Notes: a model not told the origin generated them from the letters alone. 64,000 nucleotides of DNA from Eledone cirrhosa (GCA_964016885.1 OZ024752.1:8122001-8186000), one strand, 5' to 3'; positions 1 through 64,000 are shown, counted from the stretch's first letter. A program made the numbers and translations.

Positions 1-344
1 CTTATTAACTATTTTCATAATTAACAATATGTAACTATAGATGGTTAGTTTATTGACCTCATGGAATATCCATGCCATTCACAAGACCTTTGTGGTGCAA
101 CTGCACATAAAAGCAACCAATCAAATAGTCAGTATTTATACACTAAACTGAGTGGATGAGATATATTTTACCATCATGTCTACCATGTAAATAAAATATC
201 AAAATATTCTTACACAAATTAAAGTTTGTTTACTTAACCCTTTTAAGTTTGAATTCAAGAAATTAGTTACTATTTCTACACATAAATATTTACAGAACTA
301 ATCATTCCTTTGTAATACTATTTAGCATCTACATTGTCAATATG

Positions 345-495
345 GTTGGCGTTATGAAGGGCATCCAGCTGTAGAAAACCAGCCAGAAACACCCCTATAT
401 GGGCGAGACATGGTCACCTGACACAACTTACCTCAAAATAGGACCCGTTTAACCCATACTAGCGTGGAAGATGGACGCTAATCGATGATGATGAT
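345..495 (+). mobile_element. 3' fragment of RTE-tailed retroposon ending in (GAT)n
   Basis: ggttggcgttatgaagggcatccagctgtagaaaac...gcgtggaagatggacgct...gatgatgatgat matches the RTE 3' UTR at 60900-61070. Confidence 0.7.
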
Positions 496-505
496 TACTC
501 TATAT

Positions 506-655
506 CAGAGGTTCTCAAACTTTTGTCCCGTTCCCCCTCACATAATACCCTCAGTGCCCCCAATATGTATCATTTGATATTTAATACACTATCATATCTA
601 CCGCCCACCACCCCCTGGGCCGCCTCGTTGGGAGATAAAAGCTTGAGAACCACTG
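506..655. mobile_element. hAT-Charlie-like MITE
   Basis: TIRs cagaggttctcaaactttt / aaaagcttgagaaccactg; imperfect 8-bp flanks ctctatat / tactaaat. Confidence 0.6.
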
Positions 656-1240
656 TACTAAATATTTCTATTTAAAAAATGAACAATGTTGATATTAAAA
701 TCCTGTTTCGACCTGTATAATGACCTATATAGAAACTTTTAAAAACTGATCGTGATAGAGAAACAATAGGGGAACATGGTTATCATGGACTGGGTGGTGC
801 TATTTATGGCTGTGTTTCACTCCCAGACAATTTTCCTAGCACAAGTCCTTTTAGTCCTCTTTTACAACACACATGGATACGGTGTACCTAGTTTAAATAC
901 CAACATATAAATGGTTAGAAAGAATGCTTATAGCAACAACAACAAAAATGAAAGAAAAATACAGAATATTGATATTATTAAAAGCCTTTTTGACCTGATA
1001 ATGGACTATATTCAAAATTGTTATCATATCTTTAAATATTTAATCATAATAGAGAAATGATATGGCAACACTTATTAAGTCTCTCATTACCATATTCCTA
1101 AATAATGATAATACCTATGGCAACATTATCGTCATAAATGGATTTTTCTGAAATCCAGTATCGAAGAAGTCGAATGGTCATTTGAATATTCCTTTAATAG
1201 TGGAATTTTGGGAACCTACAGACCATTCTGGTTCCAAATA

Positions 1241-1276
<36 letters not shown>

Positions 1277-1318
1277 AATTCAAAATATTAACAAAATAGA
1301 TATTCTTGTGATCAAGTA

Positions 1319-1385
1319 TATTTTATTATACATATTTCAGAGGTACTGAGTTAAGTTCAACAGTACGTCCTCATCAGATAAAATA
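1319..1385 (-). ncRNA. Type I hammerhead ribozyme, canonical core
   Basis: Minus strand: UAUUUUAU CUGAUGA [GGAcGUACUG..CAGUACcUCU] GAAA UAUGUA UA / AUAAAAUA; perfect 8-bp stem I, long stem II, minimal stem III. Confidence 0.75.
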
Positions 1386-2419
1386 AGATGATGCATGACA
1401 TACCCTGACATACTAGATGGTTAAGATTCAGTCATTGTAGTGAGTAATATATGACAAAACTCAATATTTATACCTTAATATTGAGAACATGAGAAAAATA
1501 TATAATACATACAATAGAGAGGTGCGTGTAATACAGCTTAAAAAATACATGGCATCAATATAACTGTTATAAAAATTTAAATTACTGAAGAAAGAGGAAA
1601 GAAAGGAAAGCATAGAGGAAGAAACAGCTGATGGGATAATATAGTTAGTAGATGCCTCGAAAGACAAAAGAGAGATGATTAAAGAGAGAGAGAGAGAGAC
1701 AAAGGGGAATAATTTATGTTCAAGTTTATAGACAATTATCCATATATAAAATATATATCTAAACTTATTTGGTTGACCGTTAATATTCAAAATATTTAAT
1801 TTAAGTTAGTTCAGAGTAATGAATAATATTTTAGGTTTTAAAAGTTAATAGGTATCAGTATTAATATTATAGTATACTATCAAGTTTCATTTTTAAAATT
1901 CAAATTTTATGAAATCAAATTTAAAGGATTTACAAACACGAGAAAGAAAATATGTTTTTTATAACCTCACAAAGGTAAACTTTACCAAAATTATTTATAA
2001 TATTGACAACAGTTTATATATTATATTAGAAATTAGAAAGTATAAGCTTTCACTGTATTTTAGACTAAATAAATTTCTAGCCTGATAGTGGGGTTTATAA
2101 CCCTCGGAGAAATGGAAAAAGATGAGTGTTGCCTTACATGGCAAACTCGCGCACCGTTTCAAAAACATACTTACATGTTTACGTTTATATAATATAATTT
2201 ATAAAATAATTACAATTATAATTATTAAAGAATTTATGATTAACAATTTGAGTGTCTAAAGGATCAACAGGCCTTATAATTAAACTTAAAGAAGTCTGAA
2301 TTTTAAATTACATATATGTGTTAATCAAAAAATATACAAGGATTATATTGTCTAAAGACTTAAGGTGATATCTTTCAAATATACATAACTAGTATGTCAG
2401 GGTATGTCATGCATCGTCT

Positions 2420-2486
2420 TATTTTATCTAATGAGGACGTACTGTTGAACTTAATTCAGTACCTCTGAAATATGTATAATAAAATA
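2420..2486 (+). pseudogene. Hammerhead copy with core mutation (CUAAUGA)
   Basis: Inverted twin of 1319-1385; ctaatga at 2428-2434 replaces ctgatga. Confidence 0.7.
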
Positions 2487-2545
2487 TACTTGATCACAAG
2501 AATATCTATTTTGTTAATATTTTGAATTAATATGGAATTAATAAT

Positions 2546-2873
2546 GGAGGCACATGGCTTAGTGGTTAGAGCATTGGCCTTGCAATCGAAAGGTTGTGAG
2601 TTCAATTCTCAGACCGGGTGATGTGTTGTTTCCTTGAGCAAGACACTTTCACATTGCTCCAGTTTACTCAGCTGTAGAAATGAGATGATAGGGACTGGGG
2701 TCCCTATCATTCCACTGCAAAGTGGTCGTGGAGGTGCCACGGCAAAAAAGCACCCAGCACTCACTGTAAATGAGGTTGGTGTTAGGAAGGGCATTCAGCT
2801 GTAGAAATCAAGCCAGAATCAGTTCCCGTCCCACCCTTGCAAGCAGGGAAAAGCGGACGTAAAATGATGATGA
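2546..2873 (+). mobile_element. Full-length tRNA-derived SINE with RTE-type tail
   Basis: A box tggcttagtgg, B box gagttcaattc, central ccttgagcaagacacttt block, (GAT)n tail; near-identical copies at 32645-32972, 36070-36423 and 61082-61427. Confidence 0.85.
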
Positions 2874-2987
2874 ACTCTGGAAAACCAAATACTGTTGAGT
2901 GCTTCCAATCTATTGTAAAACTCATTCTTTGATTTATTCATTGAACCTTGTTTAACTTTTAAATATATATATATATTTATTAAAATA

Positions 2988-3063
2988 ACAGATTAAAGTT
3001 TAAGCAAAGAATCGCTGCTTTCACCCTTAACGGGATCTTCTGAAACTAACAAAGTCAATCTGT
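2988..3063 (-). ncRNA. Variant-core type I hammerhead-like fold (inverted copy)
   Basis: Exact reverse complement of 3937-4012. Confidence 0.55.
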
Positions 3064-3936
3064 AAACGCAGAAATGGATATTTAAAAAAACGTTGCAACC
3101 GGAGGAAGACGATACTTTGGTTCGTGGAAACGTTCGCTGGCAAAGAACAGGAAAAAACGAATAATACGTCATTAATAGGAGCGGTGAAAAACAATTACGC
3201 GCAAAGACAGAACCACGTTTATGGTATAAAAGAGGTCGTAGACTAATGTTCTCTTAGGTGGTGCATAGAGACGTTCTCTGGCAATGAACAAAAAAACGAA
3301 AATAATAAGTCATATGTGGAGCGTGGAGAACAATAGCACGCAAAGACAAAACCACGTAAATGGTATAGCAGAAGTCGTAGACTAAAATTGATCTCCGCTA
3401 CTGAGTTAAGAACAAAGTAAATAAATACAATACAGAAGTAATAGAAACAAATAAATACATACATGCAAACAGATACGTACATACACAAGCATATGCAAAA
3501 CCTTACCATAGGTATACAAAACCACGCACATATAAATATGTGTGTGTGTGTGCGCTTGTGTACAAATAAATAAATAAATAATTATATCAACGTATATAAG
3601 TAAATAAATACGTATATAATAAGCTATACCATTTACGTGGTTTTGTCTTTGCGTGCTATTGTTCTCCACGCTCCACATATGACTTATTATCTTCGTTTTT
3701 TCGTTCATTGCCAGAGAATGTCTCTATGCACCACCTAAGAGAACATTAGTCTACGACCTCTTTTATACCATAAACGTGGTTCTGTCTTTGCGCGTAATTG
3801 TTTTTCACCGCTCCTATTAATGACGTATTATTCGTTTTTTCCCGTTCTTTGCCAGCGAACGTTTCCACGAACCAAAGTATCGTCTTCCTGTCTTCCTCCG
3901 GTTGCAACGTTTTTTGAAATATCCAGTTCTGCGTTT

Positions 3937-4012
3937 ACAGATTGACTTTGTTAGTTTCAGAAGATCCCGTTAAGGGTGAAAGCAGCGATTCTTTGCTTAA
4001 ACTTTAATCTGT
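3937..4012 (+). ncRNA. Variant-core type I hammerhead-like fold (CAGAAGA)
   Basis: ACAGAUUGA-cuuuguu-AGUUU CAGAAGA uCCC-guuaa-GGGu GAAA GCAG-cgauucu-UUGC UU / AAACU UUAAUCUGU; all three stems pair. Confidence 0.55.
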
Positions 4013-4344
4013 TATTTTAATAAATATTTGCTCTACGGTTCTTATATATTTTCCTTATCGAGCCCTCTTTGGATTTTAGTCTTCAATTTTATTATTATTA
4101 CTATATATATATATATATATATCTACAAGCAACACACAAAAAACAGCAATTTCAGTTAGATTAAAAATCCTTTCAACCCTACATTGACTCTCCTCATTTG
4201 CTAACCACTTTATAACAGTGCAACAGGTGCAGTTTATTGGAGCACTAACACTAGTGAGGTTGTCATGTCCTCAGCCAGACTAAAAGAGTTCTTAACCATA
4301 TGTTTTTCTCTGATCATTTACCAACCGCTAAAGTGTGTACGACA

Positions 4345-4500
4345 CAGCGACTTGGCAGAGTCATTAGAACGTCAGATAGAATACTTTATGGTATCCATTA
4401 TGGCTCTCTGCTCTCCGAGTTCAAATTCCGCCGAAATCAACTTTGCCTTTCGTCCTTTCAAGATCGATAAAATAAGTACCAGTCTAGTACTGGGGTCAGT
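4345..4500 (+). mobile_element. tRNA-derived SINE, second family
   Basis: B box gagttcaaattcc followed by ctttgcctttcgtcctttc..gataaaataagtaccag; other copies near 29930, 30600, 38950-39590, 45385, 48770, 52700 and 54840-55310. Confidence 0.75.
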
Positions 4501-4939
4501 TCTTCTTCTATATCTCTTTCTCATCTCCTCTCTCTCTCACTTTCTATCTTACTCTAGAAGAAATCTGCTGTATTCAGGCCTGGAGAGGAGTGGGCTCCGC
4601 CAGGCTTAAAATGCCCAAGAAATACCGTAGGTCAATATGACACCCCTATGACTCTTATCAGAAGTTATGGGACCATACATACAAAGAGTGTACAAGATGC
4701 AGTCATTCATGGCACCAATACTACTCAGGTTTGCTTTCTGCCACACAAAGTTAAAGTGACATCACTATTTAAGCCATCATTTTTAAAAAATCACAAATCA
4801 TTCAGAAGCTGCAATTGTTATGAGAGGGTGACAAAGAACTTTCACCAATATCATGTTTATTCCGAGTAAAAACTGAAAACTGAATAAGCCAGAAGAGAAC
4901 ATAATAAAGCAGTAGACAGGTGAGATTTTCACGTTAATT

Positions 4940-5432
4940 AAGGATGTATTGGATATCCTAGATGGGAGTGATAGTTATGGTAGGTTATAGTTGATATGTC
5001 AGGAGAGTATCTTCATGATATTCTAGATGGGAATATGATATGACATGATGTCAGGAGAATATATCCATGATATCCTAGATGGGAGTCATCATCATCATCG
5101 TTTAACGTCTATCTTCCACGATAGCATGGGTTTAGACGGGAATTGTCCCACGTAAGGCAAGATTGGTTGTCTTGCTCGTATGGCACTGTCTGGCAGCCCT
5201 TCCTAACGCCAACCACGTTTACAGTGTGGACTGGGAGGTTTTTACTGTGTTACCTACATGGCATGATAGTAGTTACCTACACGGAGTGATAGTAGTTATT
5301 CTAGGTCAAATTTGATATGATATCAGGAGAGTATCTTCATGATATTCTAGATGGGAGTGATATATGATATCAGGAGAGTATTTCCATGATATTCTAGATG
5401 GGAGTGATATATATCAGGAGAGTATTTCCATG
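4940..5432. repeat. Degenerate ~50-60 bp tandem repeat interrupted by an RTE-tail insert (5087-5280, minus strand)
   Basis: Recurrent caggagagtatcttcatgatattctagatgggagtgat units. Confidence 0.7.
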
Positions 5433-5873
5433 AAAAACAAAAGCACTTTAAAGACATTGAAACATTCTAAGTTTCAATTGATGTCTGCTGCTGCTGCTAC
5501 TACTACTACTCTCTCTCCCCCTCAATCCCTTCACTACACTATTGTAAAGAATCTAAATACGGATGCCGGCATGTAAACCTTATTTCAAATGTATTACAGT
5601 TTCTTTGTTATTTATGAAAAGAGGGGAAATATTTTAGACACAATTTGATCACACACAGGCATGCATTCTTATTGGAAAAAATGTGATTAAGTCATGCGAT
5701 TTGGACTGGGTGATGTTCAATAGTATAGCATGATAATGCTGCTTTTTAACACATTTTAACCCTTTATTCTAACATTCCTACTTTGATCAGGATCTTCAAT
5801 ACTCTTCAATTTAATCCCTAAAAATGATTTTGCTTTACACATGTGTCATCTTACATATATTATCATCTCTTTT

Positions 5874-8800
5874 ACACACTAACACAGGTTTAATACAACC
5901 TTCCAACACACTGACACAGGTTTAATACAACCTTTCAACACACTGACACAGGTTTGATATGACCTTTCAACACACTGACACAGGTTTGATACGACTTTCA
6001 ACACACTGACACAGGTTTAATATGACCTTTCAACACACTGACACAGGTTTGATATGACCTTTCAACACTGACACAGGTTTAATACAACCTTCCAACACAC
6101 TGACACAGGTTTGATATGACTTTCAACAAACTGACACAGGTTTGATACAACTTTCAACACACTGACACAGGTTTGATACGACTTTCAACACACTGACACA
6201 GGTTTGATACGACTTTCAACAAACTGACACAGGTTTAATATGACCTTTCAACACTGACACAGGTTTGATATGACCTTTAACAACTGACACAGGTTTAATA
6301 CAACCTTCCAACACACTGACACAGGTTTGATACGACTTTCAACAAACTGACACAGGTTTGATACGACTTTCAACACACTGACACATGTTTAATACAACTT
6401 TCAACACACTGACACAGGTTTAATACAACTTTCAACACACTGACACAGGTTTGATACGACTTTCAACACACTGACACAGGTTTGATACGACTTTCAACAC
6501 ATTGACACAGGTTTGATATGACCTTTCAACACACTGACACAGGTTTGATATGACTTTCAACACATTGACACAGGTTTGATACGACTTTCAACACACTGAC
6601 ACAGGTTTGATATGACCTTTCAACACACTGACACAGGTTTGATACAACCTTCCAACACACTGACACAGGTTTGATACAACCTTTCAACACACAGACACAG
6701 GTTTGATACAACTTTCAACACACTGACACAGGTTTGATACGACTTTCAACACACTGACACAGGTTTGATACAACCTTCCAACACACTGACACAGGTTTGA
6801 TACGACTTTCAACACACTGACACAGGTTTGATACAACCTTCCAACACACTGACACAGGTTTGATACAACCTTCCAACACACTGACACTGGTTTGATACAA
6901 CCTTCCAACACACTGACACAGGTTTGATACAACCTTTCAACACACTGACACAGGTTTGATACGACTTTCAACACACTGACACAGGTTTGATACAACCTTC
7001 CAACACACTGACACAGGTTTGATATGACCTTTCAACACACTGACACAGGTTTGATATGACCTTTCAACACACTGACACAGGTTTGATACAACTTTCAACA
7101 CACTGACACAGGTTTGATACAACCTTTCAACACACTGACACAGGTTTGATACAACCTTCCAACACACTGACACAGGTTTGATATGACCTTTCAACACACT
7201 GACACAGGTTTGATATGACCTTTCAACACACTGACACAGGTTTGATATGACTTTCCAACACACTGACACAGGTTTGATATGACCTTTCAACACACTGACA
7301 CAGGTTTGATATGACCTTCCAACACACTGACACAGGTTTGATACGACTTTCAACACACTGACACAGGTTTGATACAACTTTCAACACAGACACAGGTTTG
7401 ATACAACCTTCCAACACACTGACACAGGTTTGATACAACCTTTCAACACACTGACACAGGTTTGATACAACTTTCAACACACTGACACAGGTTTGATACA
7501 ACCTTCCAACACACTGACACAGGTTTGATACGACTTTCAACACACTGACACAGGTTTGATATGACCTTTCAACACACTGACACAGGTTTAATACGACTTT
7601 CAACACACTGACACAGGTTCGATACGACTTTCAACACACTGACACAGGTTTAATACGAATTTCAACACACTGACACAGGTTTAATACGACTTTCAACACA
7701 CTGACACAGGTTCGATACGACTTTCAACACACTGACACAGGTTCGATACGACTTTCAACACACTGACACAGGTTTGATATGACCTTTCAACACTGACACA
7801 GGTTTAATACAACCTTCCAACACACTGACACAGGTTTGATATGACCTTTCAACACACTGACACAGGTTTAATACGACTTTCAACACACTGACACAGGTTC
7901 GATACGACTTTCAACACACTGACACAGGTTTGATACGACTTTCAACACACTGACACAGGTTTGATATGACCTTTCAACACACTGACACAGGTTTGATACA
8001 ACTTTCAACACACTCACACAGGTTTGATACAACCTTCCAACACACTGACACAGGTTTGATACGACTTTCAACACACTGACACAGGTTTAATACGACTTTC
8101 AACACACTGACACAGGTTTGATATGACCTTTCAACACAGACACAGGTTTGATATGACCTTTCAACACAGACACAGGTTTGATACAACCTTCCAACACACT
8201 GACACAGGTTTGATACGACTTTCAACAAACTGACACAGGTTTGATACGACTTTCAACACACTGACACAGGTTTGATACGACTTTCAACACACTGACACAG
8301 GTTTAATACGACTTTCAACACACTGACACAGGTTTGATATGACCTTTCAACACAGACACAGGTTTGATACAACCTTCCAACACACTGACACAGGTTTGAT
8401 ATGACCTTCCAACACACTGACACAGGTTTGATACAACTTTCAACACACTGACACAGGTTTGATACAACTTTCAACACACTGACACAGGTTTGATACAACT
8501 TTCAACACACTGACACAGGTTTGATACAACCTTCCAACACACTGACACAGGTTTGATACAACCTTCCAACACACTGACACAGGTTTGATACAACTTTCAA
8601 CACACTGACACAGGTTTGATACAACTTTCAACACACTGACACAGGTTTGATACAACTTTCAACACACTGACACAGGTTTGATATGACCTTTCAACACACT
8701 GACACAGGTTTGATATGACCTTCCAACACACTGACACAGGTTTGATACAACTTTCAACACACTGACACAGGTTTGATATGACCTTTCAACACACTGACAC

Positions 8801-11314
8801 AGGTTTGATATGACCTTTCAACACACTGACACAGGTTTGATATGACCTTCCAACACACTGACACAGGTTTGATACAACTTTCAACACACTGACACAGGTT
8901 TGATACAACTTTCAACACACTGACACAGGTTTGATATGACCTTTCAACACACTGACACAGGTTTGATATGACCTTCCAACACACTGACACAGGTTTGATA
9001 CAACTTTCAACACACTGACACAGGTTTGATATGACCTTTCAACACACTGACACAGGTTTGATATGACCTTCCAACACACTGACACAGGTTTGATACAACT
9101 TTCAACACACTGACACAGGTTTGATACAACTTTCAACACACTGACACAGGTTTGATATGACCTTTCAACACACTGACACAGGTTTGATATGACCTTTCAA
9201 CACACTGACTCAGGTTTGATATGACCTTCCAACACACTGACACAGGTTTGATACAACTTTCAACACACTGACACAGGTTTAATACAACCTCCCAACACAC
9301 TGACACAGGTTTGATATGACCTTTCAACACACTGACACAGGTTTGATACAACTTTCAACACACTGACACAGGTTTAATACAACTTTCAACACACTGACAC
9401 GGGTTTGATACAACCTTTCAACACACTGACAGGTTTAATATGACCTTCCAACACACTGACACAGGTTTGATATGACTTTCAACACACTGACACAGGTTTG
9501 ATATGACCTTTCAACACACTGACACAGGTTTGATACAACCTTCCAACACACCGACACAGGTTTGATACAACCTTCCAACACACTGACACAGGTTTGATAC
9601 GACTTTCAACACACTGACACAGGTTTGATACGACTTTCAACACACTGACACAGGTTTAATACGACTTTCAACACACTGACACAGGTTTAATACAACCTTC
9701 CAACACAGGTTTAATATGACCTTCCAACACTGACACAGGTTTGATACAACTTTCAACACACTGACACAGGTTTAATACGACTTTCAACACACTAACACAG
9801 GTTTGATACAACCTTCCAACACACTGACACAGGTTTGATACGATTTTCAACACACTGACACAGGTTTGATACGACTTTCAACACACTGACACAGGTTTGA
9901 TACGACTTTCAACACACTGACACAGGTTTGATATGACCTTTCAACACACAGACACAGGTTTGATACGACTTTCAACACACTGACACAGGTTTGATACGAC
10001 TTTCAACACACTGACACAGGTTTGATACGACTTTCAACACACTGACACAGGTTTGATACGACTTTCAACACACAGACACAGGTTTGATACAACCTTTCAA
10101 CACACTGACACAGGTTTGATACGACTTTCAACACACTGACACAGGTTTGATACGACTTTCAACACACTGACACAGGTTTAATACGAATTTCAACACACTG
10201 ACACGGGTTTGATACGACTTTCAACACACTAACACAGGTTTAATACGACTTTCAACACACTGACACGGGTTTAATACGACTTTCAACACACTAACAGAGG
10301 TTTAATACGACTTTCAACACACTAACACAGGTTTAATACGACTTTCAGCACACTAACACAGGTTTAATACGACTTTCAACACACTAACACAGGTTTGATA
10401 CAACTTTCAACACACTGACACAGGTTTGATACGACTTTCAACACACTGACACAGGTTTAATACGAATTTCAACACACTGACACGGGTTTGATACGACTTT
10501 CAACACACTAACACAGGTTTAATACGACTTTCAACACACTGACACGGGTTTAATACGACTTTCAACACACTAACACAGGTTTAATACGACTTTCAACACA
10601 CTAACACAGGTTTAATACGACTTTCAACACACTAACACAGGTTTAATACGACTTTCAACACACTGACACGGGTTTGATACGACTTTCAACACACTAACAC
10701 AGGTTTGATACAACTTTCAACACACTGACACAGGTTTGATACAACTTTCAACACACTGACACAGGTTTGATATGACCTTTCAACACACTGACACAGGTTT
10801 GATACAACTTTCAACACACTGACACAGGTTTGATACAACCTTCCAACACACTGACACAGGTTTGATATGACCTTTCAACACAGACACAGGTTTGATACAA
10901 CCTTTCAACACACTAACACAGGTTTGATACGACTTTCAACACACTGACACAGGTTTGATACGACTTTCAACACACTAACACAGGTTTGATATGACTTTCC
11001 AACACACTGACACAGGTTTGATACGACTTTCAACACACTGACACAGGTTTGATACGACTTTCAACACACTGACACAGGTTTGATACGACTTCCAACACAC
11101 TAACACAGGTTTGATATGACTTTCCAACACACTGACACAGGTTTGATATGACCTTTCAACACACTGACACAGGTTTGATATGACCTTTCAACACAGACAC
11201 AGGTTTAATACAAGCTTCCAACACACTGACACAGGTTTGATATGACCTTTCAACACACTGACACAGGTTTGATATGACCTTTCAACACACTGACACAGGT
11301 TTGATACAACCTTC
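5874..11314. repeat. 31/32-bp minisatellite, ~170 copies
   Basis: Unit caacacactgacacaggtttgatacgacttt with variants; the overlapping ORFs are repeat read-through. Confidence 0.97.
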
Positions 11315-11724
11315 TGCAGCAGAAATTCATTGGTTGTATACTCTTCGTTGTTTTTAACTAAGACACTTGCTCAAATGATCTTCCTCGACCAAACCATTGA
11401 GATGTGGAATATAAACACCAGTTGCACACACACATACAGACAGGCTTCCACATAGCTTACATCTGCCAATTTGTAAAATAATTCCATCCAATTTTAGACT
11501 GGTGTATTTAACCATTTTTGTACCATATTTCTAAATAAAGACATTGCCTATAACTTTCAATTAATTTTGAAAATAATTAAGAATTTAGAGAGATTTAGTA
11601 ATATAACTTTCTCGTTAGTAATCTGGTGTTTGGAGCACAACTTTACAAGTTTTTATCTAAAATTATGATGACAGTTTTTAGATAATACAAATAAATAAAC
11701 AAATCGACAAGATCTCAGACATCA

Positions 11725-11890
11725 TTCACTTACCATTGCTGGTACTATCTACTGGTCTCAACTGGTAGAAGGAGCAACGTGAAATAAAGTGTCTTGCTCA
11801 AGGACACAACACATTGCTCCATCCAGAAATTGAACTCACAACCTCACCATTGTGAATCTAATTCCCTAACCACTAAGCCACGTGCCTTCA
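11725..11890 (-). mobile_element. tRNA-derived SINE
   Basis: Minus-strand A box (tggcttagtgg) and B box (gagttcaattt); flanking direct repeat tttttagataat. Confidence 0.75.
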
Positions 11891-11921
11891 TTAGATTTTT
11901 AGATAATTAGGATTATTTTAA

Positions 11922-12428
11922 CCCTTTAGCATTTAAACTGGCCATATCCGGCCAGAATTCTCTCCTCTTTCTGTTAAAACCAGCTGTAACCGGCTGCTCA
12001 TACTAATGTTAAGGTATCATTCTCAAAATAAATAATATCAAAATCTCATAGATTCGATGTATGTGAGGTAAAGCCTTTACCGTGAAAATATAATAGTAAA
12101 TATAGAGTAATTATCATTATCATCATTTTACGTCCACTTTTCCCTGCTTGCAAGGGTGGGACGGGTCCTATTCAGCACAACATCTCTCCACTTGTCACGG
12201 TCCTTTGTCATCTCCCCCGTGAGCTTCAGCGATCTGAGGTCTGCTCTCACCACCTCTGCCCATGTTTTTCATGGTCTTCCTCTACTGCGTCTTCCTTCAA
12301 CTGGCATTTCTTGGCACTTCTTTACCCAGCGGTCATCCTTCATGCGCATCACATGTCCATACCATCTCAGTCTTCTCTCCCACACACAACAACTTATCCC
12401 TCTTAAACACAATGTAAATGCTAAAGGG
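11922..12428. mobile_element. piggyBac-type MITE interrupted by an RTE fragment
   Basis: TTAA-CCCTTTAGCATTTA ... TAAATGCTAAAGGG-TTAA. Confidence 0.8.
12112..12410 (-). mobile_element. 5'-truncated RTE-clade LINE (ORF C-terminus and tail)
   Basis: Translation ERRLRWYGHVMRMKDDRWVKKCQEMPVEGRRSRGRP; (GAT)n tail. Confidence 0.85.
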
Positions 12429-13165
12429 TTAACCAAACAGTTTTGTACCATAGAATGAGGTGTGGTTTCAGACAGTTTGGTATCAAAAAGATTAAACTAA
12501 GTGGACTGAATCAGTAGATTTAAGCAGAAATACCAACACCAGCATGTAAACCACTGATCAATTGGTTTAGAGTTTGACTCCCAATTGACTTCACACCAGC
12601 TGTGAATTTCTTCAAATCATTAACAAAAGTTATGTTGTGGCTTGCTTGTTATCCAGCTGTTGTTTCAACTTATAAATCCAATCAATACATACTATATTTT
12701 ATCATCAATCATTCAAGCAATATGAAGAGAATTTAAATAAGCAATGATCACCCCAAAACATTTCAAATAGAAAAAAGACAAATAATTAAAATTATCTCAT
12801 CTACCTTTGAAATTTACAAATAATCAGAACAAGATATTTGTATAAGTTGGTCAAACAAATTCTGTAAGCATGTTAAAATCGATATAAAAATCATGACAAT
12901 ACTTATAAATGGATGAACAGGCAAAACATAAGGTCCCAGTCAAAACAGAGTCCCAACAATACAGGATGTACAATATATATATACTTTGGGAGATTGTTAT
13001 TTGGCTGGTCTCCCATAAATAAAACATGTCCAAAAACAATGTCAGACCAATTTTTAAAGTCTCATTATTTTCTCATATGTTCATGTAAGAAATGTTACAA
13101 ATCTGACAGAAAACCCAATTATCTAAACTGACTAATCATCATTTAAGATGTATTTCCTTGTTAGT

Positions 13166-16100
13166 AATGGCTTGAGAGCTTGTCATAGACCAAGTTAGTA
13201 CTTCAATGGCTTGAGAGCTTGTCATAAACCAAGTTAATACTTCAATGGCTTGAGAGCTTGTCATAGACCAAGTTAGTACTTCAATGGCTTGAGAGCTTGT
13301 CATAAACCAAGTTAGTACTTCAATGGCTTGAGAGCTTGTCATAGACCAAGTTAGTACTTCAATGGCTTGAGAGCTTGTCATATACCAAGTTAGTACTTCA
13401 ATGGCTTGAGAGCTTGTCATAAACCAAGTTAGTACTTCAATGGCTTGAGAGCTTGTCATAAACCAAGTTAGTACTTCAATGGCTTGAGAGCTTGTCATAG
13501 ACCAAGTTAGTACTTCAATGGCTTGAGAGCTTGTCATATACCAAGTTAGTACTTCAATGGCTTGAGAGCTTGTCATATACCAAGTTAGTACTTCAATGGC
13601 TTGAGAGCTTGTCATATACCAAGTTAGTACTTCAATGGCTTGAGAGCTTGTCATAGACCAAGTTAGTACTTCAATGGCTTGAGAGCTTGTCATAGACCAA
13701 GTTAGTACTTCAATGGCTTGAGAGCTTGTCATAGACCAAGTTAGTACTTCAATGGTTTGAGAGCTTGTCATAGACCAAGTTAGTACTTCAATGGCTTGAG
13801 AGCTTGTCATAAACCAAGTTAGTACTTCAATGGCTTGAGAGCTTGTCATAAACCAAGTTAGTACTTCAATGGCTTGAGAGCTTGTCATAGACCAAGTTAG
13901 TACTTCAATGGCTTGAGAGCTTGTCATAGACCAAGTTAGTACTTCAATGGCTTGAGAGCTTGTCATAGACCAAGTTAGTACTTCAATGGCTTGAGAGCTT
14001 GTCATAAACCAAGTTAGTACTTCAATGGCTTGAGAGCTTGTCATAAACCAAGTTAGTACTTCAATGGCTTGAGAGCTTGTCATAAACCAAGTTAGTACTT
14101 CAATGGCTTGAGAGCTTGTCATAAACCAAGTTAGTACTTCAATGGCTTGAGAGCTTGTCATAGACCAAGTTAGTACTTCAATGGCTTGAGAGCTTGTCAT
14201 AAACCAAGTTAGTACTTCAATGGCTTGAGAGCTTGTCATAGACCAAGTTAGTACTTCAATGGCTTGAGAGCTTGTCATAGACCAAGTTAGTACTTCAATG
14301 GTTTGAGAGCTTGTCATAAACCAAGTTAGTACTTCAATGGCTTGAGAGCTTGTCATAAACCAAGTTAGTACTTCAATGGCTTGAGAGCTTGTCATATACC
14401 AAGTTAGTACTTCAATGGCTTGAGAGCTTGTCATAGACCAAGTTAGTACTTCAATGGCTTGAGAGCTTGTCATATACCAAGTTAGTACTTCAATGGCTTG
14501 AGAGCTTGTCATAAACCAAGTTAGTACTTCAATGGCTTGAGAGCTTGTCATAGACCAAGTTAGTACTTCAATGGCTTGAGAGCTTGTCATAGACCAAGTT
14601 AGTACTTCAATGGCTTGAGAGCTTGTCATATACCAAGTTAGTACTTCAATGGCTTGAGAGCTTGTCATAAACCAAGTTAGTACTTCAATGGCTTGAGAGC
14701 TTGTCATATACCAAGTTAGTACTTCAATGGCTTGAGAGCTTGTCATATACCAAGTTAGTACTTCAATGGCTTGAGAGCTTGTCATATACCAAGTTAGTAC
14801 TTCAATGGCTTGAGAGCTTGTCATAAACCAAGTTAGTACTTCAATGGCTTGAGAGCTTGTCATAGACCAAGTTAGTACTTCAATGGCTTGAGAGCTTGTC
14901 ATATACCAAGTTAGTACTTCAATGGCTTGAGAGCTTGTCATAAACCAAGTTAGTACTTCAATGGCTTGAGAGCTTGTCATAGACCAAGTTAGTACTTCAA
15001 TGGCTTGAGAGCTTGTCATAGACCAAGTTAGTACTTCAATGGCTTGAGAGCTTGTCATAGACCAAGTTAGTACCTCAATGGCTTGAGAGCTTGTCATAGA
15101 CCAAGTTAGTACTTCAATGGCTTGAGAGCTTGTCATAAACCAAGTTAGTACTTCAATGGCTTGAGAGCTTGTCATAAACCAAGTTAGTACTTCAATGGCT
15201 TGAGAGCTTGTCATAGACCAAGTTAGTACTTCAATGGCTTGAGAGCTTGTCATAGACCAAGTTAGTACTTCAATGGCTTGAGAGCTTGTCATAGACCAAG
15301 TTAGTACTTCAATGGATTGAGAGCTTGTCATAAACCAAGTTAGTACTTCAATAGCTTGAGAGCTTGTCATAAACCAAGTTAGTACTTCAATGGCTTGAGA
15401 GCTTGTCATAAACCAAGTTAGTACTTCAATGGCTTGAGAGCTTGTCATAGACCAAGTTAGTACTTCAATGGCTTGAGAGCTTGTCATAAACCAAGTTAGT
15501 ACTTCAATGGCTTGAGAGCTTGTCATAGACCAAGTTAGTACTTCAATGGCTTGAGAGCTTGTCATAGACCAAGTTAGTACTTCAATGGCTTGAGAGCTTT
15601 CATAGACCAAGTTAGTACTTCAATGGCTTGAGAGCTTGTCATAGACCAAGTTAGTACTTCAATGGCTTGAGAGCTTGTCATAAACCAAGTTAGTACTTCA
15701 ATGGCTTGAGAGCTTGTCATAAACCAAGTTAGTACTTCAATGGCTTGAGAGCTTGTCATATACCAAGTTAGTACTTCAATGGCTTGAGAGCTTGTCATAG
15801 ACCAAGTTAGTACTTCAATGGCTTGAGAGCTTGTCATATACCAAGTTAGTACTTCAATGGCTTGAGAGCTTGTCATAAACCAAGTTAGTACTTCAATGGC
15901 TTGAGAGCTTGTCATAGACCAAGTTAGTACTTCAATGGCTTGAGAGCTTGTCATAGACCAAGTTAGTACTTCAATGGCTTGAGAGCTTGTCATAAACCAA
16001 GTTAGTACATCAATGGCTTGAGAGCTTGTCATAAACCAAGCTAGTACTTCAATGGCTTGAGAGCTTGTCATAGACCAAGTTAGTACTTCAATGGCTTGAG

Positions 16101-17413
16101 AGCTTGTCATATACCAAGTTAGTACTTCAATGGCTTGAGAGCTTGTCATATACCAAGTTAGTACTTCAATGGCTTGAGAGCTTGTCATAAACCAAGTTAG
16201 TACTTCAATGGCTTGAGAGCTTGTCATAAACCAAGTTAGTACTTCAATGGCTTGAGAGCTTGTCATAAACCAAGTTAGTACTTCAATGGCTTGAGAGCTT
16301 GTCATAGACCAAGTTCGTACTTCAATGGCTTGAGAGCTTGTCATAGACCAAGTTAGTACTTCAATGGCTTGAGAGCTTGTCATAGACCAAGTTAGTACTT
16401 CAATGGCTTGAGAGCTTGTCATAGACCAAGTTAGTACTTCAATGGCTTGAGAGCTTGTCATAAACCAAGTTAGTACTTCAATGGCTTGAGAGCTTGTCAT
16501 AAACCAAGTTAGTACTTCAATGGCTTGAGAGCTTGTCATAGACCAAGTTAGTACTTCAATGGCTTGAGAGCTTGTCATAGACCAAGTTAGTACTTCAATG
16601 GCTTGAGAGCTTGTCATATACCAAGTTAGTACTTCAATGGCTTGAGAGCTTTCATAGACCAAGTTAGTACTTCAATGGCTTGAGAGCTTGTCATAAACCA
16701 AGTTAGTACTTCAATGGCTTGAGAGCTTGTCATAAACCAAGTTAGTACTTCAATGGCTTGAGAGCTTGTCATAGACCAAGTTAGTACTTCAATGGCTTGA
16801 GAGCTTGTCATAGACCAAGTTAGTACTTCAATGGCTTGAGAGCTTGTCATAGACCAAGTTAGTACTTCAATGGCTTGAGAGCTTGTCATAAACCAAGTTA
16901 GTACTTCAATGGCTTGAGAGCTTGTCATAAACCAAGTTAGTACTTCAATGGCTTGAGAGCTTGTCATAAACCAAGTTAGTACTTCAATGGCTTGAGAGCT
17001 TGTCATAAACCAAGTTAGTACTTCAATGGCTTGAGAGCTTGTCATAGACCAAGTTAGTACTTCAATGGCTTGAGAGCTTGTCATAGACCAAGTTAGTACT
17101 TCAATGGCTTGAGAGCTTGTCATAGACCAAGTTAGTACTTCAATGGCTTGAGAGCTTGTCATAAACCAAGTTAGTACTTCAATGGCTTGAGAGCTTGTCA
17201 TAGACCAAGTTAGTACTTCAATGGCTTGAGAGCTTGTCATAAACCAAGTTAGTACTTCAATGGCTTGAGAGCTTGTCATAAACCAAGTTAGTACTTCAAT
17301 GGCTTGAGAGCTTGTCATATACCAAGTTAGTACTTCAATGGCTTGAGAGCTTGTCATAGACCAAGTTAGTACTTCAATGGCTTGAGAGCTTGTCATAGAC
17401 CAAGTTAGTACTT
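13166..17413. repeat. 39-bp satellite, ~109 highly homogeneous copies
   Basis: Unit aatggcttgagagcttgtcata[g/a/t]accaagttagtacttc. Confidence 0.98.
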
Positions 17414-17539
17414 TAATCTGAGTCATTGAGATCGCAGATGAGCCAGGGACTGCATCATCATTTTATATAAGAACCTTTGTTAAGTTATGCTCCAAATATC
17501 AGATAAATAATGAAACATTTACATTACTAAATCTATCCA

Positions 17540-17648
17540 TGGCATGTGGCTTAGTGGTTAAAGAATTGGATTGACAATTGTGAGGTTGTGAGTTCGATTC
17601 CCAGATTGGATGATGTGTTATGTCCTTGAGCAAGACACTTTATTTCCC
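17540..17648 (+). mobile_element. tRNA-derived SINE 5' half
   Basis: tggcttagtggtt A box, gagttcgattcc B box, gtccttgagcaagacacttt. Confidence 0.75.
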
Positions 17649-19249
17649 GTGGCAGAAGCCAAAAGTTACAACTAATAGATAGTGTCAGCAATAGAAAGAC
17701 TAATGGAAACATTGTTTCCTTAGTCTGATTTGACAAGTTTCACTCCACTTGGTAAGTGAATTTAATCAATATATTTCTAAATCCTGTCAAATGAGGCCTG
17801 GGATCTTGTCAGTCAATAAACAGAAAAGAAATCCATCTAAATTCTTGATGCATTAGAGATATATTTTTTTTTTAAATAACCTAATTTTTCCTATTTGCAA
17901 ATTTCCTGAATCATAAAAAGAAAAATTTAGCCCAAATTAATACAAAAAGAAAACCTTGTTTGTATAAAGAATCAAAGTAATTAATATTCACAATATCATC
18001 ATCAGAAAATTTAACATTCACAGTTTAAGTGAATACATTACCAACTAATATTTTATTATTACATTCTAAATATCTTTTATACATCAACCAGAAGCTTTTA
18101 AAATAAAAATCCTATAAAATACATGAATTACTGTGTTTGATATAATGCATTAATTACAGCACTTAACCATAAAATGATTAACTAATAAATCATGTTAGCT
18201 TACCAGCAAACAATTTCAAAAATTTGTTAGCAAAAGTTCTATATTAGAAAACATATTTTAAAACTATAAAAACTTAAGATAAATGGATTTAGAATATAAG
18301 CTAAATAAAGAAAAATTTTAAAAGCTTTCTTGCATGTTTAAAATGATTATCAGTTAGTGTAAAATCTACATAAAGTATTAACTGATATCATCCGATGGTT
18401 AAAAGATAGTTCATTTTAAGAGTTATAAATATATATTTTCACATCACAGTAATAGTATAAAACTCTAATAGTAAACTCAACACATACTATAACTGTTTAG
18501 ATATAATAAATGGAAGCAAATTAACAGACAGCTTCTTGAGTTATTTATAGTTGTTACAGTTCACACCTACGTAGATTTAGTTGGCCTCCTATAGGATTGC
18601 ATCTCATAGCAAGTTTCTTGGGTGTTTTAACAATAGGGACCTCACTTCTATCATCTCACCTTTAAATCAGAGACAACATACATGATTTGAACTCAGGATA
18701 TTCACAATCAAAACAGATACAGTATCCTGTTCATTGCATTAACATTTATTTTAATCTACCAACCAGGACTAATACTTCATTTATCAACCATAAAATGAGG
18801 AAAGACAAAGTTGACTTCAGCGGGATTTTAAAGAGCAGAAATCTGAAACCAATACCACAAGACATTTAAAATAACATACTAATGACTGCCAATTCACTGG
18901 TTTCTTGAATTACAATACCTACAATAGAATCTGATTGAGGTCCCTTTCAGAAGACAAGATACTAGCAGATACTATAACTTGAGTTACAATACCTACAATG
19001 GAATCTGATCACAGCTGACATGGGCTGGACAAGGAAGGTGAAATGGGATAAGTGAATCAGGAATGATGGTAAATTGGGAGGATAGGAGGGGGCAGACACT
19101 TTGTCATTCTCTGTTGGCATGGATTAGACAAGGTAAGTGGAGGTGAAAAATATGAATGGAGTCAGGTTTGTCTTTCCATGGGTTAGATGAAGCTAGTCAG
19201 AATCAGTAGTGTGAATAGGAGGGGAGACTAGGTAGTGATATATGTAATA

Positions 19250-19537
19250 CAGTCGAACCTCTCATCACAAACAAATTGGTTCAAGTGGAACAATTTTTTT
19301 GAACATAAAATGTCTCGAGTGATGAACGGTGTCTTGAATAATGAACATGTGAACCGGCAACAATGGTTGGCAACAAGCTGAGAGTATCGGCGAGAAAGTG
19401 TCACTTGTGTAGTTAGTTACAATGGTGATATCTGTCTCTCACTATATTTCTCTCTCAACATTTCGTATGGGGAAAATAGTTTTGGTTTATAAACAGCTTT
19501 CAGGAACAAGTTAAATTTGTGAACCGAGGTTCCTCTG
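19250..19537. mobile_element. Tc1/mariner (Tigger-like) MITE
   Basis: TA-cagtcgaacctc ... gaggttcctctg-TA. Confidence 0.7.
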
Positions 19538-20894
19538 TATGTGTATAAAAGTAAGCAGGAACAAAGTCTGAAGATTGCATCACATCTACCTACTATATAT
19601 ATATACTGTTCATTTTGAAGTTTCTCTGGCTGTTGGTAGCTTATCAAAGCAGTAAAGAATGAATAAGTGATGTAGTAAACATAGACTATACAAAGAGAGA
19701 AATAAATCAGGTATGGGGTAGGTGGAAGAGGTGGGGCAAGGGTATAGGAAGTATTTACCACCTAACTTTCTAAACACTTAATAGCACTGAAAGCCATTTC
19801 CTGTATATCTGGCCTATCCTTGTTCTACCTATTATTATGACTACACAAGCCCCTCTCTCTTCTTTACGACATCCTTTCTTTTGGGTCCTGGCTATATTGT
19901 GAAATTTCATCTTGTTTTCTATTGTTTTGATAAGCCACCAATACCTGTGAAACTTTGAAACAATCATCATTACATTGAGACTATACACTATACACAAGTA
20001 TTTAATTCATGGTTAATGTTTATCACACAGACCCATAAAACAAACTTTTATAAGACTAGAAAACAAGCTTATGTGTATGTGCATACATTTATATGTATGA
20101 GTATCTAAATATAAACGTGCAAACACAGTCACACAAAAATACACACTCAGAGACATACATTCACACAAACACACATTGTAGCAAATGGAACGCCAGCCAG
20201 TTTTGCTATAGGTTTTTCACCATCTCCTTCCTTTCTTTTACACACATTGTGTGACAAACGGAAGTCGCTGAAATTTATATATACATGTGATTTTTTTCAG
20301 TTTCCATTTACTTAAGAAAGCATTGGTTGGTCTAAGTCCATAAGAGAGGAAGTTTGTTGATAACGGCTGACAGTGAGAAAGAACCTGAAAGCCACATGGA
20401 CACAATACAAATCTGTTAACCACACAGCTATGTCTGTACCATTGTGTGAAGATAAGTAAATATAATAAACAGTATATTAACCTACATGGCTATTTCAATG
20501 TCTAGCTCAGACAAATATTGCCAAAACAATACTCATAAAAAATAAACTTCAAAGACTAAACTTTATGGAATGGAATTCAACTCTGTTTATTGTTTACAAT
20601 AATAATAATAAATTTTATAAATCAGTTATCAAACCAATGTCTACACCATGTCTACCATAATATTTATTTGCAACTACAAAATACAATTTTTGCTTCCTTT
20701 AAAGTATTTAACTCTTTCATTACCATATTTCTGTTGTAAGTCAATGCCTACAAAAGTATGCAAGAATTTGGAGGTATTTATTAATATAAACTTCCCATTT
20801 AACATCCTGTACCACATGCAATAGCATTAGCAAGACATTCTAAGAAAGTACAAAACATGATGATTGCATCACATTAAGAAGATCGTTACTTTAA

Positions 20895-21087
20895 CCCTTT
20901 AGCATTTAAATCAGCCGTATCTGGCCAGAATTCTCTCACCTCTTTCTGTTCAAACTGGCTGTAACTAGCCACTCATACTAATGTTACGGTATTGTTCTCA
21001 AAATCTCATAGATTCGGTATAATGTGAGATAAAGCCTTTACCATGAAAATAAAATAGTGAATATAGAGTAATGTAAATGCTAAAGGG
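20895..21087. mobile_element. piggyBac-type MITE, complete copy
   Basis: TTAA on both sides, TIR CCCTTTAGCATTTA. Confidence 0.85.
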
Positions 21088-21944
21088 TTAATACTTTTAA
21101 TTAAAGTCTACTTTAATATCGCAAATTTCTCAATCTGTCCATCAGTAAAACAAAAATACATTTGAATTAACAAACCCATTATTGGGGCATTTTATGCCAA
21201 ATCATTACAGAATGTTATGAGTTAATCTGGTGTTTGGAATATAACTTAAAGGTTCTTACAAAATTATGGATGGTATATAGAAATACTTTAAATAAACAGC
21301 TTTGTATCAGAGAACCCGAGACAATTTCAGCAGATTGGTAATCAGAAAGGCTATGAGTATTTGAGTATTTAACTGAGAAATATCTTGGTAGGAATAAAAC
21401 ATTTTAGATACTTATTTGATCCAAATTAACATACTATTTTTACCAAACTTCTCACATTTCACTTTCCATATGTTTAACAAAAATTGGGGGGGGGGGGGGG
21501 GGAAATCCTCTCCTATCATGGCCTGCAGGCAACTGAATAACAATTTCATATTTTATTATCACTATATAACTTGCTTTTTTTTTTATATTTTCGTTGCACC
21601 AAAACTACATAAAACATACATTTTATAAACCAAGTCAGATGAAATGTATGAAAATTTGTGAAGCTAAGATAAGCAGAATTACATAAACTTGCAACCATTG
21701 AAATATTTTCTCTATTTGAAAATATTAACAATTAGAAATATACACTGAAAGAAAGCACCTTAACGAAAGAAAAACCTAACTATTTATAGATTATTTTCAG
21801 GAATTTACTACAAAAATGCGTTTTGCACCTATTTAACATATTCAACAGCAGCTGGTAGAACCCATACTTGGCTAACCTTTTGTTTAATATACAATGATTG
21901 GAAATAACACTTTAAAACATGTCATATTTTCATGTAATATCTGA

Positions 21945-22370
21945 TTAACCTGTTACCATTTACATTACTCTATATATACTATTGAATTTTCATGGTAAAA
22001 GCTTTACCTCATATAATTATCTCAATATAGAATCTATAAGATTTTCATATTTATTTTTTGAGAAAAATACCTTAACATGAGTATGAGCGGCCAGTTATGG
22101 CCAGTTTGAACAGAAAGAGATGAGAGAATTCTGGCCGGATATGGCCGGTTTAAATGTTTTATGTTTTTCCCTTTAGCATTTAAACTGCCTGTATCCAGTC
22201 AGAATTCTCTCACTTCTTTCAGTTCAAACCAGCTGCTCATACTTATGTTAAGGTATTGTTCTCAAAATAAATAATAACAAAATCTTGTAGATATTATGTT
22301 AGATAATTATGTAAAGTAAAGCCATTACTGTGAAAATACAATAGTATATATAGAGTAATAGCTAAAGGGT
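21945..22370. mobile_element. Two adjacent piggyBac-type MITE copies in inverted orientation
   Basis: 21945-22156 and 22169-22370 match the family on opposite strands. Confidence 0.75.
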
Positions 22371-22692
22371 TAATATCAATATAGATATAATTACATTAAC
22401 AATGTATATATAATTACACTAAACTATGTCTATCCTGGTTTTTAGAATATCTACATCATATCCTTACATATGAGGTAACTAAATAAGTTGGTAGCATGAA
22501 GGGCATCGGGATAGTTTTTGCTTACTTAATAATATTTAACCCCTTCATTGCCATATTTCTAATGAAAGACAATGCCAATTATTTTCAAACAATTTTGAAT
22601 ATAATCCTGAAGTTAGAGGAATCGGTTTTATTAGTAAAACACTAGCTGAAAACTAGTTGTCTAAATGTGATAGAAAGGCCTAAAACAATGAG

Positions 22693-23279
22693 ATGATAAC
22701 TTAGGTGGTGAAATACTACAGTTCCCCTATACTACATAATGATAACTTAGGTGGTGAAATACTAGTTCCCCTATACTACATAATGATAACTTAGGTGGTG
22801 AAATACTAGTTCCCCTATACTACATAATGATAACTTTGGTGGTGAAATACTAGTTCCCCTATACTACATAATGATAACTTTGGTGGTGAAATGCTACAGT
22901 TCCCCTATACTACATAATGATAACTTTGGTGGTGAAATGCTACAGTTCCCCTATACTACATAATGATAACTTTGGTGGTGAAATGCTACAGTTCCCCTAT
23001 ACTACATAATGATAACTTTGGTGGTGAAATGCTACAGTTCCCCTATACTACATAATGATAACTTTGGTGGTGAAATGCTACAGTTCCCCTATACTACATA
23101 ATGATAACTTTGGTGGTGAAATACTAGTTCCCCTATACTACATAATAACTTTGGTGGTGAAATACTGCAGTTCCCCTATACTACATAATGATAACTTTGG
23201 TGGTGAAATACTACAGTTCCCCTATACTACATAATGATAATTTTGGTGGTGAAATACTACAGTTCCCCTATACTACATA
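22693..23279. repeat. 44/46-bp minisatellite, ~13 copies
   Basis: Unit atgataactttggtggtgaaatactacagttcccctatactacata. Confidence 0.95.
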
Positions 23280-23588
23280 TTAACACATTATGAGCACTGC
23301 AATATCCATTTTGGAGTGAGCGAAATTAATGTGTGTGTGGGGGGGTCCCACATAAAAAGGTAAAAGTAGACAGGAAAGCCTGGGCTTTCCTGATGATTTC
23401 CTTAAAATGAAACAGTTCTAGTCCCGTAGAAGCCATTTCTATATTAAATTTGTTGTATACACTCTACTAATGTATTGAGTACCTTACTTACTGCAGTTAC
23501 CCCCGATTTAACCCGGGACTCATGTTCTAAGCATTACAATACAACTGGAGGAAACAATAGTACCACTGATGATGTCGCAGATGTGTGA

Positions 23589-23888
23589 GAAAAGAACGAC
23601 TTCACTTGTAGTGTTAAATAATTTGATTTAATTTTATAATATTAAGAGTTGGTAGATCTAGTAAGTTCTTTGTTAACTTCATTGGGAAGAATTTTAAAGA
23701 TTCCTGGTTAACTTTGTTGACAATCGCCACCGACGAATGAGAGAAAGTTCTCCAACAAAGTTAAGCAGGAATCTTTAAAATTCTTCCCACCGAAGTTAAC
23801 AAAGAACTTACTAGATCTACCAACTCATATTATAATATTATAAAATTAAATCAAATTATCTAACACTACAAGTGAAGTCATTCTTTTC
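23589..23888. repeat. Foldback with ~130-bp inverted arms and a ~32-nt spacer
   Basis: 23589-23719 is the reverse complement of 23752-23888 with several mismatches. Confidence 0.85.
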
Positions 23889-24404
23889 CTTTTTTTCAAA
23901 TATACCTAACTGTACCAAGGATCTCACACATTTTCTAATATATATATATATCATCATCACCATTTTACGTCCGTTCTTCCACGCTAGCATGGGTTAGACG
24001 GGTTGTCCTGTTGAGGGCAGTGTCTGTTCGGCTGACCTTGTCTTGCTCATACAGGAACTGATTTTGGCTTGATTTCTACAGCTGGATGCCCTTCCTAACC
24101 TAATATATATGGTGATAAAATGAAATTAACAATCTAGCTTCCAGTATCATATTTTAGAAGCGTCTATATTAAGATAGTGTATGTATGAAATAGTACAATA
24201 TATATATAGAGAGAGTGTGATAGAGTGATTAGATATTAAAGTTCAACTCATTTAACTGACCTTACAATTGTATATATCCCACCCCTATTATATATAATTT
24301 CATGCTTTAACATAATTTCTAACAGGTAGACTAGTAATGAAATAGTATCAGACTTTGACAACATTCTGCCACTTATTGTCTAAATAATTACCACAATCAG
24401 TTTA

Positions 24405-24625
24405 ACTCTTTAGCATTTAAACCAGCCATATCCGGCCAGAATTCTCTCACCTCTTTCTGTTCAAACTGGCCATAACCAGCCACTCATACTTATGTTAAGG
24501 TATTGTTCTCAAAATAAATAATATCAAAGTGTTATAGTTTCAATACTATGCGAGATAATTATGTGAGAAAAAGCCTTCATCATGAAAATACAATAGTAAA
24601 TATAGAGTAATGTAAATACTAAAGT
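24405..24625. mobile_element. piggyBac-type MITE
   Basis: Matches the 20895-21087 family. Confidence 0.75.
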
Positions 24626-25418
24626 ACCCATGTTAGAATAGGTTGAAGAGGCTGCTTTAAGATCTGACAAAACTGCCTCAATCAAGACCTTGTTTTAACT
24701 TTTTCCATAACCATACTATTTAGTTTGTAGTATTTTATCCATAGCAGCTATCAACTATTTTTATCTTATCCACAGCAGGTCACATCTCTACTGAATACAC
24801 AAACTATTTCTCACATCTACAAATGATTTCTCAAATCAATTGCAGTGTATCAAGTTCACATGACACATTTAAAGAACCTATATCACACATTCCCTTCTAG
24901 TTGTAATAGTTTCCATCCACCAGACGTTGCTGCGGCTCACACCTACGTAGATTTGGTTAGATTCCTGAGGTTGCATAGGAAGTTTCTCAGGTGCTTTTAT
25001 GACAGGGGTTGCAGGCCTACCATGAAAAGAGCTCTTGGAACCAAATGCCAGTTCATTGCTTGAAGGTTGACTGGAGCAATGTGAAATTAAATGTCTTGCT
25101 CAAGGACACAATATGCTAGCCAGGAATCAAACCTTTATGATCATGAGTCCAACACCCTAACCACTAGGGCACATGTTTTCCCATCCACTAGATACTGCAC
25201 AAATATTGACAGAATATGAAAGAATCATGCACAGACTTGTCTCCCAAACTTGCCAGAAAATGAAAACTAATTTATAAATGGGCTTCTTTTTTTAGAAAAA
25301 AAAAATTTAAATTTTGCTAAAAGGGTCTAACTTGAAGGACCAAAGATTAAGTATTTCTATTAATTCATCTGTTGTATATCATTTTTATCTTGTAAATCTA
25401 TATTTCATACCAACTTAA

Positions 25419-26543
25419 CCCTTTAGCATTCGCATTAATTTTCAAACGTTATGCTTATCTGTTCGCATTTGGGTAATTGCTCGCCTTGTGCCAAAAGTAG
25501 AAACAATTATTTTCAGTTAATCATACTCAAGAGGGTTATCAATTTTATTTGTTTGTAATTTTCTTAATTTTCTATGTGCAGACTTGAAATTTTGTCAGCA
25601 GATGTTTAAATATCAATAATTTACAAATATATAATTTTACCTGATTTTTTTGGTCAAATTTGACTTTTATGGGCAGGTGAAATTAATTAATAGGGGCATT
25701 TGAAGTATCAACCAGGTGCAAATACTGGTTTAATTTTAAATATGTTGTTTTCGGCATAATACTTGATATATAAGAATCACTAAACCTTATATCAGTGTTC
25801 CAGTAATTCCACAGTCTTGGAAATTGTTTTATACCGAACATAATATTTACGGTAAAAAATGCTTGCATTTCTGCAGCATCTGTCGGTCGCCAAACAGATC
25901 GGGATTTCCTTGATTTGAAATCTGTTCTTGGGAATATCGATTAAACTCTTCTGCCACAACTTCAAGGAAAGTTTGTGGTAAAAACAAAAAGAAATAATCT
26001 AGTGCTTTAGCATCGGGAGCTAATGTGTGTTGTGGACCAATATTTTGAATAAAGTCGGGAACATATATTGGTGTGGTATTTTTCAACCACGTTGCTGTAA
26101 TATTTTCAATGGCGCCCTGGAGACCTCCTTCGTTTTCACTTTCAAAACAACAATCATCGCCGGACGAAATTTCAGAAATATAAACATCAGATTCATTTGA
26201 AGATAAATCACTAATATTATCGTTTGTTTGTTTGTTTATTTTGAATGTTGTCGTGTGTAAAACCTTCAAAGTCGGTATCGCTACTTTCATAAGCCATGTT
26301 GATGCAAAAAAACAATTTGTTGCACTTTCAAAGTTAAAAAAAACACTTGTTTTAAGTTGTTCCACTATATTGTGTTAATTTTCGCGGTAAGGGCCTAATG
26401 TCGCAGCAGTCTCGAATTGACGAGATTTTGATGATGGTTTGTTTATTTTTAGAACGATTTTTAGTGTGGGTGTTTTCGGGCGGTTTGAACAAATGAAGGG
26501 GAAATAATTTTGGGCGATTTCGGACAGTTTGAACACTAAAGGG
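25419..26543 (-). mobile_element. Internally deleted piggyBac DNA transposon
   Basis: TTAA-CCCTTTAGCATTC ... GAACACTAAAGGG-TTCA termini enclosing a transposase relic. Confidence 0.75.
25640..26250 (-). pseudogene. piggyBac (PGBD4-like) transposase N-terminal half, frameshifted and truncated
   Basis: Acidic S/D/E-rich N-terminus, then ALDYFFLFLPQTFLEVVAEEFNRYSQ / AAEMQAFFTVNIMFGIKQFPRLWNYW...ISSIMPKTTYLKLNQYLHLVD, typical of DDE_Tnp_1_7 transposases. Confidence 0.8.
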
Positions 26544-26612
26544 TTCAATTCATCAATATACTTAACTGTCCTGCATATGATTGAAAAACGTTTACATACA
26601 ATATAGGGTTAA

Positions 26613-26814
26613 CCCTTTAGCATTTACATTACTCTATATATACTATTGTATTTTTACAGGAAAGGCTTCATCTTACATAATATCGAATCTACGAGATTTT
26701 GATATTTATTTTGAGAATACCTTAATGTAGGTATGAGCAGCCAGTTACAGCTGGTTTGATTAGATAGAGGTTTGAGAGTTGTGGCCGGATATGGCTGGTT
26801 TAAATGCTAAAGGG
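26613..26814. mobile_element. piggyBac-type MITE, complete copy
   Basis: TTAA target duplication and both TIRs present. Confidence 0.85.
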
Positions 26815-27014
26815 TTAATTTTCATCCTACTATCTCTATGGCTGTAGTTCTCAGAGGCCTCCATCCTATACCTCTTCTTGCAATCCCAGGTTTCAATTCC
26901 ACCTCTATTTTGAATTGCCATCTAATAATTTTTCACCCAAGCACCATATTAAAATGAGCAAGCTTTTCAACCCCCACCAATGCTTCCCCAGCTAGACCAA
27001 GAACACTGAGCACC

Positions 27015-27490
27015 CCAGTGTTGTAATGAGGTAGTGCTGGTGCCACAATAAAATGCACCCAACCCACCCTGTATAGCAGTTGTGCCAGTATCATGATGAA
27101 AAGCAGCTAGTCCACCCTGTAAGGAGGTAGTGCTGGTGCCATGCCAAAAAACACCCATTCCACCCTGTAAAGTGTTAGTGCTGGAGTCATGATAAAGTGC
27201 TCCCAGTACACACTCTAAAGTGGTTGGATTTAGGAAAGACCTCCAGCTGTAGAAACCATATTTCCAGTACATGCTGTAAAGTGTTAGGAAGGGCATCCAA
27301 CTGTAGAAATTAAGATCCCAGCACAAGTGGCCGTGGTTAAGAAGGGCATCCAGCCATAGAAACAAAGACAAAACCAAGTGTACAAGCAGGACTTTGTCAC
27401 CTGGCTGGTATAGCCTCAACATACAACAGCCCATCTAACCTACATAAGCAGAGAAAATAGATGTTAAACAATGATGATGATGATGATGAT
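27015..27490 (+). mobile_element. RTE-tailed SINE 3' region with internal ~48-bp tandem expansion
   Basis: Repeated gtagtgctggtgcca..aaaagcaccca..accctgtaa units, three gaagggcatccag blocks, (GAT)n tail. Confidence 0.6.
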
Positions 27491-27986
27491 GTAGCCAATG
27501 TACACTATCCTTTCCCAATTTGGAATCTCTTCCTTGGAAGCCAAGTGCCTCTTGTTTAAGAATCATTGCTCTACATGAAAAAGGAAAGGAATATGAAAAC
27601 AAATGTGAGGGATCTCCCAATTCTGGCTGGGATCAATACTGAATACGTTGATCAATAGCAAGATTTGTTACCGATGTGTATGGAGGCTATGGATATAGTA
27701 GAAGGAATAATGAGGTAGCAAGGCTATTGAAGTTCTCTGACATGAATACCCTAATGACAAGAAACTAGCCAGCCACAGGATCACCTGTGGACCAGTCAAA
27801 TACAAGCCTGATAGATTTCACAGAGAAGCAGGAGAACCGACTTGCTTTCCCCAGTGAAGAATGAGAAGAATGAAGCAGTGAACTTAGACTAGTGATCAGC
27901 CAACTCAGTATAAATGTTAGATACAAGACACTCTGGAAAAGGAAGGTATGAAAAGTGAAAGATCCCTCAACAACAAAGAAGTTTAA

Positions 27987-28191
27987 CCCTTTAGCATTGA
28001 AACCAGCAATATCCGGCCAGAATTCTCTCACTTCTTTCTGTTTAAACCAGCCATAACTGGCTATTCATACTGATGTTAAGGTATTCTCAAAATAAATAAT
28101 ATCAAAATCTCATAGATTTGATATTATGTGAGATAAAGCCTTTTCTGCATAAATACAATAGTAAATATAGAGTTATGTAAATGGTAAAGGG
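27987..28191. mobile_element. piggyBac-type MITE, complete copy
   Basis: TTAA target duplication and both TIRs present. Confidence 0.85.
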
Positions 28192-28199
28192 TTAAAGAT

Positions 28200-29040
28200 G
28201 TATTAAGTGATATATATGGCACAGAGAAGATAGAAGAGAAAATATTGCAGGCCAAAGAAAAGGACTGTGGGTGGAGCAGGATTGAAGCTAGATTGAAGGT
28301 GACATGTGATGAAATGAACCAGTAGATAGTCATAAAAGCCAATTGACAGACCTGGAAGGACTGGAAGAAAAGCAGGTGCAAGGATCATCGTCATGGCGAT
28401 AGACTGAAAGTACAAAGATTGTCAATGTTTTGCAATGAGGGATATGAGGTGCTCCATATTGCAAAGTAGTATCAGTGTGATTAAGGATATGAAGTAACTG
28501 GATTAGAGAAAGATACTGAGCTACCGAGAATATCGAGCAAAACAGATCATACACAAGCCTCTCTCATAGTTAATTGAGTAGTACAGGAGACATCATAACC
28601 AAACTCCCTTTCTCTCCTGTACACAATTATAAGAGCAACAACAACAAGAAATTCTTTCAAATTCACAGAAGCCTCATTAGTAGTAGTTGATAACATTTGT
28701 TACTAAGAGGAACCAATGAGCAGTGGAGGAGTGTGTTCTGTATGGTGTTTGTGTAGAAAGTTGTTACATGATAGTAAAACATGGAAAGAAATGAGAGAAG
28801 CATGCTCTGATGAATGTGTAATGTTAGTGTGCATGAATAACAGAGCATAAATTACCTGAGAGGAAAACTGGATAGAAGAGAAAAGAAGTGAACAAGAGAG
28901 AAGACCTCATTGGTACAGGTATTTGATACACATGAGGGATGGCAGTTGAATAAAGTAAAGAAGTGCCAATACCAAGAAAGACATGACAAGTGACAAAGAC
29001 TGATCTCAGGAGGTAAAGTAAAACCTAACAAAGATGGAAG
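28200..29040 (+). mobile_element. Decayed RTE LINE fragments
   Basis: Remnants resembling IKA.RQTWKDWKK and C-terminal ML.MCNVSVHE..ERR.HWY motifs, with stops and frameshifts. Confidence 0.5.
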
Positions 29041-31373
29041 AATATGTTAAATAGTGAGATGCTGTAGTGGAGAAGACCTAACCGATGTAAAGATAATGAT
29101 GAGAGGTCATCAATGAAGTCACCATTATGAATAAAACCATGGAGATACACAAATACATATATATGACCAGCTTATATCTAAGATGTACAAACTTCTGCTG
29201 TTGCCATAGTTATTTTGTGGGGAGTCTTATACATAAATATAATATAAAACTTGGTTGATGATAAAGATATTAGTAATAAGTTATTATGTAGAAAAGAAAT
29301 CACTATTGAAAACTTCTGTATTTAGATACAGTACATAGAAAAACCAGCCAATCACTAAAAATTCAATAACCACTTTTAAGGCCATTATCCTTTCAAAAGT
29401 GCAGTTAAGTCTTGTGTGCTCCAACATATGGGGTCCTTTTTGAGGCAATGTCTTACAACTGGATACCCTTCCTGTCACTTCTTATGACACAGATAAAACA
29501 AATGACAAGAAAATCTACCAATCAAAATCAGTTCAAATGATATAAAAATTATTTATATTTTATTCCATATTTTATTTATTTAAATAAAAGTCGTGGGCTC
29601 TCTCCTTTCTTCCCTGGCTAAACAGGAAACAGATGTCTCAATGAAGGAGTAGTCAAGGTGTACATGTCTTAGAGGTAACTTGAACTTGCTGGTCATCGTA
29701 GACATATTATTGCCTAGTTAAACACTACCACCTGGCCTCTTCAGTCCATTCTGTTGCAAGTATTGAGGTCTCCTCGCTGATCCAAGTATAAATTCCTCCC
29801 TCCTTTCCACCAATCTCTGAGGCCCTGAAAACAATCATAACTAATGCCTTTCCTCCTCAAAGTAAATCATAAAAAATACCAAACTGGGGTTGAAGGGTTA
29901 GAACCATAGCACCTTTAAAAAAGAGGGCAATAGTTTAGCAGTATCAACAGAGCATTGAACAGAATACTTTGTGGCAATTGTTCCAGGTTTTTATATTCCG
30001 AGTTCAAATCTCACTCCTGTTAACTTTACCATTTTTCCTTCTGAGGTCAATAAAGTAAAGTATTAGCCAAGTACCAACCCACCTAAAACCACCCCTGCAA
30101 AAAAAAAATGTTAAACCCATTTTAATTAAAATCTTCCAACATAATTTTAGTAAATCCTTCCAAGTTTTCATATATCAATCAAAATACAGTGTATTTCATT
30201 AGAAATAGGGTCATAAAGGGGTCAATCAACCAATCCCTTGCCACATGTTCCAAGTCATGTCCCTTGCCTCAAGGTGAGAAACTATTATAACACCTATAAA
30301 CATTAGCAAATACCTGGATTTTGAAAAATTTCCAGATTTCCATTGAAAATGTTTTTTGTCGTGAAATCAATATATTTCTGATCAATAACAATTTGTATAT
30401 ATGACACGGAAGTGGTAAATAACAATGTATCAGCTATCATAACTTCCTGATGAACTACATGAATATATTCTACATGTTCACATAACAGAAGTTGACTGAA
30501 CTCAAACCTATTTCATACAGGTGTTATCAATTACATCATGTAAATTTCTCTATCTAGTCTCTCATATTTACTAACTGTACAATTTTGATAGAACATACCA
30601 TAGGGAGTTGGATTGATAGTATCTGTAGATTGCTGGACATCTTACTTTGTGACCCTTCATGTTCTGAGTTCAAATCCTGCCAAGGTTAGCTTTGCCTTTC
30701 ATCTTACGGGGTCAATAAAATAAAGCACCAGTAAATGTACTAGGGTCAATTTAATCAACATTTTCCTTCATTTCAAATTACTGGCCTGGTGCCAAATGTA
30801 GAAACAATTATATAGTCATCTAGGATGGAAATAACTTGGAATAGGAAATGGTTTAGACTGCAACTACCTGTTCCAATGCCAGCAAGGCTAGTGGACATAA
30901 TGTGATTTGATGATATATATGTGTATGAATTTTGAATGTATATTGGCTTAAAGTAAGCGGTTTTGATGCAGGGTTTGTTTTTTTACTATGAATAAGGCAT
31001 GTATAAGCCCATAGAAATGGAAAAAGTGGACAGCATTGCCTGTGGGACTCAAACTCACCAAAGCAAGGCTGACCACTTTCCTGACATTTTTAAATCTTTA
31101 ACAATTGGCCAGAGGATGTGAACAATTGTGTTGAGCAAATTATAAATTCTGAATGTATGCTAACTTAAAATAACCCGTTTCAATGTAAGATTTTTGACTA
31201 CGTAAAATAACCTAACAAGTTGGACATATAAAGCCCCTAGAGACAGAAAAAAGTGGCTGATTGTGAAAGGATGGTGATGATGCAATAGACTAGTAATGCA
31301 TATATTTCAAGCATGTCATAATATTGCTCTCAACATTTACATCATCTGACTGCTACTACTGCGACTGACTAAC

Positions 31374-31443
31374 CTGTTAAATCTTGAATGTCATCTGTTA
31401 TAAGCTCTTCAGAAAGTATATTCAACACACCACCAACAGCCAT
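31374..31443 (-). CDS. Candidate first coding exon of an unidentified minus-strand gene (MAVGGVLNILSEELITDDIQDLT, phase 1)
   Basis: Unique non-repetitive sequence; ATG-open frame ending at an AG|GTTAGT donor; possible acceptor ttacag at 31497. Confidence 0.35.
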
Positions 31444-32612
31444 TCATGCCAGCATCAAAACAACATTGGGCTTTGTTTTATTACACCACAAAAAAGCTGT
31501 AATTTTCTAAATTACATCTTTAAATAGATTGGTTTCCAAGTATCAATATATAATATAATGTTGTAGTTTTTTATGTTTTGTTTTTATTATCTTTCAAAAA
31601 TACAATAATGTAACAAACAGCTTTAAAACTAAAACAAAACTTTTCTTTATTGGTTTTGTTTAATCTATAAAACAGCAGTCATTTTCCTGGGGTTAGCCAT
31701 GCAGGCCCATGACAAGCTTCTCTATTTTGCTCCATTGTAAACCCTTTCACTAACCTCTTAGGTTTCATTTCCTCATCCATCATCTTAAGCCATACCATTT
31801 TTGGTCTTCTCTTTCCTCTACTTCCTCATTCCTTTCCACCATTCATCTCACCCAGTCACTTTCACCCTTCCTCAACACATGACCCAACCATCTCATTCCA
31901 TTTCTCTTCACTACATTCATTACTGGCTCCATTACTTTCATCCTTCCTCAACACATGACCCAACCATCTCGTTCCATTTCTCTTAACATTCCCCACTGAC
32001 TATTCACATTATCCTCTACAATTCAATATTTGCCTTCCTTTCTCTGAGAGATACTCCACTCATCCACAAAACTCCTCTCATTCCTAGCCCCCTCTGTTCA
32101 TTTTCACCACCTATGTCTCATGGCACTTCTCATACATGCAGTGTACATTTTTCATTTAGGACTGACTGTTTTAACTCATGATAATGTACAAAAATATTAG
32201 TGTCTTTTGACAAGGTAATATGGCTGTTTGTATAACCTGACTAAAGTTGACAATTATATTTACTTTTTAGTCAATGAAGAAAAGGATGCATCCATGACTC
32301 ATTCATGACCCAAACTGGTAGGAAGAAGAGAGGAATGAAGGAAGATATTCCCTAAATCAGAAATCTGGCCTGAATGCTTGCCACAGAAAGGAATCTGCTA
32401 AAATCCCCCGAGGGCCATGTGGTGGTGTTAAACTATGGAACAGAGGATTCCCATGGCCGTGAAGGGGTCTTAACCATAGTACCATACATATGTACCTAAT
32501 AATAATCAAATAAATGTTTCAATTATATATACAGAAATATTTCCATAAATGAAAAGCTTGTTTTGTAAACCCTATAAAATAAACATGTCTGTTAAGCTAA
32601 TAAAAATGTTTA

Positions 32613-33363
32613 CCGTATATACTCGTATAAGCCAAGAAATTCATTTCATTTTATTTTACGTCCGCTTTTTCCCTGCTTGCAAGGGTAGGACGGGAACTGA
32701 TTCTGGCTTGATTTCTACAGCTGGATGCCCTTCCTAACACCAACCTCATTTACAGTGAGTGCTGGGTGCTTTTTTGCTGTGGCACCTCCACGACCACTTT
32801 GCAGTGGAATGATAGGGACCCCAGTCCCTATCATCTCATTTCTACAGCTGAGTAAACTGGAGCAATGTGAAATAAAGTGTCTTGCTCAAGGAAACAACAC
32901 ATCACCTGGTCTGAGAATTGAACTCACAACCTTTCGATTGCAAGGCCAATGCTCTAACCACTAAGCCATATGTGACAAAAAAAAAATCGATAATAAAGTG
33001 TGTGTGTGGGGGGGGGGGGGGGGGTATATTCAAGGCCAATATTTTACCAACTTAAAATTCTACATAGTTTCACTTTGGAGGTGAAATTCATTTTGAATTA
33101 ACATAGCCTTCAAAACTGTCAGCAATTGGTTAAAAAAAAAAAAAATCCATTACTTAAGGGAGTTGTAAAACAAAAACTATACTCTAAAGACAAATCATTT
33201 TAAATATCAAAATATTAAAACTTCATAAATATACTCTCCACTCATGAGAATTTCAAAATTACACCATCTAAACATGTTGATTAGCTGCTTCGGTTTATAC
33301 ATGGGTTAGGGTTTTATCCATTTCTCAGGCATAAAATAGGGACCAGCTTATATTGAGTAAATG
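32613..33363. mobile_element. Decayed pogo/Tigger-like MITE interrupted by a SINE
   Basis: ta-ccgtatatactcgtataagcc at the left end, degenerate cagcttatattgagtaaatg at the right end. Confidence 0.4.
32645..32972 (-). mobile_element. tRNA-derived SINE with RTE-type tail
   Basis: Near-identical reverse complement of 2546-2873. Confidence 0.85.
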
Positions 33364-34739
33364 ATACTTTGAAATAACTATTCAAATTTCTCCCAACTAT
33401 AGAGAAAACCTCTGTGTAGGACCTTGGACAAGTACCCTCTGTTATAGCCATGGATCAACCAATGCCTTATGAGTGAATTTGGTAGCATTTTACAACCAAT
33501 ATACTTTTCCTGATCTTCATAAAATTGGTAAGTTGTGGAATATAGTCCACTACCCTGGACTGAAACAAATGATGAAATGGTGAAATTCAGTTTGAAAGTT
33601 GAAAACTGATGGGGAGAGCATGGCCTCATTGTTTGGGTGCTAAACTCATGATCATAAAGTCATGAGTTCAATTCCTTTTTTTTCTTTCTATGTACTAATG
33701 AACAGTTGTTGTCAAAAATAACAACTTTATTAATTAAGGGAATGTCATATCTGTTTAAAACAGCAGGTAAAACCATTAAAATTCCTGGCCTAGAGACACT
33801 TTGCATCCAACTAAACTGTTATATTAGTGACATTACAGTGTATTAACACTTCCACACATACATTTACTTATAGAGAAGACCTTAAAAGTTTAGTACAAAA
33901 TTATTTGATGAAATGAAATTGACATTATATCAATGTTAAGATACAATACAAAAAGATAGATAGAGGGAGAATAAAGGGGAGTAGGAATATATCGGAAAGT
34001 TAGTGAACTCAGTGTATTTAGTTAGCTCATTCTATGTTTCAAGTAGATCTTAAGATATAATAATTTTATTTCATCAAAAGATTTTGTATTAAACTTTCAA
34101 GGGTCAATGGCATAAGTTAGACAAGACTTTTGAAACACAATTCTATGGCCGTATGTCCTTCCTCACTTGTCTCTTTGTAATCAAAGTACAGATCTTTGTA
34201 CATCTAACGATGACCTGCTGGACATTGTTCCTTGCAAACCTGAAGGGTTTTAACTATTCTACACTATCTCCTTCACTGAAGACATCCCCAAAAGGGTGAA
34301 TAGAAGAGATAGTGATGACAGTAGGTGAAACAGAAGGAGATGGTGGAAGAAGGAGAGTGATAGGGGCAAGAGGGTTATAGAGAAATGAGAGAGTGATGAT
34401 ATACATGTTTGCTGATAATGGGAGTGAATAGCCAAGATTCTCTCACCACTTTCTGTTCAAACTGGCCACTTACGCTGAGTTTAGGTATTGTTCTCAAAAT
34501 AAATAATATCAAAATCTCATAGATTTGATATTATGTAAGATAAAGTCTTTACCCTAAAAATACAATAGTAAACAAAGTAATGCAAACACTAAAAGGGTTA
34601 AGGGGAGAAGTAATTTGAAAGGGAAAGTGAAGAGTAGGGGGTACTGAAATACCGTTAGACTGTGTGGTACAGTAAATAGGAAAGAGTGAATAATAGATGA
34701 GAAGATAACAGTCTTGGGGGGGTGGGGGGTGTCTACCTC

Positions 34740-37700
34740 TTCTACATATTTCATCCACTTCAAATACTAGCCACTTCTCTATGTAATTGACAACCTCCAT
34801 ATCAATGTAGTCCTCTTTGTTACCTACAACATCTACTCCTTTTATAACCAGTTTTTCACTCAGTTCATTTGTTCTCCATCGTTCATGCACACATTACACA
34901 TCCAGTGGACCATTCTCACTTTGTTTCTCTCCTCTCAACTCTTCATTCAAAGCCCATTTCTCACTACCATGCAACATTGCACCTCAAACAACATATCCTT
35001 CACCGAGAGAAACAAATCCTTCATTACCAGCCAATTTAATAATTTCCTGAACTATTTCTGCCTCATTCTTAAACTGTTAACTATATTTTTGGAACACTTA
35101 CATCTACTGTTAAGTCACCTAACTAACAAAACCTTTCCACTACTTCTCAAGAGCCTTCCGACCATTTGAAATAACTATGTCCTCCTAACTGCTAGTGTAC
35201 ATCTGTCACATACAATGCCTCCTCTGTCAAACTGTCTACAATTCCTTGTAGTAGATCCATATTTTACACTGGGAACACTGTATGTAATTCTTACCTACTG
35301 CTTTTCTGTATGTCCAGCATAGCCATTTCCATGATGCTATGAGAGTCCTGTCTTCATTTCTACTTACCAAAACTTTAGTCTTTGCTACATTTACTTTGAG
35401 GCCTCTTCATTCTAGCTCCTGAATTTCTTCTATAAGAACTAGTTTGTCAGCATACAAAACTTCCCATGGACAGCCAGTCTTTAACTCCTCAGTTATGGTC
35501 AGAATGACTACAATAAACAGAAGGGGCCTGAGAACTGAACCCAGATAGACTCTTAAATGCATACTTGCTCAACTCATGGCTAACGCTAAACTTGACTGCA
35601 CCCCTGAACATGGTTAGTACAGATTTTACAAGCCGTTATCTAGCCCTAGATTTCTTAGCAACCTCCAGACTATAAAACATAGAACCATGTCAAAACCCTT
35701 CCCCGGGTCAATGAATGTGAAGTACGTGTGCAGTTGTTTCCCTAGGAAGAGAACATCAGTGATATCTCCTCCTTTAGCATTTACACATTACACTATATAT
35801 ACCATTGTATTTTCATGGTAAACACTTCATCTCACATATCAAATCTATGAGATTTTTATATTATTCATTTTGAGAATACCTTAACATAAGTATGAGTAGC
35901 CAGTTACAGCTGGTTTGAACAGAAAGAGGTGAGAGAATTCTGGCCAGATATGGTTGGTTTAAATGCTAAAGAGTTAAGATATAACTCTTTCCATAATTTT
36001 CATAACCTGGCCCCATTTTATACCTTTATAGTTAGTTCTTGAGGCTAGCGTGGAAAATAGACAAACGATGGAGGCACATGGCTTAGTGGTTAGAGCATTG
36101 GCCTTGCAATCGAAAGGTTGTGAGTTCAATTCTCAGACCAGGTGATGTGTTGTTTACTTGAGCAAGACACTTTATTTCACATTGCTCCAGTTTACTCAGC
36201 TGTAGAAATGAGATGATAAGGACTGGGGTCCCTATCATTCCACTGTAGAGTGGTCGTGGAGGTGCCATGGCAAAAAAGCACCCACCACTCACTGTAAATG
36301 AGGTTGGTGTTAGGAAGGGCATCCAGCTGTAGAAATCAAGCCAGCATCAGTTTCCGTCCCACCCTTGCAAGCAGGGAAAAAGCGGACGTAAAATGAAATG
36401 ATGATGATGATGGCGATGATGATGTTTCAGTGTGACACTTTTCTGTTCTACCTGACTAGAATGTGATATTATCAACATCATAGCACTGATCAGAGGATTC
36501 AGCCACCTGCCCAGCCTTCATATCCTTAATTACACTTGCGGCCACACTTGATTATAATGGCTGATCCCTCTTCTAAGTCTACCTGGAGTAGGCCTTCTCA
36601 CTCCAGTACATTCTCCTCATTCAATAACTTCTCATAACAGCACTTCCATACCTATTTCCTTTTCATCATGAGTATAAGTAGGGGCGCGCGTTATTTCATA
36701 CACATGTCTCCCCATGATATCTCAAGTCTCTATAATAAACTGCCATGCAATCTAAAATATTTCACCTTACTTTCGACTTCTTCCCTACCTTAGTATACCT
36801 GAGGTCTAGTTTCCCTTTTGACTACTTGATATTGCTCTTTCTCAGTCAGTTTCTTAGCTTTTATGACTATCTACAGCAATATTCCACCACTATATCACCT
36901 TCTGTCTAGCTGGAACCTTGGTTTGTTCTCATCAGTAGAACCTCCCAATTGTCTTCTATGTCTCCAGTTCCTTCTCTCCCGATAAATCTCTCAAGATACA
37001 ACTTGATGGCTAAATCTTCCTTTTCTTTAAATCTATGTAACTCTTACTTTAAACTTAATAATTGCTAGTCAATGCTAGGTGGTTCATCAACCAAATATAT
37101 ACCACATCTCCTGGCTTGTCTATTTGACGCGTTAGTAATCAGACTGTTTTCTCAAGTGTGACAAATTATTAACAATATAGCATTTACATTACTTTATATT
37201 TACTATTGTATTTTTGTGGTAAAGGCTTTATCTTACATAATATCAGAGCTACAAGATTTTGATGTTATTTATTTTGAGAACAATACCTTAACATTGGTAT
37301 GAGTGGTGGCCAATTACAGGTTTGAACAGAAAGAGGTGAGAGAATTCTGGCCAGATATGACTGGTTTCAATCATTTTTGTGTCACAGAACTCTAGGAGCC
37401 TTGATTTCCCCTCATTTCTTGAACAAGTCATAACCTCCAGGTAAACTATAGAAGCCTTCACAATGTACTGTTACATGATAATGAGGTCAGTGTCATTTAT
37501 CAAGATAGTGTGTAGGAGAGCTTCATAGAAGTAGTCGTATTCACCTGCCAGACCTGATTGTGGCACACATGCTAGATAAAAATTGCCATCATGTTGTCTA
37601 AGACTAGATTAATCTTAACGATTTTCTCACACAAACTGACTACCTCAATTACTTTATCTACCCATTTCTCTGCCAACTTCCACCCCACTCTGCTACTATT

Positions 37701-37740
37701 ACCCAAACAAGAAAAGTTTGTACATGTGTTTGCTGGTAGG
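34740..37740 (-). mobile_element. Decayed, near full-length RTE-clade LINE with nested MITEs (35770-35973, 37176-37368) and a SINE
   Basis: Minus-strand RT motifs GSVLRPLLFIVVILTITEELKTGCPWEVLYADKLVL (~35430-35550), YEKLLNEEN (~36620) and APE-like KWVDKVIEVVSLCEKIVKINLVL (~37600-37670). Confidence 0.75.
36070..36423 (+). mobile_element. tRNA-derived SINE with RTE-type tail
   Basis: Near-identical to 2546-2873. Confidence 0.85.
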
Positions 37741-38252
37741 GACATGTGATTCATATAGATAATTGTTGGGTAAAGCACTATGAGATCATGGAAGGTAGCT
37801 ACAGTAGAGGAAGATTTGGACAAAAGGTGGTAAGGGCTGATCACAATATGGTGAACCCCAGAGTGGGGATGATGAAAGAACACAACAAATGGAAGGAGGC
37901 TACATTGGAAAAACCCAGTCCAACTGATACATGTAGGGAATAAAACTGTAGGGTAAAACAGTGAAGTTTCTTATGAAGAGTCTGGTTCAGGTTCCCCTCT
38001 ATCTTAACTCTTGTACACACCTACAAACCTCTGCTCTACAATATCTCCAGACCCAACCTTCCAACGTTGGTTGTGACACCTCTAAAATCTCTACAATTCC
38101 TCCAGACCCAACCTTCCAACGTTTGTTGTGACACCTCTAATATGTTGTACTGCACAGGAAGAGGTTCATATAAATGGGTGATTTCATACTCTATAACACT
38201 ATTACATGTTCCAGCTGACAGGCTGAGGCCATGCTGGGGCACTGCCATTTAG

Positions 38253-38345
38253 AAAAATGTGGAACGCTTCACAAATTTGTGTATCATCCTTGCATAGGAG
38301 CCTTGCTAATCTGTATCACTCCAATTTTAGAATATGTACTGCGAT
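38253..38345 (-). pseudogene. U6: U6 snRNA pseudogene
   Basis: Reverse complement aligns to U6 (..ctaaaattgga..gatacag[del]attagcaaggctcctatgcaaggatgatacacaaatttgtgaagcgttccacattttt); ACAGAGA box disrupted; CpG decay. Confidence 0.9.
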
Positions 38346-38508
38346 CAGATGTAATATATTTCTCTTGTACGTAATCTTTGACTCTCAGCTTCACTACAGG
38401 GAAGACATCTTCCTACCCTACCTCATTAGCATCAAATTACTGCTACTCTCAAATGTTATCTCACAGATCTTCATTGTCAGACTAACATGAAAAGATAAAT
38501 GAACTATA

Positions 38509-38700
38509 ACTCTTTACCATTTATATCACTCTTTATTTACTATAGTATGCCCATGGTAAAGGCTTTATATCACATAATATAAAATCTATGAGATTTGGAT
38601 ATGATTTATTTTGATAACAATACCTTAACATCAGTATGAGCAGCATGAACAGAAAGTGAGAGAATCCTGGCAAGATATGGCCGGTTTAAATGCTAAAGGC
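38509..38700. mobile_element. piggyBac-type MITE (diverged)
   Basis: Matches the family along its length. Confidence 0.7.
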
Positions 38701-38949
38701 TTACACTGACACTAATTCAACTAGTCTCTTATGAAGTTGTATCTCATAGATGGTTTCCTGGATATTTTTATAAGGGCACCAGTCCTATCAAGAAAAGCAA
38801 TGTGAAATGAAGTGGCTTGCTCAAAAACTCAACACACCATTTGGCACAACACCCTATGAACGTGAAGCAAATACCCTAACAACTATGCCAGGTGCCTCCA
38901 CTAATATACTTTTAACTAATATCTATGAAAAACACGTTTCCATTATTGT

Positions 38950-39592
38950 TATTGGTGGATCGGCAGTATCGGTAGAGGGTTGGACGCCATGCTTTGTAGC
39001 ATAGAGTTACGTCCCTTTACAGCCTGAGTTCAAATCTCGCCGTGGTTAACTTTGCCTTTCATCCTTACGCGGTTGATAAAATAAAATACCAGTAATGCAC
39101 TGGTATAATTGCTGGCCTTGTGCCAAAAGTAGAAACAATTATTTTTATTACTAAGGTAATGACTTAACAGTATCAGTAGAGCATCAGACAAAATGCATTG
39201 TGGTATTCAGTTAGGACGTTCTATGTTCTGAGTTGAAATCCTGCTGAAGTCAACATTGCCATCTCATCCATCCACTGTTGATAAAGTACCAGTTAAGTAC
39301 TGAGGTTGATATAACCAACATTGCGCTTCCCCCAAATTGCTGACCTTGTGCTAATGTTAGAAATATTATTAGGGCAGAGAATTGACAGAATCGTTAGAGC
39401 ATAGGACAAAATGCCATGTGGTATTTGTTCCAGCTGTTTACGGTCCGAGTTCAAATCTCGCAACGGTTAACTTGGCCTTTTAACCATCTAGGGTCGATAA
39501 AATAAAGTACCAATTGAATACTGGGGTCAAGAGAATCGACTTTCCTCATCTCTCAAAACTGCTGGCCTTATGCCTACATTAGAAACCATTAT
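38950..39592 (+). mobile_element. Three head-to-tail SINEs (second family)
   Basis: B boxes near 39026, 39230 and 39448; each unit ends in ggccttgtgcc..agaaac..attatt. Confidence 0.75.
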
Positions 39593-42209
39593 TACTAGTG
39601 AGAGTAGGAAAGATAGTGTCCATAATTTTGCAGGCCCTCACAATTGATGCTCAGCTTAATGCTCTATAGGTTGATGCCTGGAAGTAAAAGATGGACAAAG
39701 AGGTAATTGTAGAGATGTAGTTCTGGAGGAATAATTGAGTGGATTACAAGAAAAGAAGCAGGTGTAACCAGTAAGCTTGGGCAGAGATAAGTACTTAATT
39801 CAGAGGAGTAAAAACTAGTGTGATAGCAGAGAAAGAAGAAACTTTTTTTTTTCAAGAAACAGTTCTATACGAGCGAGACACGGTCATCCGACCAAACTTG
39901 CCTCAAATGGTACAGACCCGTCTAACCCAAGCTCGCATGGAATATAGACATTAAATGATGATGTGACTAACACATTAATGGGTATTTGCCAATGAGCTAA
40001 GCAGTTGTTTTCTTTTCATGCAGTGTAGCAGCAGCACTATCTCAAGTATATCTATTTTTTATGTTTGTTAGGGAAGGAGAAACACGGCCCAGAACCTTTC
40101 CAGATGTGGCTGATACGAGGGCAGGTTGGATTGCAGTTTTAAGAAAGAAGAACTGGATAAGGTGTGTCCTGTGAGGCTTAAGAGATGAGACACTAAAAGT
40201 ATTAATTAAGAACCTCAGGTGAAGATATGCAGGTAAGTTCAGAAAAGGAGGCCACTGAAGAGACATGTCCATAGAAACCAACTAAAGAGCTCAGTGAGCA
40301 ATGGAGAAAACACTGTCATGGATTGGGTTGGAGTGATTAAGAATATATTTACACATGGGATCATGTGGATGTTAAACAATGAAAATCCTTGCATGTCCTA
40401 AGATACAATTATAGTGGCTGGTGTCAGGAAAGGCATCTTGGTCATAAAACACTACCTCAGAATATTCCATCCCATATTATGGTAAACATAAAAATAATGA
40501 TTGAAAATCACTGCATACACTTGGTAGTGAAACAGAGAATTAGAAGCATTATCATTTTATGTCCACTGTCCAGGCTGGCATGGGTTGGACAGGTTGTCAC
40601 AGTTCAAACCCAGATAGGTCAGAGCAACCAATATTGCTTGTTACCTTCTATATTTGCAATGGCTGGATGCCCTTCCTAATGCCAAGCACCTAACAAGGTG
40701 TACTGGTACATTTTTTTGTGACACCAGCACTACAACTTTACAGAGTAGATGAGGTGCATTTTATCGTGGTACTAACACTAACACTTTACAGAGTGTACTG
40801 GTGCATTTTATTGTGGCACTAACACTAGAGAGTTTCTTACATGTTAGGCAAGACTGAAGAGTCCTCTCGTGGTCTTCATTTGATTGCCAAACACTATAGC
40901 CTCTGGTCACTCACTGTTTACTTTTAGAGGGAAGAAAATATGTCTAAGATAGTTTTAACCAGTTATATGATAAAGTACAAGATAGTTCAAGAGACATAGG
41001 TTGTTAAAGATATAACAATAAAACATTAATTATATTGATAGAGATCAAACAATCTGATGGGTCAGAAGCATTGGTGGTTGGGTCTTTTGAGTCTTTTGAT
41101 TTAGTGTCAGTCAAGAATACAGTGAACACAAATGTTCTAGTATTTAGGATGTTGAACTTACAATCATAAGGCTGTGAGTTCAATTCTTGGATTGGACAGT
41201 GCATCATGTTCTTGAGTAAGATGATTTATTTAACACCCAAGAAACCTATTAGAGAACAGTTTCTAGGGAGTTATGACTGGTGTACCCAGATTTAAGGGTG
41301 GGAGATAAAGAATAATATATTTCCAAGTCAGAGAAATACTGGAGGAACTATACCATATTTGAACATAGAAATGTAAAAAGAAATCTTGAGTACTAGCAGA
41401 GTGGACTCAAGTTTAGCATAAGGATTATAGTTTTAATGTATTCATCACAAGTGTTTTTAATATCTACCAAAGTAAATGATAAGTTCCTCAATCTGGCCCG
41501 ATGCTATAACCACTCCTGGACAATACAAAAACTTATGTAAATCTGTGATACCAGGAAATGCTACAATTGTAAAAGCAATAAATCATCAAGGAAGAATCTT
41601 ATTCTTCATTTTACTTTTGCGACTAAACACGAGATTGCTTGCTGATCAGTGTGTGATATAAAATAACCTTAACGCTTATACCAAACATCCACAAAGCTGT
41701 TTATTCTAAAACTTCCCATCATAATTTTATGGAAGAACTATTAAGTTATACTCCAGACACCAACTTAATAATGAGAAACTTGGTTATATTACAAAATTCC
41801 TCTAAATTCTTGAATATTTTCAAAATTACTTAAAAATCATAGACAATATTTTTTATTAGAAATTGCTATTTGTTGAGATATTTTGTCCAAGGAAAGATGA
41901 GTTCTGGAGGAAAAATGATCGGTTTATTACTATGAAAGGACACCCCAAATCCTAGTTCCATTGAGGATCATCAGTTTCAAGATTGAGTGTAACTTCATGT
42001 TAGGGAGGTGAGATGAGGATTTAACTATTGAAGTTTTAAGCAAAAGAATGGTTAGGATTGCCATCACAATGATGGCATGGATTAGATAGATCGTCACATC
42101 CTGAGACTAGACACATCATATGAACACATTTTGGCATGGCTGCTACAGCAGGGTAACCTTCCTAACGCCAAACATTTTTCAGCATATACTGGATGTATTT
42201 TAACATAGA

Positions 42210-42436
42210 TGACACCAGTACTATCATTTTACAGAGTAGGCCGGGTAAATATTACCGTGGCACCAGCACTACCACTATTTTATAGAGTAGGCCAGGTAAA
42301 TATTACCGTGGCACCAGCACTACCACTATTTTATAGAGTAGGATGGGTAAATATTACCGTGGCACCAACACTACCACTATTTTATAGAGTAGGTTGGGTA
42401 AATAAATATTACCGTGGCACCAACACTACCACTATT
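42210..42436. repeat. ~51-bp tandem repeat derived from a SINE body
   Basis: Four copies of gcaccagcactaccactattttatagagtagg..gggtaaatattaccgtg. Confidence 0.85.
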
Positions 42437-42894
42437 TCATCTAGTATATTAGTTTTCAAAACAATTATCATATAGAATCAATAAGAAAAATCAATCCAAT
42501 GATTATAAATATATTTTATACTCCTTTACTAGTGGCAGCCATGCTGGAGCACCAACATCAGCCAATCATATAGACACTAGTATTTATTCTATTGATCTCT
42601 TTGTCCAACTGCCAAGCTACATGACACAAACGCATAACATAATGAACCTCTGCAGTTTCTCTCAACCAAACCCAACCCACAAGACATTGGTCAATCTGAA
42701 GCTACAGTACAAGACATTTGCTCAAGGTGCCACACACAGTGGTACTAAATCTGAAACCCTGTGGTAGCTATGATGTGAACTTGGTGTTTTTTGCAATGGA
42801 AAAGTAAGATTTATTAAGGGTTAAATTATTTCTGAGAAAAGAGACACCCATTTAGGGCAGTAACTAAACAAACCTTGTGGTTGTAATTGTTTAA

Positions 42895-43134
42895 CCCTTT
42901 AGCATTTAAACTGACCATATCCAGCCAGAATTCTCTCACCTCTTTCTGTTCAAATCAGCTACTCATACTTATGTTAAGGTATTGTTCTCAGAATAAATAA
43001 TATCAAAATCTCATAGATTTGATATTATATAGTATATTGTATACTGTGAAAATACAAAATCTCATAGATTTGATATTATATAGAATACTGTAAAAATACA
43101 ATAGTATACACAGAGTAATGTAACTGGTAAAGGG
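42895..43134. mobile_element. piggyBac-type MITE with internal duplication
   Basis: TTAA on both ends; caaaatctcatagatttgatattatatag occurs twice. Confidence 0.8.
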
Positions 43135-43527
43135 TTAACATTGCTAGGGGTAATGTAATCATCGAACGGGTTTCAAACTTATTTAGTGGAGAAGATATTT
43201 GTCACTGTTCATTGTTGTATGTTTAGCCTGAAACCTATGAGGTTCTAGCTCATAGGTTTCTTAGATGTTTTGATGAGAGGAACCCTAGTCTTATTAATCT
43301 GAGATATATTGAACCAAGTTTCTAACAGCTTCTTAACAGTTTTTGCCAACAACTATGTCAAGATATCATTTACCTCTCCACATGTTGGTATGGACTGGAC
43401 AAGACATTTGCTAGTTTTTCTATGGCTACATGCACATCATCATGCCAATCTGTACTTTTATATATAATATATACCAGTGACCTTCATTGAATTGCAGGGC
43501 ATAAACAAACATCACAGCTTGCTTAAA

Positions 43528-43783
43528 CCCTTTACCATTTACATTACTCTATATATATACTATTGTATTTTCACAGTAAAGGCTTTATCTTACATAATAT
43601 CTCATAACATTTACATTACTCTATATTTACTATTGTATTTTCACCTCACATAACATCAAATCTATGAGATTTTGATATTTATTGTGAGAACAATACCTTA
43701 AGATAAGTATGAGGGGCTAGTTACAGCCAGTTTGAAGAGAAAGAGGTGAGAGAATTCTGGCCAGATATGGTTGGTTTAAATGG
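43528..43783. mobile_element. piggyBac-type MITE with duplicated terminal unit
   Basis: catttacattactctatat..tattgtattttcac occurs twice in tandem. Confidence 0.75.
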
Positions 43784-44009
43784 TGACATGGAGAGATACA
43801 TATAGAACCAAGCACACAAACTATACGTCTTTACATCAGACTTCCACAAAGTTTTACCCTATATATGTAATAACAGCCAGGTTGATTAGATGTTGATTTG
43901 GGAAATAATCGGGTATCAACCAAACAAAATACATATTTTATATATACTAACACACACGCATATATATTTAATACATGATATATATATATAATATCTATAT
44001 ATTTATATA

Positions 44010-44048
44010 TGAGCTGATGAACCGAATAAGGTGAAACAATTGTTCTTG
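44010..44048 (+). ncRNA. Minimal type I hammerhead ribozyme, canonical core, 5'-truncated stem I
   Basis: UGAG CUGAUGA ACC-gaauaa-GGU GAAA CAAUUG UU / CUUG; palindromic stem III; flanked by TA tracts. Confidence 0.7.
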
Positions 44049-44280
44049 GTAATGGTGAACTGTTGTAGAACTACTATATATATATATATATAAATGAAAA
44101 TAGAGAAATTAATGTGAGCAAGAAGCCAACAGTAATTCATACATATAAGTGACTATTACGTCAAGATGGAAAATATTTAACGTAAGATATGGGAAAATAA
44201 TTCAATCTCAATTCAAAAAAAGTCATGAAAAATTTTATCCACAGATTTTGTGTAACATATATATATATATATTATATATA

Positions 44281-44540
44281 GAGTTATAAACTCAAATAGT
44301 CCTTTACAATTAAATAGTTCAAAGAAAGGAATATTTCTGAGCCGTGTAATACAAATGAATATATGATAGGGATAAACACTGATACAAGTATACATGTGTT
44401 TGCATTGCAAATGACCAAGTTAGCTAGATTGAAAAATACTAATTATTTTAATTAGTATTTTTCAATCTAGCTAACTTGGTCATTTGCAATGCAAACACAT
44501 GTATACTTGTATCAGTGTTTATCCCTATCATATATTCATT

Positions 44541-44545
<5 letters not shown>
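44281..44545 (-). mobile_element. (TA)n-embedded foldback C: perfect 97-bp arms plus a 68-nt tail
   Basis: 44349-44445 is the exact reverse complement of 44449-44545; 3-nt loop. Confidence 0.85.
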
Positions 44546-44588
<43 letters not shown>

Positions 44589-47337
44589 TGTATATAAATA
44601 TACAGGCAAAAGAAAATATTCTTAATCCTATATTAAAGATTATTCAGTAAAGATCTTAATAGATATTTTATTATAATGCACTTTCAAGCAATCAGGAAAT
44701 AGAATCATTAGTTCTCTGCACCTATTGCTTCGATGAACACGTGTGATGGTGTTCATAATTGAAATACATGTGAGATTTAAACAATACGGAGGGGGGGGGG
44801 GATATCGGTTTTACAATATTTTCTCTTTAGTATATATTTTTCTAATCCTTCTACTACACTTTTGTATCGTAATTACAACATAGTTGGCTAACTCCTACTT
44901 TTACAACCCATGTTAGCAGGGCAAAAAGGGCCTTAAATGATCGTGATGATGAACAAGCCATTTTACCCCCACCCCCACGGAAAACTGTGTATTTATCATC
45001 TGATGGTAAACTGATGATACAATATAGTACGAAACTAAAGAGAAGGAAGACAGAAAATTAGAGTAGAAGGACGGAAATATGAAACATACTGAATATAATC
45101 GAACTGAGAAACACAATACCGAAGAAAGCAATTGTTATATCGACAACAACGCTTCATGTCTTGAGATGAAGCATCGATTTCTTCGACAGGTTTTCGACTA
45201 AAGTGTGGACTAATAACTAATCTACAAGATCAAGAAGGCAAATTATTGAAAATAAAGACCCGATGTTGTACAGCAATTGAAAAATATATTTTCTACTTAA
45301 AACAAAGTGGTAGTAGTCGTTAAGTACGTATCTTTATAAAAATGAAAAGTAGATACTACCAAATATAACAATAATAACCCCCACCCCACTCCAGTGTATT
45401 ACTGGTACTGGGGTACTATATTTTATCGACCCCCGTAAGGATGAAAGGCAAAGCTGACCTCGGTGGGATTTGAATCATGGAAAATAATTCAGGCTCAAGT
45501 GAAAGTAATGAGTTGCTGGTCTAAAGAGCTTAAGCCAGTGGTTAGAGAGGTTGGCCGTGAAGCTTCTAACTCAACATTGAAATTTTACACAACTAGAACT
45601 AGTAAATTTTTTTTTAAAACTAAGCTTGTTTAAAAGAGAGAAATGTTCTATGTGGTTACGTAATATAACACAATGTAAATATACAGTGTAGGAGCATAAA
45701 CAAAAAATAATGAAAGCAACATCATCTGATCTAGTGACCTAATAAATTAAAGCGCCAAATAACCATAAAACTATATTGGAGATGTGCTGACACCATATTG
45801 TCAAATTAGTTAATACTAGCAATCACTAAACATGCAATATAAGTCATGTACGATCTTGAAATAAATATATAGTAAATATTAAGATATATTCTTATAAAAA
45901 CAAAACAACGCTTATTGAAGCCAAGTTTAAGAAGAACGCTTCGATTACTGTAAATTAATCAGTGAAAGACTATTTCTAAATGGACAAGTCAAAATCTAGT
46001 TGTGGTCTTTATAAGACATCTGGTAGAATTCAATATTATTTATTAGCAAAGTCAAAGAGAATATTTCAAGTGAAAGAACACAAGATAATTTTATCTGAGA
46101 ACATTCTCCGTGATTATATTTTATGTTTATACGCAGCGCTTAATGAACATCATAAAGTATGGAAGAACATATATTTAGGCTTCGTTATCAAATATATAAA
46201 CATAACATGACATTCAAGCGAAGAATGACAAAAATTGGATTAATACTATAATAAATAAGTAAGTTATAGGCGAACGGAGTATAAAAAAATATGTATGGTG
46301 TCCCACAAGGTTCTGCACATCCACCTGGATAAAAACCAGATATGTCTCACATTACGTTGCTGAAAATCGTTAAGAATATTATAATTTTTACCTGAGCGAG
46401 GTACGAAACCAAAAAGGCTGTCTTCGATCGGAAATCATATTAGGTATAATAAATAAAATTAGAGTATATAATATTTAATAACATTTAATTAAAAACAATA
46501 TTTTAGTACGAATACATAATTTATGTATAGCCAGAATGAAACGACGGAACGTGTGTCTGACAGCCACGGAAATAAGTAAAATACAATAAATAGTTGGAGT
46601 TAAATGTATTAGGAGTTGGGTTTAACTGTTATTTAATTAGCAATTTTAAAATAAGCTTATGAATACAGAGATCAAAGATCATAAATTTCGAGAGTAAGTT
46701 AACAGTAACATAAACGTACCAGCGCAATCAAAATCAACATTAATTTATTGATAATCAATTAATATTGTATATCGATTAAACTTCAATCAGCTTCATAAGT
46801 AAAAGATTATAAAGTCGTCAATAAATGTGAAACCATATTTTAACATTTCGTACAAGCAAATGTAAATATACTCGATAAGCAGAATGCATATACTTTTTGG
46901 AAATCTGCCGAAAACGGGCGAGATAACAAATCAATAAAAGAAAATATATCGATTTAATTATTTATATGGTCTCTGGGGTAACATGGGATAACCCAGATCC
47001 ATAATCAACATGACCAGATCCCATCATGGCCGACATTCAGTCGACTTTAACAAAAACTATCACTGGATTCGACGACGAACACGAAGCAAGAAAAAACACA
47101 TGGCGAAGTTGAATAAAATATCATCTTTTGAAAATCTATTGATGTTAGATATATTTCACCAAGAATTGTCCGAAAGCCCCTCTCGTAGCATGTCACCGAA
47201 TAAGAAAATAATATGGTGCCGATACAAAGCATGAAACATTTCCTACAATCACAATACGCATACTTCTAGAAAGCAATGAATTATGTCTTAATAAGACAAA
47301 ATAATTATCGAAATCAATTCAAATATATAAAACTTAC

Positions 47338-47500
47338 CATATTAATCAAGAATCAAACATCCGGGTAGCAATTAAATCCGTTTCTTACGCTCCAAATGCC
47401 AACACGGTCGGAGCACACCATCCATTGCCAAGAGTAAGTCTCTGCAGAAACAAAAATGGCGTCATTTCTTCCCCAGGCTTTCGTAGATTTACATCCGGGT
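47338..47500 (-). promoter_or_regulatory. Candidate transcription start region and first exon of a minus-strand gene
   Basis: Strong donor ATG|GTAAGT at 47340-47332; YY1-like caaaaatggcg at 47451-47461; repeated catccgggt; CpG-retaining, repeat-free context. Confidence 0.5.
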
Positions 47501-47799
47501 AATCCCAACACTGACCTCTCAGCTACCATGACCTCTATCGTACTCAGAATGGTCAGCGAGTCTCGTCAAATAGCACAAAGCAATTAATTAATAATGTCAG
47601 TCATTTCTTATTATTCCATTCTTTTATAAAAATTATTATTTTGTTTTGTTTTTTTTCGTAAAACTGCATTCATAAATGAAAACATATTCCATCGTATTTC
47701 TATATCGATCTACATTTTTCTCTCACTTCTTATCAGCAATTCTCACAAGATGAGTTTGTTCGTCTATTCTGTAAAATAGTTATTTTAAAAATATTTTTG

Positions 47800-48520
47800 T
47801 ATAATTCAGGCGGGAATATCTGTTAGCCGGATAAGAATGCTTATGATGTAGTGACTTCCCGACTGTCAGTCAGGCTAACCCATTATGCTAATATATTCTG
47901 ACGTTTATTAACGTTACCGAAAGAAAGCCGCCAACCAACGTGACGCCGAATGACGTTTGATGCAACTAAAGCGAAAGGAATAAATAAACAAAAAAGCTAC
48001 TTTAACAGATAACAATAATCGGAGAAAACGGTGAAGAAATGTGAGAATGAGCGAAGAAGTGAAAAGTGGAAGGAAGAATAAAGTAGTAGTGAGAGGTTGA
48101 GTACGTGTTCGTCGATAATGCCTGCTGCGTGTTGAGGAAAAAAATGAGCTGCGCTCAACTCGTTCGTCTCTTACTCATTTACTCTTTCAGTCAACCAGTA
48201 ACTCGCTTATTTATTTTCTCTCTATCTCCCTCCCTCCTCCCTTGTACTCGCTCGCTTGCTCGCTTTTTCACTTATTCCCTGAGTGACTAGCTCGCTTGCT
48301 CACTCACTATATCTCTCTTTTAATTAACTAACTCATTCACTGCTGATCGTCTGCCCAGCTTGCTAGCCAATATAGGCAAACTATTAAGCGACAATGTAGG
48401 TCACGCTGGCTGATGACGAGAACTGCAATGATGGTGGTACCCACTGACGTCAACACTCATTCAACACACGTTTTCCATACCAGAAAATAAAAATGGCGCT
48501 TACTCTTACTTCTACTCTTT
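47800..48520 (+). promoter_or_regulatory. Promoter-like motif cluster (possible divergent promoter)
   Basis: CRE palindrome tgacgtca at 48445-48452, YY1-like aaaatggcg at 48490-48498, many CpGs. Confidence 0.35.
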
Positions 48521-51500
48521 TCTCCCCATCAATTTCCTTTGATTTTCTTTCTATTATTGCCTGGCCTTCTCTATCTTTCCCGTCTGCATTGAAGCCATCA
48601 CATTAACAATTACTATTTACTAATTAAAATAACGCGTGCTAACACTCTCAAGTACTCGAATAGGCAAATATTACACTTTAGGGTACTTTAAAGTGCAACT
48701 GAGCAATTTTTTGAAGTTTCAAAATAAACATGAACATGTAAACAAATGATAGAAATCATTATTGTTATTTTCCGTTCTGAGTTCAAATCCCACCGAGGTT
48801 AACTTTGCCTTTCATCCTTACAGGGTCGATAAAATAAAGTACCAGTAATGCACTGGGATAATTGCTGGCCTTGTGCCAAAAGTAGAAACATTATTGAGCT
48901 GATAAAATGAAGTACCAGTCAAATACCTGGGTCAACATAATCGACTTCCCCTTCCCCCAAAATTGCTGGCCTTGTGCCTTAATTAAACACCAGTGTTGTT
49001 GGTGCTGGTAGTAGTGGCGTGGGCGGTGTAAATACCAGTAATATAATTGGTTCGATTCAATTGGCCATATATCGTACCATTTCAGAAGATATCAGCAACA
49101 CTATCATGTCAAAGACAACGTCTTCGGTTTTGTTTGTTACATTGTCCATGGGAGATTTACATTGAAACTTGTATGATTTGCAGTCTGGACAACGATGTAA
49201 AGGAATCAGAGTAACTACATAGTGTTCGGGGTCGGAAATGGATAGATATATGGAAAGGTTTTGAACCTATTGCAATAAATGATGTACTATCTCACAACTC
49301 TCTGTAACAGGAAAGTGGTGAATACAAGCTATATTGGAAACAACTTTGGAAGTGTATTGTATGCTTTAGTTATACTATTCATATAGAAACTAATCAATAA
49401 AGATGTTAAGTATTGCCAGCTTGGCTTCAGAAATATAATCACTACAATTCAAAGAGACTAGTGACAATAAACGTTGGCAAAAGCCAATATGGTTAAAAGC
49501 ACAAATTTAATAGTATGTCTTGAAGAAAGGAATATCTATCTTTTTCTGAAAGAAAAGCTCTATAAGAAACATTAGATTTTTTTTGTAGGGGTTTACTGTT
49601 TTCGAGAATATTTGCCATTAAAGCATGTCATAGCTTCAGGTGTTTTTCATGTTATGAAGTTAATAAAGAAAACTGGACAACAGCATCATTCGCCAAGTTT
49701 GCTCTGATGAGAGCTAAATAACTACTGTTATCTAAAAATATATTAAAACATTGTTGTTTTTATGTAGCTTTGTACGAAAGAAACAGACGAAGTAGGTCAA
49801 GTTATATCTGACTGATGAATAAGCGAATTAAGAGACTTGAATGTCTCATATTACTACTAAACCGACATGATTCCTGCAGATGATTATTGATTTTGATTAA
49901 GTCAGGTTTCTGAATTATTAATTTAGAATTTATTTTCAAAATGCTATCGGAAACAAAATGTTGTCTTAATCTTAAATAATTTCTCATGAATTCTTTAGTA
50001 ATAATTATAGCTGTCTAGTTTCGTAGTTGTACTCTGTTATTGTTGAACCACGGTTGTTGACCTACATTTTTTTGTTTTTGGGGGAGTTTTATTGTTTTTT
50101 TTTAATAATTTAACCGTTATTTTACAGGAAATATTGCAGTCGGTATCTGGTCTTTCATTTTCAGATTTCAATCTAGTTTAAAAATTGAAAGCCAGATACT
50201 AACTACATCATATATACAACTTACAATTTTAGACATGGATAACTGCCCAACATCTCAATTTAATTTGATTAATCATTGCATCAGATACATATTTCATTAT
50301 CAACTCTCATCTGTTGTCTTTCTCTTTGTAATTCGTTCTTAACGATTTTCTATAAAACTGTTAAAGCAAAGATAGTAAAGACAAATGAAATTAGATCTTT
50401 TTTTATATATATTTTTTAAAAGATGTATTTAGTTATGTGTTTAAACGTAAATGTAGTCATATAACCAAACAGCTTTATCTTCAGACCCTAATAAGTGATA
50501 TTGATTTTTCAAACAGTCACGTGTCATCGGCGTATAAAGAAGGGGAGGCGAGAATGTATGGCATTCATGCTTTTCTACGAAGAAATTATTTATGTAATGA
50601 ATTTATTTATTTATGAAATGAAACAATTTTAATGTGGAATTGAAATAAAGTTATTTCCATCTTATTTGAAAAAGAAAATACCTTGATAAATCCTATTCAG
50701 AGTTTATTACTAGAGCCCCCAAAGAATTAAAATAATAACCACTAGAATCCAAGGAGACTAATGGTAGACTGTTGTAATCTATTTCATAATGTCTTCTTCT
50801 GGTAAGAAGCACCTCGATGTTTTTCATATTCGGCCATATAAGGAGCCAACGGCAAAAATCAAAATGCATTCAGACAAGCTTCTTGCATACAATTATGACG
50901 TAAGAGGCAATGGCTGCCGTTGAAGACAAAAGCAAAAGACTATTTTTCACATAAATTTATATAGATTTAAATTTATATTTGAAAATTTTACGAAATTATA
51001 ACCTTTTTTTTTTAACGAATATTATTTACTGTAGTTTAATTAACTCCAAATACGAAATTATAATCATCGACATTAAATCTTATTTTCATAAAGAAAAAAG
51101 AATTTGTGAAATAATAATAAATATTGTGAATTTCGTTTAAAATCCTTAAAATATTGATTTCTTTTTAGGTGTTATAGCCATGCGAATTGATCTGGTTGCA
51201 ATTCATTAGCACGTAGATTGTTGATCTCTGAGGAATAAAAAAAAAACGGAGTTGATTCTTGTGAGATCTGAACTCGGAATTTTTAGATTAGAAACTGGCA
51301 ATAGCCAAGTAGCCTGCTTGACTGCCATCTTTCAAGGACACGTTCATTGTTCTTAACGATAGGGCGACTACTCATTCAGTAAAAATTAAACCACGTGTGC
51401 TTCAAATACCGTCTGTACACACTGAAAAGATTAGCAGGAAAAATGTATATAAATTTATTATGGAGAATGATGTTTTAAAAACAGAACAGAACGACAGCAT

Positions 51501-52496
51501 ATTTGGGGGGAAATGGGAGTAAGATTGGATGAAGCAGACTATCACTACTTTTATCACATTATAATCCTTCACTAAGATCATGTGGTATATTACATTAGTA
51601 ATCAAAGTTTATTGGCTTTACTCTGGAATCGAAACCCATTCGCAGATTCGACTCATGGGGAATATATTCCTGACGTTTCTCAGAAACATTCGAATATTAA
51701 AATAAAATATTTTAAATATAAGAAACCGAACATTTCACAACGCATTGCCTAAAGCCATTTGCTTTCTCGTAGAATGTTTTTGTTTCTGTATCAATTGATA
51801 TTGATTTGAAATAATTCCTGTTATAATTTTATTATGCGGAAAGACCAAACTTATTCACGCAGCAAATTGTAGAATTTACGAATAATGTATTTCCATTAAA
51901 AGATATTCATTATGACGCTTTTCTATTACCATAATTAAGACGTCGTATATACGGAGTTGTCTTCCTTGCTAGTATCATTGTGACACGTTAACTATTCTTT
52001 TGAATAGCAACTAAACGACAAACGAGAGTGAAAACAGAAAAAACTATGTTAGCAAATTATTTAATACATTTATAAGCAGTCGTCTTTTGCTAGTATTTAT
52101 TTAAGATGATTGTGTCGTTGAACTGATTTTCTATTCTATTCTATTATTCATATGATTCGGTGAGAGTGTAGGGCAGCGTCTATGACCTTATTACAGAGAC
52201 GCAGAGACTCGAGTTGGAAAAGGGACGAGGACGCCGCGACTCGTGGGTTTATCGCCAAACATGAGACCAATTTAGACTTCTTGTAAAAGAGAGGACTCTG
52301 TTTAATGTCACCAGCGAATTAGATGTTATGTTTAAATAATTGTTAAAATCCATCATTATTTATAACAAATGATATATAGACTTTTAAATAAATATTCAAG
52401 TCAATCGTTATTTATTATGAATAAAAACAGATCCAATATCTTTTAACCATTTCGTGACCATATTTCTAACTACCTTGGTCTTTTCATTATCAAAAG

Positions 52497-52530
<34 letters not shown>

Positions 52531-52699
52531 AGTGGAAGGGGAAGGCATGCACACTCAATCACGTGACACAAGGGACGCTGGAGATGTTTATTTGAGAAAG
52601 ACGGCTTATGACCTTAGCATGACATCTGAGACAGATTGATACAGACGCTACTGAGATTTAAAAGTTGCTAACCGACATTATTATCATCATCATCATCAA

Positions 52700-52905
52700 G
52701 GACGGAGGATTAGCAGTATTGGTAGAGCGTCGGACACCATGTTTTGTGGTATAAAGTTACGGCCCTTTACGTTCTGAGTTCGAATCCCGCCGAGGTTAGC
52801 TTTGCCTTTCATCCTTATGGGGTCGATAAAATAAAGTACCAGTAATGCACTGGGTCAATTTAATCGACTTTCCTCTCCCCTAAAATTGCTGGCCTTGTGC
52901 CAAAA
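52700..52905 (+). mobile_element. tRNA-derived SINE (second family), little CpG decay
   Basis: gagttcgaatccc B box and family core. Confidence 0.8.
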
Positions 52906-52957
52906 TCATGATGATGATGATGGTGGTGGTGGTATTTATGTCAACATTTCCATACTG

Positions 52958-53140
52958 CAGACGTGACAACTCTCCCCATTCGGCAGGGAGATCTCCCACC
53001 CACTTTGGAGTGGGTGAGAGATGTTTTCTCTTGTGAAAAATAGGTATAGCTTTCATTATGTAAAATCTCCCCACTTTGCCTCATTTCTCCCCTTTTTCCA
53101 TGGTACTCCCCGTTTAGGTTTTTAGAGGTTGGCATGTCTG
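52958..53140. mobile_element. hAT-like MITE
   Basis: TIR cagacgtgacaac / gttggcatgtctg; flanking direct repeat atactg; second inverted copy at 57388-57582. Confidence 0.75.
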
Positions 53141-53225
53141 ATACTGGCATGGGAAGGACGAAACGTTTTTGAGGCAATATTTTATGGTCAGATGCCCTTC
53201 CTGGCACCAACATATACATTTATTT

Positions 53226-53620
53226 CTTGGTCTGACATTTTCCAATGATTTGAATTGGAATGATTATATCACATTAATTGCCAAGTCTGCTGCCCAGAAA
53301 GTTGGTTCACTCTAACATGCCAGAATGTTTTTCACACATGAAAATACCATATTTCCTGGCATTGAAGACACTACTTTTTTCCTAAAATGAGTCTCACAAT
53401 TCTACCATGCGTCCTGGAGGCCAAAGGTTGTTTATTATTTTCTTTCAAATTTTTGGATGTCAAGGTTGTCTTCGGTGCTGGGAAGTATCTTACATATTTA
53501 TAAATCTACCATTCATCCTTTTATTGAGTACTGTTGCCACATCTGGTCTGGTGATTCTGCTGTTTACATTGAAAGTCTAGATAAGATCCAAAGAAGAATC
53601 ATCAAGATTATTGGTCCTGA
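53226..53620 (+). mobile_element. CR1/L2/Jockey-group LINE RT C-terminal remnant
   Basis: LGLTFSNDLNWNDYITLIAKSAAQKVGSL ... ILHIYKSTIHPFIEYCCHIWSG..LDKIQRRIIKIIG. Confidence 0.75.
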
Positions 53621-53630
53621 CTCGTCATAC

Positions 53631-53760
53631 CATCATCATTTTATGACTGCTTTTCCCTGCTTGCAAGGGTGGGATGGATCCTATTCAGCACAGCATCTCT
53701 CCATTCGTCACAGTCCTTTGTCATCTCTTCTGTGAGCTTCAGCAATCTGAGGTCAGCTCT
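53631..53760 (-). mobile_element. RTE 3' end
   Basis: Similar to 12118-12250. Confidence 0.75.
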
Positions 53761-54209
53761 TTTAAATGGAGCACCAAATTGGTAGCTAGGTCTCCCCATT
53801 TACAGTACTTCTCTTCTTCACCCACTTATTTCTGAGAGGGTCGTGGAGGAAGAGTCCTTAAACACTCCTTCCAAGCAAGTTGTCAAAAGCAACTGTCTCC
53901 AGCTGATCAGGCTGGGTCCTCCAAATGAGACCAGCCAAGCTCATGGATATTATCCAACCATCTTGCTGTGGGACTCCTGCCATTTTGTTTTACCCATAAA
54001 ATCTGTCCAGTGATTGTTTCCTGAGTCATTCTAACCACATGTCCATAGTACCAGAGCTGTTGTAATTCCTAAATGTAATCTGATGGTCCTAGTAAGTAGA
54101 TGAGAAAACAGAACCCTGATCCTCTCAGGGAAATGTCCTTGCTTAATATGTAGGAAAAGTGTAGGTAGAAATTCCATCCTCAGCTCCAAATGCCAACTAT
54201 GGGTACACA

Positions 54210-54505
54210 AAAGATGTAGTGGGATCTCAGGAAGTTTAGCTAAGAATGTAGGCTTTACATGTAGCATTTGCACTGAGGCAACAAGCAGCAAACGACTGCA
54301 AGAAACAAGTGCTACCAAACACTGGGAGATCTCAGAAGAAACAGTAGACAGCTTCTGCTACCTAGGTGACTGAATTAGCAGCTGAGGTGGGTGTTCTGAA
54401 GGTTCAGTAGCTTGAGTGAGAAAGGGATGGAAGAAGTTCGGGGAGCTGCTAGCTACAAAAGGTTTTTCCCTTAAAATGAAAGTCAGACTATTTGATGCTT
54501 AGCAG
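54210..54505 (+). mobile_element. RTE LINE RT remnant
   Basis: VDSFCYLGD*IS..GGCSEGSVA*VRKGWKKF..ATKGFSLKMKVRLFDA. Confidence 0.75.
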
Positions 54506-54839
54506 TGAGACCATAATTTACTCTCCAAAATATCAGGATCATAATGATGATGACTCATGTTGCTTTTGAACATTTGTAGAAGTCAGAAAAATAAGAAGCT
54601 GGGAGGGAATTCCATAGGCAAGATGTTCAAGGGAAGAAACTATCAGATTAGCATTTCTGATTCATCGACATCACTGTTTAACCTCCATTTTTACATGCTA
54701 GCATGGGTTAGGCGAGTTATCCTGTTATCAGCAATGCCAGATCAGGTAACCATGTCTTGCTCATACAGAACCGATTTTGGCTTGGTTTCTACAGCTGGTA
54801 GTTGCAGGTTATTCCAGGTTATTGCCCTCCTAGATGACT

Positions 54840-55310
54840 ATATAATTGTTTCTACATTTGGCACCAGGTCAGTAATTTGAAAAGGGAAAAGTCGATTACA
54901 TTGACCCAGTGCATTACTGGTACTTTATTTTGTCAACCCCGTAAGGATGAAAGGTAAAGCTAACCTCGGCGGGATTTGAACTCAGAATGCAAAGGGACAT
55001 AACTATATGCTGTAAAGCATGCCGTCTGACATTCTACTGATACTGCCAATAATTGTTTCTACTTTTGGCACAAGGCCAGCAATTATCCCAGTGTATTACT
55101 GGTACTTTCTTTTATCGACCTCGTAAGGATGAAAGGCAAAGTTAACCTCAGCGGGATTTGAACTCAGACCATGAATAATAATAATTTGGACTGGTATTTT
55201 ATTTATCAACCCTGAAAGGATGAAAGGTGAAGTGGGATTTGAACTCAGAATGTAAAGAATCAGAACAAATACAAAGAGATTTCATCTGACACTCTAATGA
55301 CTCTGCCAAT
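54840..55310 (-). mobile_element. Tandem cluster of three SINEs (second family)
   Basis: Three ggatgaaagg..gggatttgaactcag blocks. Confidence 0.75.
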
Positions 55311-55518
55311 TTTCTGAGATATAAAATCACTGACCTTAACATCTTGTTTGAAAGTTCTGGATGTATTATTTGTCAATAGCTCAGTTTTGATGGGATGAAT
55401 GTTTTGAAAATTGAGCCGTGGTCCACACAAGTTTGACAAACTGGTTTTCTCAGTATACAACCTATAAAGCACAAAAGGTAGCAAATATGCATGATTTTAA
55501 CTATGTCTCAAGCATTAG

Positions 55519-56612
55519 CCCATCAGCATTTACATTACTCTATATATACTATTGTATTTTCACAGTAAAGGCTTTACCTCACATAATATCTCACATAACA
55601 TTTACATTACTCTATATATACTATTGTATTTTCACAGTAAAGTCTTTACCTCACATAACATTTACATTACTCTATATATACTATTGTATTTTCACAGTAA
55701 AGTCTTTACCTCACATAATACCTCACATAACATTTACATTACTCTATATATACTATTGTATTTTCACAGTAAAGTCTTTACCTCACATAATATCTCACAT
55801 AACATTTACATTACTCTATGTATACTATTGTATTTTCACAGTAAAGTCTTTACCTCACATAACATTTACATTACTCTATATATACTATTGTATTTTCACA
55901 GTAAAGGCTTTACTCTCATAATATCTCACATAACATTTACATTAATCTATATACTATTGTATTTTCACAGTAAAGGCTTTACCTCACATAATATCTCACA
56001 TAACATTTACATTACTCTATATATTCTATTGTATTTTCACAGTAAAGTCTTTACCTCACATAACATTTACATTACTCTATATATACTATTGTATTTTCAC
56101 AGTAAAGGCTTTACCTCACATAATATTTACATTACTCTATATAACCTATTGTATATATAGAGTAATGTAAATGTTATGTGAGACATTATGTGAGGTAAAA
56201 CCTTTACCATGAAAATATAATAGTATATATAGAGTAATGTAAATGTTATGTGAGATATTATGAGAGTAAAGTCTTTACTGTGAAAATACAATAGTATATA
56301 TAGAGTAATGTAAATGTTATGTGAGATATTATGTGAGGTAAAGACTTTACTGTGAAAATACAATAGTATATATAGAGTAATGTAAATGTTATGTGAGATA
56401 TTATGTGAGGTAAAGCCTTTACTGTGAAAATACAATAGTATATATAGAGTAATGTAAATGTTATGTGAGATATTATGTGAGGTAAAGCCTTTACTGTGAA
56501 AATACAATAGTATATATAGAGTAATGTAAATGTTATGTGAGATATTATGTGAGGTAAAGCCTTTACTGTGAAAATACAATAGTATATATAGAGTAATGTA
56601 AATGGTAAAGGG
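55519..56612. repeat. Palindromic pair of tandem arrays (60/71-bp unit) derived from a piggyBac-MITE end
   Basis: About 9 forward units to ~56140, then about 6 reverse-complement units ending aaaggg-TTAA. Confidence 0.9.
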
Positions 56613-56787
56613 TTAAAGACAATATAGGTTAGAGATGATAGTGCCTGGCACCATGATAAAATACACCCAGTACACTCTTAGCAGTACACAAGCTAAGAGT
56701 CTCATGAGACTAGGGCTTATTTGCTTGCTGAGTGGGGTGGACCTCTCAAATCGGATTGTTTTCTCAAGTTGGTGTGACAAATTATTA

Positions 56788-57004
56788 ACCCCTTAGCATT
56801 TACATTACTCTATATTTACTATTGCATTTTTGTCGTAAAGGTTTTATCTCACATAATTATCCCACATAGTATCAAATCTATGAGATTCTTATATTATTTA
56901 TTTTGATAACAATACCTTAAGATCAGAGTGACCATTACAGCCAGTTTTAACAGAAAGAGGTGAGAGAATTCTGGCCGGATATGGTCAGTTTAAATTCTAA
57001 AGGG
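56788..57004. mobile_element. piggyBac-type MITE
   Basis: ttaa-ccccttagcatttac ... aaattctaaaggg-ttta. Confidence 0.8.
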
Positions 57005-57387
57005 TTTACACACAACAAACTTTATCTACAACCTCCTCACATCAACAAAACCTTTTTTGTTATATTGTTGATTCATCTTGTGAATAAAGTTGTTGACTTT
57101 CATTCAATGTCAGTCGACTTAACACCATATCGGATGTCTTTGTTGTTTAAAAATAATTATCAAATCTTAACTTATTTTAACTAGGTGCAGGCATGGCTGT
57201 GTAATTAATTAGTCTGACTTGCAAGCTGTGAGTTTTGAGGGTTCAATCATATTTTGGGGTTGACCATTACCTTGTGGGTGAAATTTGATAGATGGACACT
57301 GCAGAAATAAGTGTGTGTGTGCGTGTCTCTCTCTCTCTCTCTCTCTCTTTCTGTGCACGTGTGTGTGTGTGTGCGTGCATGCGTGTG

Positions 57388-57582
57388 AAGACTTACCAAC
57401 CTCTAAAAACCTAAACAGGGAGAACCATGAAAAAAATTGCCCCAAAACGGGGAGAAATGAGGCAAAATGGGGAGATTTTACATAATGAAAGCTATACCCA
57501 TTTTTACAAGAGAAGACATCTCTCACCTACCCCAAAGTGGGTGAGAGATCTCCCCGTTAGATGGGGAGAGTTGACAGGTCTG
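57388..57582. mobile_element. hAT-like MITE, inverted copy of 52958-53140
   Basis: Reverse-complement similarity along the full length; lies in a (GT)n tract. Confidence 0.75.
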
Positions 57583-58131
57583 GTGTGTGTGTATGTGTCT
57601 GTCTGTGTGCGTGTGTCCCCATGTCTGTGTCAATATTTATGTCCTATAACCTAGCAGTTTGACAAAAAGGCATTGATAAAATAAGATAAATACTGTGGTT
57701 GATATGATCACCTTTCAGGTAGTGCTTCAGTATGATTGCTATCTAAAGACCTTGGAATGAAGGAGATTTTCTTGAAGCATTTCAACTTCCAAACGTTGAA
57801 TCTGTGGAGGAAATAACCAGGGCCTCCAAGAGAAATCTTGCAAGGTGGTACAAGACCCCTTTGGGGCCCGAAACAGGCAAAGATTTTTCTCAAAATAGAT
57901 GTTGCATGGTTGCTGTGGGATCTTCTTAGGTCTTGGGCCCCAAAACAAAGTACCGAGTGGACTCTGCTCTCATAGGACTTGCAAATAACACCATATGTAT
58001 TTAAATTTTTCCATAGTAACCCTGTTCTAATTTCAACTATAGTAGCTTCCCATATTAGTACCAAAGTGGAGACAGCATAGTCAAATGGTTAAGCTGTTTG
58101 TTTCAGTATCATTAGGTCCTCGGTTCAATCT

Positions 58132-59225
58132 CATAGAACCAGGGGTGGGTTTGTTACATAGAACCAGGAGTGGATGTTATATAGAACCAGGAGTGGATTT
58201 GTTACATAGAACCAGGGGTGGGGTTGTTATATAGAACCAGGGTTGGGTTTGTTATATAGAACCAGAGGTGGGTTTGTTATATAGAACCAGGGGTGGGGTT
58301 GTTATATAGAACCAGGGGTGGGGTTGTTATATAGAACCAGAGGTGGGTTTGTTATATAGAACCAAGGGTGGGGTTGTTATATAGAACCAGAGGTGGGTTT
58401 GTTACAGAGAACTAGGGGTGGGTTTGTTATATAGAACCTGGGGTGGGGTTGTTATATAGAACCAGGGGTGGGTTTGTTATATAGAACCAGGGTTGGGTTT
58501 GTTATATAGAACCAGAGGTGGGTTTGTTACATAGAACCAGGGGTGGGTTTGTTATATAGAACCAGGGGTGGGTTTGTTATATAGAACCAGAGGTGGGTTT
58601 GTTACATAGAACCAGAGGTGGGTTTGTTACATAGAACCAGGGGTGGGTTTGCTATATAGAACCAGCGGTGGGTTTGTTACATAGATCCAGGGGTGGGTTT
58701 GTTACATAGAACCAGGGGTGGGGTTGTTATATAGAACCAGGGGTGGGGTTGTTATATAGAACCAGGGGTGGGGTTGTTACATAGAACCAGAGGTGGGTTT
58801 GTTACATAGAACCAGGGGTGGGGTTGTTACATAGAACCAGAGGTGGGTTTGTTACATAGAACCAGGGGTGGGTTTGTTATATAGAACCAGCGGTGGGATT
58901 GTTATATAGAACCAGGGGTGGGGTTGTTATATAGAACCAGGGGTGGGGTTGTTACATAGAACCAGGAGTGGTGTTGTTATATAGAACCAGGAGTGGATTT
59001 GTTACATAGAACCAGGGGTGGGTTTGTTACATAGAACTAGGGGTGGGTTTGTTACATAGAACTAATGGTGGGTTTGTTATATAGAACTAGAGGTGGGTTT
59101 GTTACATAGAACCAGAGGTGGGGTTGTTATATAGAACCAGGGTTGGGGTTGTTATATAGAACCAGGGGTGGTGTTGTTACATAGAACCAGGGGTGGGGTT
59201 GTTATATAGAACCAGGGGTGGGGTT
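58132..59225. repeat. 25-bp G-rich minisatellite, ~44 copies
   Basis: Unit [c/t]atagaaccaggggtgggtttgtta. Confidence 0.95.
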
Positions 59226-59468
59226 GGCCAGTTTGGGATTGAAAGGGTTAAAGAGAGTTTGTTGAAAGATTACATTGTTACATTAGGCTCATGCACTGTC
59301 ATACATTTTCATTCACTCATTTACACACCTATATACACACACACCTACACACACAGTCATCATATTTCAATACAAAGCTTTCCTGAGAAGTAATCCACAC
59401 CTACCTACCTTGACACTTGATCACCCTCCACCCCCTCCACCACCATGCTGTATGTGACAGTGTGCATG

Positions 59469-59502
<34 letters not shown>

Positions 59503-59610
59503 TACACACATTTATATATGTATGTATATATATATATATATATATAATATTGTTTAGCAGGGAAAGCAGGTGCTCAGCAATGATGACTACTATGATATAT
59601 ATATATATAT

Positions 59611-60140
59611 CATCATCATCATCGTTTAACGTCCATCTTCCACGCTAGCATGGGTTTGGACGGGAATTTTCCCACTTGAGGCAAGATTGGTCGTCTTGCT
59701 CAGGACTGTCTGGCAGGTTTTCTATGGCTGGATGCCTTTCCTAACACCAACCACGTTTACAGTGTGGACTGGGAGGTTTTTACCATGTTACCTACACGGC
59801 CACATTACAGCGTGGACTGTGTTTTTTTGTTGTGACACCTACATGGCCTCATTTATTTAGGACTGGATGTTGTGGTATCAACATAACTTTACATCGAAAG
59901 GGGTGGTGTGGATGGGGTGAGGGGATAGTGGGACGGGGGTGTATTTTAGTAAGAGGTGCCTACTGACTGTAGTAGGTTTCGCTTTGCACTTAGGCAAGGC
60001 GGGTCTTCTGTATTACTGCGTAGCGCCAAAGATCTCGGTCAGTGACATTGTCTTGGAGAGGTGTAAGTGTGTGAGGTCGGAATTTATCAAGTCATCCCAG
60101 GTTTTCCTGGGTCTGCCTACTCCGTGGCTACCGTCTATTT
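59611..60140 (-). mobile_element. RTE LINE 3' end (ORF end and long 3' UTR)
   Basis: Reverse-complement homolog of 60420-61070. Confidence 0.8.
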
Positions 60141-60347
60141 TCTTATATATATATATATAAAATTAAATTAAGGGTGTCATATCTGAGAGACATGCGCCAT
60201 ATCCACTATAGAATATGCTCAAGGATTCCAATGAATAGATCCCTGTAATTGTTTCATATGTTTATTTTATATATATATGTATATATATATATATATATAT
60301 GTCAATCAATTTCTAGTTGATATATATATATATATTGTTGTTTACTC

Positions 60348-61070
60348 GAGAGAAGGCTACGTTGGTATGGTCACGTGATGCGCATGAAAGACGACAGCTG
60401 TATAACAAAGTGGAGGGCAATAAAGATAGACGGTAGCTACGGAGTAAGCAGACCCAGAAAAACCTGGGACGAGCTGATAAATTCCGACCTCACATACTTA
60501 CACCTCTCCAAGACAATGTCACTGGACCGAGACCTTTGGTGGTACTCAGTAATAGAGAAGACCCGCCTTACCTAAATACAAAGTAAAACCTACTAGTCAG
60601 TAGGCATCTCTAACAAAATACACCCCCATCCCACCCCCCCACCCCATCCACACCGCCCCTTTCAATGTAAAGTTATGTTGGTGCCACAACATCCAGGCCG
60701 AAACATATGAGATCGTGTAGGTGTCACGACAAAAAAAACACACAGTCCACGCTGTAATGTGGCCGTGTAGGCAACAGGGTAAAAACCTGCCAGCCCCACA
60801 CTGTAAATGTGGTTGGTGTTAGGAAGGGCATCCAGCTGTAGAAAACCCGCCAGACAGTCCACGCTGTAATGTGGCCGTGTAGGCAACCCGGTAAAAACCT
60901 CCCAGCCCCACACTGTAAATGTGGTTGGTGTTAGGAAGGGCATCCAGCTGTAGAAAACCCGCCAGACAGTCCTATGCGAGCAAGACAATCACTCTTGCCT
61001 CAAGTGGGAAAACCCCCGTCCAAACCCATGCAAGCGTGGAACACGGACGTTAAACGATGATGATGATGAT
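60348..61070 (+). mobile_element. RTE LINE 3' end (ORF end, 3' UTR with internal duplication, (GAT)n tail)
   Basis: ERRLRWYGHVMRMKDDSCITKWRAIKIDGSYGVSRPRKTWDELINSDL. Confidence 0.85.
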
Positions 61071-61081
61071 ATATATATAAA

Positions 61082-61427
61082 TCATCATCATCATCATTTT
61101 ACGTCCGCTTTTCCCTGCTTGCAAGGGTGGGACGGGAACTGATTCTGGCTTCTGGCTTCATTTCAACAGCGGGATGCCCTTCCTAACACCAACCTCATTT
61201 ACAGTGAGTGCTGGGGGCTTCTTTTTCTGTGGCGCCTCCACGACCACTTTGCAGTGGAATGATATGGAACCCAGTCCCTATCATCTCATTTCTACAGCTG
61301 AGTAAACTGGAGCAATGTAAAATAAAGTGTCTTGCTCAAGGAAACAACACATCACCTGGTCTGAGAATTGAACTCACAACCTTTCGATTGCAAGGCCAAT
61401 GCTCTAACCACTAAGCCATGTGCCGTC
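61082..61427 (-). mobile_element. tRNA-derived SINE with RTE-type tail
   Basis: Near-identical reverse complement of 2546-2873. Confidence 0.85.
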
Positions 61428-61548
61428 ATATATATATGTCAAACCCACAAACATTCAGACAAGTCAGACCCCCACAAACACGTCAGATCACGCACAAAAA
61501 CAGATATAATGCCAAGCACATATAAATATATATATATATATATATATA

Positions 61549-61767
61549 GTAATAATAATAAATTTGAAGACTAAAATCCAAAGAGGGCTCGATAAGGATT
61601 AATATATATCATATATATAAGAACCGTAGAGCAAATATTTATTAAAATAACAGATTAAAGTTTAAGCAAAGAATCGTTGCTTTCACCCTTAACGGGATCT
61701 TCTGAAGATCCCGTTAAGAGTGAAAGCAGCGATTCTTTGCTTAAACTTTAATCTGTTATTTTAATAA

Positions 61768-61771
<4 letters not shown>
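61549..61771 (-). mobile_element. (TA)n-embedded foldback D, truncated copy of element B
   Basis: Arms 61635-61702 and 61704-61771; tail 61549-61634 matches 4028-4101. Confidence 0.85.
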
Positions 61772-61798
<27 letters not shown>

Positions 61799-61813
61799 TA
61801 TATATATACAACC

Positions 61814-61849
<36 letters not shown>

Positions 61850-61854
61850 ATATA

Positions 61855-62010
61855 AGTAGAAGGGATATTTAATTTGTTGGAAATTCAACAAATATAAATG
61901 TTTATAACTGATTCAGAGCACTCAACAGATTTCTGGAGTAAATATTCAATGATATTAAATAAATATGGTTTTATAAATATAGTTTCCATTTATTTAATAT
62001 CATTGAATTG
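61855..62010 (-). repeat. (TA)n-embedded tail plus short foldback E
   Basis: attcaatgatattaaataaat (from 61944) pairs with atttatttaatatcattgaat (to 62008). Confidence 0.7.
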
Positions 62011-62125
62011 TATATATATATATATATATACACATATATATGTGGGTGTGTGTGTGTGTGTGTATGTGCATGTTCGTATGTATTTATATATATGTATGTG
62101 TATATGTGTATTTATGTATATATAT

Positions 62126-62268
62126 CAAATTTCGTTTTTGAATTTGTTTTGCGAGATTTCTTATCTGAAAACGTGTGTAGAAACAGATATTGTTATACTT
62201 TGAGAGGGTCATGTTGTCAATTTATTGGCAACATGACCTTGCCAAAGTATAACAATAAATAAATATTT
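62126..62268 (-). repeat. (TA)n-embedded tail plus foldback F
   Basis: Near-perfect hairpin at 62188-62257 (~33-bp arms). Confidence 0.75.
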
Positions 62269-62452
62269 ATATATATGTGTGTGTGTGTGAGCAAGACATG
62301 GTCAGCTGACCTGGCATTGTTCACAACAGGATAACCAGCAAACCAGCACGACAGTGAAACATATGTAATATGTAACTAAATATGTATTTGATGCAATACT
62401 GATTCTTTGTTCCTTTTTAATATCATTATACATACATATATATATATATATA

Positions 62453-62602
62453 ACATGGGCGGTGGTGGTGAGAGCAGACCTCAGATCACTGAAGCTCACA
62501 GAGGAGATGACGAAGGACCGTAACAAATGGAGAGATGCTGTGCTTAATAAGACCTGTCCACTCTTGCAAGCAAGGAAAAACGGACGTAAAATGATGATGA
62601 TA
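62453..62602 (+). mobile_element. RTE 3' end
   Basis: Reverse complement of 12118-12265. Confidence 0.75.
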
Positions 62603-62694
62603 TATATATAAATATATATATTTATATATAGCTGTTGTATATACCCTGATACCCTGATGTAAGTTAACACCTGTTATACACACTCTGCAAGATA

Positions 62695-62749
<55 letters not shown>

Positions 62750-63096
62750 CATAATTAAACAAAAATATACAGAGATACAATTACACAAAGTCTTATTAGT
62801 TTAACGCTTGTAGGAAAAGGGGAAAAAAGCGTTGTCTTAATGTATTGGACCTTAGTCCTTCCTTGGAAGAGAAGATTGGAAGGGTGGAAAAAACAAAAAA
62901 TCAGATTTGTCATTATGGCTGATGTGGACAGTTAAGTGAAGGTGTAAATGGTCCAGGGTGTGGAAGGGAGGCGGAGAGGTGATGGTGTGGTGTGTGGTGT
63001 CTATCATTAGTACTGGTCTATTACAGGTGAGGTGCATTTTGTGAGTGTGTGGGTTGCTGAAGAATTCTATCTAACATTATCTTTGTTTGGTTACCA

Positions 63097-64000
63097 ACCA
63101 CTTTACAGAGTGTATTGTAACATGACACCAGCACTACCACTTTACAGAGTGTACTGTGTGTATTGTATCATGACACAAACACTACCACTTTACAGAGTGT
63201 ACTGGGTGTATTGTAACATGACACCAGCACTACCACTTTACAGAGTGTACTGACTGTATTGTATCATGACACCAGCACTACCACTTTACAGAGTGTACTG
63301 TGTGTATTGTATCATGACACAAACACTACCACTTTACAGAGTGTACTGGGTGTATTGTAACATGACACCAGCACTACCACTTTACAGAGTGTACTGACTG
63401 TATTGTATCATGACACCAGCACTACCACTTTACAGAGTGTACTGTGTGTATTGTATCATGACACAAACACTACCACTTTACAGAGTGTACTGGGTGTATT
63501 GTAACATGACACCAGCACTACCACTTTACAGAGTGTACTGGATGTATTGTATCATGACACCAACACTACCACTTTACAGAGTGTACTGGGTGTATTGTAA
63601 CATGACACAAACACTACCACTTTACAGAGTGTACTGGGTGTATTGTAACATGACACAAACACTACCACTTTACAGAGTGTACTGGGTGTATTGTAACATG
63701 ACACAAACACTACCACTTTACAGAGTGTACTGTGTGTATTGTATCATGACACAAACACTACCACTTTACAGAGTGTACTGGGTGTATTGTAACATGACAC
63801 AAACACTACCACTTTACAGAGTGTACTGGATGTATTGTATCATGACACCAACACTACCACTTTACAGAGTGTACTGTGTGTATTGTATCATGACACAAAC
63901 ACTACCACTTTACAGAGTGTACTGGGTGTATTATATCATGACACCAACACTACCACTTTACAGAGTGTACTGTGTGTATTGTATCATGACACCAACACTA
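63097..64000. repeat. 48-bp minisatellite derived from a SINE/RTE 3' region, runs off the window
   Basis: Unit accactttacagagtgtactgggtgtattgtaacatgacaccagcact; about 19 copies. Confidence 0.95.

Follow-up and report, generated by a model that had tools for sequence, protein, structure and literature searches.

What are the palindromic inserts that lie in the TA tracts of this stretch of the Eledone cirrhosa genome, and do the hammerhead folds that some of them carry work as ribozymes? The window, one strand of 64,000 nucleotides whose coordinates count from the first letter, had been described in a first-pass annotation as holding six inserts of five unrelated sequences (A to F), read as Penelope-like element (PLE) or retrozyme termini. 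The results suggest that each insert is the truncated 3' end of a Penelope-like element in (TA)n, with at least six families represented, and that in families B and C a hammerhead fold is retained whose core has A at position 4 (A4) and which would likely work as a slow, damped ribozyme. The probability of this combined reading is put at roughly 55%.

The six inserts with inverted arms are real; their arm pairs were re-measured and longer genomic copies were found. Insert A has a long tail-less arm (1272..2388, minus strand) consisting of 3' UTR and pLTR end, which matches the 3' UTR of the ORF-bearing copy L182 at 93-94%, a short arm (2389..2533, plus) and a tail (2874..2962, plus). The arms pair over 145 nt (1272-1416 with 2389-2533) at 98% identity. 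A tRNA-derived SINE foreign to the PLE (approximately 2534..2873, plus; tRNA-like match at 2555-2612) splits the short arm from the tail, and in other A copies the arm runs straight into the tail. Insert B has a long tail-less arm (2973..3622, minus; 91% to the full-length copy L298), a sense arm that is the pLTR end (3623..4027, plus; 97% to L298) and a tail (4028..4101, plus) that corresponds to the start of the next unit's 5' UTR in L298 and L301; in these full-length copies the tail stops some 45 nt upstream of the ATG. The B arms (2973-3369 and 3623-4027) are 96.5% identical over 405 columns. The apparent spacers of A and B are further 3' UTR of the longer, tail-less arm; neither this nor the SINE appeared in the first-pass annotation. 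Insert C is a palindrome (44349-44545) composed of a tailed arm (44281..44445, minus; arm 44349-44445, tail 44281-44348) and an inverted tail-less arm (44449..44545, plus). Insert D (61549..61771) is, as proposed, a second insertion of family B, to which it matches at 91-98%; its tail (61549-61634, minus) is followed by fold-back arms of 137 nt (61635-61771, 96%). Insert E (61855..62010; 98-99% to L111) has a tailed arm (61855-61964, minus) and an inverted arm (61958-62008, plus), with a 21-nt duplex within 61944-62008. Insert F (62126..62268; 89-97% to L139) has a tailed arm (62131-62221, minus) and an inverted arm (62221-62257, plus), which pair within 62188-62257 at 86%. The D-E-F junctions of the window were unspanned by contigs of public runs. 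The fragment at 44010..44075 (plus) is the tail-less end of a further family, H, which has 1364 first-look candidates in the genome and tailed inverted arms in other copies. The unpaired tails on one arm, described as 60-100 nt, measure about 62-95 nt. As claimed, A, B, C, D and E each lie between two perfect (TA)5+ tracts, whereas F has only degenerate TA/TG; H has one (TA)5+ tract directly 3' and another about 20 nt 5'.

In each of the six families, copies stop at two fixed 3' positions, one with the tail and one without it, and in most cases TA comes next. Ends of B fall at two sites in 27 and 27 of 62 cases, with TA after 26 and 25, and ends of A in 23 and 21 of 49. The expected enrichment of TA at the flanks was evident, since TA follows most family ends against a background of 10% in the loci and 1.7% in the window. 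MITEs with terminal inverted repeats, or fold-back artefacts of the assembly, would also yield nearly perfect palindromes bounded by TA dinucleotides, such as that of C, whose arms are identical over 97 nt. This explanation is very improbable. The tails are one-sided, junctions vary while outer ends are fixed in many copies, and symmetric terminal inverted repeats with a fixed internal length were not found. Substitutions or indels distinguish the two arms in A, B, D and F, and one A arm has acquired the SINE. An independent public run contains many different head-to-head joints of B ends, and the termini are continuous with RT/EN ORFs.

This continuity bears directly on the proposal of PLE or retrozyme termini. 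Extension of the longest copies in the 5' direction reached RT and GIY-YIG ORFs for A, B, F and H. An intact B unit of 3.26 kb consists of pLTR (with hammerhead), tail/5' UTR, a 709-aa RT+GIY-YIG ORF, 3' UTR and pLTR; complete units are found in L298 and L301, and stop-free frames of 713 codons in L296-L298. In 25 of 30 loci chosen by the B endonuclease, the B core lies on the same strand as the endonuclease, mostly about 930 nt downstream. None of these 30 loci has a CTGA core, and no other C-N-GA-N-GA...GAAA core occurs in the complete units. The B ORF has RWR, DKT, CxCX5C, CxxC and CxH and lacks CCHH, which agrees with section 11 and the Fig. S7 rows of Craig et al. in a by-eye comparison with the printed alignment. 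Pfam gave no match to the B ORF, but homologues carry PF26215 and, once, PF01541, and a related endonuclease matches GIY-YIG at E 8e-4. A search of representative proteins with another Hydra ORF, not that of B, returned 350 relatives at E<=1e-30 and nothing on ribozymes. A PDB sequence search gave no match, and the search of public runs with B listed no RNA dataset.

The remaining families can be placed with varying ease. Broken RT/EN ORFs lie on the same strand as the terminus in A (L182), H (L187) and F (L181). The Hydra motifs are present in a frameshifted A copy; in H the RT/EN remnant is directly 5' in L187 and its motifs are degenerate. Judged by ORF motifs, A, B and H are Hydra-clade PLEs, and all three show the (TA)n insertion typical of that clade. 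The canonical CUGANGA hammerhead of the clade is found in A and H but not in B; the protein assigns B to Hydra, and its ribozyme is treated as a variant. A partial-tandem pLTR with an inverted 5'-truncated copy occurs in L298, L301, L041 and L182. The count of five unrelated sequences was nearly right: the hammerheads of A and E form one similarity cluster, and H is a sixth family. E is probably Hydra; a Hydra-type EN remnant lies about 1.7 kb upstream in L111, a tentative link because other inserts lie between. The ORF of F was found in L181 and L137, and a CCHH-type EN with a CX2-5CxxC linker in L181, L137 and L197. By motifs only, F appears to be Neptune-type, with Nematis as the alternative.

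Which of the termini carry a hammerhead depends on the core that is accepted. A CUGANGA/GAAA/UH descriptor found exactly two sites in the window, against a mean of 0.025 in 40 shuffles. One is H (44014-44044, plus), in line with the view of 44010-44075 as almost only a hammerhead, in this case a canonical minimal one. The other is the left arm of A (1377-1327, minus), part of a canonical minimal type I hammerhead (1317..1387, minus) with CUGAUGA, an 8-bp stem I and a palindromic stem III, conserved in A copies. In the right arm of A the core is broken (CTAATGA). The claim that A, B and D carry hammerheads therefore stands for the left arm of A, whereas the B core is CAGAAGA (U4A) and the D core is a junction product. 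The B type I fold (3953..4003, plus; predicted cut after 3998) has a 5-bp stem I, a 3-bp stem II with U10.1-U11.1 and a 4-bp stem III, and the fold is also present in the long arm at about 2997-3047. In D, CTGAAGA spans the fold-back centre, the 5' strand of stem I is lost and the minimum-energy fold is a hairpin; its CUGA is a creation of the fold-back junction. C, E and F lack a hammerhead inside the window and have one in their longer genomic copies: an A4 hammerhead further 5' than the C copy at 44281..44445, a canonical one just 5' of the E fragment and a canonical one further 5' in F. Rfam cmscan of the window reported no hammerhead family at E<=5, a result that is uninformative here because the canonical minimal folds were missed too.

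Family C is a retrozyme-like tandem unit. It consists of ORF-less, head-to-tail, non-coding units of about 500 nt with one type I hammerhead fold per unit and an A4 core, and in the loci mapped none of the copies continues beyond the unit into an ORF. Derivation of C from B was considered and rejected, since no similarity between them is detectable. In a relative of C, 73% identical, stems I and III are different and A4 is retained.

The A4 core is abundant in both families. That of B has 23,970 exact genome matches (control, 0), with A4 in 100 of the 100 matches listed. B copies are young and near-identical, so this fixation says little about selection. A single recurrent compensatory pair was seen in B, in stem II. 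CTGA occurs in 5 of 63 B-like occurrences, 4 of which are without the native stem I strand, and in the few contigs from four other organisms positions 3958-3965 are unchanged and 3932-3950 differ. The C core has 403 matches, and the first 100 listed have 87 A, 12 C, 1 U and no G at position 4. In 20 C-type rows, hand-picked short-loop forms among 41 distinct sequences with three displaced-stem-I rows kept as misses, 92.8% of cells are paired and 6 of 18 pairs show changes in both partners. These values are equalled by 0-1 of 500 shuffles, and slid controls pair at 18-44%, but such counts on related sequences can exceed shuffles without structure. RNAalifold on this alignment recovered stem III and paired the core with the 3' strand of stem II. 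Type I geometry, with three stems, A15.1-U16.1 and a UH site, is seen in B and C, although for B it is not the preferred fold; isolated C hammerheads fold as a three-way junction in most examples. The invariant C3-U4-G5-A6 turn is absent from both, and because of A4 they are called hammerhead-like variants, not canonical members. The association of A4 with a long stem III is not exclusive, as two U4 clusters have stems III of 4-7 bp. The possibility that A4 builds an "off" helix found no support, because U4 or C4 swapped in silico folded no better. A loose genome pattern (CAGAWGA..GAAAC, 50,674 matches against 31,342 in the control) was discarded as a hammerhead, its commonest match being a LINE-type repeat end with no stem I, and two single further A4 matches were ignored as chance level (2 in two shuffles).

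It is conceivable, though rather unlikely, that the A4 hammerheads of these PLEs are catalytically dead, that B spread with a broken core by chance and that the fold, if kept, is a protein-binding or RT-positioning structure. On this view PLEs can insert without cleavage, so B could spread in this state: hammerhead-dead mutants of the Anolis PLE insert in vitro (PMC11167929), and Naiads proliferate without canonical hammerheads. Pairwise mutagenesis gave low activity for every single mutant of the CUGA turn (PMC9901934), so A4 could be dead rather than slow. The B hammerhead fold is disfavoured in context (-6.0 against -8.8 kcal/mol for the minimum-energy fold; probability <0.1%), stem I pairing with flanks reaches just 0.01-0.10 in B, in C and in the relative of C and is not restored by U4 or C4 in silico, and 5' ends do not pile up at the cut site (B 2/89, A 0/43, C 2/80, F 0/66, E 8/75, in loci biased by retrieval). 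What speaks for a working core is that in the 20 C rows the other core positions, A15.1-U16.1 and GUC are invariant while the stems compensate, the core letters being partly set by the search pattern. Moreover, A4 occurs in two families without detectable similarity, and position 4 is A, C or U, never G, U4C being a known active natural variant.

The opposite case, improbable on present evidence, is that A4 is fully efficient because tertiary contacts between the long stems and loops make up for it, and that C is a retrozyme that actively circularises. In favour are the 8-bp stem I of C, its stem III of 5-13 bp, its GUC site and its head-to-tail units, and invertebrate retrozymes self-cleave efficiently and form circles (PMC7229834). 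However, the only double mutants that rescue the CUGA turn are the C3-G8 swap (PMC9901934), in C and its relative the fold faces competition from an upstream strand, and no partner for a core-loop pseudoknot is present in the loops. A slow, damped ribozyme in B and C is the preferred reading.

A mechanism can be proposed for the insertions. Judging from Frangieh et al. 2024, the GIY-YIG of the element would nick both strands of a (TA)n tract, and RT would start at two internal sites of a tandem read-through RNA. Two prematurely ended cDNAs joined head to head would give TA-[arm]-[arm+tail]-TA with a variable junction, in which either arm may be longer. Copies usually reach 5' beyond the predicted cut site, from which we infer that uncleaved RNA is the usual template. 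In most families the ribozyme may be slowed by a weak palindromic stem III that needs a dimer. In B and C a stable stem III could fold as a monomer, and U4A would slow cleavage instead; residual cleavage may free or circularise unit RNAs, and a PLE protein may copy C in trans.

Published search descriptors incorporate the CUGA U-turn, which is regarded as nearly invariant. The definition of the hammerhead would become wider if an A4 form is maintained in nature together with covarying stems. Such a form would also make testable whether PLE hammerheads must cleave and how fast, with sister families in one genome providing U4, A4 and C4 versions for comparison. A tentative extension, for which the odds are somewhat below even, is that the natural CAGANGA core is under selection and catalytically active and arose here on two or more occasions, in an autonomous Hydra family of about 24,000 copies and in an unrelated retrozyme lineage of about 500-nt units, exchanging a weak stem III that depends on a dimer for a monomeric fold whose U-turn is throttled. 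If so, every CUGANGA-based screen would have missed the class, which may be present in some "hammerhead-less" PLEs and repeats. A major and young part of this genome consists of Hydra-clade PLEs, a group described from a few dozen families and missed here by Pfam and Rfam.

Finally, comparison with known systems suggests that the A4 core is the new point and the insertion anatomy a known system. Craig et al. 2021 (PMC8557442) described the inverted 5'-truncated copy, one-sided tail, (TA)n targeting and hammerheads of the Hydra clade, including a family from Octopus bimaculoides (Hydra-1_Obim), and that part is therefore annotation. The families here share with that clade the single RT+GIY-YIG ORF with RW(K/R), DKT, CxCX5C linker, CxxC and CxH and no CCHH, the hammerhead near the 3' end and, for B, the flanked U10.1-U11.1 layout of many File S2 hammerheads. 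They differ in the A4 core of B, against ctga in 26 of 26 File S2 Hydra rows, in longer tails (62-95 nt against a published 30-40) and in very high copy numbers, with about 60,000 first-look EN candidates besides the B cores. The supplement of PMC8557442 gave no match to four short motifs taken from A, B, C and H, but line breaks could hide matches there. No natural U4A hammerhead variant was found in print. U10.1-U11.1 and U4C are reported natural core variants (Perreault et al. 2011, PMC3088659; Cervera and de la Pena 2014, PMC4209133); the text of these papers, some figures aside, does not name U4A, and the PLE core variant reported there is U3-A8. Poseidon PAc of Anolis (Frangieh et al. 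2024, PMC11167929) likewise has two RT starts that define the tail and an AT-rich target, and its main template is uncleaved RNA, as proposed for the families here, but it belongs to another clade, its core is canonical and its starts lie about 110 nt into the ORF, whereas the B tail ends upstream of the ATG. Animal non-LTR retrozymes (Cervera and de la Pena 2020, PMC7229834; Li et al. 2026, preprint 10.64898/2026.07.22.740005) resemble C in their ORF-less head-to-tail units with one type I hammerhead fold each. C differs in unit length (about 500 against about 300 nt), A4 core, long stem III, and PLE-type two ends, inverted arms and TA targeting. F shares with the Neptune clade, on motifs only, the CX4CxxC linker, CCHH-type EN, LYPSI and RYVDD RT motifs and a microsatellite target, and A, E, F and H share the dimer-type minimal fold with palindromic stem III of the minimal PLE hammerheads (PMC4209133).

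The six inserts A-F and the short hammerhead fragment H (44010-44075) are present where the first-pass annotation placed them. The window (G000:C12:8122001-8186000) belongs to an animal genome of 3.0 Gb, and its repeats look octopus-like. The two arms of the inverted duplication lie at 1272-1416 and 2389-2533 in A (98% identity), at 2973-3369 and 3623-4027 in B (96.5% identity), and at 44349-44445 and 44449-44545 in C. D, proposed to be a copy of B and here assigned to the same family, folds back over 61635-61771 (96%). E contains a 21-nt duplex, and F folds back over 62188-62257 (86%). All six had been described as sitting between TA tracts; A-E have perfect (TA)5 or longer tracts on both sides, but the flanks of F are degenerate. 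The "spacers" of A and B consist of additional 3' UTR, part of a longer arm that lacks the tail, the unpaired stretch continuing one arm only, and a tRNA-type SINE sits between the arm and the tail of A. The head of a tRNA-derived SINE occurs four times in the window (2555-2612, 32911-32968, 36079-36136 and 61361-61418), each copy scoring the same in Rfam. A degenerate U6 snRNA copy lies at 38253-38354 on the minus strand (68.9 bits), and a tandem array with an inverted block at 55515-56616 gives many long inverted-repeat pairs.

The inserts are almost certainly of Penelope-like element (PLE) origin. Their proposed identity as PLE or retrozyme termini is borne out by genomic copies that tie families A, B, F and H to PLE ORFs, with C forming a retrozyme-like unit. 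At L041, one of the genomic loci compared with the window families, the order for B is TA, inverted end with tail, RT, GIY-YIG endonuclease, 3' UTR, tail-less end, TA. The B end is on the same strand in 25 of 30 loci chosen by the endonuclease of B. Loci L298 and L301 have the order pseudo-LTR, tail, 5' UTR, ORF, 3' UTR, pseudo-LTR, and the family B tail opens the next unit; L298 encodes a 709-aa ORF, and 3259 nt separate its two hammerhead cores. The B protein contains the RWR, DKT, CxCX5C, CxxC and CxH motifs and lacks CCHH, a combination that marks the Hydra clade in the available part of Craig et al. 2021 (PMC8557442), whose printed Hydra alignment the protein also resembles. Of 8000 proteins scored, 476 are related to it at E<=1e-10; neither Pfam nor PDB has a match for it, and Pfam has none for either of the two Hydra ORFs searched.

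Families A (L182) and H (L187) are continuous with broken Hydra ORFs, and F is continuous with an ORF of the Neptune type. For E, a probable Hydra family, L111 has a remnant of a Hydra-type endonuclease ~1.7 kb upstream of the E end, separated from it by further inserts. Family C is a head-to-tail unit of ~500 nt, and no C unit running into an ORF was seen in the loci mapped. A second retrozyme-like family is represented by a ~310-nt tandem repeat (L146:1370-1720) whose hammerhead is canonical and minimal. Hydra endonuclease queries in two genome searches returned 59,803 and 61,092 first-look candidates. The 150 scored per search match the query at 95-100% identity, and almost all are stop-free over the match (148/150 and 150/150), which argues that the Hydra families are young. 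Many Hydra frames, from at least two young families genome-wide, are stop-free over 700-860 codons. Read by eye, the Hydra family at L291 (G000:C284) seems to carry a canonical core in its pseudo-LTR, where stem II measures ~100 nt, and to have a very long, microsatellite-rich 3' UTR. At L003/L042 (G000:C1:193.355 Mb), a tailed B end stands head to head with an ORF from another Hydra family, a joint that suggests either that two distinct RNAs took part in one insertion or that an older copy was itself the insertion target.

Every insert family is a high-copy repeat, with first-look genome candidates numbering 1364 for H, 921 for A, 2451 for C, 3013 for E and 3585 for F. The DNA search with family B scored just 21 candidates; an exact 21-mer pattern of this family has 23,970 genome matches (control, 0). 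In the loci compared, the 3' ends of each family cluster at two places and are mostly followed by TA, against a TA background of 10% in the loci and 1.7% in the window. The two clusters hold 27/62 and 27/62 ends in B (TA next in 26 and 25), 23/49 and 21/49 in A (19 and 21), 24/43 and 12/43 in H (23 and 7), 47/104 and 45/104 in E (36 and 39), 34/89 and 37/89 in F (24 and 23), and 28/93 and 60/93 in C (26 and 21). Many of the remaining C ends continue into the next unit. The inner junction of the inserts varies between copies. Different families nest within the same TA tract, and another frequent TA-embedded fold-back family is found at L009, L023, L049 and L111.

Hammerheads had been assigned to A, B and D. 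The left arm of A is canonical, but the core in its right arm is broken, B reads CAGAAGA, and the CTGAAGA of D arises at the fold-back junction and lacks a stem I. A canonical descriptor found two sites in the window, H and the left arm of A (shuffles, 0.025 each; 40 shuffles), and the Rfam scan proposed earlier gave no hammerhead match in the window. An abundant LINE-end repeat (near 3995, minus strand, and 60560, plus strand) resembles a CAGA..GAAAC core; it lacks stem I and was rejected as a hammerhead. C, E and F contain no hammerhead inside the window; longer genomic copies of E and F have canonical minimal folds, and those of C have a fold with A at core position 4 (A4; CAGA) in place of the canonical U4 (CUGA).

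Judged from sequence, what is new here is a high-copy, conserved, hammerhead-like U4A fold in an intact Hydra element and a retrozyme-like lineage. No report of a natural U4A/CAGA core was found, in a search that covered subscription literature thinly, so its novelty is not secure. With position 4 left free, the descriptor recovered 156 distinct folds from 303 loci (1.27 Mb). These fall into 24 clusters, and the majority are U4 with a palindromic stem III of 1-2 bp. In these loci A4 is present in 17/17 distinct B sequences and 27/28 distinct C sequences. A relative 73% identical to C is also A4, and stem III is 4-13 bp in all A4 groups. One cluster is C4 in 4/4 distinct sequences (CCGAAGA; L118, L099 and L183), and none of the 156 folds is G4. 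Genome-wide, A4 is found in 100/100 of the B matches listed, of 23,970, and the first 100 of 403 C matches have 87 A, 12 C and 1 U at this position; a looser C pattern has 658 genome matches versus 1 in the control. B and C have no detectable relatedness. An alignment of 20 short-loop forms, drawn from 41 distinct C-type sequences, has 92.8% of its cells paired and both sides changed in 6/18 pairs, although kinship among sequences can inflate these figures and the core letters are partly set by the search pattern. The B end was also found in four other organisms, with no listed change at 3958-3965 in the few contigs involved.

We favor a model in which the A4 hammerhead is slow yet active, with a probability of roughly 0.55. 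Several observations count against function: the hammerhead fold of B differs from its minimum-energy structure; flanks suppress the predicted fold in B and C with any base at position 4; a long stem III is also present in two U4 clusters of the 303 loci; and CUGA mutants had low activity in pairwise mutagenesis, according to the available part of that study (PMC9901934). A dead A4 hammerhead is rather unlikely in our estimate, and a fully active one is improbable. In C and a divergent relative (L075:1331-1450; L146:421-550), the 5' side of stem-loop II is engaged by a strand lying upstream; this pairing prevents the predicted fold and may act as a conserved off-switch. If the A4 hammerhead is slow yet active, A4 would slow a monomer-competent ribozyme, as weak stem III would slow the other families.

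The insert anatomy, ORF linkage, two 3' ends and TA targets are established here, as is the absence of a 5'-end pile-up at predicted cut sites (B 2/89, A 0/43, C 2/80, F 0/66 and E 8/75, in biased loci). By analogy with what is available of Frangieh et al. (PMC11167929), the endonuclease may cut AT-rich DNA on both strands, and RT may start at two internal sites on uncleaved tandem RNA. A head-to-head join between two truncated cDNAs would yield a palindrome with the tail on one arm. The Anolis hammerhead of that system required protein for cleavage.

The interpretation in the first-pass annotation stands, but it is largely known PLE biology. The 2026 octopus repeat annotation (PMC13282606) lists recently active PLEs and, in its available part, mentions neither hammerheads nor Hydra; no report combining hammerhead, Penelope and octopus was found in literature that included subscription papers thinly. 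In the portions available, Cervera and de la Pena 2014 (PMC4209133) defined the minimal hammerhead fold and a U3-A8 variant, and Perreault et al. 2011 (PMC3088659) named U4C and U10.1-U11.1 as variants. The inverted copy, a 30-40-bp tail and the (TA)n bias were already described in the accessible sections of Craig et al. 2021 (PMC8557442). There, canonical hammerheads are "universal" in Hydra, the element Hydra-1_Obim is described, the core-search descriptors used cuganga, and ctga is found in 26/26 Hydra rows of File S2.
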